A stretch of 62,494 bases of DNA, counting the filler, from Sanchytrium tribonematis (taxonomy: Eukaryota), in the NCBI GenBank assembly GCA_018985235.1. It is 16 parts of 16 records of this genome, joined end to end, with 100 filler letters (N's around TTAATTAATTAA, not from the genome) between each part and the next. Parts side by side here need not be neighbours in the genome. Positions count along the whole stretch, not along the records: positions 8,515 to 11,248 come from JADGIG010001001.1; positions 11,349 to 14,066 come from JADGIG010001002.1; positions 14,167 to 16,882 come from JADGIG010001003.1; positions 16,983 to 19,698 come from JADGIG010001004.1; positions 19,799 to 22,513 come from JADGIG010001005.1; positions 22,614 to 25,328 come from JADGIG010001006.1; positions 25,429 to 28,137 come from JADGIG010001007.1; positions 28,238 to 48,568 come from JADGIG010000099.1; 8 more parts are not named here. One strand, given 5' to 3'. The notes beneath the pieces were generated by a model. It was not told the origin of the DNA. It ran no database searches and worked only from the letters and a program-made list of their open reading frames with translations. Each line of letters opens with the position of its first letter. Position 1 is the first letter of the stretch. Below, in pieces: positions 1-62,494 of the stretch. The translations under genes were made by a program, and so were the position numbers.

Positions 1-1780
1 TCACCATATCAATACTTGGATTCGCCGATTTGAGTTGTTCGAGTCTTATAGTAAGTTGATCACTACGCATTGGAGGTAAAAAGATCTGATTTTTGAAATT
101 AATAGCGAGACTCAACAAATCACTTTCACCCGGTTTCTCTGACAGGCCCACCACGTGGACATGATTTTCAGCCTTCAATAATTTCAGCTGCTTTATCACA
201 TCCTTTTTAAATCTTTTCGGATTATAATCACAGTTTTTAAGTTTCTTAGCAAAAATCAAGTCGACATCATGAATCAATACTAGAGAAGGAGAATAAGTTC
301 TCGCAGCTTTGAAAATCTGGTAAAACAATAGAAGTATAGAATCTTTGCTTTCAAATTGGCCTAAATTTCGAGGTTCGATCTCAAGAAATAAGACATTCGA
401 CTTGTTTGCAATGTAAATTACGAAGTCTCTCATGAGGTTCACATCTACTCCATAGAGTAGTGTTGAAAATTTCGGACCGGCCAAATCCTTTACGGCAACA
501 CTTTCAGCTGGGGTAATTTTCTTAGAAGATTTGGAATCTTTGTTATCACTAGTGGTTGGGATTTGGTTTTGATCTGACGCTTGAAAGGCACAATGCATGT
601 GCCATTGTACAGCTTTGATTGCTTTAGAGTAAAATTCATTGATGGTTTCACTGAATCCATTTATATATTTTATATCTAAAATGCTTACATTTTTATCAGG
701 AATTTTAAGAATATTTGAATCCCTCAAAATTTTGACGACATCTCCAACAGGAATATTATCAGTTGGATCTTTTGATTTTTTGACCTTTGCTGCTTTAGTC
801 TTCTTTTCTTTCTTCACTTTCTTCACTTTCTTCGCCTTTTTGTCTTTTCCTGCAGAATCAATCGCACTTTGAAGATCCTCGACCAATTCAAGCAATAAAC
901 TGTCACGGTTGTTTTGGATTTCAGCTTCTAGGCACTCTTTGTACAATATATATTTTGAATATTCTTCAAACCAATGACCATCAATATTTTGAAGTGGCCA
1001 GAAATTCAAGAAACGACGTACTAAGTATGTTAAGTTTTCTTCTGTTTCCAGTTTGAGTACATCTTTAACATCGAATTCTTTCAACGATTCCTTCAAAAAA
1101 TTTTCTCGAATATCTAAATATTCACATTGCATGAACTCAGATACCTTTTCGATTCTGGGAAGCCCGTTGTGTTCTTTATCATACCTTGAGTACCATTGCC
1201 GATATTCTGTCCATAATTTGACGTGGAATAACGGAAGTTCGTTTTGTTTGACGCTAGAAAGCAACGACAATCTTTTATAATTCACATTTTCGTAATTTTT
1301 TTTGTATCTTATTGCATAATCAGTAACAGTATTATCAACTTGGAGATACGATGGTTTGAAGTCAACTCCAAGTCGAATTGAGATATTCTTTTGGTGGAGA
1401 TTTTGCCTGAATTTCATACACTGAAGTTTTGCCTTAATTCGACATTGTAGCAGCATAAGTGCGTCAAGAGACACCATATCAGAATTGCGCAGTACGGCTT
1501 GCTCTGAAAATGTCCTTTCTACCGGTAATAGTGTCGCAATTTTTCTGGGTTCAGCTAAGTACAAAATTTCTGTGGCACAAATCTCGTCCTGTAGTATCAA
1601 CTTATTCAGTAAAAGCGAAATAATTTTACTGTAAAATTCCTTTTTATGAATATTGATTGAAAACTTTTGTGCATTATTTAAATCATTTAAAAATTTTAAA
1701 TAAAATTGCGGACTATTCCTGTCTTGAAGAAGCAGCTGCATGTCTTCTAAGACTATTAATTCATAGTACTTTATAGACAT
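1..1780 (-). CDS. IQCA1: IQ and AAA domain protein, IQCA1/DRC11-like (nexin-dynein regulatory complex); 3' end runs off the window
   Basis: Missing from the ORF track because no stop lies inside the window. Hand translation from ATG 1780 gives MSIKYYELIVLEDMQLLL..., then a Lys-rich KKAKKVKK...KSKDPTDNIPV segment and an AAA-like C-terminus (STLLYG..., IFKAARTYSPSLVLIHDVDLIFAKK, PKRFKKD, VHVVGLSEKP). This order matches IQCA1. Confidence 0.7.
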   Translation of the reverse strand, partial: MSIKYYELIVLEDMQLLLQDRNSPQFYLKFLNDLNNAQKFSINIHKKEFYSKIISLLLNKLILQDEICATEILYLAEPRKIATLLPVERTFSEQAVLRNSDMVSLDALMLLQCRIKAKLQCMKFRQNLHQKNISIRLGVDFKPSYLQVDNTVTDYAIRYKKNYENVNYKRLSLLSSVKQNELPLFHVKLWTEYRQWYSRYDKEHNGLPRIEKVSEFMQCEYLDIRENFLKESLKEFDVKDVLKLETEENLTYLVRRFLNFWPLQNIDGHWFEEYSKYILYKECLEAEIQNNRDSLLLELVEDLQSAIDSAGKDKKAKKVKKVKKEKKTKAAKVKKSKDPTDNIPVGDVVKILRDSNILKIPDKNVSILDIKYINGFSETINEFYSKAIKAVQWHMHCAFQASDQNQIPTTSDNKDSKSSKKITPAESVAVKDLAGPKFSTLLYGVDVNLMRDFVIYIANKSNVLFLEIEPRNLGQFESKDSILLLFYQIFKAARTYSPSLVLIHDVDLIFAKKLKNCDYNPKRFKKDVIKQLKLLKAENHVHVVGLSEKPGESDLLSLAINFKNQIFLPPMRSDQLTIRLEQLKSANPSIDMV

Positions 1781-1831
1781 TTAATATTTCCAAGTGCGAG
1801 TTTCCAAATGGCCTGAATTTCTGCCAAACAT

Positions 1832-2741
1832 ATGGAGAAACTTTTCAGATTTTTTCGATTGCTAGGCAGGCGAAATGGCGAATTAGAACCATTAATAATT
1901 GAAAACACGCCGAATACGTCGCCAATAAGGTATCCAAGTAGTGCTCGAACTTCAAACGATGAACATTCAATTGAAAATCGGATTGCGACAACTTGGTACA
2001 GTCAAGTTCCAGCAATTTTTATCGGAGAAATATTGATTGTATTAGATGCCATAAGTTATGGCTTGTTGATTTTCCCCACTAATCAAGAAGAATTTAAAAA
2101 TGCTGGAAGTGATGGAATTTCGATGTTTTTGGTATCCACTATTATTTCTCAAATATTATTCGCAATTGCTTCACAATTTAAATGTGTAAACGGAAGCATG
2201 ATGATTGAGGTTATACCATTTTTGCATATTATCTGTAACCACGTGGCTAATACTGTAGCCAAAGAGCAAATCATGCCCACAGTCATCGTCACTTATGCTA
2301 TTTCCGCCATTCTTACCGGAATGGTATTTCTAATTTTAGGATGGTTTAAACTGGGTGAATTAATGGAATTTTTTCCGCGCCACATTCTTATCGGCACTAT
2401 CGGGGGAGTGGGATATTTTCTCATTCAAACAGCTGTGGAAGTCTCGACACAATTGCAGATGGAGTGGAGTCTTACATTTTTTGGCTCTCTCTTCCATTGG
2501 AAGTATTTTGTCCGTTGGGGAAGCGCACTCAGCGCATGTTTAGTATTAAGATGCTTGCAATACAAAATCAAGCAGACATGGTTTGTATCCTTGTATTTTT
2601 GTACCCTTCCACTTCTTTTTTATTTATTTGCATTCGTCACAGGCGCGAGTATTGATTCTTTGAAAGACAATGGGTGGCTTTTTCATATTAAAACTCAAGA
2701 GAACTTTTATCATTTTTACACATATTTTGATCTCTCCCTTG
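1832..2741 (+). CDS. SulP/SLC26-family anion transporter, 3' partial
   Basis: Motifs LDAISYGLLIFP, GSMMIEVIPF and FFPRHILIGTIGGVG, with multiple TM segments; truncated by the spacer. Confidence 0.85.
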
Positions 2742-2841
2742 NNNNNNNNNNNNNNNNNNNNNNNNNNNNNNNNNNNNNNNNNNNNTTAATTAATTAANNN
2801 NNNNNNNNNNNNNNNNNNNNNNNNNNNNNNNNNNNNNNNNN
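2742..2841. other. Artificial contig spacer (N44-TTAATTAATTAA-N44). Identical spacers start at 5579, 8415, 11249, 14067, 16883, 19699, 22514, 25329, 28138, 48569, 51375, 54169, 56953 and 59726
   Basis: Identical 100-nt block with stop codons in all six frames; the 'XXXXLIN' ORF ends are artefacts of it. Confidence 0.99.
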
Positions 2842-2924
2842 TCCCTGTTTGTAAAAGTTGAATCCATGATCCCGTTTCAAAGAAAAAATTACACTGAACT
2901 GAAATTTGTAATTTTGTGGCATGA

Positions 2925-3009
2925 TTCCACATCACACATTGACTTTGGTTCCTTACTCAACCCGATTATTCGAGAACCCCAATCAGAAAAGGCTGGAAAA
3001 TTCCATTAG
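2925..3009 (+). repeat. 85-bp direct repeat, copy 1 (HSP20 promoter)
   Basis: Identical to 5494-5578. Confidence 0.95.
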
Positions 3010-3017
3010 GTATAAAA
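2968..3017 (+). promoter_or_regulatory. Heat-shock elements and TATA box of the small HSP gene
   Basis: ATTCGAGAAC (nTTCnnGAAn) at 2968-2977, AGAAA at 2985, GGAAAATTCC (nGAAnnTTCn) at 2995-3004, TATAAAA at 3011, ATG at 3041. Confidence 0.75.
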
Positions 3018-3040
3018 GTGCGCTATTCATTTGTAATACA

Positions 3041-3373
3041 ATGAGCTGCTGCAGAGTCAATTACTACGAGCCAAGAAACTTCTATACTCCCAACAACAAA
3101 AGATATACTCCAAACACCGAAATTAAGGAAAACGAGGGAGATTATGAAATTTTTATGGATGCACCAGGATTTAGAAAGGAAGACATCTCAATTGAAGTCA
3201 AAGATGATGTATTGCATGTGGATGCGAAGAATGATAACAGAGAACTTGAAAAGGCATACAGATTGCCAAATGATGTGAACAAGGATTTGATTAAAGCGAA
3301 ATATGAAAATGGAATACTTCAATTGAAAATTGGCAAAAACCCAGAATTTCACAAGAAAATTAACATCGAATAA
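3041..3373 (+). CDS. Small heat-shock protein (HSP20/alpha-crystallin), 110 aa
   Basis: DAPGFRKEDISIEV, LPNDV...IKAKYENGILQL. The start is moved from 2921 to 3041, downstream of the TATA box. Confidence 0.92.
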   Translation: MSCCRVNYYEPRNFYTPNNKRYTPNTEIKENEGDYEIFMDAPGFRKEDISIEVKDDVLHVDAKNDNRELEKAYRLPNDVNKDLIKAKYENGILQLKIGKNPEFHKKINIE

Positions 3374-3660
3374 ATTAAATATTTAAACTAAGTATATGAT
3401 TTTACCTACAAGCTATTTTGATACTTTATAGTCACTCAAATTTCCATTTATATTCCTGTACAATTACGGGATAGAATGTCAGGAAACTCTGCTTGCAATT
3501 TCATTTATGGCAATGTCTTCTTCTAGACTTCTTGTTTGTGAATCAGAATATTACCTTGAAACCATCAATCAGACTTAAAAAGAGGTTTCAAGGTCCTTTT
3601 TGAAACAGACAGGCCAAGTTAGTTGGAAAAGAAAATAAATTTAATGTCACACGACTTTAT

Positions 3661-4902
3661 TCAACAATAGGCTTGGAGAGTAGTTGCAGAAAAAACCAAA
3701 TGCTTCTGCAGTGGCTTTCCATCAAATATTTCAACACGATTTGGCCCATTTAGAGGCTCAACTGTAACACACCCATTATAGCCATGGTAAACTTGAGAAT
3801 AATCATCAAAATAGTCTTGTCGCTTTGATTTCGGTAAAATGTATTGATCCAAAGAATGTTTATAAACAGCTTCAGTAGCATTTCCCATTGTGCATTGATT
3901 CAAGCCAATCTTGTGTTTCAAGGCACATCCATGAGCAAAACTAGGAAGATCATCAAGAAAATGAAGCATACCATAACCACATGCTTCAGTACCGAAAGTA
4001 CCCATGCTTGTTGGAATCATTAGTACCTTAGTCCTTGCTATATCTCGGTCTTTAATCACGAGAGAAGCAAACCAAAAAAGATCTTTGTCTCCCCAAGAAT
4101 AACTGTCAAAATGGGGGTCCAAGCTCATGTAATATGTACAGAGGAGATGCAAAAGGACTCTAGAATTTTTTCTATAAATAATTACACCAGAGTCAATTTG
4201 TCTTTGAAAGGCAAAAGGCATGTTCATGTATTTAAATATTGCGCTTTCAGGACGATGCATCCACAGATCTCTAAAGAAGAGCATGTCACTTTTACCTAGG
4301 TGCTGAAATGACTTGTTCATTAAGTCTTTAGTAATGTGAAAAAGTGGAAAGCAATCTCCATCCAAATACAAAACTTCTTTAAAATTGGTCGCAATCATCG
4401 CCAAAAGTTTAATGAAAAATTGATATCCCTCTCTCTTTTCAAACAACTCATGCCCAAAAAGATTGACTAATTCCACATTAGAATACTTTTGTAAAAGCGT
4501 CTGAAAATCGGTTCTCAAATCATTGACAAAGTAAACTTGAATTGGAGTTTCATCATAAGCACGAATATAATCAACCAAAGCCAACGTCTCGATGATGTTG
4601 TGGTCATAACCAACTATAATGATTCCTCTTCCTTCACTAGTATCATTACTAAACTTACTACTCTGAATGCGCTTTAGAATATTATCAATCTTTAACTTTG
4701 TGTTGCCAAAGTTAGTTGCTCGAATTGCTTGAAGGCTTGGATCTGGCTGGTATTGATAGTCTAAAAGAGATCCCGAGGAGATTATGGATCTAGATTCAAT
4801 AATTTCTAGACTAGACTCATTCTGCACATTGCACAAGCTAAAGAACACAACGGAAAAACAAGCAAAATGAAAAAGAGCGCTCCATAATAAATCCCGACTC
4901 AT
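3661..4902 (-). CDS. GT71/MNN2-MNN5-like alpha-mannosyltransferase (type II membrane protein)
   Basis: N-terminal TM anchor, GRGIII, EVLYLDGD (DxD), DSGVIIY, WGDKDLFW. Confidence 0.8.
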   Translation of the reverse strand: MSRDLLWSALFHFACFSVVFFSLCNVQNESSLEIIESRSIISSGSLLDYQYQPDPSLQAIRATNFGNTKLKIDNILKRIQSSKFSNDTSEGRGIIIVGYDHNIIETLALVDYIRAYDETPIQVYFVNDLRTDFQTLLQKYSNVELVNLFGHELFEKREGYQFFIKLLAMIATNFKEVLYLDGDCFPLFHITKDLMNKSFQHLGKSDMLFFRDLWMHRPESAIFKYMNMPFAFQRQIDSGVIIYRKNSRVLLHLLCTYYMSLDPHFDSYSWGDKDLFWFASLVIKDRDIARTKVLMIPTSMGTFGTEACGYGMLHFLDDLPSFAHGCALKHKIGLNQCTMGNATEAVYKHSLDQYILPKSKRQDYFDDYSQVYHGYNGCVTVEPLNGPNRVEIFDGKPLQKHLVFSATTLQAYC

Positions 4903-5493
4903 GAATCAAGCCCTCTCAAAAAACATTATCAATTCCAAGACGTGGAGACGTCATTTCAATTTCACGCTTAGCATGGCCTCATGAAACATACTGAACAAAC
5001 TATCCCCACAAATTTTATATGGGATATAATGTTGGTAGCAGATTAAAAAGTGAAATTTTCGTTGAAGATTTTAAAATGTTGAAAACCTTGCATGGACAAA
5101 TCGATTGGAAATGATAAATTGCATCTTTAAGTGTATTCTTTACCATCTCAAACTCGCAAACTAGATGCATCTTATAACAATCCGCTATTTAATTTCTTGA
5201 ACAAATGATAATTGAATTTGCAAATTCTTTGAAAGCTTTTTTGTTTCAAAAATCATCGTTAACAATTATTTTATATTGAGAAGTTTTCTTTGCTTGTAAA
5301 ATATGAGAGTGTTAATTCATGAAATAGTTGGCAAAACAAATGAGCAATATTCTTGAAGGTTTGAAAATATTAATTTAGAATTTAAAACAAATAGGCCAAA
5401 AAAATTTAATTTTAAATTACCGGCAATTATTGGAGCTATCACAGCTTAAGCTCTGCTATGCTGAATCAAGTCTTGTTGGTTTCTCACTCATAG

Positions 5494-5578
5494 TTCCACA
5501 TCACACATTGACTTTGGTTCCTTACTCAACCCGATTATTCGAGAACCCCAATCAGAAAAGGCTGGAAAATTCCATTAG
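5494..5578 (+). repeat. 85-bp direct repeat, copy 2, truncated by the contig end
   Basis: Identical to 2925-3009, including the HSEs. Confidence 0.95.
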
Positions 5579-5687
5579 NNNNNNNNNNNNNNNNNNNNNN
5601 NNNNNNNNNNNNNNNNNNNNNNTTAATTAATTAANNNNNNNNNNNNNNNNNNNNNNNNNNNNNNNNNNNNNNNNNNNNTCAGAATCC

Positions 5688-7448
5688 ATGATATTGCTAG
5701 AAGTATTGAGTTTAAATTTTCCCCTCTGCGATAATATGGAAACGTTGATAAATTATAACAACCCTCAGACTCCGGTAAATCGCGAAAAAGAATCAAGACG
5801 TTTGACTGCAAATTTGGATCTTTTAAAAACACCTATGAAAATCTCGAAACATTCACCTAAAACATCACTTTTAACACCCGCTAGAACCCCTATTCCTACA
5901 CCATTAGGAAAAGAATCTATATATGATGTCAATGGTCACGAGATTATAAATTTAGCTTTACTTTTGTCACAGATCGAAGTTGACTATAAAGTCACCTCTA
6001 TTACTCCACCAATTGCAAAATTTTCCCAGAAAGTTTTAAATTTAGATGCGAATTTTAAAATTAGTGAAGAGATAAGCGAGAAGTTATTTATAACGCTAAA
6101 AAAATTTCCCAAAACTCAATATTTGACAAAAGATTGGTTGGACAACCAACTTTTTTTGCAATTTTGGTATTTAATGGACACATACAAATCATTCCCCCAA
6201 AATTTGTCGGAATTTCTCATCCATTCAATCTATTCTACACTCGTGGCGGAAATTTCATTAAAAAGTATAATTAAAGATATTGTAGAGGGAGATGACTCTC
6301 CAGGAACTCCAATGGTATTACTGGTGGTTAGAGTGGAAGAGCGTGCTGAGGGAACAGTAATTTGTTTATCAGACGGATTTTACTTAATCAGAGCTGAAAC
6401 AGACAGCACCATAAAGAATGCGATCAATGATGGAAAGATAAGAAGCGGTAGAAAGCTGTTTATCCAAAATGCAAGTCTGTGTGGTAGTCAAAACCCTGTC
6501 CCGATCCTGAAGAATAACTATGACAGGAAAATTCGTATTTATTCAAACGCAACAAAACCTGCGCATTATTTGTCAAACCTTGGCGTTCAGAAACCAATGA
6601 GAATAAGTATATCTTCTATTAAATCTCATGGTGGTCCAATCCCAAAAGTCAGGGGGGTTGTAGAACGGAAATACAAATTGTGTTATTACAAAAAATCACC
6701 AGGCGATCCAGCTACTTTGAACGAGAAGGAATACTTGAGGGAAAATGAGATTCAGATGGAAAAACTTACAATGTTAAAACAAGCATTATACGAGTCTTTC
6801 GTATCTAAAATGAGTCACGAAGAAGCGCTTTTTGAAGCTACTTATCAGGCTGATGAAAAATTTCCTGCTCTAGAAATTTCTAGATTTATAAAAATAAGAA
6901 TCACTGAGTACCCGGACAGGCCTATCAATAAAGGCCTCTCATTTTGCATAGTGAAACTCTGGAATCCATCAGAAGATTTACTTGGGGATCTAAAGGAAGG
7001 TAAAGTAGTGACCATTACAAATTTGATTCCCGAGAATAGTAAATCAAACATCAAGGTGCTTAAATCTACAAAAGGGACTCACATCAATGTGGAAATGCCT
7101 AAAGAAGAATTATTGGCCAAGTCAAACTTTGATCCTAGAATGACGACAGATCTTGAGAGTTTGTACTTTGACAAATGTATAGAATTCGACATTTATGTCA
7201 AGATACATTCACACAGAAATAATCACATTATTGGGTTAGACAGAAATTCAAAAATTGTGGCAATAATTATTAATGGCTGCTTAGATTGTAGTTGTAAAAA
7301 GGACTCCGTAATTTTATTTAAAAGTCTCAAATATCACAGACAAACAAAAAATTTCATAGAATGCTTTTACAATCATGACAGCGAATCAAAATCAGTAGAT
7401 CTGCCCGAATTTCAAACCGTTTCTACAAACATTGAAATAAATTTATAA
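5688..7448 (+). CDS. BRCA2: BRCA2/Brh2-like DNA-binding region (helical domain + OB folds); start uncertain
   Basis: SIIKDIVEGDD, LSDGFYLIRA, GRKLFIQNA, NATKPAHYLSNLG, GGPIP...VERKY, KLWNPSEDL...LKEGK match BRCA2 OB1/OB2. Confidence 0.8.
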   Translation: MILLEVLSLNFPLCDNMETLINYNNPQTPVNREKESRRLTANLDLLKTPMKISKHSPKTSLLTPARTPIPTPLGKESIYDVNGHEIINLALLLSQIEVDYKVTSITPPIAKFSQKVLNLDANFKISEEISEKLFITLKKFPKTQYLTKDWLDNQLFLQFWYLMDTYKSFPQNLSEFLIHSIYSTLVAEISLKSIIKDIVEGDDSPGTPMVLLVVRVEERAEGTVICLSDGFYLIRAETDSTIKNAINDGKIRSGRKLFIQNASLCGSQNPVPILKNNYDRKIRIYSNATKPAHYLSNLGVQKPMRISISSIKSHGGPIPKVRGVVERKYKLCYYKKSPGDPATLNEKEYLRENEIQMEKLTMLKQALYESFVSKMSHEEALFEATYQADEKFPALEISRFIKIRITEYPDRPINKGLSFCIVKLWNPSEDLLGDLKEGKVVTITNLIPENSKSNIKVLKSTKGTHINVEMPKEELLAKSNFDPRMTTDLESLYFDKCIEFDIYVKIHSHRNNHIIGLDRNSKIVAIIINGCLDCSCKKDSVILFKSLKYHRQTKNFIECFYNHDSESKSVDLPEFQTVSTNIEINL

Positions 7449-7462
7449 CCCTTGTTTGGCAA

Positions 7463-8414
7463 ATGAGAGGACTTGCTAATCTTGGCTCTACTTGCTATCT
7501 CAATTGTATTATACAAGCATTAAGTGTGCTCGATTTCGCTTTACCAGAACTTCTTTTTTTCAAGCATCTAAAGAGCATGTTTTTAGAATTGCGAACTGAG
7601 GGGAGACCTTTAAACGCTAGAGTTTTATTGCAAGCATTAAATTGCCCTACGTCACAACAAGACGCACAAGAGGCTTTAATTAAAGTCATAGACAGGCTAG
7701 ACGAGGATACGAAAGATTTGTATCTTTGGATATCAAATATATTTCGAGGATTTCAGTCTTACAATGAATCTATGGACATTATCGACATCACAACCGACTC
7801 GTTCGAAATGAAAATTTACTCTTCGAAATCAAAGGCTATTAAAATGGTCGACGCTCAACCAAGAACAATAGATCTTTACACTATGAAATTACCACAGTTG
7901 GATTTCACAGCAACAATGGTATCAATTATGGAATGTCAAAATTGTAAGAAGATTCGCTGCAGCCTGTCAAAGTCTCACATTTTACAATTCAATCTTCCCG
8001 AATCCTTAAATCAATCTATAGAGGAACTTGCGAAGCAAATTACGGAAAAAGGTCAAACTCGAATTGGAATAAGTTTGCAAGAATTATTTAAGTCATATGT
8101 CAAGCCGGAATTAATCGAAGACGTTCATTGTGAGTATTGTACAATTCAGGATACTGTGAAATACCTGGAGGGTTTACTTGTAGATAATAGTCAGGAAGTC
8201 GTAAGTGAATCTAATTCTTTGTTGAACAGCATCAAGTGCTTCCCAGATACTGCTAGTATTGAAGACATTGACAAATTTATCAATGATAAAGCAGTAACCG
8301 ATCATTTGTGGATAAACAAGGGCTACAAACATAGAAGACAACTTACACTGGGTCATCTTCCCAAGATACTGATAATCCAGTGTATGCGCAGCCAGTATAC
8401 CAGTTTTGGCGAGC
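7463..8414 (+). CDS. Ubiquitin-specific protease (C19), 3' partial
   Basis: Cys box GLANLGSTCYLNCIIQAL, QQDAQE, two CxxC pairs, LPKILIIQ. Confidence 0.9.
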
Positions 8415-8514
8415 NNNNNNNNNNNNNNNNNNNNNNNNNNNNNNNNNNNNNNNNNNNNTTAATTAATTAANNNNNNNNNNNNNNNNNNNNNNNNNNNNNN
8501 NNNNNNNNNNNNNN

Positions 8515-8976
8515 GGGTAAATTAGAAATAGTCCCATTAAAATGATTATGTCTCACATCCAAAAACACCAAATTCTTTGGTAATATTGGTAAATTTCCAT
8601 AAATAGAGGCACCGTATACATCAATATCCGTAACAGAGTCTGGAATTCCATTTGGTAGAACTGTATTTAGCTTATCATTCGCATACATAGTAAGACGATC
8701 CAGATTTGATGGAATAAATTGTGGATTTATAGTTCCATTGATATTTAACAGGTTTAATTTAAGCACATTGATTCTATCAGATAGGCAGTAAATGTATATA
8801 TTTGTTGAAATACTACTATATCCGCAGCAATCTGTTGGAATTTGTTGAAATTCAATTGGGTCCGTAATATGCATATTTAGTGATTTGAAGAAATTGAAAA
8901 CCAATGGACAGTCTACAGAGACACCATTGACAAGTAGTCGCATGAATATCATGAAAACTATACAAAGGTGATTCAT
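8515..8976 (-). CDS. Cys-capped LRR protein, 3' partial
   Basis: Hydrophobic N-terminus, cap VDCP..LNM..DCC..C, repeats of type GNLPILPKNLVFLDVRHNHFNG. Confidence 0.8.
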
Positions 8977-9313
8977 AAAATTTTAAAAATCTTCTGAAAC
9001 AATTGGCCTATCAACATTGAAGCAAAAGTCATGGTAGAAACAAAAATTCATTGCTACTCAAACAATCCTAAATGTAGTGAATATTCTTTGTATATCATTA
9101 AATCAATGCTTACTCATCAACAAGTCATTTGCTAAATATTATCTTAAACAGAAATACCATCATTCTTAATCTACTTATTCACTCTTAACTAGTCAAATTT
9201 CCAAATTCAAAATATTAAAAATCAAATCTCAATAGAATCCCAAGGATATATCCATGTTTAAAATCAATCACTAATAATTCAAGTCAAGTGTAAATAAATA
9301 ATTTATTTGTGTT

Positions 9314-11248
9314 TTAGAAAGTGTAATCTGCTGAAAAAGGCTTTTTTGGCTTTCTTTTGTGTTGCTCTAATGAATAATTACCATAAAAAAGACCAATTAA
9401 TAGCAATACATCCACAGATATTTTAATAATTAATCTAAATGTCAATTTAAATTCAAAACATACTGGATTTGGAAATTTTGTGAGATTTTTGGCAGTGATG
9501 CTTTTGGTGGCCATTTCACTGAACGAAGATTCTGTATCGTTGTATATAATACTACTAGCTACAATCAAACTAGATGCTTTGTAAAATACACGCGTCACAA
9601 CTAAATTAATAAAAATAACTTGATCTGGCATCTGTGGTTGGAAATTCCAATTTATCGGGTAGATATGACAAGTAGTACTTTTTACACATGCTATAATTAG
9701 CTACATATGAGCTATTTAGCAAGGGATTAAAGGATAAATCACATTTTGTTAATAAACTCGTGTTTTGCAATTGGACTTCTAAAATAGATGTATTTCCTAA
9801 TACTAATGATGTTGGTTTTTGCAAAATGACCTTGTCGTTGAAGTAATTGCCCTCGTTGGCTAGATCCCCCAATACGACATCATTTAAAGAAGCAGGAAAT
9901 GGGGGCAATGGACCTGTTAGAAAATTCCCTTGAATTCGCAATTGTTGTAAATTGGGTAGTAAAGTAGGAAGTTTGCCTGTCATATTACATCCAACTAATT
10001 GAAGCACTTTTAATGTGCTAGGTAATTGGGGGATCGTTTGATTATAGTTTGCTTTTTTAAATATTAAAGTCTCTAATCCCTCTGAGAATATTGGCAATTT
10101 GCCTCCAATATATGGGCCTTCAATGCTAAGATATTTCACATTCCCTGGAATATAGTCTGGTATTTTTGCTGTTTGATTATAATTGCCAAAAATGTACAAT
10201 GTTTCTAAAGTTGAAGGAATATCTGCAATTGAAAATGCAAACCCGTCTACAGTCTGTAATATATCCCATCCGTTAATATCTATTTTAGTCACATTTAATC
10301 CTGTGCAATCAATATATCTACTACTTTCACAGCAATGCGCATCCCTTACAAAATCACTTTGAATTCCCATTTTTTGAAACATATTCTCAACCAATTTGCA
10401 TGCGCCCAGGGATGGCGGAATCGAATATTTTTGAATTTCTGATTTGCATTTTGTTAAATTGACCAAATTGGCTACTGAAATATTGTTTAGTGAAACATCA
10501 CAAGATCGAATCACACTCGAATTTGTTGTCACAACTTTCTCAATCAGATTATTTCTCAAATTGAATTCAATATATGCTGAAGGACCAATATTTTTCAAAT
10601 ATAATTGAGTCCAAGTATTTCCCTTTAATTCATTTTCCACACTATCAAATTCATTGTCAGCAGCTGAAAACATTTGTAGCTGAATTAAATTGGGAATGGT
10701 GCCATTTAGTTGATTCGTGTCTAGGGCTAAATTGATTAGAGTATTAGGTAATTTGCCAAATATGGGGCCAGTAAACAAATTGTTCGAAAGGTAAAGATTT
10801 TGTAAATTTGTAAAGCCTGACAAGTCCGGAATGTTTCCTTTAATATTATTATTTTCTAAACTCAAATACTGTAGTGTATCCGGTAGTAATGTGGTGTTGA
10901 TGCTGCCATTGAGATTTAAATACCGCAACTCGATATACGTGATTCTATTGGCTTTACATCTGGCATGACCCTTTAAATTATCGCAACAATCACTTTTTTT
11001 CAATATATAGTTGAAGCTCTCCGGGGCAGTTAGATGCATGTTTAATTGTCTTAAAAATAAATAAAATTTGGGTCAATCGATGGAAGGTAGAGATTTAAAT
11101 GATAAATTACATTTCGAGGTCAAAGCAACATCCGCCTGCATTTCTGGATCAAAATAATTATAGATAGTATTGCAATCTTTTATCCCATTACTGTTTGCCA
11201 CAAACAACCAATCAAATTCATTGTCAGTGAGATACAAGGCTGTTATAT
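9314..11248 (-). CDS. Multi-module Cys-capped LRR membrane protein, 5' partial; 19-nt intron at 9601-9619; in-frame TGA at 11073-11075
   Basis: The frame is open from the contig edge to the TGA, then runs through two cap+LRR modules. The intron joins ...DARS-I-VTRVFY... to an exon with a Ser/Thr stalk, a TM segment and a basic tail. Confidence 0.75.
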
Positions 11249-11662
11249 NNNNNNNNNNNNNNNNNNNNNNNNNNNNNNNNNNNNNNNNNNNNTTAATTAA
11301 TTAANNNNNNNNNNNNNNNNNNNNNNNNNNNNNNNNNNNNNNNNNNNNAGCCACAAGAATGACTATGCATACATTTTTTTGGTTGATTCCAGATATAATA
11401 TTCATTTGTCCAACTCTTATTACAATCAACAAATTTTACAAAATCTTGCATCTTGGATAATACCAAACCTTTATCACAGTCGTGCAATGGATTTAAGTGA
11501 CTATATATCTTTTTTCCAAGACAAGGTAGTTGAGCAGTGAATATCGAGATTTAAAGTATCAGGTATTTCGTTTATTATATCAATAAATCAATTAAGCTGT
11601 CCAGTTTCCACACTAACAAAATAGAAAATAATTTTTATCTTTTTGAAACACCGTTTTACCGA

Positions 11663-12424
11663 ATGCTGATCAACGAATATCGAGTCAGATTGCCTCTAAC
11701 AGTCGAAGAATATCAAATTGGGCAATTATATGCAGTTGCAGAAGCATCGAAAGATGAGACTGGAGGTGGAGAAGGTGTAGAAGTACTGAAGAATGAGCCT
11801 TGTGAGTATGAAGGAAAGAAAGGTCAATATACTTACAAAATATACAGATTTTCATCGAAAGTTCCCAGTTTAATTCGAGCTTTGGCTCCATCTGGTTCAT
11901 TAGAAGTGCATGAAGAAGCTTGGAATTGTTACCCGTGGTGTAAAACTGTTCTCACAAATCCATACATGAAAGACAAGTTCAAATTAATTGTTGAAACTAT
12001 TCATCATCAGGACAGCGGTATTACTGAAAATATTCATCAGATTAAAGGTGATGATTTAAAGGAACGACAAGTGGTAAATATTGATATTGCAAATGACAGT
12101 CTAGAACAAAAAGATTACAAAAAGGAATATGATCCCACGTTATTTCACTCTGAGAAAACTAATAGAGGCCCACTAGGTGCTGACTGGATTAAGTCTGTTC
12201 AACCAATTATGACTGCTTACAAACTTGTAACTTGTGAATTTAAATGGTTTGGATTACAATCTAAAATTGAATCTTTAATACAAGATATCCAACACAATTT
12301 AAATATCAAATTTAATCGCCAAGTATTTTGCTCAATTGATCAGTGGCATGGAATGACGATTGAGGACATTCGTCGTCTTGAAGATCAAACAAAAAATGAT
12401 CTTGATGCAAAAAGAGATAAATAA
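11663..12424 (+). CDS. Phosphatidylinositol transfer protein (START-like PITP alpha/beta class)
   Basis: EYRVRLPLTVEEYQIGQLY, GEGVEVLKNEP, EEAWNCYP, YKLVTCEFKWFGLQ. Confidence 0.95.
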   Translation: MLINEYRVRLPLTVEEYQIGQLYAVAEASKDETGGGEGVEVLKNEPCEYEGKKGQYTYKIYRFSSKVPSLIRALAPSGSLEVHEEAWNCYPWCKTVLTNPYMKDKFKLIVETIHHQDSGITENIHQIKGDDLKERQVVNIDIANDSLEQKDYKKEYDPTLFHSEKTNRGPLGADWIKSVQPIMTAYKLVTCEFKWFGLQSKIESLIQDIQHNLNIKFNRQVFCSIDQWHGMTIEDIRRLEDQTKNDLDAKRDK

Positions 12425-12449
12425 ACTGCAATTTCTAATTTTTGAAACA

Positions 12450-13214
12450 ATGTTGTTTAGAAGGACTATCAAAGTTTTGGTTCCTTGCAAGCGTGTAGTT
12501 GATTACGCCGTCAAAGTACAAGTGAATCCAGGCAACAAGTGGGTAAATGAAGACGTAAAACATTCGCTAAATCCATTTGATGAAATTGCCATTGAAGAGG
12601 CAATTAGACTAAAGGAGAAGAAAATCGCAACTTCAGTCACCGCACTATCTATTGGACCTAATAATGTTCAAGATGTATTGCGAACTGCTTTGGCAATGGG
12701 AGCAGACACCGCTGTTCATATTAATACTCCTGGAAGATTGGAACCTCTAAAAGTCGCTCAAGCTATAGCTGCATATTTAAAGAGTGAAAAACACGAATTG
12801 GTTATCGTAGGAAAACAGGCTATAGATGATGATGCAGCACAAACTGGCCCTATGCTTGCCGGCTTTTTAAATTGGAACCAAGCCACATCAGTGTCAAAGT
12901 TGACAATAAAGGGTGAAGACGTTGAAGCAATTAGAGAAATTGATGGTGGGCTAGAAACTGTAACATTTAAACTTCCTGCAGTACTCTCCACCGATTTAAG
13001 ATTAAATGAACCTCGATTTGCAACATTGCCAAAGATTATGCAAGCAAAGAAAAAAAAGATAGCTTCAATAGAATTGAGCTCATTGAAAGTTGATCCGGAA
13101 TTTCTAGTTGAAATAACTTCGGTAAGCGACCCTCCAAAACGTAAAGGCGGAGTCAAAGTCGAATCAGTTGATGAATTAATCTCAAAATTAAAAAACGAGG
13201 CCAAGGTTATTTGA
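12450..13214 (+). CDS. ETFB: Electron transfer flavoprotein beta subunit
   Basis: KRVVDYAVK, NPFDEIAIEEA, GKQAIDDD, REIDGGLE, DLRLNEPR; first ATG at 12450. Confidence 0.96.
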   Translation: MLFRRTIKVLVPCKRVVDYAVKVQVNPGNKWVNEDVKHSLNPFDEIAIEEAIRLKEKKIATSVTALSIGPNNVQDVLRTALAMGADTAVHINTPGRLEPLKVAQAIAAYLKSEKHELVIVGKQAIDDDAAQTGPMLAGFLNWNQATSVSKLTIKGEDVEAIREIDGGLETVTFKLPAVLSTDLRLNEPRFATLPKIMQAKKKKIASIELSSLKVDPEFLVEITSVSDPPKRKGGVKVESVDELISKLKNEAKVI

Positions 13215-13228
13215 GTAAACATATATAA

Positions 13229-14066
13229 CTACAATTTTACTGCCTCCATTTTTATCTCATTTGAAAGTTGCAGAAACGTGAGGCAATTGGGACTTTTGTT
13301 CTTGATGACAGATCCAGGATTTACACAAATGGTGAAATCTAATTTTTTGGCAAAAGGACTCAAGACACTTGGAACTATTAGCACGTGAGGAGTAACGGTC
13401 CAATTAATGGGCCTACATAACGGAAGATCTTCAGGAATGGGTACAGATGGCATCGGTCCGTTACTTAAAACAAATTCACAAAGCGTTGAGATTCTATCTT
13501 TCACATTTGTCTTGGCTACTTTTTGGTATGAATTGGATATGTATTTCACTGAGTCACAGCCGGTGCATCCAAATATAATATCGTCAATTGAAAAGGTACA
13601 TGGGCTAGGGAAAAAATGAAAATTTGGCTACATTACTTTATATTACCAGTCCTTGAAAATGATCGTTCAAATCAATCAACTTTGGAGAAGGATAAGTACA
13701 CAAGCTTGATATTGCCTCAAATGGGCTCGACGTAATAATAAATTTTGTATTAGGAAGTACTTCAGAAAGTTTTGCAAGTTTGGATATAAAGATATTATAC
13801 ATATCATCCGGAAACAATTCCAACTCTTTAAGGGAATCTTCATGAACAAATGGGCCATTAAAAATAGCATAATCGGGTTTCTTCGATGCAATTTCTTGAA
13901 TAGCTGAGTCAAAAGCAATCAATCCTCGAGAGTTTCCAAATGGGCCAGAAGCAATGGAAACTATATTATTCGTTGGCGACTCGGGAAAATTTTTGTACAT
14001 GGGAATCTTGGGATGTAAAATACTTTTGACTTGAAAAGCTCTTCCAGAAGTGTTTTTGCCAATTAA
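13229..14066 (-). CDS. POL12: DNA polymerase alpha subunit B, 5' partial; 19-nt intron at 13628-13646
   Basis: IASGPF and NGPFV; splicing restores PNFHFFPSPCTFSIDDIIFGCT; PHVLIVPS..PF and VNPG follow. Confidence 0.85.
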
Positions 14067-14166
14067 NNNNNNNNNNNNNNNNNNNNNNNNNNNNNNNNNN
14101 NNNNNNNNNNTTAATTAATTAANNNNNNNNNNNNNNNNNNNNNNNNNNNNNNNNNNNNNNNNNNNN

Positions 14167-15270
14167 CAAGGAAGGACTAACTTCGTTTTTTTTAAAAACT
14201 TGTTTCGAAAGAGGGTGTGGATTTCTTCTCATATCTGGCATATCGTCACTAAAAATAGAATCGGGTCTATCAGAAAGAACTATTGATATCATATTCGGTC
14301 TCTTACCCTTAGATTCAGCTTTGGAGCTTGAACTGTAAATGCCAGATTCTTCATCGTTTAAAAATGACATTGAACTAGAAATGTCAGAAAGTTCATCACT
14401 ATCTGTATAATTTTGGCCAAAATCGCTTTCATCAACGGAAGCTGCACCTACCTTTCTTGGCTTAAGAGGAGGGGCAGCTGGTGAGTCGTGGTAAATACTA
14501 TCCTGCTTAGGGGGTGGTGTCCGCAAAGGCTTCGGTATTGTTAGTGTAGTATGATGCTTTTCCTTCTTTTTAACTTTCGTTTTAATATAAGGGTGGTCGT
14601 ATTCGGTTTCACTGGTTAAGCTTGGTGGCCTCCTTTCAATGGAAAGGTCAGTTAATGATTCAAAATTGCTTTCTGAAGTCGTATCGCTGCTAATATCATT
14701 AAATTCAGCTGTCTTATTATATTTGGATTGTGGTTTATCAATATTTTTCCGAGAATTATAATTAGAGTCACGACTAAATACCGAAGAAGCCCGAAATTCA
14801 CCATAGTTATTATGGGAGTTTCTGTCATTGATTTTTTCCTCCAAATTTTTTTTCTTGGCCTCCAGTGGCAAGTCCCGTTTTTGAATTTTGGGTAGAGGTT
14901 TCCCAAATTTTTTAGATGATTGAGATTCAGCTGAATTTTTGGAGATCATAGATATGGCTGATTCACTGAGTTTTCTCTTGGAAGAACCTAAATTTCGAGT
15001 CATAGAAGGTGGTTGTGATATGTTTGCGGGGTTGAGGATTGTCGGGTTTGAGGTTGCGCTTCCTTTGCGTGTTCTACGCTTTAAAGTTTCTTGCCTTATG
15101 CCAATAGAATTCATTTTTACATCCATGAGATCAGACTTCAATTCGAATGCCTCTCTTTTTCTCTGTTTATCCATATGATTTAGTCGCATTAAAATCATTG
15201 AAAACATAATAAATATTAAGAATAAAAGGAATCCAAGAACACTGAGTGATATTAAAATCTCTGCTTCCAT
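14167..15270 (-). CDS. Single-pass membrane protein with Ser/Pro-rich disordered tail, 3' partial
   Basis: N-terminal TM segment and a long open frame; no family recognised. Confidence 0.6.
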
Positions 15271-15381
15271 GTTTGAAGGTTGCTCATTTCTCTTTTAATA
15301 TTCGAAGATTATCAGTGTGATTGGGCAATTTTTCATTTTTACTACCATCAATATTTTACAAAATGGATAATTGTACGCGTA

Positions 15382-16171
15382 ATGGAAGACTCGAAAAGAA
15401 CATTTGTTCATAAAATATTTAGTATTTTGGATAATGAGCGATTTAAAGAGATCATAAGCTGGAATGAATTTGGAAATGCATTCACTGTATTTTACCCAGA
15501 AGCTTTTAGTCAAAAAGTTTTACCCTTGTTCTTTAAACACGCCAATTTTTCAAGCTTTGTTCGACAACTAAATTTATATGGGTTCAAGAAAGTTAAAAAC
15601 CGATCATCTATATCGTTTATGCATGATAGATTTTTGCGTGGTAGAACAGATCTTTTAGAAACAATCAAACGAAAAACACCAGAAATCGAATTAAAACCTG
15701 AAGATAAAAGAGACATTCGATTGCTAGAGATGTACTCGCAGTTGCAAGATCAAAAACAAATCATAAAGGAACTCAAAGAAGATTTATTTAAGGAAAAAGA
15801 AAGAAGACATCAGATAAAAGTGAAGTATGACGAACTTTTACAAATTTGCAAAAATAGTAGTCTTCCTTGTAATTTATATTGATTTAGTAACTCCAGATTT
15901 CGAGGTTACTGATCTATTACCTAAACCAGTTCAACACCAAAGTCGCAATTCTTGGTCAAGCGAATTAAATAGCTCTATCATCTCGCCTTTAAGTAGCACG
16001 AGCAACATAACTGCCGCTAATTTAAGCCTCTTCTACAACAACATGAACGACTTCCTAAATACACCGCCAGTATCTCCTGAACGATTACGTCGCTCTGAAT
16101 TATTAAACCCGAATATACAAATATCGGTGGAGCAAAGTTCATTTGACTACCAAAATGACCAATTTGAATAA
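15382..16171 (+). CDS. HSF-type transcription factor; 19-nt intron at 15869-15887
   Basis: HSF DNA-binding domain (IISWNEFG, FFKHANFSSFVRQLNLYGFKK) plus coiled coil; the intron joins it to the 15827-16171 frame. Confidence 0.9.
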
Positions 16172-16201
16172 AGTCCATATTTATTTTTTGTAACCTAAGG
16201 A

Positions 16202-16882
16202 ATGTTACGATTGTACAAAAAGAACGTAACAATTTGGTCGAAACTACAAATGGGGCCTGCCGATCCAATTTTGGGAATTACTGAAGCATATAAAGCAGAT
16301 ACAAACCCTCAAAAAATCAATCTCGGAGTAGGAGCATATAGAGACGACAACGGAAAACCTTGGATATTGCCTAGCATCGAAAAGGCTGAATCTCTTCTAA
16401 AAGAAACTGATAAGGAATACGATCCAATTTCCGGCAGTTCACAATTCTGCCAACTGTCTCAAATACTCAAATTTGGAGGATTATTTGACAATATCGCGAC
16501 AACTCAAACGATATCTGGAACTGGTGCATTGAGAGTTGCAGGTGAATTCTTCAAAACCTACTATCAAAAACCAATATATTTACCAACACCAACTTGGGGA
16601 AATCATATTCCTATTTTTAAAAACAGTGGACTAGATGTCAAGTCTTATCGATATTTCGATCCAAAAACCAATGGGTTAGACTTTGGAGGTCTTATTGAAG
16701 ACTTAAGCAAAATTCCAGATGGTTGCATTGTGCTTTTGCATGCATGTGCTCACAACCCCACTGGAGTAGATCCTACATCAGAGCAATGGAAAGAAATTCT
16801 TGAAATAGTGTCTAAGAAAAAGCACGTTGTTTTATTCGATATGGCATACCAGGGATTCAGCAGCGGCGATCCATCAAAGGAC
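16202..16882 (+). CDS. GOT2: Mitochondrial aspartate aminotransferase, 3' partial
   Basis: GPADPILG, NLGVGAYRDD, HACAHNPTGVD, FDMAYQGF; short presequence. Confidence 0.92.
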
Positions 16883-17117
16883 NNNNNNNNNNNNNNNNNN
16901 NNNNNNNNNNNNNNNNNNNNNNNNNNTTAATTAATTAANNNNNNNNNNNNNNNNNNNNNNNNNNNNNNNNNNNNNNNNNNNNAACAGATGAAGAAATACA
17001 AAGCATAGTGTATCCAAATCTTTAAAATTAAAATAAATTGAACCATTTCGCTATTAGAATTCAACTAAAAGTGGCCGTACCGAATAGTTCCGACATTGAC
17101 ACTCCAGTTCGGCTTCC

Positions 17118-17873
17118 ATGAAACTTGCCCTAGTGATTTGGTTATTTCTATCAATTTGCCTAGTCTCTGTGTTCTTGGGTATTTATTACTGCATTAGTGT
17201 CTTCACGAAGAAAAGCAAAATATACTATTTAGTGGTTACGATCTATTTGCTCAGTGGTGGAGCCGCGGTCTCACTCGCGTTACGAAATATAGATGAAAAT
17301 TGGTGGAGTTTTGGCGTATTTATCATATCATACTATGCTTCTTATCTGATTACAAATTTGCTATATTTTTATCGTCTCAAATCGATCGGAGGTGAAAATA
17401 CATTAATGATCACCCTATGCAAATTTTCATTTTGGTTATTGGCATTATTGATAATTGCTAACAATATTTTGATTTTTATGGGATCTATTTCTGGTTTAGT
17501 CTTTAGTGTATTTGCTATTTTGTTATATTCCATTTCTCTCACATTAGAAATTTATCTTAATTTACAATTAATTAAATTGGTACAATTCATGTTTGAATAC
17601 AGAACAAGAGCCAAGACAGCTATGGTGCTAAAATGTAAAATATACCTCTCTATTGTTATTGCATTAGAATTCGTATTCCTGCCATTTAAATTTCTATATC
17701 CAGATATTTGCAATATCATTGATTCTATCAAAGTAATAGGATTCATATTCCGCTTGTATTGTGTCACAAATTTTTACAAGGATATTATCACCACATTCAA
17801 CATAGATGGTGACAATTCAAATCTTATATTAAACCAGTATGAAGAAGATTTTAGAATTGACAGTCAGCTGTGA
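17118..17873 (+). CDS. Compact seven-TM protein, GPCR-like topology
   Basis: Seven hydrophobic segments by eye; no family motif recognised. Confidence 0.55.
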   Translation: MKLALVIWLFLSICLVSVFLGIYYCISVFTKKSKIYYLVVTIYLLSGGAAVSLALRNIDENWWSFGVFIISYYASYLITNLLYFYRLKSIGGENTLMITLCKFSFWLLALLIIANNILIFMGSISGLVFSVFAILLYSISLTLEIYLNLQLIKLVQFMFEYRTRAKTAMVLKCKIYLSIVIALEFVFLPFKFLYPDICNIIDSIKVIGFIFRLYCVTNFYKDIITTFNIDGDNSNLILNQYEEDFRIDSQL

Positions 17874-18022
17874 AAGATATTAATGCGTTTAATAAATATG
17901 CTCGACTCTAAATTGGCTTCAAAAGGTGGTTTCAAACCCTTGATATCAAAATTTATAAATCGAATTAAATATTTTTCTAAAATTTGTTTTATTAAATATT
18001 TCCTAGCGCCTATTTATGACTA

Positions 18023-19393
18023 TTAATCACTCCATTGCAAAGAATTCAAGCAACTGTATCCCGTTGCGACTCCCCCTTCATTCACTCCCATCAATTTACT
18101 CCGCACCAGATAACCACCTACTCCATCTTTAAAGTGGTAATCATTAGATTTCTTTGACTTTGTACGAATAAACCAGCCATAAATGCCTATTTCACTCATT
18201 GTAGATCCTTTCATACTGTCCATTTTATTCAATTTCAAGTTCCATCTGTTCAAAGTATTATTCAGCGCATTAGATTCAATTCTTCGCATTAAGATATACT
18301 GTTTGTACTCAGTCTCTGGAATCGATTGTAAATGGTTCAATATGTCATTTCCATAGTAGTTATTGCTACCACCTTCCCTTTGAGGCTTCAAAACAAATTG
18401 AGATGGATTTGTTCGAATTAGATTTAACACATCCTCTAGTGAACGCAGCTGATCTTTATCATCAGATTTATAGTCTGTTGAGTCCATGGAGTACATATCC
18501 ATAAATGAGCTCGTTAGAGTATCGATTTCATTGTCTTTAAGATAATTTTCTAGTTCATTCTTATTCATAATTTGTTGAATTTTCTTGAGTCCCATCAACT
18601 GCAAATCTACGGATGGGCAATTTATTGCGTTGCTGTTTTCTAAGATCGACCTGGACTGCCATTCACTCTCTGTTGGGTAATCATTTGGAGTGTAGCCACA
18701 TCTGTAGTAAATCACCGTAACCAAATAAGTCAGTTGGTTTTTGTGAGTAAAATATAAATTGTCGTCAACCAATTTTAAGGCTCGCACATCAGCAAATGTG
18801 ATTCTAAACATCGGAATTTTTAAGCCATCCATTAATCCATATTGATCAGCCAAATTTGATTCAGTTGGTTGAACCATCATCAAAATACAGTTTCCTTGTA
18901 CATTTTCAATTTTAGAATTTCCATAATATTCATTCCAGGCATCATTGGCGTAATTTAGCGCATTTGTAATCACACATTCATTTTTTACAATATTTTCATG
19001 TAGAATGGTGTGACATTTGCTCACTTGCTGTGACAAATATCCAAATGAACTAGCAATACAATTTACTTCTACTTGCTTAAATTGATTGTCAGTATCTAAA
19101 ATATAATCAGCTCTTAAAATACCGAATTGAATGGGATTCTGCTGTTTTCTGCGAATTTTTAATAAATTGTTTATAAATGAGTCATTTAAGCTCGATAAAA
19201 TTTGAATATATCTTTCAATATGTGTCGGATGTAAAGATTTTGATTTAAATTGATTAATTAGAGTTTGGCATCGCAATAAGTGAGAATGCTGATCATGTGA
19301 TATTGGATATGGTGACGATGCAATTGGAGATGGATACCATTGGTCTTTCTTCATTAAAATGCCGAATACATGCGAAAGATTTTGGAGATCCAT
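18023..19393 (-). CDS. GSH2: Glutathione synthetase (eukaryotic type)
   Basis: GILRADY, KQVEVNCIASSF, YYRCGYTP, KPQREGGSNNYYG, EGGVATGY. Confidence 0.95.
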   Translation of the reverse strand: MDLQNLSHVFGILMKKDQWYPSPIASSPYPISHDQHSHLLRCQTLINQFKSKSLHPTHIERYIQILSSLNDSFINNLLKIRRKQQNPIQFGILRADYILDTDNQFKQVEVNCIASSFGYLSQQVSKCHTILHENIVKNECVITNALNYANDAWNEYYGNSKIENVQGNCILMMVQPTESNLADQYGLMDGLKIPMFRITFADVRALKLVDDNLYFTHKNQLTYLVTVIYYRCGYTPNDYPTESEWQSRSILENSNAINCPSVDLQLMGLKKIQQIMNKNELENYLKDNEIDTLTSSFMDMYSMDSTDYKSDDKDQLRSLEDVLNLIRTNPSQFVLKPQREGGSNNYYGNDILNHLQSIPETEYKQYILMRRIESNALNNTLNRWNLKLNKMDSMKGSTMSEIGIYGWFIRTKSKKSNDYHFKDGVGGYLVRSKLMGVNEGGVATGYSCLNSLQWSD

Positions 19394-19798
19394 TTTGTTT
19401 TGAAAATTAAAGCTGATGGCCAGACAACACTTTTTGTAAATGTTTTTATTCTGGATTCGTGAGCTAGACTAGCTATATTGGAAGAAAACTAAGCATTCGC
19501 CTTGTGTTAAAAGGCTTAAAGATATGCACGGAAATTAGATAATACATTTTATAGCAATCATATATAATGCCATTGTTCATAAATCTTCTTACTTATTAGT
19601 TTATTATTGATTAATTAATGGTATAAGGTAAACTTAAAGCTTTCGGGATGTACCACCATCTCCTTCTTCTTGTCAAGTGCATAATTTTCAAACTTGAANN
19701 NNNNNNNNNNNNNNNNNNNNNNNNNNNNNNNNNNNNNNNNNNTTAATTAATTAANNNNNNNNNNNNNNNNNNNNNNNNNNNNNNNNNNNNNNNNNNNN

Positions 19799-20134
19799 AA
19801 AGGGTAGCAACAGCAAACTAAACTGACGATGTATCATAAATGGAACAAATGAAATTGAAAATAACAAAAACACAAAATCAATTTGCATTAGATAAAGCAA
19901 TGATAGGATATATGCAGTGTATAGCACAGATAAAGGGAATGCCATTGATGGAACGATTTTTTCATCATTTGATTTAAATCTTCTAAAATAAATTATATTT
20001 GGGATTGAAAACGCAAGCAGCATCGTGAAGATGTCTATTTCATATGTCTTGACCATCAATAAAAGGAAAGTCAAGGCTATTAAATGGATTGAAATTTGTA
20101 ATATCAATCGCATTTTGTTACAAAGGAGGAGCAA
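19799..20134 (-). CDS. Hypothetical multi-pass membrane protein, 3' partial
   Basis: Hydrophobic ORF running into the spacer. Confidence 0.4.
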
Positions 20135-20317
20135 ATTTTATGTATTTTGTTTGGTCACATGTGTGACGAAGTGACGATTACAAAGAACAGGTCATTGATT
20201 TGAAGTCTTATCAACACTATCAAAAACACAATCCATTTCATCATTAGTTTTTAATTAAAAAATATTGTTGTAACTCAAGGCCAGCTTAAATAAGTGCCAC
20301 ATTTTTTCAAGTTTTGA

Positions 20318-20563
20318 ATGAAATTTGGAAATCAATTGTTGCTGAAAATTTTAAATGAGAAATATGGAGTAACGCATGTCAGTCGAGAAGAAGAATTGCA
20401 AGGAAATATATCAAAATCTTCCAAATTAAGTGTTAAAAATGCAAGTGAAAAGAAACTGAAGGCAAGAGCACTCCCATTTCGAAAAATCAGCAGTGATGCT
20501 AGTTGGCATACTGCAAAATCGTCATTTAGTTCTGTTGAAAGTGAAAAAAAAGATAATAAATAA
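20318..20563 (+). CDS. Small hypothetical basic protein
   Basis: ATG-initiated 81-aa ORF with AATAAA at its 3' end; no family recognised. Confidence 0.4.
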   Translation: MKFGNQLLLKILNEKYGVTHVSREEELQGNISKSSKLSVKNASEKKLKARALPFRKISSDASWHTAKSSFSSVESEKKDNK

Positions 20564-20648
20564 CATACATTCTCCTTTTGGGGATTTTGTTTCGACAATT
20601 AATTCACGTGTTTTTCGCAAGTTTGATCAGAAGTGAGTTAACTTATTA

Positions 20649-21131
20649 ATGCCACACTCATTTGGTTACAGAGCGAGAACTCGTCACTTATTTAAGAAAG
20701 ACTTTAGAGATAAAGGAACACCTAGTTTAAGCAGATATTTGATAAATTATAAAGTCGGTGACATTGTTGATATTAAAGCAGATGCAAGTATCCACAAAGG
20801 TATGCCATTCAAATATTACCATGGAAGAACTGGAACCGTCTTTAATGTTACAAAAACCAGTGTTGGTGTCATTTTGAACAAAAGAGTGAGACATAGAGTT
20901 ATCGCCAAACGTGTATACATCAGAATTGAACACGTCAAACCGTCCAAATGTAGAATTGACTTTTTAAACAGAGTTAACAAAAACAGAGAAGCATTGGTCC
21001 AAGCCAAAAAAGATGGAAAGCATATTCTATTGAAAAGACAACCTGGTAAACCAAGACCAAGCAGTTTCGTTAAAGTTAAGCATACTACATTAGAAACTGT
21101 CGCACCAATCCCTTACATTCCAGACTTTTAA
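20649..21131 (+). CDS. RPL21: 60S ribosomal protein eL21
   Basis: MPHSFGYRARTR, KGMPFKYYHGRTG, RIEHVKPSKCR. Confidence 0.98.
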   Translation: MPHSFGYRARTRHLFKKDFRDKGTPSLSRYLINYKVGDIVDIKADASIHKGMPFKYYHGRTGTVFNVTKTSVGVILNKRVRHRVIAKRVYIRIEHVKPSKCRIDFLNRVNKNREALVQAKKDGKHILLKRQPGKPRPSSFVKVKHTTLETVAPIPYIPDF

Positions 21132-21330
21132 AATAAAATCTTTTATTTTACTTCTTGTATATATACTTTGAAACTTCTGCACAAATCCCTTAAGCTTTGG
21201 AGAAGAAAACAGCTGGCGAAACGTTAGATGTGCAGCATCTCAAATGGCTTTAGTGGCTAGGAATTTTCTATGGTATAAAGTTTTGATTGGAAGATCGACA
21301 TTTAAATGACTCTCACGGTTAAGTTTTAAA

Positions 21331-22513
21331 ATGAATGAATGCAAGGTTGCAGTTGACATACTTCTTAGCGTGAATGCTACCACAACAAAGAAGGCAAACA
21401 ATACTCTAACAGTGGGATGCTGTTCATATCCTCCTCCAACCTCTAGGATATCATGTTCTGACAATCACGTCACCTATTTAAGGATATCAAATCCCTTGTC
21501 ACCTCCAATCGTTTTTGATGCCGAAAAGCTTAAGCAATTGCCATATCTGACATCAGTCAATATTGGTAGTGGGATAAAAGGTCAATTCCCTTCCTTTTCT
21601 TCTAATATTACGTCGATTATTTTGGACAATAGTCAATTTGAAGGTGCAGTAACTTTTCCACCACACACTATTTCTTTTTCGGCTAGAAACTCGAATCTCA
21701 ATGGGACTTTACAAAATTTGCCTTATGAATTGACAACTTTGGATATATCAGGAAATCGATTTACTGGCAATTTTCCATACCTTCAAAATGTGCATTATTT
21801 GGATCTTTCAGAAAATCTTTTCACAGGGTCATTTTACTCGTCGCAATCACTTCAGACACTCATATTATTTGACAACAACTTTTCAAATGTATATTTTTCC
21901 TCATCAGTACAGGATCTCAGATTTTCTGGAAGTCCCCTTGCAAAAATGACTCAGCCTTTCTCACAGCTCTCGCTCTTGAAATCATTAGAATTAAAAAACA
22001 GTTATCTTGGAACGTCCCTACTGACTTCCGATTTAACATCTTTGCCAAGTACTCTAACTAGACTTTCTATCAATGCACCCCAATTTGGAGGTATTTTACC
22101 TCAATTACCCGCAAATTTAACCTATTTGGATCTACAATATTCAAGTTTTGAAGCATTTCATGACTTACCGGGAAATCTTTTGGAATTACATTTAGACAAT
22201 ACGCAAACTATTAAAACAGTTCCTAAATTACCTGAGTCTCTTAAGATTCTCTATATGGGATACTCTCAGATTTCGTCTTTAACTAATATCCCATCAAAAT
22301 TGGAAAGTGTTTGGATGCCTGGAACACAATTTTCCGGTTGTGTGCCTGATTTCCCCAGCTCCCTACTCTTTCTATATGCTCAAGATAATAAGTTCAATTG
22401 TATTATCGAGTTCCCATCTTCTTCTTTACATGTTGAGTTGCAAAGAAATGTATTTAATGTTACAATTCCAAACTTTCCAAAATGCTTGCAAGAACTTGAT
22501 ATAAGTGACAACC
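21331..22513 (+). CDS. Cys-capped LRR protein, 3' partial
   Basis: EC...GCC...ISC cap followed by many LPxxLxxLxL repeats. Confidence 0.8.
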
Positions 22514-22613
22514 NNNNNNNNNNNNNNNNNNNNNNNNNNNNNNNNNNNNNNNNNNNNTTAATTAATTAANNNNNNNNNNNNNNNNNNNNNNNNNNNNNNN
22601 NNNNNNNNNNNNN

Positions 22614-23463
22614 TTGATGTAAATACATTTGCAGTGATTCCAAACCATTTTTGTCCAATTACCACAAATTCACCATTTTCAATCACTTGTGAAATGCCAT
22701 CACATTCCAAATGCACAATAATATCCACTAATTCATCACCAGGTTGATATAATTGACAATCTACATGATATGTTTCATGATTCATGGTGAATTCATAAAT
22801 TAATAAATTGGGTTTAAATTGATTCCATTCAAATGTACCTGGTACAAATGGACTATTGGCTGGAATAGCATTCTGTAAAGACATTTGAGTGCCATAGGGA
22901 AGATGGGATGACTTTACTAGTGCTAATAAGATGGATTGATCATTTACAGTAAAAATAGAGTTAATAGTATCTCCATTTAATTGTAATTTGGTGTAAGTGC
23001 GTGGGGATGCATCAGATTGAAAATGGCACGAGAAATCAATATTGGATGGATTCGAATATTGTGTTTTAATGGAATTTCCACACTTTAATTGATAATCTGG
23101 ATGAAATTGCCAATTTAATTCAGTCAATTCTAAATGCGTCTCGGATTGATCTAAATCAAATGTATTGACATTGTGAGTGAATTCATCTGATATTTTCAAT
23201 TTTAAATCATGTGTGATTGTAAATTGCAAATGAATATCAGGTGATTGATCAGATGTTTTGGGTGATTTGGGTGCTTTGACACGCCAATGGGTAGTTGATC
23301 GAGTCACATGGATGGATTTTAATGTGAATACATCAATATGATTCTGATGAATGATTTGGCAGTTGGTATTTAATGATTTGATGAAATCAGGGAGATTGGT
23401 GCATTCAAAACATGCATTGACGATGAATTGGAACAACATTTGATGAAATGGGATGCATGGCAT
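22614..23463 (-). CDS. Hypothetical protein, possibly secreted, 3' partial
   Basis: Long open frame; possible start at MLFQFIVNA. Confidence 0.55.
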
Positions 23464-23552
23464 TTTAATTGATAAATGGCATCATAATGGAGTCATTTTG
23501 ACATCCAAGGGGAAATGTGATTGAAAAATGGCAACATTTTGATAAATTGATT

Positions 23553-23858
23553 TTATTGACATAGAATATAGGCTTCACTACCAGATACGAGCTGGGGGAT
23601 CATGATAATTGTATTCGCAGGCAAAATTAATTGATTTCCATTGTGAATCAAATCAATTTGTTGAAAAACTTTACCAGTAGTTTGCTGTACTTTGAGTGTG
23701 TATTGATGTGAGAGATTGACTGAGACGGTGATACCTAAATTGGAGAATTGAATGGATTTACCAGGTTTTAAAGTGTATTGGAGATGGTTATCACGGTGCA
23801 AAGTGAATGAGATTGCAAATAAAGTGAAGACGAATGTCAACATGACATGGCAAGGCAC
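23553..23858 (-). CDS. Small hypothetical protein, possibly secreted
   Basis: MLTFVFTLFA hydrophobic start followed by a beta-rich body. Confidence 0.45.
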   Translation of the reverse strand: MPCHVMLTFVFTLFAISFTLHRDNHLQYTLKPGKSIQFSNLGITVSVNLSHQYTLKVQQTTGKVFQQIDLIHNGNQLILPANTIIMIPQLVSGSEAYILCQ

Positions 23859-23971
23859 ACTTTATTATAAATGACATTTTTGGCAATAATTAGCCATGAT
23901 TTGGCGATCATAGTCCAATCGAATAAATTTGAATATTTTTTAAATTGGTCTGAAACATTTATAAAAAATTA

Positions 23972-25328
23972 ATGCTCTTAATTTTTACTTTATTAGTGAA
24001 TGCTATTAATCCGGATTGTCCGGATGTTGTTAATTTGGCAATTGGGTTGAATATGCCCACAGTTTTACCAGATATTTTTGAATTATTAAAAAAAGATTGC
24101 TGCTCCACATATTCTTCTACAACAAGTTATTTATTACCAAATTGTGATCAAAATAACGTGATATCAATAAGATGGGAAAAATTAGATTTAGATGGATTTG
24201 TGAATGAAACTGCTATTCCCTCAAAATTAAAATCTCTATCGTTGTCTAAAAATAGAATTGTGGGAACTTTGCCCAGTCAATTGCCTAAAACATTGCGTAG
24301 TCTTACTTTGTCATGGAATAATCTGCAAGGCACACTCCCGTTATATCAAGATGGCCTTGAAATAATGGAAATTTCACATAATCATATCACCAAGATAATT
24401 GGACTACCAAACACACTGGTGTTTATGATGGCATATGATTGTAGTATTGGTGGAAATTTACCATTATTACCAAATACTCTGTTGGAAGTAGACTTGCAAT
24501 ATAATTTATTTACTGGCAATATCTCTAATTTACCTAGCCAATTAAAATGGCTGGGATTTGATAGGAATCTTTTGACAGGCGTGATTCCCCAAATACTTCC
24601 TTCTACACTTAATTGGATTTCTATGAACTCCAATTTACTATCAGGTGATTTAAATCGAGATTGGCCATTTTCATTACAAAATCTTGGAGTAGAAAACAAT
24701 TTATTATCTGGATATCTTCCATCATTTACAGCTGCTTTATATGCATTACAAGTGTCTGATAATCAATTTAAAGGAGAATTACCTTTTTATGAAGCTGTCA
24801 CGATTTTATATGCAAATAATAATAATTTGACAGGTTGCTTACCACCCATGTACAGTATATCCGATATAGACATCAGCAATAATCATTTTAATGGCAAATT
24901 GCACTTGTTTAGGCCTGTAACATTTGTGATTGCAAATAATAATATTTCTTTGGTAAATTTAGAAAATACAGCTGGTTTAACGAAATGTGATGTATCTAAT
25001 AATCCACTAATGAATACGATACCAGGCTGCATCGCAAATAATATGAGAAATGCAACTCAAGTGGATCCGTGTTTGATCCAGACTGTTCAAACCAGTGAGT
25101 CAGAAATGGCTCAAATTTCTTCAGCAACTTCTTCGGAAACAATAGCAACTAGTGCCCCGCATTCTACAGATGCTGAAGCATATTTTATTCTGACCAGTAC
25201 ACAGAATGAAGTAGATTTGACTGTAAGTTCCACTGATTCTTATGAATTAAACATGGCCTCTAGCACGATTGACTCTGTCAAATCCATTATAATGCAGTCA
25301 AAAACTACTGTATCTATAACACCATCGC
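23972..25328 (+). CDS. Cys-capped LRR surface protein with Ser/Thr stalk, 3' partial
   Basis: Signal MLLIFTLLVNA, cap DCP..LNM..DCC..C, LxLxxNxLxGxLP repeats, C-cap LTKCDVSNNPL, S/T-rich stalk. Confidence 0.85.
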
Positions 25329-25428
25329 NNNNNNNNNNNNNNNNNNNNNNNNNNNNNNNNNNNNNNNNNNNNTTAATTAATTAANNNNNNNNNNNNNNNN
25401 NNNNNNNNNNNNNNNNNNNNNNNNNNNN

Positions 25429-26737
25429 GTCAATTCCAGCATGAGATTATAGTCAGGTGTATAATCAATGAAATACGACTTGATTTCTTGGTCTAAATTA
25501 ATAAAATTGTACCTTCTTGCCATTGTTGAAAATTTGGAGATTTCATAAATCCGTGTAACAAATGCAATTTGAGCACATTGTAAGCATCCTGCTGTGTCTC
25601 ATCGAAGAATGTTTGATCTTTCTGCACAATCTCATAAGTTGGTACTGGCACGTCCTCAATAATATCTGGTCTGACATTTAATCTCAGAGGCGAGTTCTTG
25701 CGTAAATACATTTTATGGAGGTATCTCGCGAATAATAACCATGTCTCAGGTGGTGATTCTACAAATATCTCTACTTCTAACCAGAATAACAAGTACTCAA
25801 TGGAATACTCCTTATAACAATATTCTGCAAAATATTTAAATCCATTTTTAGATCTGAGAATCTTTTTTAAAGTCATATCGTCTTGGTCTTGGGTCTGTCT
25901 AAATCTTTCTAATGCTATTAACATGCCAGAATGAGTTAATTCTTCTTCATTTTCCTCTACTTGTTTCTCAGAGTGAATAATAATAATCGTGTCATTGTTA
26001 TTCAAGACATCTCCTACTAGCGTATCAAAGTGTATAGGCTGTTCTTGAGAATTTAACACCAGTCTAACCATCAATGGACTCACTTGTTTGCCTTCTAATG
26101 CCTCCAGTTGAAAATTAAAATCAGCTTCAACCAATTTTGCTAAATAATCAATAGATTGGGTGGTATCTACTGTAATTTTGAATTGATATTGCAATAATTG
26201 AATGTTGACTGAAATATTGATGAATTCTACCATTGGATTTCTTTTATTTCTCTTGTTTTCGGCCAAAAATACGCGCAAATCTTTGTCCAATGGGGAAGCA
26301 GTGATTTGGTCTTCTAATTTTGGAGCTTGTTGTTGGTACATTTGTTGTTGTAAAGCATACGCATAGCTATTATAAGGATTCGGATACGCAGGTTGACTAT
26401 AATTTCCAAAGTAATACGCTGGAATGGGCGGGTGAAGCTGCTGGGGAGGGAGAATTGGCCCATAATATTGCATATAATTGTAGTAATCATCTTCATTACG
26501 TGATTCTCGATAGGATTCCCTTTGATAACCTCCCATTTGCTGGTTCTGCTGCTGTTGAGGGATCATTTGAGGTGGAATTTGATTCGGAAGAAGTTGGTTC
26601 ATGGGAGGGGGATAAAAAGTAGATGACAAAGAGCTGACTCTTCTGCGATCTAAAAGTGGTCTTTGTGAACTATTTACGCTGTTTAAACTGCCATGACTTT
26701 GAAAATCAAATGAAGTCTGTCTTCGTCTCTGGTCCAT
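25429..26737 (-). CDS. RGS-domain protein, 3' partial; probable 20-nt intron at 25493-25512
   Basis: ILRSKNGFKYFAEYCYKEYSIEYLLFWLEVE and YLRKNSPLRLNV are typical RGS motifs; splicing keeps the frame open to the contig edge. Confidence 0.8.
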
Positions 26738-26951
26738 GGCGTAAAATGGCTTATTTCAAAATTTTGAAGACGCGACGAATTTGTTGCTTTCGGTGCCATG
26801 CAATACTGCGTATACGATAAGAATTCAACCTGTTTCCAACAAGATACAAATTATATTCAAAGTTTTCGGAATTTAGTTTCAAGTTTAAAATGTTTGATTG
26901 GCCGAGACATGTGAAGATTTGTTCTTGCTTTTTTTCAAAACATGTATTCTA

Positions 26952-27290
26952 ATGGAAGACAAACCAACTGGTGATATTAAAATTCACAAAATCAGAATTA
27001 CTTTGACATCTACTCAAGTCAAATCATTAGAACGTGTCACATCTCAATTATTAAATAATGCAAATGACAACAAATTAAAGACCAAGGGACCTGTTAGAAT
27101 GCCAACTAAGAAATTAGTACATACTTGTAGACGTACACCTTGTGGTCAAGGTTCAAAAACCTGGGATCGTTATGAAATGAGAATTCACAAGAGAGTTTTA
27201 GATCTAGAAAGCCCTGGTGAGATCATCAAGAAGATTACCTCTATTCCAATTGAACCTGGTGTAGAAGTTGAAGTAACCATATTGCAATAA
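26952..27290 (+). CDS. RPS20: 40S ribosomal protein uS10
   Basis: [37 protein letters not shown]. Confidence 0.98.
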
Positions 27291-27445
27291 ATCGAGTATT
27301 CGAAAAATGGATGAGATTGTACTATGTTTTATTTATCTTTGCATTTTGCCTACTCCAATAGCTGACCTTTTTAGAATTTGGCCATTTCAGTGACGAAATT
27401 GCCTAAAGATTCTTTTTGTGCTCTTGTAATTTTAATTTAGACAGT

Positions 27446-27823
27446 TTATTTATTTGAAGAAGTAAATTTAGTAACAGCTTTGGTTCCTTCAGAGACAGCA
27501 TGTTTAGCCAATTCACCAGGTAGAATTAAACGAACAGATGTTTGTACTTCTCTAGATGTGATGGTGGATTTTTTGTTGTAAGCAGCCAATTTTGATGCTT
27601 CATTTGCAATTCTTTCAAAGATATCACCGACAAATGAGTTCATGATACCCATAGCTTTGTTCGAAATACCAGTATCTGGGTGCACTTGTTTTAATACCTT
27701 GTAAATATAAGTAGAATAAGTTTCTTTTCTAACCTTACGTCTTTTTGCTGGTCCATCGGATGTTTTCTTTGCTGCCTTTGCTGGTGCCTTTCCTGCTGGT
27801 TTCTTCTCTGCTTTTGGTGCCAT
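27446..27823 (-). CDS. HTB1: Histone H2B
   Basis: [22 protein letters not shown]...[19 protein letters not shown]. Confidence 0.99.
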
Positions 27824-28058
27824 TTGTTAGTGATGCAGGGGTGTTTGCTTATAAACCATATTTACAACAGATGATTGGTGCATATCTTGAAAAATACTAA
27901 TAAATTGATCTGATTGGACAAAAACGTGAAAAGTAAAAGAGATATGTGATTGGATAGTTCGTGGCCAATCAAAAAAGACGCTTACTTTTTGAGTTTTAAG
28001 CCAATCAAATCACAGTTTGACCCTTTATAAACAGTTTGACGCCCTCTAACTATAAAAA
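27824..28058. promoter_or_regulatory. Bidirectional H2A/H2B promoter with five CCAAT boxes
   Basis: ATTGG at 27874, 27913 and 27949; CCAAT at 27965 and 28001; TATA-like elements near 27849 and 28026. Confidence 0.75.
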
Positions 28059-28137
28059 ATGGCAGGAGCAGGAAAAGGAGGAAAGAAAGAAGCAGCAGGT
28101 GGTAAAACTAAATCAAGATCTTCAAAGGCAGGTTTAC
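28059..28137 (+). CDS. HTA1: Histone H2A N-terminus, 3' partial
   Basis: Hand translation MAGAGKGGKKEAAGGKTKSRSSKAGL; divergent from H2B. Confidence 0.92.
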
Positions 28138-28237
28138 NNNNNNNNNNNNNNNNNNNNNNNNNNNNNNNNNNNNNNNNNNNNTTAATTAATTAANNNNNNN
28201 NNNNNNNNNNNNNNNNNNNNNNNNNNNNNNNNNNNNN

Positions 28238-29427
28238 AAATTAGATTGAAAGGCATTTTCAGTCAAGCAACTCAAGATTAAAAGTCTTAAATTTAATTGG
28301 CAAGAAAAAAAGCTAAAAGACTCCAATTTTTGCTTTTTCTTAGGAGGCGAAGAAGTATTGCTCGTTCTTTTGAGTGTTTCGGCTTTATCCTCAACGATTT
28401 TGGTATCCAAATCTACTTGCGTTTCGGAATATTGAAACTTTTCCTCAATGTTTTGGTCCTTTGGAATTGTAACACTTTCCATATTGGCCTGAGAAACAGT
28501 ATTATTTGAAGCATTTGTCTTCATTAAAGATTCTTGCAAATTGACTGAAGTCGTTGGTCTCACAGCATAGGGTTGTCCGTTATTCTGAATTTTCTGTTGC
28601 ATATTAAGTTGATGGTAATTTGAAGGAATAGGTTGCATTGGCCGACCATAAGACTGTTGGAACTGATTATACTGCGTGGGGTAATAAGGTTGAAATTGGT
28701 GATTTTGAATTTGTTGTCTATAAGAGTGACTAGGCGCACCCGGGTTGGGCGTCGAATAAGATTTAGGTTTGAATTCTTCAAATTTTTTCATTTCTTCTTT
28801 AAACAAATTAAGGCATTTCGACGGTGGGTCGTTTTGAAATGGAGAATCTTGGGAAATATTTACATATTTAGAAGACATAACTTGATGAATCCATTGGATA
28901 AGAAAGGTCTCCCAATTAAAAATGTCGATCGATTTTCTTTTATAAATGCACTTCATTAATGAAATAATGAGATCAACAAGTTTCGCACCCTGATCGCTGG
29001 ATTCTGAATCTGCGAATAAAAATACCAGAAATTGAAGACTAGAAGTTGTATCTGGTTCCAAATTCCAAAATAGCTGAGAATGACTTCCCGAAGTGTTTTC
29101 GGGTGGTACATAAAATAGATTATGTACCTCAATCGGTGACTTTCTGTAAGGATGCCAACACCGCAGAAACGAAAAAACGTCGAAAAACTCACTAGTTAAA
29201 AAGGGGATATTTTCGATTATAGTTAATTCAGGAATTCGAACATTTTGCTTAGATAATAGCTTTAATCTAACGGCATTTAAATCTTCTTCATCGCCCTCGA
29301 TGTCTTCCGATTTGACAACTTCTTGTTTCACAGATGAAAGTAGTTCGTGTATTCCATTATACGAATAATTTTTTAATATTTCCTCGTGTATTTGGCTGTC
29401 TCTTTCTGCAATATTCTTTCTTTGCAT
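28238..29427 (-). CDS. Hypothetical nuclear protein, possibly with a WHIM1-like motif, 3' partial
   Basis: Q-rich region, NLS-like PPKKKQK, and RLLILSCLTENAF. Confidence 0.5.
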
Positions 29428-29652
29428 TTTGATATTCCGCGTTTCAGGAACTCCAATTTTGCCAAAAAACTTTGTTTAATCAACTATCTAGCTTAACTAT
29501 AAGACGGGACCCGAAAATTGCTTTCTAGAGGCTTGGTAGAATTTACTTTGTTTGAAACTTAAGGTTGCCTTAAAAGTAAATGGTGCAAGATTTTTCAGGC
29601 CAGGCGAAGCTTTGGTACGTCTCAAAATTTATTATGCTTTTTTCATAAATTA

Positions 29653-29880
29653 TTAGTTATCTTTAATGGTTGCCAATGTTACGCCGTGAACTGACTTCAT
29701 TTCGTCTTTGAGTGTTGAATAAACTAGTTTTTGTGCATCAATTGCTTTCATATTATTGAATTGTTTAGACTTAATTTCTATGTTGAAAAAACTCCCACAT
29801 CCACCCGAAGTATCGCGGACTATTAATTGCGTAGGCTTTAATGCTTGTGTCAACTTTTCAATAATTTGCTTTTGCATCAC
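29653..29880 (-). CDS. BolA-family protein (BOLA3-like)
   Basis: [14 protein letters not shown]...VHG. Confidence 0.88.
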
Positions 29881-29959
29881 AAACCGGGAGAAAATGATAG
29901 GCTCTGAATTTCCGAAGCACGTGAAAGATAAAAATTGTAGATTTCAATTTCTTATTCTT

Positions 29960-30544
29960 ATGGCTGTTGATTTACCATTTAAGCAACATCAAAAAAAAGC
30001 TGGAAGATCTGCTCCAGTCAGCAAAAATCCATATTTGAAACTACTTCATCAGTTGTACGCATATTTGGGACGAAAAACAGATTCCAAATTTAACAAGACC
30101 ATTGAAAAGAGACTTTGCATGTCCCGAACATCTAGACCACCTGTATCTTTATCTTTTATTAAGCAGCAATTGGCAAAGAAAAATGATGAAGAACTCAAAA
30201 ACAAGATCGTTGTTGTTGTTGGTACAATTACAAACGACGAGAGATTATTGGACTCTGAGGTTCCTAAAGTCAAAATCTGCGCATTGAGATTTACAAAATC
30301 TGCGAAAGACCGTATTATTTCGAAAGGTGGAGAAGTTCTTACTTTTGACCAGTTGGCTTTAAAAGCACCATTAGGCAAGCAAACAATTTTATTAAGAGGA
30401 GAGCGAACATCTAGAGAAGTATATCGTCACTTCGGTCGTGCACCGGGCAGACCAAGATCAAATACTAAACCTTACGTCAGATCTAAGGGACGTAAATTCG
30501 AAAGAGCTAGAGGTAGACGTAGATCTCGAGGTTACAAGAACTAA
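29960..30544 (+). CDS. RPL18: 60S ribosomal protein eL18
   Basis: [40 protein letters not shown]; start at 29960. Confidence 0.98.
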
Positions 30545-30610
30545 TAAAACTAAATCTTTCCATAAGTGCACATTTTTATAATCAAAAAAAGAATTTTCGA
30601 AATTCTCCTT

Positions 30611-31627
30611 ATGACATCTGTTTGCACCGAGGCTGGTAATTTTGTTGAGACTCCACCGTGCACAGAATTATTGCTACCCAATGTAAAAGAATTGACAAGA
30701 ATCTATTTGGGAAGATACCCAAATCGGGAACCTGCAATTCAAATACAAGCATTTAACAACAAAGTTTCTAGAGAACATGCAGTCGTTTCAATTGACAAAA
30801 TGCTGATAAAGTTAACAATCAAATGCCTCTCAAAAAATGGTCTTTTTATTAACAACAATTTTGTCGATCAAAATGAAGTTGCAGTTTTTAAAATTGAAGA
30901 TAGCATCTTCATTGGGAATACTCTATATAAGTTCTGTATAAGCGATAAGTTTAAAAACTTTAAGCCAATAAGTGCCTGTGTTATGCCAACCAGCGATGAC
31001 AATTTGGTTTCTAATTATGCTAAATCAATTGCCCCTTTAACTTCCTCTGCGCCTCAGTTGGATCTTAGCTCTGAAATGCTAGATATTGTGGGTATTGAGG
31101 ATAAAGAAAATTTACAGTTTTACAAGCGTAACCTGGATAAAAGTGAAAAATTTTGTGATGACAAGGCGAAAAAAAAGTTGGTTCAATTTCAGGAAAACTT
31201 GCCCACAGATTTGCCTTCAAACGTCAATATTTCAGAAGTTGAAGAATTGGTGCCAGAAAATCTAGTAGATTTGGTTATTGAGTCAATTGCTTTATCAGGT
31301 CAAAGTCATTTGAGTGTTAGCAGAATCCAGGAAGCTATTGAACTAAAATACCCATTCCAGAATTTAAAATTCCATGTTAAAAATGTTCTTAAAAAGCATG
31401 AATGCTTCGAATGTAGGTCAGATTCTGGGGTAACCTCAAAAGTTTGGACTTATGTGCCAAATCTTGATTTTGATGTGGACCGCGGTATTCTTTACTCTCA
31501 TTGCATGTCTCAAATGCCACAAAGGAGATCGAAAATGGGAATCAAGCGATATTATTTTCAACCAGTGTCTCTTCCAAATGAGAAAAAGAAGAAAAGACTG
31601 AATGATGACGAGGAGTTCGCACAATAA
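30611..31627 (+). CDS. FHA-domain protein, Tos4/Plm2-like
   Basis: FHA motifs LGR, VSREHA and SKNG; C-terminal YVPNLDFDVDR...RRSKMGIKRYYF resembles Tos4/Plm2. Confidence 0.65.
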   Translation: MTSVCTEAGNFVETPPCTELLLPNVKELTRIYLGRYPNREPAIQIQAFNNKVSREHAVVSIDKMLIKLTIKCLSKNGLFINNNFVDQNEVAVFKIEDSIFIGNTLYKFCISDKFKNFKPISACVMPTSDDNLVSNYAKSIAPLTSSAPQLDLSSEMLDIVGIEDKENLQFYKRNLDKSEKFCDDKAKKKLVQFQENLPTDLPSNVNISEVEELVPENLVDLVIESIALSGQSHLSVSRIQEAIELKYPFQNLKFHVKNVLKKHECFECRSDSGVTSKVWTYVPNLDFDVDRGILYSHCMSQMPQRRSKMGIKRYYFQPVSLPNEKKKKRLNDDEEFAQ

Positions 31628-31659
31628 AGTTCAAGAATTATTTTATCCTTGTTTTAAAA

Positions 31660-32046
31660 ATGTTGTGCGCCAGATTTTTAAGACAACTTCGTTACACAAA
31701 AGATCATGAGTGGGTTAAATTGGCTGACGGAATCGGCACAGTCGGAATCAGCAAGTTTGCACAAAAAGAACTCGGCGAGGTAGTATTTGTTGAGGTGAAG
31801 CCAGTAAAAAGCAAAATCAACAAATCAGAAGTCCTAGGTGCAGTGGAAAGCGTTAAGGCAGCCAGTGATGTTTATTCCCCTCTAAGTGGTACAATCATTG
31901 AAATTAATGAAAAATTGAGCGATTCTCCAAATTTGATTAACGACAGCGCAGAAGAACATGGTTGGCTGGCCAAGATTAAAGTTGACAATAGCGATGTTTC
32001 TCATTTGATGGATTCTGATACTTACAGCAAATTTTGTAAAAAGTAA
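31660..32046 (+). CDS. GCV3: Glycine cleavage system H protein
   Basis: YTKDHEWV, lipoyl site VESVKAASD, GWLAKI. Confidence 0.97.
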   Translation: MLCARFLRQLRYTKDHEWVKLADGIGTVGISKFAQKELGEVVFVEVKPVKSKINKSEVLGAVESVKAASDVYSPLSGTIIEINEKLSDSPNLINDSAEEHGWLAKIKVDNSDVSHLMDSDTYSKFCKK

Positions 32047-32055
32047 AGATTTAAT

Positions 32056-33084
32056 TTACTTTTTTAGAAAAAAACTTTTTAAAAATTCCATATCCATATC
32101 ATTTGAAGTCAACACTTTCGCAAACGCTTTTGCAATTCTAATGCTTTCCGACGGAAATCTTTCCGATAGAAAATTGATGTGGGATACAATAAGCTGGATA
32201 ATTTCTTGGTGAAACGGGTTAAGTGATGAGTAAATGTTCAAAGACATTCTCTTACTATTAAGCCATTCCTTTGGGATCACATCTTTATATTGTCTCAGAT
32301 AACCGAGAAAGGCGTCCGTAAATGCAATCGTGCAATTCTTTTCCAGAGTTTGGCCATAGATGAATTTAGAAAAAACCTCTTGTTGATTTTTACTACTTTT
32401 TCCACTGTATATGCGACTAATGTTTGACTTAGATACAAGCTGTTCCGTAGCTTCTAGAGAACAATGTACTATGTTGATTGATGCCTCTATATTTTTAAAC
32501 CATGGTTCACTGAGGATGTTTGCTGGAATTGAAAGTATACTATTTTCAACCTTTGCTGGACTAGGAGGTCTTTCAGTATAGACTGGAGATTCTGGCTGAG
32601 AATCAATGACGGGCTCTTCTATTTCAAGACCAAAAGAAGAAACTGCACGTATACTTTTTGTAGGAGACTCTATAATTTTATCAAGAGTTGGAGGATATTT
32701 GGGAACAGAAAGATTAACACTTGCATTTGGCTTTAAATCATCAGTTTCCATAGAAAAATTATTTGTTTTGTCTGCCTCACTTATGATAATACTTGGAGAC
32801 ACAATAATGCGAGATCCTACATTTGGAACACTCTTCTGGCGCTTGTAGCTTAAGATTTTTTCCCGCATTTTGCTCCCATATTTCTGCAAATCAGATTTCT
32901 CCTGGTCATAGATGTTGACTGAATTTGATTTTTTAATAGGAGTTTTAATTTCTTGATTTTTATAGACTTTTTCAAGGTTATCAAAGTATATTTCTTTTGC
33001 TAATTGTAAATCGAGGTCAAACTTGCTGTCTCCTTTCAGTAGGGTTAATAATCTTTCTATGGAATCTAGAAGCTCAACGTCCAT
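32056..33084 (-). CDS. Hypothetical protein
   Basis: 342-aa ORF filling the gap between neighbouring genes. Confidence 0.6.
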   Translation of the reverse strand: MDVELLDSIERLLTLLKGDSKFDLDLQLAKEIYFDNLEKVYKNQEIKTPIKKSNSVNIYDQEKSDLQKYGSKMREKILSYKRQKSVPNVGSRIIVSPSIIISEADKTNNFSMETDDLKPNASVNLSVPKYPPTLDKIIESPTKSIRAVSSFGLEIEEPVIDSQPESPVYTERPPSPAKVENSILSIPANILSEPWFKNIEASINIVHCSLEATEQLVSKSNISRIYSGKSSKNQQEVFSKFIYGQTLEKNCTIAFTDAFLGYLRQYKDVIPKEWLNSKRMSLNIYSSLNPFHQEIIQLIVSHINFLSERFPSESIRIAKAFAKVLTSNDMDMEFLKSFFLKK

Positions 33085-33208
33085 TAAAATATTGTTTCAC
33101 TATGAGCAGAATAGCTCATGATATAAAATAAATTTCTATAGTTCATCTAGTCTTTACAAAGGAGTCGATTTTTTCTTCCATTTTCAAGTTTTTGAAACTA
33201 TTTATTTC

Positions 33209-34532
33209 ATGAATTTCGAGTCAGACGATCTTGATTTGACGTTTGATGCAGGAGAAAGGCCAAATTTTCCAAATTTTGGGCAATTGCCAACAACAAAGGA
33301 TCTTTATAGCTTAAATAATGTACATAAGGTCTTGAGGGATATTACCAAAGCAACTGTCACATCATCCATAGAGACTTTTTTAATTATTATGAAAGACGGG
33401 TTGGAGGAAGACTTGATTACCTTGTTAAAATGGTTTTCTTCTAAAAAATGTACGATATTTGTCGAAAGAAAATACAGAGATATTGTAAATGAGAAAGGAA
33501 TTGTATGCTTAATCAATTTTTATTCAGTTACACCCAATTGCGATCTAATTATTACACTTGGTGGTGATGGTACCGTTTTGTATTCTAGCTGGATGTATCA
33601 AAGAATTGTTCCACCTGTTATAGCATTTCACCTCGGGTCTTTGGGATTTTTGACGGTCTTTGACTTTGAGAAACATACTGAGATTTTAGATCGAATTTGG
33701 AAAGGCTCTGGGGTGAGAGTATCAATGCGAATGCGTTTGCAATGTCAAGTTCACAAACTGCAAACAACTAGAGAAGGTAGGATTGAGAAGAAGAAAAATG
33801 TTAAAAAAAGACGATCGGTGTCCGAGACATCGCGGTCACTTACATCCCTTAACTCAGACACAAATTCAGCTCGGGATTATATGGAAGTACCGCCTTCACC
33901 TTTACAATCATTGCGCCTTCTAGCACAAACATTACAAGGAAATGAAGATTATGACGAAGACACTTTACACGTTCTGAATGAAGTAGTCATTGACCGTGGG
34001 CCTTGCCCATTTTTAACGTCTTTGGAAGTATGGGGGGATGGCGCGCTGTTGACGATATGTCAGGCAGACGGACTAGTTATATCTACGCCTACTGGATCGA
34101 CTGCGTATAGTTTGAGTGCTGGTGGTAGTCTGTGTCATCCTGATGTCCATGCGATTTTGGTTACTCCAATTTGCCCTCATACTTTAAGGTAAATACTTTT
34201 TATGAAGTTTTAGGCCAATGATATTGCCAGAGTGCATGGAGCTCAAAATAAGGGTACCCTTGAATTCCAGAAACAATGCTTGGGCTTCATTTGATGGTAA
34301 ACACAGAATTGAATTACACAAGGGCGATTTCGTCACTATTAAAAATTCCCCATTTCCCTTTCCTACTGTGTCCAGTGAAAACACCACTGATGACTGGTTC
34401 AATAGCCTTCAGAGATGTCTTAAGTGGAACGAAAGAGTCATTCAGAAACCTTTGGATTCGGATAGTCGGAGGCTTGATAAACAGTCACGAAGATTATCTA
34501 CTATACCTTCGGAAAGCGAAAACTATCTTTAA
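33209..34532 (+). CDS. NAD kinase; 19-nt intron at 34189-34207
   Basis: LGGDGT, LNEVVIDRG, STPTGSTAYSLSAGG; splicing restores TPICPHTLSFRPMILP. Confidence 0.96.
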
Positions 34533-34533
34533 T

Positions 34534-35697
34534 TTATTTTAAGTAAACTTTTCCATCTTTTATGTTTGCGATTTTTTTCAAAATTTCTCGGATAAGATCT
34601 CTATTCTGTGGGTTTTGTTTGATTTTCTGCTTCAGCGGTCTTAATAAGTCTTTAGTTGAGAGCCCGGGATTTTTTTGGATTATGCCTATAATTTCTGATT
34701 CAGACAGAATAGTCGACTCTACGATGGATTTTGATGAAAGGCCTTCTACTTTGGCTCGTTTTAAGGGCGCATCATTAAGATCTGAGTTGTTTCTCTTCTT
34801 AATATTAAACGAATCAGCCGAAAATTTTTGGTCATCTTTGGGGTCTAATTTCTCGCTTTTAGGCTCCTCTTCGTCAGACAAGTCGCTATCAAAAGGATTC
34901 TCTTCAGATTCGTCCTCTGCTATCTCAACATTTTTCCCTTTTAGTAGCTTTTGTAATTCTTTTCCAGCTTGATTCAAAGTAGGTTTTTCATCATCGCTAT
35001 TCTCTTCCTCACTTTGTCGTAATTTTTGCATATCTTTTTTCTGTTTTTCTAGCTCATCCTCATTCTCTACGACAGCTATACCTTCCTCATCATCAGCAAA
35101 TTCCTCGCCAATGTCAAAATCTAATTCATCATCAGACCCTGCCATTTTAATATCCCTTTCGCCTTTATCGACAATTTTGAAATCTCTTTTATTCTCAACA
35201 TCTTCCATTTTTGTTACTTTTTTCATTTCTTGTTTCCTTTGAGCTATAAGTTTTTCAGCTTCGTCGATCGTAAGTTTGTTTATTCTTTTTGGATGAAATT
35301 GGTATAATGAATCAGTTGGAATTACTTGAAATCCGTCTTTTTCAATAATAAATAAGCAATGAGACATTTCATGATTTAAAAGTTGACCTTCATATTCGTT
35401 GGCCAAACCATCTTCTTCCACGCTCAATAGCCATTTTCTACTCTCTTTAGCCCTTAGCTTCATCTCCTCTGGTGATATATTGTGAACCGCCTTTGTTTTT
35501 CTTGCCATTTTCTTAGACTCTTTGTTTTTTTCAAAGTCTTCATCTCCTTCCTCATCCTCTTCAAATTGTCTTTTATCTCGACGACGTTCAAACTGACAAT
35601 TTTTGGTCGTTAGCACAATCTTTTTGGGAGTGTTAATTTTGGCTATGTTAAATTCTTCATTTTCTTTGAGTCCTTTATGTAAAATAAATGATTTCAT
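34534..35697 (-). CDS. TFG1: TFIIF large subunit (RAP74/Tfg1)
   Basis: YEGQ...FQVIP..LYQF..LTIDEAE, acidic FADDEE region, C-terminal winged helix (LSTKDLL). Confidence 0.8.
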   Translation of the reverse strand: MKSFILHKGLKENEEFNIAKINTPKKIVLTTKNCQFERRRDKRQFEEDEEGDEDFEKNKESKKMARKTKAVHNISPEEMKLRAKESRKWLLSVEEDGLANEYEGQLLNHEMSHCLFIIEKDGFQVIPTDSLYQFHPKRINKLTIDEAEKLIAQRKQEMKKVTKMEDVENKRDFKIVDKGERDIKMAGSDDELDFDIGEEFADDEEGIAVVENEDELEKQKKDMQKLRQSEEENSDDEKPTLNQAGKELQKLLKGKNVEIAEDESEENPFDSDLSDEEEPKSEKLDPKDDQKFSADSFNIKKRNNSDLNDAPLKRAKVEGLSSKSIVESTILSESEIIGIIQKNPGLSTKDLLRPLKQKIKQNPQNRDLIREILKKIANIKDGKVYLK

Positions 35698-35745
35698 AAT
35701 TAATAGTAAGAATTTAAAATAATGTTTGATGAACGGGGATTTCAA

Positions 35746-36609
35746 ATGAGTTCTGAAAAACAATCCCAATATACAACCCCAACGAACGTTAAAGACATTC
35801 AAGCGGCACTTACTCATGCTGAAGATATTTTGGATGAAGAAGATGAAGTCATGGATCCTGATTCTCTAATTAATTCTATTTATGAGGTTAACGAAATGCA
35901 TAATCGTACTAGATACAAAAACATATCAACGGAGGTCATGAATGCTCGTTTATTTAGCAAAATTGCTTCTGCGGCATCAGCTGGTATATCACAATTGAAA
36001 ATCGGGGACACAGAAATTTCGGCAAAAGAATTGGTAACTCTGTTTATCGCAAATAAAGCTGCTTTTGGAAAGGCTCTTTCATTTAAACGGCAGCACGTTC
36101 CTATTCCCACATTTCATAATGTGCTTTTAGAAAAAAACGTAGAACCACCAAGCTCGACCAAGAAATTAACACAACCGCCCAAAATGCTCACCCAAGAGTT
36201 AGATAAACTTGGAAAAGAATCGAAAGCGGATTCTCTAACCGACACTAATTTTTACAAAGAAAGTTCTCACTATGTCAAGGCAGTGAAAAAATGTCTGAAA
36301 GAAAATGCTTCAGAATATCCCATTTCAATTTTCAAATTTGCATTCCATCCAACACTGTATAACAGAACTGTAGAGAATCTGTATTATTTAACATTTTTAA
36401 TGCGAGATGGTGTTTGTGAGTTAATAGATGAGAGCAAAGATTGCTTAGTAAAATTCAATCCTGATGGAAAAGCAAATAAGGATCAATTCAGACAAGGATT
36501 TAAAAGACATTCCTTCATTTTATCACTAACCAAAGAAACTTGGGAAGCAATCGTACTAAAATATCGAATTGAAAGTTGTATCATACCTACTGATCTCGAT
36601 GATCAATAA
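35746..36609 (+). CDS. NSE4: SMC5/6 kleisin Nse4/EID3
   Basis: HPTLYNRTVENLYYLTFLMRDG and WEAIVLKYRI match the Nse4 C-terminal domain. Confidence 0.8.
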   Translation: MSSEKQSQYTTPTNVKDIQAALTHAEDILDEEDEVMDPDSLINSIYEVNEMHNRTRYKNISTEVMNARLFSKIASAASAGISQLKIGDTEISAKELVTLFIANKAAFGKALSFKRQHVPIPTFHNVLLEKNVEPPSSTKKLTQPPKMLTQELDKLGKESKADSLTDTNFYKESSHYVKAVKKCLKENASEYPISIFKFAFHPTLYNRTVENLYYLTFLMRDGVCELIDESKDCLVKFNPDGKANKDQFRQGFKRHSFILSLTKETWEAIVLKYRIESCIIPTDLDDQ

Positions 36610-36614
36610 TAAAT

Positions 36615-39240
36615 TTATTTTACAAAGAGCGATTTTAGATCTCCAAGATGCCACCTTGATTCTACTTCGTCATATTTAACCTTTATGTTTGATTCTCTCA
36701 AATGACTTAGTGTATATATTTCATTTTCCATCTTGTCGTTTCGAATGACCAGTTGGATGTGTTCCGTAAATGGCATTACATCCACTGGATAAAATCTCGA
36801 AATATATCTCAATTGGTTGAGCAGCTGTTTACATGACTCTAAGGTCCACGATAATTCCATCATCAAATCAGCAATAGAAATAGCTTTTGTTTCTAAATGA
36901 TATTTTAAGTCCATGTAAATCCAATCGGTAAGCTTATTCAAAAGTTCCAAATTATCAAACTTTCCCTTCTTAATTAAAAAGTGGTACCTTAATTTTAACA
37001 TCAAGATAATCATGCACCAATTCGCAAGAATAATGCTCAGAATACTGAATTTCCACCCCGAAACTGTTCGAATAGTCTAAAAGTATTTTCGATTGGTCGA
37101 TTTGTAATAGTTCCCAACCAAAATTTTGTTTAATTTCAAGCTGTTGTTGAAAAAGAAGATCCACATCATTTTCTTCTACGACTTTTAATGAAGTTATTTG
37201 CGAATTTAATCGGTCGATATCTTTTTTAACAGTTAAAATAATATCTTCTTGTCGAGATAATTCATATTTCGCATTCTCGATTGCGTTATTTAATTTAAGC
37301 ATTCGCTTTTCTCCACTATCAATGTCACCATCTAGCATGTTGATTTTCTCACTTACATCTTTTTCAAAATCATTGATATGTTGATAGTTTTGTGAACAAT
37401 TTTGAACCTGTTCTTTTAACTCTATTTCAAGCGATTCGATTTTGTTATCAAAGTCAATCTCTAGCTTACAGAAATAATCAATGAATGAATCTAATTTTAA
37501 CTTTGTTTCACTGAGTGACTCGATTTTATCTCGATATAACATCGTAATTGCATCAGCTCGTTTAATTTTTTGTTGAAGTTTGGAATCTGTAGCAATCATT
37601 TTACAAAAAGAGGTGGTGTTTTTAATCATCCCTTCCAAGTATTCCTTTTCCGATCTATCTGCGTTGTGATAATCTCTACACAAGTTCGAAGATGTAATTT
37701 CAGATTTGAGCTCTAGGAACTCCAAAGAAAGCGACTCGTACTTTTCAAGATAATTGACGCACTGTGGAATATTTAAATTTACGACGTCAGCATAAACTGC
37801 ACTTGAAATAACATCAACAGTCAATTTGGAACATGTAAATTCTTCCACCGTTGAGATTTCCATATTAACTTTATCCATAGGACCGTTTTCAAATATAAGT
37901 TCTGAGAGACTTTTTTCTACCAAAGAGTTATCTGACTCTAGTGGTATTTCATCATTTAACAGAGACTCGTCTTTAGGGGAAAGAATATTTCTAGGAACAT
38001 TTTTAGTGGGCGTCGAAATACTAGATTCGCTGTAAAAGCTGTTCGCTTCTATTTTTTTGAAAAAAGAGGAAGTATCAACAACGGGTTTTGGCACCGGCGG
38101 AATAAGATTTGTATCATCCAAAACAGATTTTTGTTCAATAGTTGTGTCAATCATTGAATTCAAGATACTCCCACCAGGCACAAAACTGGTCTCTAAAGGT
38201 CCACGTCTATTGTGCAATGCAACAATCTCATCCATATTGAATACCGATTTTGATTCTTGTTCTGTGATTTGAACGTCTTGGGGGAGTGTTTTAGTTAGCA
38301 GATTTGTTTCATCAAATAAAACAGAGGCATTCTCTTTCATAGGCAGAGATGATGCCGCGTTCTCTGATTTTAACAAATTGGTTGTCTCCATATCTGCATT
38401 AGACTTTGATGGCTGCTCATGTAAAATCTGAGTTTGTTCCATGAAGGAATCTAGTAAATCGTTTGATTTTGATTGGTTTTCGGCCAGCAATACCTGTGTC
38501 TCTTCCATAAGAGACTGATTTTGATTACGCAAATTTTCAGAGCTAAAAGGTTCTACTTTAGCAGAATTCAAAAGGGACAATTTGCATCTCATTGAATCAT
38601 GATTTTGCTCTTGTGTTGTTACTTCGTCAACTATTCCTTCCTCTGGCAACATATTAGTCTCGTTCATAAATTCACTATAATTATGAGTAGAGTCAGCAGC
38701 TTGATTAACTTGAGGAGAAAAAGTTAAAAGATCAACACTCTCTGCCTTATTTTCTAGCAACAAATTGGTATTTTCCATAAATTCTGAATTTGGGTCAATG
38801 TTTCCGAATGAAAAGAGCTGTTCATCAGTAACTTTAGTAGGTGTTTGGTAAATGGGTTTCCTTTCTATTGCAGACTTAAGTCCCGTAGGACTCTTTTTAG
38901 AAGGACTATCTTGAAAAGTCACTCGACGCTTCTTTTTTTTAAAAATGTTTGTGTTTTCGATAATATCCATGGCATGAGTAGTTGGATCAATCAAATCAGT
39001 CAAATCAGACTTAAGTAAATTTTCTTTTTCCAATATTTCCGGCTGTGAAGGTGACATTTTCAAAAAATGATTTCTTTTCAAATTGACAAGCTGAATATTT
39101 TGTAGCTCATTGGGCTTGGGCGAGAGTAGCTTCAATCGCTCATCGGAAGATTTAGCGGGTGTTTTGGGAGATTTTGTGGGTGATGGGGAAGAAGATCTTA
39201 ATTCTTTTCTTAGGGGAGATGATTGAAAAGTTTTTTCCAT
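36615..39240 (-). CDS. SPC105: Kinetochore protein KNL1/Spc105-like; 19-nt intron at 36969-36987
   Basis: PP1-binding RRVTF, repeated MExT-type motifs, coiled coil, RWD-like C-terminus joined by the intron. Confidence 0.7.
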
Positions 39241-39268
39241 TAGTTTGAAAAATTATTAAGGTATGTTT

Positions 39269-40564
39269 TCATTTATTAAATGCTTCTTTTAGCAGCCTTT
39301 GAATTTTAGAAACAACCCTATCCACCTCCTTCTGCCTCTCGTTTTGATTAGCTATGATTTGCCGGCAAATTAGAAGTTCCTTCTCGAGTTCTTGTATAAC
39401 ATTTTGATTTGCATCCAGTGGTGGAGTAGTTTCTCCGAATTCTAGTGGCTCTTCTGGCACATGTTTTACAACTGCAAATAGCTCTTCGAGGCAAGCCAAT
39501 ACGATCCCATATTCAGCCTTCGTATCCTCGAAAGCATGTGCCATTATATTATTGGCATCTCTAAGTTCATTGTATTTGTCACTTAATGACAAAAATTCAG
39601 ATCTCAAGTTCTTGTAGCTGTCTTTTTCGCCATCAAACTCATCCTGACTAGAATAAAGATCTTTAAATTTGGCAAACATTGAGTTCAATGTATTTGGTGT
39701 TTCAACTTTGGGAGATTTTGGAGAATGCTTGATTCTATGATGATCTTGCTCATACATTTGCAACTGGATAAACAAGTCTGGTATCTCTAATGCATCCTTG
39801 ATTATATCATCCACATTGGAATAAGAGTCTAGTAGATCATTCTTTAAATAATCTACCAAACTTTCAAAAGACTTTGAACAGAGCAGATACTCATTTTTAC
39901 GCAACAAAGTCAACGCAACTCTAAACAAAGCATCTACACCTATGAGCAAAAATAGGTCGAATAACCGGACTACTGTCTTTAATGGAAATCTGTAAGCGAA
40001 GAATGTCAAAAACCATTGAGAAACAAATAAATTGGAGTCAACTTCGTTTTTCACTAGATGATCATGAACATTAGGCAAAAAGTCCTGAAGCAGAGAATCG
40101 AACTGGTAGATGCAGACATTTAAACCAGCCATGTTTGGTTGATAGAAAGATCCAATTTGAAAATTATTCATGATTTGCACAAATGCGGCGAAAGCCTCAG
40201 GTTCAGATAAATGAAGTACCAATATGCCTCCTAGGAAACTCATGCCTTGACAATATCCAACATTACCGTCAAATACTGAAAAGACCCTCAACATTTGATG
40301 AAGTCTCAATTGACATTCTTCATCCAAATCTTCTGGAAATGTTCTTTTGATGTCTTTTGAAATCATTTTGTCGAACGGAGACTGAATATCGAGCATACTT
40401 GAATAGGCATCAATGTCTATTGTTGAAGCTTCCGATAGTTCAAGCCATATTTTTGGACGTTCGGAATCTTCGAACCCAGTCACAATGTTATCTTTATTCT
40501 TTATCATCAAGTCATATTTTTTGGAAGGAGCACAATTAGCAAATTGATTCCACCATTCTTCCAT
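39269..40564 (-). CDS. TBC-domain Rab GAP with coiled coil (EVI5/Gyp5-like)
   Basis: ISKDIKRTFP, GYCQGMSF, QWFLTFF. Confidence 0.93.
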   Translation of the reverse strand: MEEWWNQFANCAPSKKYDLMIKNKDNIVTGFEDSERPKIWLELSEASTIDIDAYSSMLDIQSPFDKMISKDIKRTFPEDLDEECQLRLHQMLRVFSVFDGNVGYCQGMSFLGGILVLHLSEPEAFAAFVQIMNNFQIGSFYQPNMAGLNVCIYQFDSLLQDFLPNVHDHLVKNEVDSNLFVSQWFLTFFAYRFPLKTVVRLFDLFLLIGVDALFRVALTLLRKNEYLLCSKSFESLVDYLKNDLLDSYSNVDDIIKDALEIPDLFIQLQMYEQDHHRIKHSPKSPKVETPNTLNSMFAKFKDLYSSQDEFDGEKDSYKNLRSEFLSLSDKYNELRDANNIMAHAFEDTKAEYGIVLACLEELFAVVKHVPEEPLEFGETTPPLDANQNVIQELEKELLICRQIIANQNERQKEVDRVVSKIQRLLKEAFNK

Positions 40565-40594
40565 TTCTCCTTCTGTAACGAATTTGCAATTTAA

Positions 40595-41722
40595 ATGACA
40601 ACGAGATTCAATGACTGTTTGGGGATGCCGGTTTGCATAGAAGATATGGAAAAATATATGATATTTCTGCCTAAATCAACTCGAGACTACTACACAAGTG
40701 GATCCGATGATCAGGAAACTTTGCGAATTAACAAATCATCATTTTCTAAATATTTGTTTATTCCTCGTGTTTTGAGAAATGTCAAAAATGTAGATCTGAC
40801 ATGTCATGTGAAAATTGGAGAAGAAATTTTAAATTTAGATTCGCCGATTTGGTTTAGTCCAACTGCTTTCCAAAGGTTAGCTCATCATGATGGAGAAGTT
40901 GCAGTAGCGTCAGCTGCTAAGAAAAGGAACATTGTAAATACGCTTTCAAGTTGGTCCACCACTTCATTAGAAGATGCGTTTCGTCTATCAAATGGAGATG
41001 GTGGGATCTTCTTTTTGCAACTTTATGTCTATAAAGATCGAAAGCTTGTTGCTGATTTGGTCAGAAGAGCAGAGAAAACAGGATATTTTGCATTGTCGGT
41101 CACAGTTGATACCCCCAGGCTTGGTACAAGGAGAGATGACGTTAGGAATTCATTTGCATTGCCACCACATTTAAGTCTTGCAAATTACAGCACCAATGCC
41201 AAGAATCTGGACAAAGTGGACAAAGCATCTGGATTAGCAGCTTACGTTGCAGCACAAACCGATCCATCGTTGACATGGGATGATATCATTTGGCTTAGAA
41301 CTATTACCAAAATGAAAATCTTAGTTAAGGGAATATTAAGTCCAGAGGACGCCAAATTAGCCATGGAATACAAAATGGATGGTATAATAGTTAGTAATCA
41401 TGGAGGTAGGCAATTAAATTCGTGCATTTCCACCATAGACGCTCTTTCTTCAATTGTGAAAGTGACTCAAAAGAAGATTCCCGTATTTGTAGATGGCGGT
41501 ATCCGAACAGGTAATGATGTTGCAAAATGCCTTTGTTTAGGCGCCGATGCAGTGTTTTTAGGACGACCAGTGCTTTATGGATTGACATATAACGGGCAAA
41601 TGGGTGTGGAGTTAATGCATAACATCATTCATGAAGAATTGTATTTGACAATGTCACTGCTAGGTTGTACGAAACTGAATCAGTTAAATCTGTCCTATAT
41701 CATTCACAACAGTAAATTATAG
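40595..41722 (+). CDS. Peroxisomal FMN-dependent 2-hydroxyacid (glycolate) oxidase
   Basis: TVDTPRLG, VSNHGGRQL, DGGIRTG; C-terminal SKL (PTS1). Confidence 0.95.
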   Translation: MTTRFNDCLGMPVCIEDMEKYMIFLPKSTRDYYTSGSDDQETLRINKSSFSKYLFIPRVLRNVKNVDLTCHVKIGEEILNLDSPIWFSPTAFQRLAHHDGEVAVASAAKKRNIVNTLSSWSTTSLEDAFRLSNGDGGIFFLQLYVYKDRKLVADLVRRAEKTGYFALSVTVDTPRLGTRRDDVRNSFALPPHLSLANYSTNAKNLDKVDKASGLAAYVAAQTDPSLTWDDIIWLRTITKMKILVKGILSPEDAKLAMEYKMDGIIVSNHGGRQLNSCISTIDALSSIVKVTQKKIPVFVDGGIRTGNDVAKCLCLGADAVFLGRPVLYGLTYNGQMGVELMHNIIHEELYLTMSLLGCTKLNQLNLSYIIHNSKL

Positions 41723-41811
41723 CTTACTTTGCCCCAGATTTTCTACCAATCACAGCGTCTAGATTTTTTTATTTCAGGTTTCTCGGTCAACAATTTTTAA
41801 AACCGATTTTT

Positions 41812-41895
41812 ATGGAAAATGGCTACAATCATACTAATGAGAAAGTTTGCAACGACTACATTGATGAGCAAGTTTACAAAACCGCAACATACTGA
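41812..41895 (+). promoter_or_regulatory. Arginine attenuator peptide (AAP)-like uORF, 27 aa, overlapping the CPA1 N-terminus out of frame
   Basis: Translates to MENGYNHTNEKVCNDYIDEQVYKTATY*, which aligns without gaps to the yeast CPA1 AAP core TCQDYISDHIWKTSSH. Confidence 0.8.
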
Positions 41896-43036
41896 TGCGA
41901 TTTTAACTTTAAAAAATGGAATCAAGTTTGACGCGAAAAATTATGGAACTGAAGTCAAGAAACCATTATTAGGGGAGATTGTGTTCACAACCTCTCAAAC
42001 AGGATATGTTGAGAGTATGACGGATAAAAGCTACACCGGCCAAATTCTAGCTTTTTCAACTCCGTTAATTGGTAATTACGGAGTTCCAGACACCAGAAAA
42101 ACGGATAGATTCGGGCTACCGCTATTTGGTGAATCGTTCGACATTCACGCCAGTGCAATCGTGGTTCAAGACTACGCATTGAGATACTCTCATTTCAATG
42201 CAATTAAAAGCTTAGCAGAATGGTGCAAGGAACAAGCTGTGCCTTTATTGTCAGGAGTTGACATCCGCAGATTGATTCATGCTATTCGAGATGGAAATTC
42301 AATGGCTTCAGTCGGAAATGGCAAGTGTTACCAAATTGAACCTCAAAATCAAAAAAATTTGGTCAAAGGTGTTTCTACAAAGCAGTCCTACCATATCAAT
42401 CCTTCAGGTAAGTATAGAGTAGCCCTCTTGGACTTTGGTGCAAAAGTTGGCATATTGCGGGAACTTGTCAACCGAAATTGCGCCATTCATGTGTATCCAT
42501 GGGATACCGATTTGAGCACGGTTTTGCGATATCAAAGTTTTGACGGTATCTTTTTATCAAATGGACCCGGTGATCCTGCTGCCCTCGAAAAACCTATTAG
42601 CAATTTGAGAAAAACATTAGAATTTCTTCAAGTTAAAAATCCCAAAATGCCAGTATTTGGGATCTGCATGGGACATCAATTACTTTCTCACGCTCTGGGT
42701 TTACAAACTTACAAGTTGGGCTATGGAAATCGTGGTCACAATCAACCAGTGCAATGTAATGAAACAAAAAAATTATTTATTACTAGCCAAAATCATGGAT
42801 ACGCTGTCAATATTCCTGAAAATGGAACAATTAGCCATTTTGGGCATGTGTATCCATCGTTTACCAACCTTAATGACGGTAGTAACGAGGGAATCAAGCA
42901 CGTTCATTACCCTTGGAATTCAGTTCAATTTCATCCTGAGGCTGCCTCTGGTCCATATGATTGCAAAAATTATTTTGATCTCTTTGTTAGAAAAGCTGCA
43001 GTTTTCAAAAATTTTGGACAAATAGCTCGCATTTGA
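41819..43036 (+). CDS. CPA1: Carbamoyl-phosphate synthase small (glutaminase) subunit, arginine-specific
   Basis: GEIVFTT, PLIGNYG, LSNGPGDP, catalytic GICMGHQ, SQNHGYAV, QFHPEA; presequence-like N-terminus. Confidence 0.96.
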   Translation: MATIILMRKFATTTLMSKFTKPQHTDAILTLKNGIKFDAKNYGTEVKKPLLGEIVFTTSQTGYVESMTDKSYTGQILAFSTPLIGNYGVPDTRKTDRFGLPLFGESFDIHASAIVVQDYALRYSHFNAIKSLAEWCKEQAVPLLSGVDIRRLIHAIRDGNSMASVGNGKCYQIEPQNQKNLVKGVSTKQSYHINPSGKYRVALLDFGAKVGILRELVNRNCAIHVYPWDTDLSTVLRYQSFDGIFLSNGPGDPAALEKPISNLRKTLEFLQVKNPKMPVFGICMGHQLLSHALGLQTYKLGYGNRGHNQPVQCNETKKLFITSQNHGYAVNIPENGTISHFGHVYPSFTNLNDGSNEGIKHVHYPWNSVQFHPEAASGPYDCKNYFDLFVRKAAVFKNFGQIARI

Positions 43037-43126
43037 TTCAATAAATATTAAGATTTATAACGACGTGCAAGAACGAAGTATCTTGGCTGGGGTAAATTTT
43101 GTAAACACATCGCACAGCTTGTTAAA

Positions 43127-44138
43127 ATGTCAAGTGCCAATGCTTCTAGAGAAGAGTCATCTTCAGCCATGATTGACATTACTGAACTGGGAAAACATGG
43201 GATCAATGCTGCTGATATCGCAAAATTGAAAAATGCAGGAGTTTGCACAATTAAAGGTCTTCAAATGACAGCTAGAAAAAACTTGTTGAAAGTGAAAGGT
43301 CTTAGTGATACCAAAGTGGACAAAATGAAAGAAGCTGCAGGGAAAATCTGTAGCTCTGGATTTATGAGTGCTCAAGACCTCGAAAAACAGCGAGAGTCTG
43401 TTGTTAAAATATCAACTGGAAGTAAAGAATTTGACAAATTGCTTGGCGGTGGCATTGAAACCCAAAGCATCACTGAAGTGCATGGAGAATTCAGATGTGG
43501 TAAAACTCAGTTGGCTCACACTTTATGCGTTACTTGCCAGCTATCTACCGATGACCATCCTGGTGGAAAGGCAGCTGTAATAGATACAGAGGGCACATTT
43601 AGACCAGAGAAATTGAGAGCTATCGCGGAAAGATTTGAAATGGATCCAGATGAAGTCACTGAGAATGTTATTTATGCTCGAGCGTTCAATAGTGAGCACC
43701 AAATGGAATTGCTGACAGAATTAGCCGCTACATTCGCTCAAGACAAGACCTTTCGACTTCTAGTCGTAGATTCTATAATTGCATTATTTAGAACCGATTA
43801 TAGTGGAAGAGGTGAACTTGCCGACAGGCAACAGAAGCTCAATGGGTTCTTGGCCAACTTGCAAAGAATAGCGGAAGAATTTAATGTAGCTGTTTATATT
43901 ACAAACCAAATGATGAGCGACCCTGGTGGAATGAGTTTCGGTCCAGATAAAAAAGCTGTTGGCGGTCATGTCCTAGCACATGCTGCTGCCACTAGAATTG
44001 CCTTGAGAAAGGGTAGAGGAGATTCCAGAATGGCCAAAATGTAAATGATACTTATTTAGTGTAGACAGTCCAGATATGCCTGAAGCCGAAGCTACATATG
44101 GCCTGTCAGGTGCAGGTATAATTGATGCACAAGAGTAA
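43127..44138 (+). CDS. DMC1: Meiotic recombinase DMC1; 19-nt intron at 44041-44059
   Basis: GEFRCGKTQL and GGHVLAHA; splicing restores MAKIVDSPDMPEAEA, where DSPDMPE is DMC1-type rather than RAD51 DSPCLPE. Confidence 0.93.
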
Positions 44139-44168
44139 ATTATTTCTTTTATAAATTTCCCAAGTTTC

Positions 44169-45090
44169 ATGTTAGAGGAAGATCAAGATCATACTTGTTT
44201 AGTTTGCCTAGAAGAGCTCACTGAATTATTTATACCATGCGATTGCAATTTTCCGATTTGCCAATTCTGCTGGAACCAAATATTAAACGAAGACGGAAGG
44301 TGTCCGAATTGTAGAAGGTCTTATGAAGCAAATAGATACAAAATTGAACCACTTCCCAAAAAGCTAAAAATACAACCAGAAAGAATGAAATTGCAAAATG
44401 TTCGAGTGCTACAGAAAAATTTGGTATATGTGAGTGGGTTTACAGGCGTTGTATCAGACAGCCTTCTTCAATCTCCACAATATTTCGGGCAGTTTGGACC
44501 AATTCACAAGATTGTTATCAATAGGAAACTTGGCCAAGTACCAAATTTACCAAATGACTCTATTGGGGTTTATATAACATTTGAAGGTGAAAAGGCAGCA
44601 CATTCAGCAATCGAGGCAGTTGATGGTAATTTAAATTTATAAAGGGAGTATGTGGCAGGGTCAAAGATTAAGAGCTAGGCATGGCACCACAAAGTACTGC
44701 ATTCATTTTTTAAAAAGTCAGCCATGTCAGAATACAGAATGTATGTATCTTCATAAATTGAGCGACGATCATCTTACAAAGGAAGATTTGGCTCAACTTA
44801 GCACTACTCAGACTAAGAAATATAGTTCACACAAAACCTTTGGCCCTCAGGCCGCGGATTTATCGTACCTCCTCAGGTCTTTCGCGGAACGCATAGAAGA
44901 TTTTCGGCTCAATCCCCCAAAGCAACAATTTTCAAATACAGGCCAATTGCCTCCAAGAGCTCCAAGTGTAAATATACAATTAGGTACTCCGAGTTTATGT
45001 CAAAGATGGATCAGTATGAATGCAGAGTTGTATCATGATGAAAAGAAATTCAACCCTTTCGCTGAGGAGAGTGCGTTATCATCGAAATAA
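44169..45090 (+). CDS. NOT4: CCR4-NOT E3 ligase NOT4 (RING-RRM-CCCH); 19-nt intron at 44626-44644
   Basis: C4C4 RING, NVRVLQKNLVYV, YFGQFG; splicing gives AVDGSMWQGQRLRARHGTTKYC. Confidence 0.93.
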
Positions 45091-45266
45091 ATGATTTGAC
45101 TATATTTATTGCTCGAATTTCCACATGTGTAAAAAGCCAATTGTTAGACATAGCGAGAATCCTTGAACTGCAACAGAAGGGTTTTTAAGTCTACGAAGCA
45201 TCTCCCTTGTTAGTAAATGTATCAAACAAACTATCAGGTTGAAAATCCCCGTAATACAAAACACAA

Positions 45267-45899
45267 ATGACTAAATCCACGCGAAGCTACGTAAATAAGA
45301 ATAAGAAGACATCTTCGTCATTCTCACATGATGAGAATTTAAGAAGTTCCAAAAGAGTATGCTACCCAAAGGGTCGCAATTCTCACCATTCCATTATTGA
45401 GGAAGAAGTTGAAAAATATCACAAGCCCGATAATTACAATAAGTTGGAGAACGAAGTCATATTAGCACAGGATTATTTAAACCCTCATCATATAGAAAAA
45501 ATTGACCCAATCGTTCAAATGATTGCAACGTTATTGAAAGATAGCAGAATGAGTAAAACATTGGACTCTTTTAGAGAAGAGAGTCGGTCCTTCTACAAGA
45601 GTGAAAAACTTCACCCTATCTGCAAGCGTATTTCAGATATGACTGCTAGTTTAGGTAAAGAATCTTTAAAAAGAAGTAGTACAATCTCCAATGTTTCTTC
45701 TCAAAAAAGGGCCATCGAGGCAGCCGAATGTATGAGTAAAGAAGAAGTTGAAAGAATATCAGACAAATTAAAATTGGCAGGTGTAGTTCCGTGTCTAGAG
45801 GAACGTTTCGATAATCTAGAAAAGGCTGTTTTGCTTAATGAAAATATTCCCATTGATATTTTTAAACGGCTAAAGCGGCTGGAGGATCTACTTTTGTAA
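45267..45899 (+). CDS. Protein with a LisH-like motif and an MBIP-like C-terminus
   Basis: QMIATLLKDSRMSKTLDSFREE (LisH-like); EERFDNLE...IPIDIFKRLKRLED resembles MBIP. Confidence 0.5.
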   Translation: MTKSTRSYVNKNKKTSSSFSHDENLRSSKRVCYPKGRNSHHSIIEEEVEKYHKPDNYNKLENEVILAQDYLNPHHIEKIDPIVQMIATLLKDSRMSKTLDSFREESRSFYKSEKLHPICKRISDMTASLGKESLKRSSTISNVSSQKRAIEAAECMSKEEVERISDKLKLAGVVPCLEERFDNLEKAVLLNENIPIDIFKRLKRLEDLLL

Positions 45900-45968
45900 T
45901 TGAAAATAAAATGATGTGTACGATTTTGCTTTTAGGAGGAATTTGAAACCTAATTCTATTTGTAACAT

Positions 45969-47166
45969 ATGGAAAGATCTCTAATGAAATTCTTATTATT
46001 TCTTATAATTTTATTTGCCATAATATTGGGTATTTGGCTCTTCGGTCCATCCGGAATTAAAAGTAAGAACAAATTTATGCGAATTATAGGAAAAACTTAT
46101 CTTGGATTGGATTACATTTTTGGTAAAATTGCTATATTGTTTAATGCAATCACCCCAAATTGGATCAAAAACTGTTTTGGATATGTCGCCTTCCAAAGAC
46201 ATCCCATAATGCAAATTTTATTCGTTGTACTTTACGGCGCAGGGGCCTTAATTTTTATGTGGAAAGCCCATAATAGGCTTTATGTCGATGAGATTAATCG
46301 CTTGCATTATTATTTTGCACCTATCGTGGCCTATATCCAATTTTATATATTTTATTTGGCTTGCTATAGTGATCCTGGGATTATAACAAAAGATAATTGC
46401 CATGTGGCATTAAAACAATACCCTATTGACGAAATCATATTTTTCCATCAGGAATGTAAAACATGTTTATTTAAAAAGCCTGCAAGAAGCAAACACTGTA
46501 GTTTATGTAATGTGTGCATAGCTAAGTCTGACCACCATTGTCCTTGGCTAAATACTTGTGTTGGTCAAAATAACTTGAGATTTTTTTTTGCATTTTTGTA
46601 TTGGATGGTATTTTCCACATTTTATTGTTTTTATCTTATTTATTATTTATTTATGGTTGAAATGAAATCTCAAGGTTGGATTGACAATGTTTATTCTATT
46701 TGGGAATTGTTTGCAATATGGAAAGGCCCTATTGTTAATTTTACGTTTTTCCGAAATGGAAGTCCTAGCGGCACTATTAAACTGTCTGTTTTACAGTCAG
46801 TTCAAGTAATTTGCATTTATTTAGATCTATTCGCTGAATGATGGGTGGCTTGCTGTGCTTGGTTTGACTTGTATCGTGACCTCCATTGTTGTGCTATTAT
46901 TTACCACATACCATATATACCTGAACGTGGTGAAGGGAATGAGTTCCAATGAATACATGAAGTTCGACGATGTGATTTATTATATTAACAACCATAAGAT
47001 ATATTATAATGGGAAAAATTTGATCTCTGTGCAGAGTGATGGACAGAGGCCTGTTGACAAGAATGTGTTCCTTAATTATCCTCCAAACATTTATAACCAA
47101 GGCATTATTAAGAACATTCTGCTCATTTTGTTCCCACCAAACTTGAACAAAAAAATAAAAAATTGA
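45969..47166 (+). CDS. DHHC palmitoyltransferase (Swf1/ZDHHC4-like); 19-nt intron at 46806-46824
   Basis: SDPGII and KPARSKHC...DHHCPWLNTCVG; the intron joins the last TM, SSNE and NIYNQG. Confidence 0.92.
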
Positions 47167-47173
47167 CATTTTC

Positions 47174-48568
47174 ATGAAACAAGAACAAGACAAGCATCTA
47201 TTTAAAATTAAATCCAGGATAGAGAACTTTGAATTTGCTTCTTACATTCACTTAAGTTATTTGAATCTGAGATTCAATAAGTTGGAAACTATTGAGTTTG
47301 TCATGTTTATGCCAAATTTACAATTTTTAGATGTGGGAATCAACAATATACAAAACTTAAATTTAGATCGAGGTTTTGTTAGCAATTTAAAGGTTCTGAG
47401 AATTGAGGGAAACTTGATTTACAGATTGGAAGAGTTTTTAAGGCTAAAAAGTCTTGAGCATCTTGTGGTGGAGTATCAGTCCTATACAAATCCATTGTGT
47501 AATTCTAAAGAGTATCCACATAAATTTTACAGTTTTTTAGAATTGACGAGTCTAGATGGGTTTGAGCAAAATGGCTCACTGGTAAGTAGGGAAGTCTTGT
47601 TTGGGTACAAATATTTCAAGTCCAATCTTAAACCACCCATACTTTCCTTAGACAAGGAGATAGAAACGAAATGCAATTACAGCCACTGTGGTTTCCAGGT
47701 CAGCCCTGAAAACCGCAATAAATCTATTCAATGTCAGCTAATTGATCAAAAGTCGAGGAATTTAATGTTTGAAATTCAAGAAACTAGCAAAATTCAAGCA
47801 CAACAAATTTCAAATTTAAAGAATATTAACAAAAAACTAGAGGCTGAGGCTCAAAAAATGAAAAGAGAGTTAGCAATATCTAGACAATCTTCGGAAGAAA
47901 CTTTGAACGAATACCTGACGATATCGAAGTCAATTGGCAATTTTAAAGATTCATATTTGCAAAAATTTGATCAAACGAATATTAAATTAAAAAGTGCCAC
48001 TCAGGAATTGGAAGAAAAAGATAAAAAGATTGAATCCCTGGAAACCACGATAACTTCATTAAAATTGAATATGAAAAAGTTAATAATGAACAATAAAGTT
48101 TTAAGTGAATCTAATGCTGACAAAGAACATGAAATTCAAGATTTAAATTCGGATTATTCTAAGTTGAAGACTTCTTACTACAAATTAAAAGAAGATATGG
48201 AAAAAATGGAGAATGAGGAATACTACAAAAATGAAAAAGTTCAATTTGCTAAGAAAATGGCTGAACAAATTGTTGAAGCTGCCGAGGATTCAATGACTAC
48301 TATACGGGCAAACAATATCAAATTCGCAATATTTTTTAGCTGTTCTAAGGCAATTATTACAGGTGCTATGAAATGGGCAAATCAAATAAGAAGGTACAAT
48401 AATAATTTTAGGCCATTTTCTGATCTAGACAATATTAAAAGTAAATTGAACGAAATTTGTAAGTCTACACTTGATACTTATCACAGATACAATGAAAAGA
48501 AATCAAACCTTGAATCGTGTACTTTCACTTTTGCTGAAAAGATCAAAAATGTGAAGCAAGCCTTGGAC
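47174..48568 (+). CDS. LRR + coiled-coil protein (LRRCC1/CEP97-like), 3' partial
   Basis: SDS22-like LRRs, LRRcap NPLC...LTSLDG, long coiled coil. Confidence 0.6.
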
Positions 48569-48668
48569 NNNNNNNNNNNNNNNNNNNNNNNNNNNNNNNN
48601 NNNNNNNNNNNNTTAATTAATTAANNNNNNNNNNNNNNNNNNNNNNNNNNNNNNNNNNNNNNNNNNNN

Positions 48669-50372
48669 CTATCAACAGCAGTGTTGGTATTCGCGCTTAT
48701 CAAAATTTTAAACTCATCCGCCTGCGAATGCTGTTCATCAATCGCAGTTTGAATTGTATTATATAGTAACATTATAGATATTGCGATGATGAAAGATTTT
48801 CCACACCCAAAATACCCTATATGAAATTGAGTTACCATGACAAAGAGTTACCGGCAAATCAGTGTGTTCAAAGACTGAGCGAGCAATTGTATGAACTAAG
48901 GTTTCTTGATCGAAATTTAAGTGCTTTCCAGTTTCGCAAATTATAAGTTCCAATTCAGTTTCCCAATCATATTTCCAATTTAAATTCAAATCGGAGTTGT
49001 AAAGTTTCTGGCTTAGGTAATCAAAAATTGGAAGTTGCAGATCTAGTAATTGGTCTAAAGTATTGATGACGTTAACGTCAAAATGAAATCCTAATTGCAA
49101 TGCGCAAACAGGGTATTTGCTGCTTTGGGACAGCCAATTATCCAAAACATCACTATTTTTTGTTCCAAGACTATTGATAACTATATCAGTATATTTTTGA
49201 TTTTTTCCTGGAAAAACTCGATTTGTAGCTACCACAAAAGCACAAGATTGAAAGTTTTCAGACTTTGACATTGCCCATATCTCATTTATAGAAATGGAAA
49301 GACTTTTCGGTACTCTCAATACAATCTCTGCCCCATCATTCTCGGATTTGCAATATACATAGCAATTGTTATACAAGAATTTAGAATCTTTATCTTTTTT
49401 AGATTGAGAAAGTTGATTAAATTGAAGATTGGAAGAAATAAGCACATGTTCAACTATTGCTTTTTTTAAAGATGCAAAATAATCTTCCGAATTTTTAAAT
49501 ATATCTTCTATACAATGTCGCCTACTTCTAGTTATTTTCTTATCTAAAGCTAAATCATCTAACGACTTTATCTCGAATTTGGGGCGTTTTGAAGCTTTGC
49601 TTGACTGTGGAAGATGACGTTTGGTCATTTGTTTCTGCTCTATATTACTTTCCAACAAGGAAAGCACATCTTCATTTTCTTTCTCTAATAAGGACAAGAC
49701 TTCGTTTTCAGCCTTCTCTGCCTTTAATGATACAATTTTGTTGTCATGCAACAAGATTCTTTCAGTAGCTGCATTTTTAGAATTCTTTTTAAAGGGAGTT
49801 TTAAATGGCTTAAATGGTCTTACCTCCACTTTCTTCGGGGAAGGTAGAATTTCTATTTCTTTGAATTTTTTGGGATCGTCTTCCGATTTGTACACTTGAT
49901 CAATATATACATGGTATTTAAATTTAATCGTAAATTCGCTTCCAACTTCCAAAACTTTCGATCCTATCAAATCTCGAGTAAGTTTTTTCTTTTCCTCATC
50001 ATATAAGACAATGTAGTCACCGTTGATAGATATATATCCATCAGAATAATTTTTGACTTTTTTATGTAATTGGGGAGAGTACAAAGCAACAAAATCAAAA
50101 TTGAAAGAAGCTTCATCTTGATCTATTGGCATTGGCTCAACTGCTGGTTGCCCAGGGTGATTAAATGTATCTATAAGTACCCTTTCTTCTGACCGAACAT
50201 GATAAAAACATAAATTAGCCAAATTTTCAATATCACCAGTTATTTTTCCTTCCGCAATCCAATCTCCATTCTGATCTTCTAATTTGTATTTCCCATGAGC
50301 TTTTACAGTGATGAGGCCTTCTTTCCAAACACTTCTTCCCTTTTTGGATTTAAATTGTGCCGAGTATTTCAT
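48669..50372 (-). CDS. ZGRF1: ZGRF1/Mte1-like protein (DUF2439 + SF1 helicase), 3' partial; 19-nt intron at 48817-48835
   Basis: FVALYSPQLHKKVKNYSDG (DUF2439); splicing restores Walker A LCHGYFGCGKS followed by ILISANTNTAVD. Confidence 0.8.
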
Positions 50373-50425
50373 TCGACAAAGTTTCAAATTTTAAAAGGAC
50401 TAGATTTATTTTTGTTCTGTCTAAT

Positions 50426-51374
50426 TTAAGTTTCGAGCGAGGGCTTTAAAATATTGCCACTTACAGTGATTAATCCATAAGGATTACTTTCATTTTCAAA
50501 TCCTGTAGTTTGGATGGAGAGTCCACTTACCACGGTCCCACCTGTAGCTTCTGCCAACAGTCTAAGCTCAGCCTGAGCCTCCGTATTAGAAATGCACAAT
50601 AACTCCGCAACTTTCCCAGTAAGCAAAGTGGAGTCTTTCTCTGAATATTCCTTAACGAGATGTAAAGTATGAAAATTTAAATGATCAAATTCATTTGAAG
50701 TTGAATTTGACATTAAGCATATGTTCTGATACGGAATATCTATATCCCGCTCCTTGAATATTGTTCCACTTACTGTTATAAGTACTTGATCGTGGTCGAC
50801 AACACGAAGATTGACATCAAAACCTTTTACGTAAACTTGAAATTTCTGGGTATCTGAGATGTCAAAAATACCATTTTCAACAAATGGCAAGTAGTCTGTT
50901 CGCTCCTTAAACTCTCTAAAAATTTGATCAAGAGCATTGGAAAGCTCATATTGAAGATCGTCACTGCTCAAATCTACGTATCTATGATCTTGTAAAAATT
51001 CAATAAATTGATCATTGGAGGATAGCCAGTCCGGCTTTACAGGCAGCTCTAGAGCTATGCTTTCTAAGTGCAAAATATCTAAAATGTGGCGATCGATTTT
51101 ATCATCAATTGCGACAACGTTTGAAGCGCTAGCAGAAAGAACCGCATCTAGGATCAAATTTTTAAAAAATTCAGGTGATGGGCTCATTTGGTCTTCCGAT
51201 AAAGGTGATAGTTTTTTCAAATTCACAGTATTTAAATTAGTTTGGACATCTCGAACTTCTCTTTGCTTCATTGTGTCCTCGGAGCAGTTATCAGACATCC
51301 TCCTAATTGCTTCAACCTTTTCCAAAGTCCCATCTATAGCCAAAGGCAAATTATCCATTTGAAATGATAAAGGG
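50426..51374 (-). CDS. C2CD5-like C-terminal region (YbjQ-like), 5' partial
   Basis: EAQAELR..AEATGG.VV...GLITVSGNIL resembles the C2CD5 C-terminus; the frame is open to the spacer. Confidence 0.45.
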
Positions 51375-51474
51375 NNNNNNNNNNNNNNNNNNNNNNNNNN
51401 NNNNNNNNNNNNNNNNNNTTAATTAATTAANNNNNNNNNNNNNNNNNNNNNNNNNNNNNNNNNNNNNNNNNNNN

Positions 51475-52122
51475 TCAAATCTTGATTTATTAGAAATGCC
51501 ATGGCGCCATTTTGTTGAATATTATTACTATGAAATGGATCATATATTCAAAAATATGGCACATTCTATCTATCAATTTATTTATCAGCCTAAATGGTAT
51601 GAAATACTCGTATTTGTGAATCAATTTGAATGGGAATCGGTCATAAAAGATTTAATTTGGATTGCATTTATAATTATTAGTTTACATTCAATCCAACTAG
51701 TTATCAACAAACAAATGACCATTCCGTTGATATTATTTAATTTACTAGTATTTTCTATCCCATTTCATTCCCCATTAAATCATTTCACTCATTTCAATTT
51801 TATTCATTTTATCAATCATTTGTCGTATTTATGGCAAATTAAATCATTTAACAAGTATTTATACATGATATACTTTGTAAGTATCTATTCAAGTGTCTAT
51901 ATATCCCATACAACACCAATGATTGGTACTTTTGGAATGGAAATGTTTTTAATGGGATTTGAAAATAATGATTTATTAGATGGATTAATCAGATTATTAT
52001 GGACTGTGGTGATTAAATATTGGAGTAGTCATTTCTTAATTGGGATGGCATTTCATTTTAAAGCTTATTTCACTATAGGGATGGCTATGTTGATTTGTGG
52101 TGTTTTTAGTAAATTATTGTAA
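51475..52122 (+). CDS. Hypothetical multi-pass membrane protein, probably 5' partial
   Basis: Hydrophobic ORF at the contig edge. Confidence 0.5.
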   Translation, partial: SNLDLLEMPWRHFVEYYYYEMDHIFKNMAHSIYQFIYQPKWYEILVFVNQFEWESVIKDLIWIAFIIISLHSIQLVINKQMTIPLILFNLLVFSIPFHSPLNHFTHFNFIHFINHLSYLWQIKSFNKYLYMIYFVSIYSSVYISHTTPMIGTFGMEMFLMGFENNDLLDGLIRLLWTVVIKYWSSHFLIGMAFHFKAYFTIGMAMLICGVFSKLL

Positions 52123-52139
52123 ATTCTTTTTTGAAACAA

Positions 52140-53042
52140 ATGGAGAATGAATTGGAACTACCCAAATCCAAACAATCTATTTCCTATGTTTCTAAATCAT
52201 TCTTAGCAGGTGGTATAGCGGGTAGTTGTGCGAAAACAGCTGTTGCACCACTAGATAGACTCAAAATTATATTTCAAACGACTTCTATCCAGCATACGAA
52301 TAAATATGCACAACATGTCGGTAGTTTAAGAGGTGCTTCTATTGCATTATCTAAAATATATAGAGAATATGGTGTGATTGGATTATTCAAGGGTCATTCT
52401 GCTACTTTATTGCGAATATTTCCATATGCTGCCATAAAATTCACATCGTATGAACAATTTAAATCCATTATAATGGCCAAGAAACGCACTAAATTTAGAG
52501 AATTCTTGTGTGGTAGTCTAAGTGGCATCACAAGTGTGTTTTGCACGTATCCAATAGAAGTATTACGCGTGAAATTAGCAGTGCAATTAAATCCAACTTC
52601 TTATTCTGCGACTATTAAAGACATATACACCCATCCGACACCATCACTACTTAATTTCTACAAGGGATTTCTACCGACATTACTCGGAATGATCCCATAT
52701 GCTGGATTTGCATTTTTAACCTATGAAACTTGTTTCGCAAAATCAAAAATGTATTTTGAAACACTCCCGAGTTGGATGCACTTGATCAATGGCGGTTTAA
52801 GTGGATTGGTAGCACAGACTATTTCATACCCATTAGAGATTATTAGACGTAGAATGCAAGTCTATGCAGTGAAAGATGTCAATTATTCTACTATTTATTC
52901 AACTATTTCTACGATTTATAAAGAACGTGGATGGCGTGGCTTTTATGTGAGTTTGGGATTGGGATACGTAAAAGTGATTCCAATGAGCATGGTGAGTTTT
53001 TATGTTTATGAAATGATGAAGCGTAGCCTAGACATGGAATAA
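52140..53042 (+). CDS. LEU5: Mitochondrial carrier, CoA-transporter type (Leu5/SLC25A16)
   Basis: Three Px[DE]xx[KR] signatures; AKTAVAPLDRLKI and ATLLRIFPYAAIKF. Confidence 0.85.
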   Translation: MENELELPKSKQSISYVSKSFLAGGIAGSCAKTAVAPLDRLKIIFQTTSIQHTNKYAQHVGSLRGASIALSKIYREYGVIGLFKGHSATLLRIFPYAAIKFTSYEQFKSIIMAKKRTKFREFLCGSLSGITSVFCTYPIEVLRVKLAVQLNPTSYSATIKDIYTHPTPSLLNFYKGFLPTLLGMIPYAGFAFLTYETCFAKSKMYFETLPSWMHLINGGLSGLVAQTISYPLEIIRRRMQVYAVKDVNYSTIYSTISTIYKERGWRGFYVSLGLGYVKVIPMSMVSFYVYEMMKRSLDME

Positions 53043-53054
53043 TAAATGCGATTT

Positions 53055-53375
53055 TCAAACTTGTTTGTATTTATTGAATAAATATGTAAAATAGCCATAT
53101 ACCAGACTGGCTAGCAGAATCCATTTCATGCAGTATCGAACTAATTTAATGCCTTTCCATGTTAATATGATTCCAAATCCGTATACGCAACCCATTAAAA
53201 TGATTTTGGGGTGTTCTAAAATCGAATTATAGCTGAATAAGAGCGTATTATAGCTGGCATCTTTTAATGCACCTGGTGGAAGTGACTGATAAAGTAATTT
53301 GGATGCGACTGTGATGGGATTATACCGTGCAATAAATAATACGACATCGTATGCAGAAGTTGGAATGTCAAACAT
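53055..53375 (-). CDS. Small orphan membrane protein
   Basis: C-terminal hydrophobic segments; RYNPITVAS motif. Confidence 0.5.
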   Translation of the reverse strand: MFDIPTSAYDVVLFIARYNPITVASKLLYQSLPPGALKDASYNTLLFSYNSILEHPKIILMGCVYGFGIILTWKGIKLVRYCMKWILLASLVYGYFTYLFNKYKQV

Positions 53376-53428
53376 TTTTGACGATGAAACAAGTGGCAAA
53401 TCTCTAAAAATAGATTTGAAAAGATGTT

Positions 53429-53794
53429 TTATTCAGAAATGTGCTTGACAAATGCATAAGCAGCTACTCCAATACATGCCCACCATAAAATAGTTCCAAT
53501 AATACTCATAAATGAAAATATGACTGCACCCACTGCATTTGTAAGCCAACTGGCCATTAAAGTAGCAGGATTAAATCGAATAACATTCATTAATGATGTC
53601 GTGGCAGCATTAAATGACGCAGCAGTGAATCCATTCTGTTCTATATCTTTAAATAAGTCATAAAACCATTGTAATGATAAAAATACTGGATTATTCTTGA
53701 GGAGATAGAAAAAGGCATCTGAAATAGTCGTATCATGTAATGGTTGAATAAATTGTGAGTCAATCCAATGTGAGATTGTAGAATGTCTTTCCAT
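53429..53794 (-). CDS. Small orphan membrane protein
   Basis: C-terminal hydrophobic segments; RFNPATLMAS motif. Confidence 0.55.
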   Translation of the reverse strand: MERHSTISHWIDSQFIQPLHDTTISDAFFYLLKNNPVFLSLQWFYDLFKDIEQNGFTAASFNAATTSLMNVIRFNPATLMASWLTNAVGAVIFSFMSIIGTILWWACIGVAAYAFVKHISE

Positions 53795-54268
53795 TTTGTT
53801 TTAGAGGGAAATTTATGTTTAAAAAGAAATTGAATTTTAGACAACACATTTGAATTTACTAGACCAAAAGGGAATTGGCTGAAACTACCATTTATGAATT
53901 AAAATATGCACACTGTGATGATGATTGCTGTCAGCAATTGTGCGCTCAATAGATGAATTTTGATTTTTCTCCAATTGAAACATTCTAAATTCATTCACTA
54001 GTTTATTTATTGCATTTTATATTCCATTTACACTTTAATATACCAAATTCGCTCTACATTATCATAAATTACTAAGAGATTGCATGTATCTATACCAATA
54101 ATATCCCAAAATCACTCCACAACTTACTAAATAAATGGAAGAACCAACCAAATAGAATTTAAGATTCANNNNNNNNNNNNNNNNNNNNNNNNNNNNNNNN
54201 NNNNNNNNNNNNTTAATTAATTAANNNNNNNNNNNNNNNNNNNNNNNNNNNNNNNNNNNNNNNNNNNN

Positions 54269-55880
54269 TACTAGAGTCACTTGCGTAGCAGGAAAGATTG
54301 ATTCTATTGATTGGCATGGATTAAATTTAAATGGGACATTTCAAGCTTATTTACCTTCTTCGTTGGTCTATCTCGATTTGAGCAGCAACCAATTAACTGG
54401 AAATTTGCCAGCAACTGGATATCCAGTCACGCTTCAAAGATTTAGAATTTATAGAAATCAATTTTACGGAACAATTCCTGTATTTCCAGATGGTCTTATA
54501 GAAATGCTAATTTCCAGCAACAGATTCAACAATTTTACCACTTTTCCAAAGAATTTGACAATATTGGATTTAAATTATAACAAGCTAAATCGATTTTTTC
54601 CCCAAGATCTCCCTCAAAAACTCGAAATTGCCAGGTTTCAGGGAAACAAAATTTACGGAAATGTAAGCAATTTACCAGATACACTCACTGAATTTGATAT
54701 ATGTTCGAATCAAATTGAAGGAATCGTTCCGAAATTACCATCTCGAATTGTCAATTTTAATGCCTGTCTCAACAAATTACAAGGATTGGCGTATCCCTTC
54801 CCAGATACTTTGATTTATACCAATCTAGATTATAACCAAATTGTAGCACCAGTCCTATTTCCTCCAAATATTCAAAGGTTTTTAGGAAATAATAATTTCT
54901 TTTATGGAAAATTACCTCTTCTTCCACCAACTGCATCTAGAATCACATTTGATTCTTCTAGATTGACAGGTGATATTTCTAATGTCACATTTTACCATGT
55001 TCAACCCAATTTCATTTCTCCATTAACGAGTTTACAGCTTCAAGGAAATTTGTTTACGGGTCAAATTCCACAAATACCTGCCAATTTGATAGAATTGCTA
55101 CTGCATGCCAACCAATTAACGGGGTTATTACCTGCTTTGCCATTTGGTTTAAGTACATTAACGCTTTCCAATCAGTTTTTATTTGGTACCATTTATTTGA
55201 AACAAGTCGAAGTATTAGACATTTCAAATACTTTGATCTCCAACATCACCATATTGGATACCTCAAAACTCACTTATTGTAAACTTTCAGGCACACCTAC
55301 ATTGAATAATACAAATGTGGAGAAATTGTTTCCAATTTGTGAGCATTTGAATTTATTCAAATTGACAAATGCTGAAAAAACTACAAGTCAGCTGCCATTT
55401 TCCACCATTACATCCGAGAACAGCCAATTGATCACATCCGAAATGTATTCATCTACTCAAATTTCGCTAGAAAGAAGCGAAAAACTGAATTTCAATGCAG
55501 CAAGCAGTGAATATTCTATTCCTTTAACAGCATATGAAGTGCATTCAACTCCAATTATCAGAATTTTAAAACGTGCAACGATAACTAGAGTGTCAACTCT
55601 AAACAACTCTCTAGAAATGCAATTTTCAACTACATTCTTTGAATCATCAGAAACTCAAGAAGCAACACAAATAGACCCCATCACTATTGCACAAAACACC
55701 GAACAGAATGCTAATTATTTGTTTATTGCTGGATTGTGCGTGATAGCTTTCATTGGAATTGGTTTATTACTTGTCAAATTTGTTTTAAAGAATCCAAAAA
55801 TCAGAATCAGATTAAGAAATAATGACCAAGTGACTATAGGGACTTCTGCTGATGGACCACGCAAGAAATATCACTTTTAA
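54269..55880 (+). CDS. Cys-capped LRR type I membrane protein, 5' partial
   Basis: Frame open from the contig edge (RVTCVAGKIDSIDWHGLNLNG), then many LRRs, C-cap LTYCKLS, S/T stalk, TM segment and short basic tail. Confidence 0.85.
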
Positions 55881-56020
55881 AAGATGTTAAATAAATATTT
55901 CCTGCTCAATTCTATCATGAACTTAGCTCTCGTTGCTTTCCAGAAATGTGCGCAAGAAGAAATAATAACAAAGTATATTTTGCATGTCTTGGTAAATTTG
56001 ATGATTGTGTTCAGTCATAT

Positions 56021-56952
56021 TTATTGCAAATCACTCTTGGATTTCTCTACACCATCAATATATCTAGTTTTGAAATCATCAGGATTCTCAGAAAAGTCAA
56101 CAAGACTGTTTTCACAAACATCCGGGAATTGTGTGGGATGATTCACTCGTAATTGTAAATAATACCCAAATCTCATATTCAAATTGTCAAAAGCATTGTA
56201 TTTTTTCTTGCAATATTGTAAAAATCCAGAAAGCCATACCGTTATGACAGTTGCAACATCTCTAGATACTACAGCGACACTTCTGCACAAATTGGGACTA
56301 AATATGGATAATATAGGCACAATTGATGGCTCTGCTTTGTCATACTGAATCAATCCAGAATTTTCATCGTAATTTGGGAAATAAGCAGCTTGTACGAGTT
56401 CTAAAGTGATGGGAAGTATTCTATTTGTAAACACATGCCCAAGGTTACTTAAGCATTCCATATTTGATTTATCTTCTGAAACTATGGCAGTCAAAATGGT
56501 AGAAATATCAAAATCTCCCAAGAATTCCCCTTCAAACAAAAGTGCCATCAAATTGCAGTTTTGATAGTTGTAAAAAAGAACCAATAAAAATTGTTGATGT
56601 TCTCCTAAACTCATCATTTTATGAAGTAATGGGGCCAACAAATACTTGTAATTGTCTGCCATGCCAGATCTTACATTTGTTAAATAATTCATTGGATCAA
56701 ACTCACCATTCAAGTAATTTGGGTCATATTCTGCCGATAAATAACTAATCATGGCACGACTATTGCCCATCACAAGTGTCAATTCCAATAAATGCTTCAT
56801 CCATTTTAATTTATCCTTGCAAGTTGACTGTCTTAAATAATTGACCAAATCTACAGATATGTCCCGATTCTTGAGTAGCATGGCATTAAGCATCATACAG
56901 TGAGCATTTCCCTTCAGAATAGAGAGATACTCAATGAAGTGTGACTCATCTA
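56021..56952 (-). CDS. Hypothetical protein, 5' partial
   Basis: Long frame open to the spacer. Confidence 0.55.
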
Positions 56953-57052
56953 NNNNNNNNNNNNNNNNNNNNNNNNNNNNNNNNNNNNNNNNNNNNTTAA
57001 TTAATTAANNNNNNNNNNNNNNNNNNNNNNNNNNNNNNNNNNNNNNNNNNNN

Positions 57053-59713
57053 TGCATCATTCAAAAGGAAATTTCTTTTATCTCTTGCATCTCTGGAAGA
57101 ATCATAAATCATAAAATTTTCATTGTAAATACCAGAATGTTTCGGGAATACCCAAAACTTAATATTTTCTAAACACTTGAGATGAATTGAAATTTTAAAA
57201 TTTTGAAAAATAGCGTGTTCTGTGGTAATAATTTTCTCGCAAATTTTGCAATAATTATAGCTTTTGAGACCCTTTAAACTTTTACGAGTTGTATCGAAGA
57301 AGTTTTTTATATTATCCTGAAGGTAAATATGTTTAACGCATCTTGTAAAATTATCATTCAAATCTAGGTACTGAGCCACATATCGTATGGCAGCACTGCT
57401 ATTGTTATTGTATTTGGTCAAAAATATATGTAAAATCTCTGAAAAATCGGTATATTGCCAAACAAAGTTATAAAATGCTGATATGTCATTAATTTCAACA
57501 ATTTCAAAAAGAAAACTTCTTAAAGTTGGCTTTATCGAGTTCTTTTGATAAAGCAAATGGAGCAACTGAGCAAGAAATTCGGTGTTGTTATAATAAATCG
57601 CAGCGAATTGAAGGCCGATATTTACGACATTAAAGGTACTACTTCTGTCTACAAAAAGTTGAGCGACAAGACTAAAATTAGATTTCACGATACTAGACGC
57701 AATAATTGCATCCAATGTAGAGCTATCATCATAAAGGTAATACTTATGAAGACGAATAATTTCCAATCCAAGGTTTTGAGGGCAATTTTTTGACAATGAT
57801 TTGAAATACTGTTCGAAAAATTTGTTATTATGAGATATTCCAAGATCCAGAGTATATTGGTAAAGTTCTAGTGGTAGATCTGAGTCTACAGTCCAATTAG
57901 TAATGATATTAATGCTTTTAGCCAATTGATGTAGTATAATTTTAGTCTTTTCTAAATCTAATTCAACCAATTTTGTTATATTAAGCAGAACATCTTTTCC
58001 TATATCTATGATGGGGATCAATCTTAAAAGACCATCGTGAACACCCGGCAAGTACTCAATATGATTGTAGGCTGATTGATATGCATTCTGGTTCAAATAG
58101 TACCAAAACAATGCATATTTAGGAAAATTGTCCAGATTAAGAGAGAATTGGTATTTTTGAATGATACACGACAAATTCATGCATCTTCTCTGATAGTCAT
58201 AAGTAGGATTTTTAAAGACTTCCACCATGGCAATAATAATTTTATCGGTACATACAAAATCAAATTTTAGCAGAAATTCATAAAATTCGAATAAATCAGA
58301 TTCCAGGAAAGAGTATGACTCGGAAAACGTTAGGAGGCTTTTGAAAAAAATTGAATTATTAACAACCAGCGTCTTGAATAAATGCTGGTCGAATTCATAA
58401 ATGCTAGTTAGCTTGTTTTCAATTTTATCAAAATCAAATGATTCTTTCTCTTTGGTAAAGTAGTTTGTGCCACTCAAATAGTCTTTTAAATAAGGAAATA
58501 ACAAAACATTTTTGTACGAAAGAAAAAATTGCACTGGGGTATACGGGTCATTCAAAATCCTTGTAAATATTATAGCTAAAGCAATCGGATCCTTTTTCTG
58601 TTTAAAATGACGTACCAGAAAATCCAAATTTAGACATTCTGATCTTAATTTTTTCAGCAAATTTGAATTTTCATTATGAAGAATTACTTTCAAAGCAAGA
58701 TCTTCAGGTAAACTCCCAATTTTGTCATTCAGAATTAGGTTTTCTAGAACTTCTAGAAATATTGGCCATTTTTCATCCATTTCTCCTGTAAAATCGCCTC
58801 CATCATCCGATTCAATTTTGTCAAAAAAGGTATCAAGTCCTAGAACACTGCAACATTTAAGTACACTTCGGCATAAAGTTGTTTGTGGAAATTCTTCCCA
58901 TATTAGTCCCCAAACACCATGGACACAAGATGCTGCCAAATGCCTTAGTGATTTCTGAAAACGTGTATTTAATCGAATAAGGAAGTTGTGCTCTCCACTA
59001 TATATTTTGACCAGCGAATCAAAAAACAAACAATAATTGCCCTCTAGTAAATATGAATTAAGGAATTCAGTGTATGTTTGTAAAGATAAAAGCGTTAGGC
59101 AATGGCTGTGTGTGACGAATAAATACTGATCAAAATATTGTATTGACGAATCATAATTCAATGTACGACTCCCAAGTGATTTGTTTGAATTTGGTGAGAA
59201 AATAAAATCATGGTTTTCGGTTTTAATAAAATTATGTTCAGACAAATCAAAGTAAATAAAGGAAAAATCGGTTATTAGCATGAGCAGATTGGCTGATAAT
59301 AAATCGAATTTTATAACTTGTAAACTGCATGAGAATTGATTCCGTAAAACAAATCCAGCGGAAATGTCGTAAATTAATATTAAATTGAAGTTCAATAAAA
59401 CTAGCAAAATGTTTCTGTGTACTATAATTCTGCCATGATGATATAAGTCTTGGAAATTATAAACATAATCTTTGAACTCAATGGTTTTGCTAGTCAGTAA
59501 TAAAATGCCCTTGCGCACGACTTTGCAATCTAAAATGATATTAGTCGTCTTAATCAATTTGCACATCCGGTTGTAGTGAACATAGGCTGCATTGTTCTGA
59601 TCAACTGTCACCATATGTTTACCAACTATGATTCTATTAATTTTGCATTTATGTGGATTTGGAACTGTCCAAGTTTTTATCGTTATACCTATCTCCAAGC
59701 ATATTATTTCCAT
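57053..59713 (-). CDS. VPS8: Vps8-like CORVET subunit, 3' partial
   Basis: LENLILNDKIGSLP and LNLD...ALAIIFTRILNDPYTPV match Vps8; N-terminal beta-propeller-like region; degenerate C-terminal RING (CKIC...HLKC). Confidence 0.65.
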
Positions 59714-59825
59714 TTGGCTATTAACNNNNNNNNNNNNNNNNNNNNNNNNNNNNNNNNNNNNNNNNNNNNTTAATTAATTAANNNNNNNNNNNNNNNNNNN
59801 NNNNNNNNNNNNNNNNNNNNNNNNN

Positions 59826-60181
59826 GACACATAAAGCTAGTGCATAGCCCACCTTTACCCTGCTTATATTGTCATAGAAAGATTAAATTTAAAGGCAGGA
59901 TAGACTTACTGAGGCAGCATCTTGTTAGATGCGATGATTTTATTAAACACTGCAATGAAATTCATCAAAATGGCGGAAGAGATATTGAAGAAATAATAAA
60001 CGAGAAGTGCTACAAGATATATGAAGAAAGCAAAGCGCTATTTTTGAATCTAAGTGGATCTCCATCACCCCAAAGTCCAGAAATGTCTACAAATTATGCA
60101 ATTGGTCATTCTAATGGATTAAATGGTGCAAAGTCACCATCTGCTACTAGTACTAATGGATTTATGGACTATAGAAACTAA
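59826..60181 (+). CDS. BED-type zinc-finger protein fragment, 5' partial
   Basis: CLYC...LRQHLVRC. Confidence 0.5.
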
Positions 60182-60422
60182 ATAAATCGAGATTTGCTAG
60201 ATAATTTATAAAGATTTGGCAATTGAAAGATTTAAAACCTGGAGAGTATCTGAACAAGCATGCCGTTGCTACAACCTCATGGCTTTTATGAGTTTATTTA
60301 CTTTGATGTGACTTTAAATACGCTTATCTATCCAGTCAGACTACTGCTTATATCTTTACTCAAAAGATTGCTGAGGTATTTCAAATTTCAAAAAATAAAC
60401 GGAAGTTTTTCCAGACAAGGAG

Positions 60423-60983
60423 ATGAGTGATCACGAAGAAGCAGTCGAACACTTTGAACCAACAGCTACATATGAGCCAGTCGTGCACTTGGAAAAAGTA
60501 GATGTGAAATCTTTAGAAGAAGATGAAACTGTTTTATTAAAGCAACGTGCCAAATTGTACAGATTTGATAAAGATGCCAATGAATGGAAGGAGCGTGGCG
60601 TAGGTGACATCAAATTACTCTTAAATAAAGGAAATGCAAGAGTAAGAGTCTTAATGAGAAGAGATAAAATTCAAAAGATCTGTGCAAATCATTATATTGA
60701 CAAATCCATGGAATTGAAGCCTAATGTGGGCAGTGATAAGAGTTGGGTCTATACAGCACAAGATTATAGTGAAAACGAGGCCAAATTTGAACAATTTGCT
60801 TTAAGATTTAAAAATAGCGAATTAGCCAATATTTTCAAGGATAAATTTGAGGAATGTACTGCTTGGAATGAGTCCGTTTTAAAGGATAATAAAACCATCA
60901 AGGATAAAGAGTGTCCTAAACCATTAGAAGACACTGTAAAAGACAAGGAAGACTCAAAAGATGCTAAAAATGCAGATAAATAA
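60423..60983 (+). CDS. YRB1: Ran-binding protein 1
   Basis: RAKLYRF, EWKERGVG, KICANH, NVGSDKSWV. Confidence 0.96.
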   Translation: MSDHEEAVEHFEPTATYEPVVHLEKVDVKSLEEDETVLLKQRAKLYRFDKDANEWKERGVGDIKLLLNKGNARVRVLMRRDKIQKICANHYIDKSMELKPNVGSDKSWVYTAQDYSENEAKFEQFALRFKNSELANIFKDKFEECTAWNESVLKDNKTIKDKECPKPLEDTVKDKEDSKDAKNADK

Positions 60984-60993
60984 ATTCTCTCAT

Positions 60994-62494
60994 TTATTGC
61001 TTTTGGAAGAATTGCCACAACATTTTCGGCTGTTTATTCTTATAAGCAGCATATCCAATGGCAATTACTGCCCCAATAAGTGCCATGTATGTCAATTGTT
61101 TCTTAAAAGTCGTTTCAAAAGATTGTCGCTTTATATTTCTAAATCAGCATAAAATTACGGTTGCATGGCCATGGCTATCATTACGTAAAACACATCTGCT
61201 AAATAATCTTTGGTGCAACTAATATGAAGTGGTTTCTCCAATCCATACGTCTTTGTAAACATATCTGGCTGCATTTCACATTTCTGTGGCACATTATCTA
61301 AATCTGACTTGTTTGCAATAAATAAACATGGATAATCTGTTAAATATTGCGTATATAGATTTGCGATGAAGCTAAATGAATTAGAATCTGAGGAATCATA
61401 AATTAAACAAATTACATCAGATCCCTCTAAAACATGCTTATTCTCACTCATAAACACATCATTCGTGTATTTACTGCCATATTCTTGCAATATCAAGTAT
61501 TTTTCAGTCCCCTTGTACTCTACAGTATTAATAACAGATTGGACATTTGAAGGAGAATATTTGCTAAATTGGGTTTGTGGTTTGGTAAACATGTGTAATA
61601 AGCTAGATTTTCCACTACCAGCAGCACCCAAAACCAATATTCTAAACACCGTGCGTTGTTTTCTTTGTTTTAATTTGTCTTTTAAAAATAAACATTTTAA
61701 ACCATTTAGCGCATAAGATTTGGCAAGACTGGATTGATAATCATATTGACCAAATACTTGTGATGTAGAAATGGCTGTATTGCTACTTAAATTGGTGATA
61801 GATTTGTTATTTAAATCTGTTTCAAATGTAATTTGATTTGGACCATCAAATCCCAAATAATTGAGATATTCGAGTAGTTTAGATGGATTCAGACTGGCTA
61901 ATTTGTGGAATTCGGCAAGGAATTGTTGTAAAGTGCAATTATCTGTAATTAATGGATTTGGACACACTTGAAATAAATCTTGTAAATCAGCCAATTCTAA
62001 CATGCCATCTCTATCTAGATCATATTTAAGGAATAAATCAGTTAGAAATGAAATGCCTTTGGGTGATAATTCAGTATAATCACAATTAGGGATGGGAGGA
62101 TGTAAATATTCATCCCTGAGAAATAATTCATTAGAATATCCGAATTTCCTGAGTATAATCCATGTCGTTTCAACTCTACCACGCTGTATAAATAGCTTAT
62201 TTAAATATAAGAATCCATCTAATGTCACTGTTTCATTTTGTAAATATTTTGAATTATATTCAGAAATGGCATCTTTAATGCCCTGTAATTCTAATTTCTG
62301 TAGTGGATTACCAAACACCTTTTCTTGAAAGTAGTTCAGATCCTCATCTGATAGAAATCCGTCTTTATTTGAGTTCACTAGAGTGAAAATGCGAATTAAA
62401 GCGTCTCTACAATCTGGCTTTAATTGATGAGATTTATGGTCATATAAGACTTGTGTGGGATATAATACTGCTTTTTGTGCAAAATAGAAGCATT
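60994..62494 (-). CDS. GEM1: Mitochondrial Rho GTPase Miro/Gem1, 5' partial; 20-nt intron at 61139-61158
   Basis: Two EF-hands, QRGRVETTWIILRKFGY, second GTPase GAAGSGKS; splicing restores the C-terminal TM anchor. Confidence 0.93.

What the first reader, a model, noticed from the sequence alone, without database searches (positions are those of the whole stretch)
9601..61158. Genome-wide system of 19-20 nt spliceosomal introns in a fungus-like genome
Eleven broken genes on seven contigs are each repaired by removing one tiny GT..AG segment. The 19-nt cases are 9601-9619(-), 13628-13646(-), 15869-15887, 34189-34207, 36969-36987(-), 44041-44059, 44626-44644, 46806-46824 and 48817-48835(-). The 20-nt cases are 25493-25512(-) and 61139-61158(-). 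Removal restores conserved motifs exactly in NADK, DMC1, NOT4, POL12, ZGRF1 and Miro. I found no longer intron. From established knowledge, fungal introns are typically 50 nt or longer, and sizes like these are known from heterotrich ciliates (15-16 nt) and chlorarachniophyte nucleomorphs (about 18-21 nt). I infer an independent origin of tiny introns and a modified spliceosome; I cannot check whether this is already published.
Basis: partly seen in the sequence, partly recalled or inferred. Interest (0 to 1): 0.92.

Follow-up and report, generated by a model that had tools for sequence, protein, structure and literature searches.

The report
Tiny 19-base introns in sanchytrid fungi
Eleven genes of this sanchytrid fungus are each interrupted by a 19-20-base GT...AG insert that is likely a spliced intron; these would be shorter than any fungal intron in the papers found, and public protein sets carry the genes cut off at the insert.

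Summary
All 11 segments are real GT...AG inserts of 19 or 20 nt. Each joins a long upstream frame to a downstream coding frame. In DMC1, NADK and NOT4 the 19-nt cut gives the best, gap-free match to homologues among about 100 alternative deletions. All 11 end T-N-A-T-N-W-A-G, placing a likely branch adenosine 6 nt from the end, as in Stentor. The organism is a sanchytrid fungus: DMC1 groups with Amoeboradix gromovi at 100/100 support. Relatives' unspliced protein tails decode to 19-, 20- and 23-nt introns with the same -6 A, so the trait likely spans the group. Public sanchytrid proteomes came from TransDecoder on genomic contigs and hold these genes truncated; five sanchytrid-plus-intron searches found no description. 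No RNA was available, so splicing is inferred. A. gromovi keeps most spliceosome factors searched, but no Slu7, Prp18, U1-C or p14 row was found, so 'modified spliceosome' is only partly supported. Tiny introns are a known kind (ciliates, mikrocytids, nucleomorphs, myxozoans, microsporidia); this looks like a new, independent fungal case. Earlier scan notes cover tiny introns in Rozella and Neolecta, none in sanchytrids.

The parts
9601..9619 (-). 19-nt intron, phase 1, in an LRR protein gene (CDS 11039-9620 + 9600-9314); exon 2 adds a hydrophobic segment
   Evidence: no homologue test
13628..13646 (-). 19-nt intron, phase 0, in POL12/POLA2 (DNA polymerase alpha subunit B; 5' part off the contig)
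   Evidence: exon 2 matches solved POLA2 residues 453-567, E 1e-11, and PF04042 116-210; exon 1 has no Pfam/PDB hit, only an Atlas lead to PF04042 at 0.87
15869..15887 (+). 19-nt intron, phase 1, in an HSF-type transcription factor gene (15382-15868 + 15888-16171)
   Evidence: junction not tested against homologues
25493..25512 (-). 20-nt intron, phase 1, just after the RGS domain (exon 2 runs off the contig after 20 codons)
   Evidence: weakest case, short exon 2
34189..34207 (+). 19-nt intron, phase 2, in NAD kinase (33209-34188 + 34208-34532)
   Evidence: Pfam 1-71 | 72-124; best of 96 frame-restoring deletions against 40 homologues; three relatives incl. A. gromovi break at the same codon
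36969..36987 (-). 19-nt intron, phase 0, in an 869-aa protein of unknown family (39240-36988 + 36968-36615)
   Evidence: only weak DUF hits below Pfam cut-offs
44041..44059 (+). 19-nt intron, phase 2, in DMC1 (43127-44040 + 44060-44138)
   Evidence: Pfam 1-221 | 222-244; best of 104 deletions against 40 homologues; ENA relatives P0002 and P0122 break at the same codon
44626..44644 (+). 19-nt intron, phase 1, in NOT4 (44169-44625 + 44645-45090)
   Evidence: spliced protein aligns gap-free over the junction with A. gromovi and environmental homologues that lack the insert; best of 126 deletions
46806..46824 (+). 19-nt intron, phase 0, in a DHHC palmitoyltransferase (45969-46805 + 46825-47166); exon 2 starts with a hydrophobic helix
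   Evidence: PF01529 5-87 of 133 in exon 1; hydrophobicity; exon 2 has no DHHC Pfam or PDB hit
48817..48835 (-). 19-nt intron, phase 1, in a ZGRF1-like helicase; it splits a Walker-A-like G-x-x-G-x-G-K-S motif (label recalled)
   Evidence: PF10382 in exon 1; AAA_11 27-66 in exon 2, E 0.0016, below cut-off; spliced peptide
61139..61158 (-). 20-nt intron, phase 2, in Miro GTPase; exon 2 encodes the C-terminal hydrophobic tail anchor
   Evidence: alignment with homologue tails; second-haplotype SNPs in exon 2 are both synonymous in the spliced frame, and one SNP falls at intron +4
54054..54072 (-). candidate twelfth 19-nt intron with full consensus near the end of a hydrophobic ORF that enters from the contig edge
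   Evidence: not tested against homologues

Best explanation
The window is DNA of a sanchytrid fungus whose genes carry 19-20-nt GT...AG inserts that are likely U2-type spliceosomal introns, with a predicted branch adenosine fixed 6 nt from the 3' end. Shown: the inserts, their consensus (GTAA at the start in 8 of 11; T-N-A-T-N-W-A-G at the end in 11 of 11), exact repair of three conserved proteins, and conserved positions in relatives. Inferred mechanism: U1/U6 read the short GTAA donor. U2 pairs with the U-N-A-U motif, and A(-6) attacks G(+1) to give a lariat loop of 14-15 nt with a 5-nt tail. The AG 5 nt downstream is then joined without a polypyrimidine tract, so branch point and acceptor act as one 8-nt signal and length is held at a steric minimum. 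With so short a branch-to-AG distance Slu7 would be dispensable (yeast: 9 nt or fewer, PMC10158995), which fits its absence from the A. gromovi annotation. The introns likely shrank independently within Sanchytriomycota as these algal parasites compacted their genomes (10.5-11.2 Mb, PMC8371127).
For: Anatomy. Homologue tests: 19-nt GT..AG removal gives the top, gap-free score among 104 (DMC1), 96 (NADK) and 126 (NOT4) deletions. Independent sequences: NADK of P0126 decodes to a 20-nt intron (the only feasible length from 10 to 33, apart from a 34-nt fit ending at its stop), with the tail VFVQ* being exon 2 read out of frame. P0127 (NADK) and P0002 (DMC1) decode to 19 nt and A. gromovi DMC1 to 23 nt, all with A at -6; the latter three also have T at -8. 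Exon 2 scores best in the spliced frame in 11 of 11 (stops penalise other frames). In Miro 23 of 24 exonic haplotype differences are synonymous in the spliced frame. No indels in DNA contigs at depth about 90-210 across 6 of 11 sites. Spliceosome core present in A. gromovi. Same -6 geometry in Stentor (PMC9505925).
Against: No spliced transcript was seen. The -6 A is a predicted branch point, not mapped. Homologue-level proof covers 3 of 11 sites; RGS, HSF, LRR and the 869-aa gene rest on frame, codon usage and motif. For P0127, P0002 and the A. gromovi tail, introns longer than the decoded length are not excluded. Missing annotation rows for Slu7/Prp18 may reflect divergence, splitting by introns or recalled identifiers, and come from A. 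gromovi, not the window's species. No snRNA was seen (none in the window).
Confidence: 0.92

Rival explanations
1. The breaks are sequencing or assembly errors, for example single-base indels in an amplified genome.
For: The window is a fragmented draft, and sanchytrid genomes were obtained after whole-genome amplification (PMC8371127).
Against: Homologues require loss of exactly 19 nt, not 1-2 nt. Other organisms break at the same codons. No indels across 6 sites in contigs at depth about 90-210, and a second haplotype keeps the 20-nt Miro insert. A shared GT...TNATNWAG consensus is not expected of errors.
Confidence: 0.01
2. The inserts are real former introns that are now mostly unspliced, so the genes make truncated proteins or depend on inefficient splicing, as in microsporidia.
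For: Short E. cuniculi introns are spliced at under 20% (PMC6349667), and Mikrocytos introns at 37-63% (PMC10245619). The introns here lie in the 3' half of genes, where retention leaves most of the protein intact.
Against: Exon 2 stays open and coding-like in 11 of 11. It carries essential parts: the NADK C-domain, the DMC1 C-terminus, the Miro tail anchor and the helicase Walker A-like motif. Miro exon-2 SNPs are synonymous. Partial splicing is compatible with the best explanation; complete loss is not.
Confidence: 0.05
3. The segments are removed or skipped without the spliceosome, by Ire1/tRNA-type cleavage as for the short HAC1 intron (recalled) or by ribosomal bypassing.
For: The length is similar to that recalled for non-canonical fungal HAC1 introns.
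Against: All have GT-AG ends and a U2-type branch motif, are 19% GC and lie in unrelated genes. None shows the C-N-G|C-N-G junction recalled for Ire1 sites. The sister species has spliceosome genes.
Confidence: 0.02

Closest known systems
Stentor coeruleus 15-16-nt spliceosomal introns (PMC9505925; section 2.1 and passages read)
   Same: GT-AG ends, AU-rich, two adjacent lengths, branch A 6 nt from the end with a 5-nt tail, about 18% of genes with introns (here 11 of about 57 genes or gene fragments, hand count)
   Different: 4 nt longer here (loop 14-15 vs 10-11 nt); invariant T at -8 and -5, whereas Stentor has no strong branch consensus; Stentor introns are 5'-biased, these lie in the 3' half; unrelated lineage
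Mikrocytos mackini 16-17-nt and chlorarachniophyte nucleomorph 18-21-nt introns (PMC10245619; section 7 read)
   Same: Narrow size range at the short extreme and conserved sequence; reduced genomes; the size overlaps the nucleomorph range
   Different: Mikrocytos keeps only 17-19 spliceosomal proteins and no U1 snRNA was identified, while A. gromovi keeps U1-70K, Luc7, Prp40 and both U2AF subunits; here introns also occur in a metabolic gene (NADK); nuclear genome of a fungus
Microsporidian (Encephalitozoon cuniculi) about 25-nt introns (PMC6349667; part 1 of 4 read)
   Same: Fungal-related parasite with tiny GT-AG introns
   Different: Shorter here (19-20 nt); ribosomal protein genes RPL21 and RPS20 are intron-free and no intron follows the start codon; far more introns per kb; separate lineage (sister to Blastocladiomycota per PMC8371127)
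Myxobolid and dicyemid short introns, median 22-27 nt (PMC13644364; part 1 of 3 read)
   Same: Convergent intron shortening in compact parasite genomes
   Different: Animals; longer; reduced splice-site motifs there, while a fixed 3' motif is seen here

Membership tests
U2-type spliceosomal introns | GT...AG termini | tested here: met
   11 of 11
U2-type spliceosomal introns | Precise removal restores the conserved protein | tested here: met
   DMC1, NADK, NOT4 against homologues; the other 8 by frame, codon usage or domain only
U2-type spliceosomal introns | Branch-point motif (U-N-A-Y) near the 3' end | tested here: met
   T(-8), A(-6), T(-5) in 11 of 11; A(-6) in 4 of 4 decoded relatives; sequence only
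U2-type spliceosomal introns | Excision from mRNA as a lariat | not testable with these tools
   no RNA data were available to lay
U2-type spliceosomal introns | Spliceosome (snRNAs and core proteins) encoded by the organism | tested here: inconclusive
   core proteins listed for A. gromovi; the sheet for the second species was cut; snRNAs not in the window; no genome held
Ultra-short uniform-length intron systems (Stentor, Mikrocytos, nucleomorph type) | All or nearly all introns within a 2-4 nt range under about 22 nt | tested here: inconclusive
   met for 11 of 11 in 62 kb; in-frame 18- or 21-nt introns would be missed; one A. gromovi intron decodes to 23 nt; genome-wide distribution not available
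Highly reduced spliceosomes (microsporidia, Mikrocytos) | Loss of most spliceosomal proteins incl. U1 snRNP and U2AF | tested here: not met
   A. gromovi table has U1-70K, Luc7, Prp40, BBP, U2AF65 and U2AF35; tested in the relative, not the window's species
Sanchytriomycota | Proteins group with a named sanchytrid | tested here: met
   DMC1 clade with A. gromovi 100/100 (32 rows picked from 124 held); NOT4, RPL21 and RPS20 share clusters with A. gromovi; rRNA not in the window

The most novel reading that the evidence does not exclude
The whole fungal phylum Sanchytriomycota has converged on Stentor-like ruler splicing. It would have some 2,000 introns per genome of 19-23 nt, a branch point fused to the acceptor, a largely complete early spliceosome that has shed the second-step factors Slu7/Prp18, and an inverted 3'-biased intron distribution with recent gain or loss between species. 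These would be the shortest fungal introns known, and they were missed in the published sanchytrid proteomes.
Probability: 0.4. Interest if true: 0.85.

Novelty: new variant of a known kind. Interest (0 to 1): 0.74.

Why it matters
How short an intron the spliceosome can remove is an open question, and each independent lineage at the limit tests which parts change. A fungal case allows direct comparison with yeast genetics and structures. It predicts that Slu7/Prp18 become expendable when the branch point is fixed 5 nt from the AG, and it shows the Stentor geometry (A at -6) arising again. In practice about one gene in five here is truncated in public sanchytrid proteomes (EukProt), which can bias gene counts, domain architectures and gene-loss claims for this phylum; re-annotation with a 15-nt minimum intron size would fix that.

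Tried and rejected
No whole genome was held, so no genome-wide scan or snRNA inventory was possible. The sequencing-run search listed one DNA holder and no RNA holder; this is no evidence on expression. The metagenome scan with DMC1 gave 4 distant loci (48-58%), none a sanchytrid and none with an intron at this site in the three readable ones. Rfam found nothing in the window. PDB searches of POL12 exon 1, ZGRF1 exon 2 and DHHC exon 2 gave no useful hit. The NOT4 exon-1 homologue search returned only Paraphysoderma. The 869-aa gene stays unidentified (the Atlas request did not complete). A relaxed scan for 5'-proximal introns gave 8 candidates, all inside or antisense to long uninterrupted ORFs, and they were rejected. 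A changed genetic code was rejected: the inserts shift the frame (3n+1, 3n+2) and add 19 nt relative to homologues. Ancestral intron positions could not be shown: none of 116 non-sanchytrid NADK homologues breaks at this codon, but most are spliced models and so uninformative. The Stentor genome paper was not held. Supplement limits: two files of PMC8371127 (main supplementary PDF, Supplementary Data 2) were too large to read and the annotation table was cut early in its second sheet, so a remark on introns there cannot be excluded.
Full report
The window. It is 16 contigs joined by N spacers, 33.6% GC, densely packed with eukaryotic genes. No whole genome was held.

The observation. All 11 segments are GT...AG, 19 nt (9) or 20 nt (2), on 7 contigs. 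In each, one phase links an upstream frame of 140-755 codons to a downstream frame of 20-147 codons, and the unspliced frame stops within 1-25 codons. The inserts are 19% GC. T(-8), A(-6), T(-5) and W-A-G are present in 11 of 11, and GTAA starts 8 of 11. The strict motif occurs 10 times at 19 nt against 1.2 +/- 1.0 in 100 shuffles; at 20 nt it occurs 3 times against 1.2, which is not significant alone; the motif came from these sites, so the test is partly circular. The tenth 19-nt hit is a new candidate at 54054-54072 minus. A rescue scan over 12-120 nt found 18 motif-bearing alternatives of other lengths; 16 reuse one of the 11 acceptors and 2 are untested.

Tests that do not use the motif. 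I deleted every block of 1-40 nt starting within 9 nt of the site and scored the junction against homologues. The 19-nt GT..AG cut gave the top, gap-free score for DMC1 (104 variants, 40 homologues) and NADK (96 variants, 40 homologues), and for NOT4 (126 variants, 6 homologues). For NADK and NOT4 several 19-nt cuts give the same peptide, and only one of them is GT..AG. Pfam positions run on exactly for NADK and DMC1. Miro exon 2 supplies the hydrophobic tail found in homologues. POL12 exon 2 matches solved POLA2, but exon 1 has only an Atlas lead. DHHC and ZGRF1 exon 2 gave no PDB hit. Exon 2 scores best in the spliced frame in 11 of 11, a test helped by stops in the other frames.

Not an assembly error. 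One DNA run holds the sequence and may be its source. A second haplotype in Miro differs at 24 listed exonic sites, 23 of them synonymous in the spliced frame including both in exon 2, and at one intronic site.

The organism. The closest DMC1 relative (84%) clusters with EukProt Amoeboradix gromovi. A 32-row tree, picked from 124 held proteins, puts the window, two ENA proteins and A. gromovi in one clade at 100/100. NOT4, RPL21 and RPS20 also cluster with A. gromovi. The window is therefore a sanchytrid distinct from A. gromovi (71-84% identity). PMC8371127 speaks of two known species, so Sanchytrium tribonematis is the likely name; that is inference.

Relatives. Their DNA could not be fetched, but their unspliced ORFs read into the introns. 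All three close NADK relatives break at the same codon as the window. P0126's tail fits only a 20-nt intron among lengths 10-33, followed by exon 2 out of frame. P0127 and DMC1 P0002 fit 19 nt and A. gromovi DMC1 fits 23 nt, all with A at -6, though longer introns are not excluded for these three. A. gromovi NADK gives no length. The NOT4 intron is absent from the relatives.

Mechanism. The geometry (branch A at position 14-15, 5-nt tail) matches Stentor's A at position 10-11 with a 5-nt tail (PMC9505925, section 2.1). I infer U2-type splicing with branch point and acceptor fused into one signal. The A. gromovi eggNOG table lists Prp8, SF3B1, both U2AF subunits, BBP, U1-70K, Luc7, Prp40, Cwc25, Yju2, Isy1, Prp17, Prp22/Prp16-type helicases, Mago, Upf1 and Upf2. 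It has no row for Slu7 or Prp18 (by name and by recalled KO and KOG numbers), nor for U1-C or p14 (recalled numbers only). Slu7 is unnecessary when the branch-to-AG distance is 9 nt or fewer (PMC10158995, passages), so its loss would fit. Absence from an ORF-based annotation is weak evidence, though, and the spliceosome is clearly not reduced like that of Mikrocytos.

What is known. Reported tiny introns are 15-16 nt in heterotrichs, 16-17 in Mikrocytos and 18-21 in nucleomorphs (PMC10245619, passages and section 7), median 22-27 in myxobolids (PMC13644364, part 1 of 3) and about 25 in E. cuniculi (PMC6349667, part 1 of 4). The 2026 myxozoan paper names only microsporidia among fungi in the part read. 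PMC8476143 (passages) gave no shorter fungal case. Earlier scan notes mention 26-30-nt Rozella introns (unchecked) and none on this genome.

Is it in print? The sanchytrid genome paper predicted proteins with TransDecoder on genomic contigs; its only 'intron' hit is in a reference title, as is that of PMC10459994. Eight of 8 unspliced, truncated window ORFs looked up by exact sequence are EukProt entries, and the truncated NADK is in the collection too. Searches for sanchytrid, Amoeboradix, Sanchytrium or Sanchytriomycota with intron or spliceosome, and for shortest introns with Blastocladiomycota, found no description; apart from the two sanchytrid papers their hits were seen as listings only. 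Subscription journals and two large supplements were not seen.

Verdict. The feature is real and very likely a set of spliceosomal introns (0.92), pending RNA. It is a new, apparently unreported variant of a known kind: 11 introns in about 57 genes or gene fragments, roughly 2,000 per genome if the density holds (extrapolation). The 3' placement and the possible Slu7/Prp18 loss are testable extras. Interest 0.74.

Noticed in passing
all intron-bearing genes: The introns lie in the 3' half: 0.51-0.92 of CDS length in 7 of 7 complete genes (one-sided chance 0.008 by hand), about 0.76 in POL12 and 0.93 in Miro by homologue offsets. RPL21, RPS20 and H2B are intron-free. This is the reverse of the 5' bias reported for Stentor and E. 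cuniculi. The sample is small and partly ascertained.
   Followed up: partly
window 44626-44644: The NOT4 intron is absent from A. gromovi and six environmental or NCBI members of its cluster, so it was gained in this lineage or lost in theirs. Conversely A. gromovi DMC1 lacks the window's intron and has an inferred 23-nt one four codons after the DSP motif.
   Followed up: partly
window 28600-48568 and 59826-62494: The DNA run shows two haplotypes at about half depth each with clusters of mostly synonymous differences. With an intact spliced DMC1 and a BRCA2 gene, this hints at a diploid or mixed, possibly sexual, population.
   Followed up: partly
ENA proteins P0002, P0122, P0126, P0127, P0247-P0250, P0260, P0411: Unnamed metagenome proteins represent at least two or three further sanchytrid-like lineages beyond the two described species (pairwise identities 71-94%).
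   Followed up: partly
PMC8371127 supplementary file 4, rows 1135-1136: A. gromovi BBP/SF1 appears as two neighbouring ORFs on one contig, as expected if an unannotated intron splits it.
   Followed up: no
window 9609-11072, 21310-22512, 23954-25327, 47159-48568, 54270-55877: Five LRR-rich genes in 62 kb suggest an expanded LRR family in this algal parasite.
   Followed up: no
window 54054-54072 (-), 53058-53800 (-): Candidate twelfth intron, followed by two small hydrophobic ORFs of unknown family.
   Followed up: partly
window 28238-48568: Extreme gene packing, about 18 genes in 20 kb with intergenic gaps often under 50 nt.
   Followed up: no

Follow-up and report, generated by a model that had tools for sequence, protein, structure and literature searches.

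Genes of the fungus Sanchytrium tribonematis are interrupted by inserts of 19 or 20 nucleotides (nt) that, judged from their sequence, are very likely spliceosomal introns. We consider it probable, moreover, that they are introns of the U2 type, in which U2 would base-pair from position -11 to -5 (counted from the intron's 3' end) around a predicted branch adenine at -6. Branching at this adenine would form a lariat loop of only 14-15 nt and leave a tail of 5 nt. Introns of this kind, ultra-short and with an anchored branch, are already known; it is the sanchytrid lineage that is new. Three features set the present case apart: these fungal introns are as short as 19 nt, a heptamer complementary to U2 is visible in them, and every one of the 11 falls within the 3' half of the visible coding sequence.

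Results

The window and its source

The window, that is, the whole stretch of 62,494 nt analysed here, was assembled from pieces of 16 contigs, with spacers of N between them; without the filler it amounts to 60,994 bases with a GC content of 34.4%, the figure for the S. tribonematis genome being 34.64% (Table 1 of PMC8371127). Eukaryotic genes that use the standard code are densely packed across it. Intergenic spaces are very short, often less than 50 nt, and convergent genes nearly touch (for example at 32046/32056 and 34532/34534).

The Dmc1 protein encoded in the window is 82-84% identical to sanchytrid proteins, including that of Amoeboradix gromovi, and at most 67% identical to the others among the 120 matches listed; in a tree of 32 rows, the four sanchytrid sequences make up one side of a 100/100 branch. 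The same sanchytrids are the nearest relatives of the window's NAD kinase (NADK), and EukProt contains the proteins of the window itself. By these protein comparisons, the source of the window is a sanchytrid fungus, in a clade with A. gromovi. A scan of metagenomes with the Dmc1 alignment returned four loci of 57-64% identity, none of them sanchytrid-like; three are apparently intron-free over the matched part and one has longer breaks.

Eleven inserts with a common 3' end

A sequence-only reading of this DNA had proposed 11 introns ending T-N-A-T-N-W-A-G. Each of its 11 end-octamers could be matched to one insert in the window, and the example it gave in the NAD kinase gene is indeed a 19-nt GT..AG insert (Table 1). 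All 11 inserts have GT..AG ends; nine measure 19 nt and two 20 nt.

The same set emerges from a motif-blind scan for GT..AG segments of 12-45 nt located near the stop of an open reading frame (ORF) and leading into a frame downstream, with minimum lengths of 130 and 20 codons, respectively, for the two frames. On 27 ORFs the scan found 70 candidates, of which 14 are 19-20 nt long. T-N-A-T is present in 11 of the 14, exactly those named by the earlier reading, so that the choice of the set was not circular. Seven decoy boundary pairs produced no candidate with both the length and the motif (0 of 472). The remaining three candidates of 19-20 nt are located close to the ends of genes for ribosomal proteins, and the Pfam domains of these are complete without splicing. 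When the 585 GT..AG 19- and 20-mers were scored with a position-blind weight matrix, all 11 introns ranked within the top 12. Leave-one-out scoring placed 0-8 unlisted candidates above the held-out intron, which marks the motif as an imperfect classifier. The highest-ranking unlisted segment, a candidate twelfth intron, has an upstream frame of only 31 codons to the contig edge and no Pfam match.

Although the sample is small (11 introns in 61 kb), the invariance claimed for T(-8), A(-6) and T(-5) holds throughout (11/11), and shuffling of the interiors never generated three or more invariant columns (0 of 200,000). The proposed W at -3 is borne out (T in eight, A in three), as is the GTA start in ten of the 11, the sole GTT start being that of the insert at 9601-9619. 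The polypyrimidine tract is absent, as had been stated, because just 3 nt separate A(-6) from the AG. A stays at -6 in both 20-nt introns, and no AG occurs between it and the AG used in any of the 11. Donors are GTAATT-like. Their +5 position, usually a G in fungal donors, is never G (T 6, A 3, C 2); this is indistinguishable from the expectation of interior composition (p=0.58) and shows only that +5G is not required. The interiors contain 7% C. In the 19-mers, the donor (+1 to +6) and the branch region (+9 to +15) lie two bases apart. Retention of any of the 11 shifts the reading frame, with an in-frame stop in nine.

Several look-alikes were set aside. Segments at 30143-30163 (RPL18), 19349-19369 (glutathione synthase) and 44311-44328 (Not4) are in-frame, and their excision would remove coding residues that are presumably conserved. 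Those at 1174-1193 and 23151-23169 show the strict end motif, yet each sits within a long open frame and would break it on removal; those at 15165-15183 and 57717-57736 are antisense to genes. Nineteen candidates came out of a scan of the window for short first exons, and a Y-N-A-Y core was present in none of them. The end motif is also fitted by a 15-nt segment, GTA..TAATTTAG, at 27426-27440 (+), past the RPS20 stop and adjoining the stop of a histone H2B gene on the opposite strand.

Support for the junctions

Homology fixes the junctions of four inserts (NADK, Dmc1, Not4 and Miro); two have partial support, and five are defined by reading frame only.

Table 1. Predicted introns of the window, the NAD kinase exons and one further candidate.
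Feature	Positions	Strand	Length (nt)	Phase	Predicted branch A	Support
NAD kinase exon 1	33209..34188	+				Pfam NAD_kinase + NAD_kinase_C 1-71
NAD kinase intron	34189..34207	+	19	2	34202	NAD_kinase_C gapless 71/72
NAD kinase exon 2	34208..34532	+				NAD_kinase_C 72-124
Dmc1 intron	44041..44059	+	19	2	44054	Pfam Rad51 221/222
Not4 intron	44626..44644	+	19	1	44639	homolog alignment
Miro/Gem1 GTPase intron	61139..61158	-	20	2	61144	homolog alignment
ZGRF1-like helicase intron	48817..48835	-	19	1	48822	partial
DNA polymerase alpha subunit B intron	13628..13646	-	19	0	13633	partial
LRR protein intron	9601..9619	-	19	1	9606	frame only, 484 + 94 codons
HSF-type factor intron	15869..15887	+	19	1	15882	frame only, 197 + 93 codons
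RGS-domain protein intron	25493..25512	-	20	1	25498	frame only
Coiled-coil ORF intron	36969..36987	-	19	0	36974	frame only, 755 + 117 codons
DHHC palmitoyltransferase intron	46806..46824	+	19	0	46819	frame, 280 + 113 codons
Candidate twelfth intron, absent from the earlier list	54054..54072	-	19			top unlisted of 585 in matrix

Sanchytrid homologs of NADK, 66-73% identical, stop where exon 1 stops, three related sanchytrid NADKs reading on into an insert at the window's intron site; exon 2 aligns with solved NAD kinases from its first full codon (E 3e-19). The chosen boundaries were the best of 55 GT/GC..AG pairs for Dmc1 against 40 homologs (226.9, next 205.7, unspliced 150.9) and the best of 64 for Not4 against one homolog, P0125 (224, next 194, unspliced 94). 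For Miro they were the best of 27 against 40 homologs by a narrow margin (56.2 vs 50.7), and splicing restores a hydrophobic C-terminal tail that can be aligned with two of the five homologs displayed.

Splicing of the ZGRF1-like gene yields a Walker-A-like G-x-x-G-x-G-K-S; its exon 2 matches Pfam AAA_11 27-66 at E 0.0016, below the cut-off, and the helicase had no PDB match. Exon 2 of polymerase alpha subunit B begins at Pfam position 116, without a start codon, and exon 1 gave no Pfam or PDB match. The DHHC profile ends at 88 of 133 within exon 1; the palmitoyltransferase junction is counted among those defined by frame. The weakest of the 11 is the RGS-domain intron, which leads from 414 codons into a frame open to the contig edge. 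The coiled-coil gene (36618-39252), which encodes 870 residues when spliced, shows a weak match to the kinetochore protein Spc7 (E 0.02), and its product is possibly Spc105/KNL1.

One sequencing run, X1, was listed as containing the stretch; it is DNA and gives no information on expression. Five of the 11 inserts could be compared with it, including those in NADK and in the coiled-coil ORF, both spanned by contig record 4. The X1 contigs bridge all five without a gap and contain no joined form, which speaks against assembly indels at these sites, though X1 may itself be the source of the window.

Truncated proteins of related sanchytrids

The published sanchytrid proteomes were obtained by running TransDecoder on genomic contigs, without splicing (PMC8371127), so that their proteins are cut at introns (EukProt P0001, P0126, P0121 and P0129); the numbers of genes and the gene losses called for the phylum may have to be worked out again with a model that allows for introns. 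Among related sanchytrids, three NADK and two Dmc1 proteins break off at the window's intron sites, and the A. gromovi Dmc1 does so ten codons downstream of the window's Dmc1 site. For each of these six read-through tails we enumerated all the intron lengths compatible with it; two tails end too early and four are informative. All four place A at -6, with T or Y at position -8 and Y at position -5, an agreement at three positions with a chance probability of about 2e-4 given the intron composition of the window, three of the four presuming that the intron's TAG served as the stop (TAA would permit longer introns).

Tail P0128 gives an intron of 19 nt ending T-Y-A-T-H-T-A-G, and P0002 one of 19 (or 21) nt whose core is identical. 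For P0127 the solution is 20 nt with A(-6), 14 further letters fitting the shifted second exon; a second solution, of 34 nt and without A(-6), accounts for none of the exon letters. The A. gromovi tail, P0121, gives 23 nt ending T-N-A-C-N-T-A-G, with C at -5. As deduced from these protein ends, the tails support A(-6) independently of the window.

Position and number of introns

Measured along the visible coding sequence, all 11 introns fall between 0.51 and 0.95, within the 3' half, and a scan blind to position revealed no 5' introns. The bias has p=0.008 when calculated for the seven complete genes only, the four genes cut by contig edges blurring it. A 5' bias is the pattern in Stentor and in intron-poor genomes, Fabrea being a reported 3' exception. 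About 11 in 55 genes carry an intron, and extrapolation from 61 kb to 11.2 Mb gives approximately 2,000 introns (1,000-3,600).

A predicted branch site at -6

From -11 to -5 the 11 introns show T in seven, A in seven, a pyrimidine in ten, T in 11, any base, A in 11 and T in 11. The consensus, TATTNAT, is TACTAAC with both C's replaced by T. The earlier remark that the introns contain no TACTAAC is therefore literally true but misleading, since an AT-drifted form of it occupies these positions. GUAGUA is the branch-pairing motif of U2 (PMC9505925) and is strictly retained in nearly all eukaryotes surveyed (PMC13685798). Pairing with it is possible at 53 of 66 positions when A(-6) is bulged, the eight other registers reaching 17-41, as scored on the canonical motif with G-U wobbles allowed; the sanchytrid U2 may differ, and an Rfam search of the window gave no snRNA match. 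Wobble pairing to U2 comes cheap in T-rich sequence. The conditional shuffle takes this T-richness into account: when the invariant positions are held fixed, the other four (-11, -10, -9 and -7) pair in 31 of 44 cases, against a shuffle mean of 21 (p=0.002).

The proposal that A(-6) is the branch nucleotide is thus well supported at the level of sequence: no other interior A is invariant (in the other registers, 0-7 of the 11 introns have an A), it sits in a T-N-A-Y core, and it provides the best U2 register. As TATTNAT pairs best with A(-6) bulged, ordinary U2-type branching squeezed into 19 nt is the most likely interpretation.

The inserts do not resemble the other intron classes considered. 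U12-type introns have the donor consensus RTATCCTT and the branch consensus CCTTAAC; the donors and the low C content described above are unlike these. Introns removed by Ire1 and tRNA ligase have stem-loop boundaries and not GT-AG ends; here the ends are GT..AG, and the inserts folded alone reach only 0 to -0.9 kcal/mol.

Discussion

Alternative interpretations

One could envision that the inserts are spliceosomal introns in which T-N-A-T-N-W-A-G is an acceptor motif read by proteins, the branch being variable or elsewhere. The U2AF35- and U2AF65-type proteins listed for A. gromovi have no pyrimidine tract to bind, and the TTTCAG of Caenorhabditis elegans provides a precedent for an extended acceptor without a fixed branch (PMC2483917). 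However, such a motif would leave aside the fact that the only invariant interior A coincides with the best register for U2 pairing and that the four flexible positions follow U2 complementarity. The A. gromovi tail, moreover, has the canonical branch-site base, C, at -5. On balance, we regard this interpretation as unlikely. It is also worth considering that the branch does lie at A(-6) but that U2 has co-evolved (for example by a G to A change opposite -5), making T(-5) a lineage-specific Watson-Crick signal. The occurrence of T(-5) in all 11 introns, together with the co-evolved snRNA on record for Entamoeba, is consistent with this idea. Yet the intron composition would by itself leave position -5 without any C in 11 introns 27% of the time, the C(-5) of A. 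gromovi runs counter to such a signal, and GUAGUA is unchanged in nearly all the eukaryotes surveyed (PMC13685798); a change in U2 thus seems to us very improbable.

An origin outside splicing by the spliceosome, whether through assembly errors, pseudogene lesions, excision at the DNA level or introns of the tRNA-ligase/Ire1 type, draws some plausibility from the fact that the sanchytrid genomes were produced by whole-genome amplification (PMC8371127). We consider it extremely unlikely, given that the NADK and Dmc1 sites carry an interruption in relatives as well (66-84% identity), that every insert has GT..AG ends and is practically unfolded, that terminal repeats are mostly absent (slide of 0-3 nt, with one of 7), and that the X1 contigs, which may be the source of the window, bridge five of the 11 inserts gaplessly.

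A model for U2-type splicing within 19 nt

For U2-type branching at A(-6), we count two steps as established, namely that removal of the GT..AG inserts restores conserved proteins and that the U2 motif is complementary to TATTNAT if G-U wobbles are admitted. The remaining steps are predicted. The weak GTAATT-like donor would be read by U1 and then by U6, G+1 would be attacked by A(-6), and the first AG, at a fixed and near-minimal distance past the branch, would become the 3' splice site. With the branch-to-AG distance fixed, extra length could be accommodated only 5' of the branch. Genome shrinkage may have trimmed the introns until the donor and branch regions nearly touched, with two spare bases in the 19-mer, and this two-base gap might represent a functional floor.

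Which components would carry out these steps can be gauged at the level of annotation, from the published eggNOG tables. That of A. gromovi (supplement of PMC8371127) lists Prp8, Brr2, SNRNP40, SF3B1, an SF3B4-type RRM protein and U1-70K, as well as U2AF35, a U2AF65-type RRM protein, the branchpoint-bridging protein and Dbr1; U1-70K and Dbr1 are present among the S. tribonematis rows, of which there are at least 171. The branchpoint-bridging protein of A. gromovi is represented by two ORFs on one contig, possibly an effect of truncation at an intron. Among the A. gromovi rows listed, Slu7 and Prp18 were not found by name, nor Slu7, Prp18 and Smu1 by identifiers; as the sheet covers about half of the proteome, this is a lead and not an absence. 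The need for Slu7 is said, in the title of one study, to depend on the distance from branch to acceptor, and loss of Slu7 and Prp18 would therefore fit. A broader scheme, which we find doubtful and offer tentatively, would have some 2,000 introns of 19-20 nt, nearly all located in the 3' half of genes and the shortest in Fungi, spliced by a machinery that has kept U1, U2AF and Dbr1 and dropped the factors that confer tolerance of distance, Slu7, Prp18 and Smu1, with the acceptor hard-wired 5 bases past the branch A. If this were true, the spliceosome would have its structural minimum at a -6 branch, and ciliates, a yeast and the sanchytrids would have arrived there independently.

Relation to other short or anchored introns

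The closest analogies are with Stentor, to whose introns the earlier reading had attributed, correctly, a conserved A at -6: the putative branch A is base 10 in introns of 15 nt and base 11 in those of 16 nt (PMC9505925; PMC13685798). Like those of Stentor and other heterotrichs, the sanchytrid introns start with GTA, are AU-rich, lack a pyrimidine tract, and have a putative branch A at -6 with a 5-nt tail (PMC9505925; PMC13685798); the commonest Stentor intron also ends T-N-A-T-N-W-A-G (PMC9505925), and the share of intron-bearing genes, 18% in Stentor, is similar to that in the window. As in the Stentor type, length is below approximately 25 nt and A is at -6 regardless of length. In contrast, Stentor introns measure 15-16 nt, are mostly multiples of three, have a branch region that is weak, and are biased towards the 5' side (PMC9505925; PMC13685798), whereas the sanchytrid introns measure 19-20 nt (23 inferred once), are not multiples of three, carry the U2-complementary heptamer and occupy the 3' half.

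Yarrowia lipolytica, Trichomonas and Giardia share with sanchytrids the scarcity of introns, the lack of a pyrimidine tract and a fixed branch-to-AG distance (PMC2483917). Unlike the sanchytrid introns of 19 nt with their degenerate motif, those of Yarrowia are long (median 204 nt) and have a strict ACTAAC (PMC2483917). The earlier reading had called the likeness to Stentor a striking convergence; the geometry is indeed shared, but it is not unique, since the ACTAAC-AC-AG of Yarrowia also places the branch A at -6, a position that looks like a recurrent end point. The CTAAYTT motif of Encephalitozoon cuniculi directly precedes the AG, giving A(-6). This organism, like the sanchytrids a reduced fungal-related parasite with GT-AG introns and with CTAAYTT as its branch motif, has some 37 introns of 22-76 nt with a strict GTAAGT donor and a strongly reduced spliceosome in which U1 snRNA was not found (PMC3629993; PMC2483917), whereas U1-70K is listed for sanchytrids. 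The sanchytrid introns are shorter and, by extrapolation, number about 2,000.

Ultra-short GT-AG introns of narrow size range, with donors reduced down to GTA, are also known from other lineages, mostly parasites or reduced genomes: 16-17 nt in Mikrocytos (PMC10245619), 18-21 nt in the Bigelowiella nucleomorph (PMC6009652), and 20-27 nt in myxozoans and dicyemids, with myxozoan medians of 22-27 nt (PMC13644364). The nucleomorph introns have no discernible branch A (PMC6009652), in contrast to the fixed A(-6) of sanchytrids, and in myxozoans weak A's drift away from the AG as length increases (PMC13644364), whereas the sanchytrid A is anchored to the 3' end.

Significance

Among openly accessible papers we found no literature on sanchytrid introns. 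The word "intron" occurs once each in the sanchytrid genome paper and in the TPPP paper, both times in the reference list; the supplements of the genome paper may mention introns. Lengths of 19-20 nt would make these the shortest introns that we have found reported for any fungus; 19 nt is less than the 22-nt minimum of E. cuniculi (PMC3629993) and less than the median, also 22 nt, of the shortest introns in animals (PMC13644364).

Introns of less than 25 nt pose a puzzle for a spliceosome of several megadaltons. Splicing in human cells already fails when the distance from donor to branch falls below about 50 nt (PMC11291888); the corresponding sanchytrid distance would be 14. The sanchytrids would provide a second lineage with the geometry of Stentor. 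As fungi, sister to Blastocladiomycota, they are far closer to yeast, so that the problem can be addressed by comparison with the spliceosomes that have been studied best.

Other features of the window

The Rad51-family gene at 43127-44138 is the meiosis-specific Dmc1 and is intact after splicing; a BRCA2 OB1 gene lies at 5631-7448. The presence of the two suggests that sanchytrids undergo meiosis. Five LRR genes lie within the 61 kb (9317-11072, 21310-22566, 23954-25381, 47159-48613 and 54225-55877), some with hydrophobic N- or C-terminal stretches, and look like an expanded surface-protein family of an algal parasite. The X1 contigs contain second versions of the sequence at 31081-31144, 32474-32529, 38446-38707 and 42335-42413, at about half depth and with a divergence of several percent, which may reflect a heterozygous diploid or two strains.

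What the first reader, a model, noticed from the sequence alone, without database searches (positions are those of the whole stretch)
41812..41895. Arginine attenuator peptide uORF overprinted on the CPA1 mitochondrial presequence
An ATG 7 nt upstream of the CPA1 ATG opens a different frame: MENGYNHTNEKVCNDYIDEQVYKTATY*. Its core VCNDYIDEQVYKTATY aligns without gaps with S. cerevisiae TCQDYISDHIWKTSSH and N. crassa TSQDYLSDHLWRALNA (sequences recalled). The key Asp-Tyr is kept, the key Trp becomes Tyr, and the distance to the stop matches yeast. In the model fungi the AAP lies in the 5' leader, where the Arg-stalled ribosome blocks scanning. Here 77 nt are dual-coding and the stop lies inside CPA1, about where the conserved domain begins and downstream of the in-frame ATGs at 41819, 41837 and 41864. 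I infer that a stalled ribosome would roadblock elongating CPA1 ribosomes and that reinitiation could not make a targeted protein.
Basis: partly seen in the sequence, partly recalled or inferred. Interest (0 to 1): 0.88.

Follow-up and report, generated by a model that had tools for sequence, protein, structure and literature searches.

The report
Arginine sensor overlapping CPA1 targeting peptide
In this alga-parasite-type fungus, a diverged copy of the known arginine-sensing mini-gene is written in a second reading frame over the first 26 codons of the arginine-synthesis gene CPA1, a layout likely shared by its relatives, so a ribosome predicted to stall on it would block CPA1 synthesis from inside the gene rather than in front of it.

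Summary
Real, and a variant of a known system. The 27-codon ORF (41812-41895) overlaps CPA1 by 77 nt. It is a homologue of the fungal arginine attenuator peptide (AAP): top hit of 2474 six-frame segments with profiles built from other fungi (E 3e-8), and 14/21 identical to a separate, likely chytrid, uORF. Pfam misses it and the key Trp is Tyr. CPA1 groups with three relatives, one from Amoeboradix gromovi. None of 31 metagenome loci with both an AAP hit and a CPA1 ATG overlaps. One correction: the AAP frame is the old one, and the presequence-like N-terminus was probably overprinted on it. Arg-dependent stalling, the transcript start and import are untested. This scan earlier noted an AAP crossing the CPA1 start in a basidiomycete and an in-frame fused AAP in a yeast (unchecked notes).

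The parts
41812..41895 (+). AAP-homologous uORF, 27 codons plus TGA; start context TTTT-ATG-G (U at -3, weak)
41839..41847 (+). E-K-V motif shared with AAP uORFs of loci L005 and L061; Glu is forced in the hidden frame of all three relatives
41854..41859 (+). Asp15-Tyr16, equivalent to N. crassa Asp-12/Tyr-13; the only invariant columns in alignment A3
41875..41877 (+). Tyr22 at the position of the AAP Trp (Trp in 15 of 17 fetched uORFs, Tyr in 1, Val in 1)
41893..41895 (+). uORF stop codon TGA, the predicted stall site, inside CPA1 codons 25-26
   Evidence: stall inferred from PMC4505036 and PMC7969011 passages
41819..43036 (+). CPA1, stand-alone carbamoyl-phosphate synthetase small subunit, 405 aa, start context GAAA-ATG-G (A at -3, strong)
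41819..41896 (+). CPA1 residues 1-26: N-terminal extension beyond the bacterial start, presequence-like (4 K/R, no D/E, 7 S/T in the first 25), encoded in the +1 frame of the uORF
41723..41811 (+). 89-nt gap after the upstream FMN-dependent oxidase gene, where the CPA1 transcript most likely starts; no 19-nt intron and no stable RNA fold

Best explanation
The 27-codon frame is a diverged homologue of the fungal arginine attenuator peptide that overlaps the first 26 codons of CPA1, and it likely still works as an arginine brake, with ribosomes predicted to stall at its stop codon inside the CPA1 coding sequence. Shown: homology, the overlap, the weak upstream and strong main start contexts, the Asp-to-stop spacing. 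Inferred from relatives' proteins: the overlap is kept across a four-member sanchytrid-like clade. Inferred by analogy: most scanning subunits would pass the weak AUG at 41812 and start CPA1 at 41819; at low Arg the few uORF ribosomes terminate quickly; at high Arg one stalls with TGA 41893-41895 in the A site. Both AUGs lie 71-78 nt upstream of the stall's P-site codon, so the stall cannot hide the CPA1 AUG from scanning subunits directly. CPA1-frame ribosomes would run into it after about 14 codons, and a queue of two (30-nt footprints) would back up over the start codons. Collision quality control and nonsense-mediated decay would add to the repression. Origin (inferred): genome compaction removed the spacer and old presequence, and the acid-poor, Ser/Thr-rich +1 frame of the AAP became the new N-terminus of CPA1.
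For: Profile homology and 14/21 identity to the free-standing uORF of L005, Tyr included. Hidden-frame test: P0002-P0004 score 23-25 bits in the window's register; best of 80 other homologue N-termini 14.6, best of 37 window proteins 5.4, 0 of 3000 shuffles each, other frame below 0. With 17 locus-only AAPs 19.8-21.7 bits; random substitution of the window's segment to the same divergence reaches that in 1, 2 and 1 of 4000 (0, 5, 0 of 4000 at the same sites). Asp-Tyr and a stop stay possible in all three, the stop as TAA in one and TGA in two. P0002 and P0004 have Trp or Cys just before their CPA1 Met1, which allows a uATG at -4 (4.8% of non-stop triplets are such codons). Clade support 100/100. 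The +1 frame of ordinary AAP uORFs has no Asp/Glu in 13 of 17 and is open in 7 of 17. Leaky scanning, stalling at the stop and NMD are established for yeast/Neurospora AAP (passages of PMC7969011, PMC11550727).
Against: Trp-19 is called important for stalling (PMC3299997 passage); it is Tyr here and can only be Phe/Leu/Pro/Ser or Phe/Leu/Gln in the relatives. Pfam PF08252 does not score the peptide. Conservation is read from proteins, not DNA, and the substitution control does not model selection on a presequence, so its odds are optimistic. Raw N-terminal identity among the four (9-11 of 22) is only moderately high: 147 of 1734 comparable pairs reach 9. The hydrophobic moment of the N-terminus (0.41) is below the median of other CPA1 proteins (0.55) and of window proteins (0.47), and acid-poverty is common to +1 frames (315 of 463 open background frames), so 'presequence' is weakly supported. 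-3 bases at the 53 first ATGs of the window show no clear preference.
Confidence: 0.58

Rival explanations
1. The frame is an AAP homologue under selection but no longer senses arginine: it is a constitutive overlapping uORF, or responds to another signal, and only dampens CPA1.
For: Trp replaced in all four clade members; fails PF08252; these fungi are reduced parasites (PMC8371127 passages).
Against: Asp-Tyr, the Asp-to-stop spacing and the E-K-V motif are kept, which a constitutive uORF does not need; a free-standing uORF (L005) also has Tyr.
Confidence: 0.2
2. Arg-dependent stalling occurs, but repression comes mainly from more initiation at the uAUG and from mRNA decay, as in yeast, and collisions with CPA1-frame ribosomes add little.
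For: AAP stalling raises uORF initiation about 2-fold and single dwells lengthen only modestly (PMC7969011 passages); the two AUGs are 7 nt apart and compete.
Against: With the stop inside the coding sequence every CPA1-frame ribosome must pass the stall site.
Confidence: 0.15
3. Ribosomes shift +1 at the uORF stop, as on antizyme mRNA, and make an AAP-CPA1 fusion without the presequence, a cytosolic form.
For: A +1 shift at the stop lands on CPA1 Asp26, just before the conserved domain.
Against: The codon before the stop is not conserved (His/Tyr in two relatives, Phe/Leu/Gln in one); no stable RNA structure (z 0.38); any overlap in this frame has that geometry.
Confidence: 0.04
4. The frame is not translated as a uORF: it is a chance by-product of the CPA1 N-terminus, the transcript starts after 41812, or it is a 3' exon of the upstream oxidase through a 26-nt intron at 41712.
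For: Overlapping upstream ATGs are common here: 14 of 53 ORFs have one within 60 nt; the frame is open from 41716 and a GT-AG of 26 nt could join it to the upstream gene; intergenic gaps are very short.
Against: Profile homology and register conservation; the upstream protein ends in SKL, a peroxisomal signal (motif meaning recalled); homology-supported introns here are 19 nt.
Confidence: 0.03

Closest known systems
Arginine attenuator peptide uORF of N. crassa arg-2 and S. cerevisiae CPA1 (Pfam PF08252 Leader_CPA1)
   Same: Short AUG-initiated frame at the 5' end of the arginine-pathway CPS small subunit gene; Asp-Tyr 13 codons before the stop; weak start context ahead of a strong one.
   Different: Its stop lies 77 nt inside CPA1 instead of in the leader; Trp is Tyr; below the Pfam model; the same DNA encodes the enzyme's N-terminus.
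Free-standing AAP-like uORFs of early-diverging fungi fetched here (L005, L061, L008, L026)
   Same: E-K-V or similar before Asp-Tyr; L005 is 14/21 identical and has the same Tyr.
   Different: They end 34-520 nt before their CPA1 ATG.
Out-of-frame overlapping uORFs in general (a standard class in PMC11550727; 443 candidates in K. marxianus, bioRxiv 2022.03.25.485750; passages)
   Same: Upstream AUG in another frame with a stop inside the main ORF; excludes forward reinitiation.
   Different: Here the overlapping frame is a conserved metabolite-sensing arrest-peptide homologue, not just a competing start.
Earlier unchecked notes of this scan: e1-7588743 (basidiomycete AAP crossing the CPA1 AUG) and e1-7147505 (yeast AAP fused in frame as N-terminus)
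   Same: AAP merged with the CPA1 5' end.
   Different: Other lineages; here nearly the whole AAP, core included, is dual-coded out of frame, with evidence of clade-wide conservation.

Membership tests
Arginine attenuator peptide (PF08252) | AUG-initiated short ORF at the 5' end of the arginine-specific CPS small-subunit gene | tested here: met
Arginine attenuator peptide (PF08252) | Sequence homology to AAPs by profile | tested here: met
   Own HMMs from fetched uORFs, some Pfam-positive: first of 2474 segments, E 3e-8 to 6e-4
Arginine attenuator peptide (PF08252) | Score above the Pfam gathering cut-off | tested here: not met
   No hit; 6 of the 10 other uORFs scanned also miss the cut-off (5 no hit, 1 below)
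Arginine attenuator peptide (PF08252) | Asp-12/Tyr-13 and Asp 13 codons before the stop | tested here: met
   Asp-12 role from PMC7038982 passage; Tyr-13 role recalled
Arginine attenuator peptide (PF08252) | Trp-19 | tested here: not met
   Tyr22; Trp impossible in the three relatives; Trp in 15 of 17 fetched uORFs
Arginine attenuator peptide (PF08252) | uORF ends upstream of the CPA1 AUG, so the stall blocks scanning | tested here: not met
   77-nt overlap; 0 of 31 comparable loci overlap
Arginine attenuator peptide (PF08252) | Weak uAUG context allowing leaky scanning | tested here: inconclusive
   U at -3 against A at -3 for CPA1, but no clear -3 preference among 53 first ATGs
Arginine attenuator peptide (PF08252) | Arg-dependent, peptide-dependent ribosome stalling | not testable with these tools
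   Needs toeprint or reporter
Arginine attenuator peptide (PF08252) | uAUG lies on the CPA1 transcript | not testable with these tools
   No RNA data were available to lay
Mitochondrial presequence | N-terminal extension, basic, acid-free, Ser/Thr-rich, R-x-[FLY]-[AS] motif | tested here: met
   (all four clade members; 2 of 38 window proteins are acid-free with 3 or more K/R); motif meaning recalled
Mitochondrial presequence | Amphipathic helix | tested here: inconclusive
   Moment 0.41-0.56 in the four against medians 0.55 and 0.47
Mitochondrial presequence | Directs import and is cleaved | not testable with these tools
   Needs fusion or import assay

The most novel reading that the evidence does not exclude
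Across sanchytrid-like fungi a mitochondrial presequence was born from the +1 frame of the arginine attenuator, giving a conserved dual-coded element in which a Trp-less arrest peptide stalls inside the gene it controls and represses it as a cross-frame roadblock to elongating ribosomes.
Probability: 0.42. Interest if true: 0.72.

Novelty: new variant of a known kind. Interest (0 to 1): 0.54.

Why it matters
It would show that a well-studied eukaryotic arrest peptide survives genome compaction by sharing DNA with the enzyme's N-terminus, which moves control from blocked scanning to collisions between ribosomes in two frames. It gives natural Trp-19 variants (Tyr here, probably Phe or Leu in relatives) for testing which residues arginine sensing needs, and a dated, directional case of a targeting signal arising by overprinting. 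The switch itself and overlapping uORFs as a class are known, which caps the surprise.

Tried and rejected
No whole genome was held. Sequencing runs: one DNA holder, possibly the source; no RNA holder listed, so nothing on expression or transcript start. A clade-specific DNA pattern found 0 matches in metagenome contigs; the broader scan kept the best 80 of 406 relatives, best-segment identity 42-58%, none of this clade that I could recognise. Short-protein search gave two fragments that look bacterial and lack the extension. PDB sequence search with the peptide: 0 hits. The 59-codon open frame against 1.84 billion representatives: 0 hits. P0011 residues 1-45 found only itself. Pfam: no hit for the peptide. 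Sigma-70 scan is not relevant to a eukaryote. RNA fold of 41760-41960: z 0.38. Two tree scripts failed (in part, 58). An intron inside the uORF was rejected: only 24- and 28-nt GT-AG spans with a non-GTAA donor. The null outlier P0033 (14.6 bits) was not followed up. Primary AAP papers and the 2020 review were not held, so an overlapping AAP in their alignments or supplements cannot be excluded.

Full report
Observation. The window holds an ATG at 41812 that opens 27 codons and ends in TGA at 41895. CPA1 begins at 41819 in the +1 frame and runs to 43036, so 77 nt are shared. CPA1 is a 405-aa stand-alone carbamoyl-phosphate synthetase small subunit (PF00988 from residue 29, PF00117), and its best named hits are fungal small subunits. 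The upstream FMN-dependent oxidase gene stops at 41722, leaving 89 nt. The single contig across the uORF shows no other letters there, but the run may be the source of the window.

Organism. The three closest proteins (P0002-P0004, 62-64% identical) include one from Amoeboradix gromovi; the other two are unnamed. The four form a clade at 100/100 on a long stem, the window's protein branching first (35 rows; midpoint root, placement among fungi unresolved). I call it sanchytrid-like; sanchytrids are algal parasites (PMC10459994, abstract start in listing) with small genomes of about 35% G+C (PMC8371127 passages). The window is 33.6% G+C counted over all letters.

Is the peptide an AAP? Pfam gives no hit. 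To avoid recalled sequences I fetched 80 CPA1-related loci from metagenomes (best 80 of 406) and collected their upstream peptides. Of 10 scanned, 4 pass PF08252 Leader_CPA1, 1 scores below the cut-off and 5 give no hit, so the Pfam model is narrow. HMMs from 17 such uORFs, from 16 without the nearest look-alike and from the 15 Trp-bearing ones each rank the window's frame first of 2474 six-frame segments (E 3.1e-8, 9.5e-6, 5.7e-4), with 0 of 5000 shuffles as high. A profile of 7 mostly ascomycete-type peptides does not. The uORF of L005, whose CPA1 looks chytrid-like to me, is 14/21 identical, has the same Tyr at the Trp position and ends 144 nt before its CPA1 ATG. Asp-Tyr is invariant in alignment A3 and stands 13 codons before the stop, as in the Pfam-positive peptides. 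It is an AAP homologue by descent. I do not file it as a canonical member, since Trp-19, the Pfam threshold and the non-overlapping layout are not met.

Is the overlap unusual? In 31 of the 80 loci both an AAP hit of 12 bits or more and a CPA1-frame ATG could be read; in all 31 the uORF ends 12-520 nt before that ATG (some ATG calls are doubtful where introns intervene, and two pairs are near-duplicates). The other 49 lack an ATG call or an AAP hit. Searches for an overlapping AAP in print gave none in listings or in the passages read. The primary papers and their supplements were not held, so this is weak. Earlier AI notes of this scan report an AAP crossing the CPA1 AUG in a basidiomycete and an in-frame fusion in a yeast (not checked).

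Is it conserved? No DNA of the relatives could be had. Their CPA1 N-termini align with the window's without gaps, Met1 and Met7 kept. I summed over all back-translations the likelihood that each N-terminus hides an AAP with its stop in the frame one base upstream. P0002-P0004 score 23.5, 24.6 and 23.0 bits in the window's register; the best of 80 other homologue N-termini scores 14.6 (mean -4.1), the best of 37 window proteins 5.4; 0 of 3000 shuffles reach them; the other frame scores below 0 (training included the P0005 and P0011 cores). With locus-only training the scores are 21.7, 21.0, 19.8, and 21.4, 19.0, 18.4 without L005 and L061. To control for shared ancestry, the window's segment was substituted at 12-15 of 22 sites: 1, 2 and 1 of 4000 reach the observed score, and 0, 5 and 0 of 4000 when the same sites change. 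Column by column, Glu10 and Ile/Val21 are forced, Asp15-Tyr16 are allowed, and a stop is allowed at codon 28 as TAA in one and TGA in two. P0002 and P0004 carry Trp or Cys just before Met1, allowing a uATG at -4; each has one more such site further up. Limits: this is compatibility, not sequence; the control ignores selection on a presequence; raw N-terminal identity is only moderately high (147 of 1734 comparable pairs reach 9 of 22). Against function, Trp is impossible at that position in all three relatives.

Direction of overprinting. The uORF matches free-standing uORFs across the overlap (12 of 19 residues, 38 of 60 nt with L005), and its stop falls where bacterial homologues begin. The +1 frame of ordinary AAP uORFs is acid-free in 13 of 17 and open with at most one acidic residue in 7 of 17, against 315 of 3000 background stretches. 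So the AAP frame is the older, and CPA1 residues 1-26 were probably recruited from its +1 frame after loss of the spacer and old presequence (inference). Those residues are basic, acid-free and Ser/Thr-rich like other fungal CPA1 N-termini, but amphipathicity is unremarkable and acid-poverty is generic to +1 frames, so import is plausible, not shown.

Mechanism. In yeast and Neurospora a weak uAUG is mostly bypassed, Arg stalls the uORF ribosome at its stop, uORF initiation rises and the mRNA becomes an NMD target; D12N or D13N abolishes this (passages of PMC7969011, PMC7038982, PMC11550727, PMC4505036). Here the contexts fit leaky scanning, though the genome's -3 preference is unclear. The stall's P-site codon would be 41890-41892, 71 nt from the CPA1 AUG. 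With 30-nt footprints (the modelling assumption of PMC9648851) a CPA1-frame ribosome collides after about 14 codons and two queued ribosomes cover the start region. Forward reinitiation gives only a protein cut inside the CPSase domain. All of this is inferred. Trp-19 is described as important (PMC3299997 passage), so loss of Arg sensing is the main rival (0.2), then control mainly through initiation and decay (0.15), +1 frameshifting (0.04) and no translation (0.03).

Verdict. A real, probably clade-conserved, dual-coded variant of a known switch. New variant of a known kind; interest 0.54.

Noticed in passing
window 34189-34207 (+), 44041-44059 (+), 44626-44644 (+); candidates 46806 (+), 15869 (+), 13646 (-): 19-nt GTAA...AG introns. 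Removing them restores the frame of an NAD kinase, a Rad51/DMC1-family protein and a NOT4-like RING protein (motifs judged from recall). 19 nt is the commonest length among frame-joining candidates (5 of 19), though only weakly enriched among all GTAA..AG spans (38 against 20-35). That is very short for a fungus; a search for Amoeboradix plus intron and the passages of PMC8371127 showed no report. Worth its own follow-up.
   Followed up: partly
P0011 residues 1-45; P0005 residues 1-40: AAP-like cores in frame at the CPA1 N-terminus with no stop. P0011 may be a true in-frame fusion (Leu at the Trp position); P0005 may read into an intron after Asp-Tyr. A search with P0011 1-45 found only itself.
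   Followed up: partly
L005:206-286, L061:39-122: Free-standing AAP-like uORFs with Tyr or Val at the Trp position, so this position is relaxed in some early-diverging fungi without any overlap.
   Followed up: partly
window 40564 (-) / 40595 (+): Divergent RabGAP and FMN-oxidase ORFs have first ATGs only 30 nt apart, pointing to very short leaders or promoters inside neighbouring genes.
   Followed up: no
window 42335-42547: Eleven single-letter differences on minor contigs within CPA1 in run X1: two alleles or strains; none in the dual-coded region.
   Followed up: no
window 2742-59825: The window is a string of contigs joined by 15 N-linkers of 100 letters; the locus lies on the 20-kb piece 28238-48568.
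   Followed up: yes
P0033 residues 22-43: A chytrid CPA1 N-terminus scores 14.6 bits in the hidden-frame test, the top of the null set; chance or another overlap.
   Followed up: no
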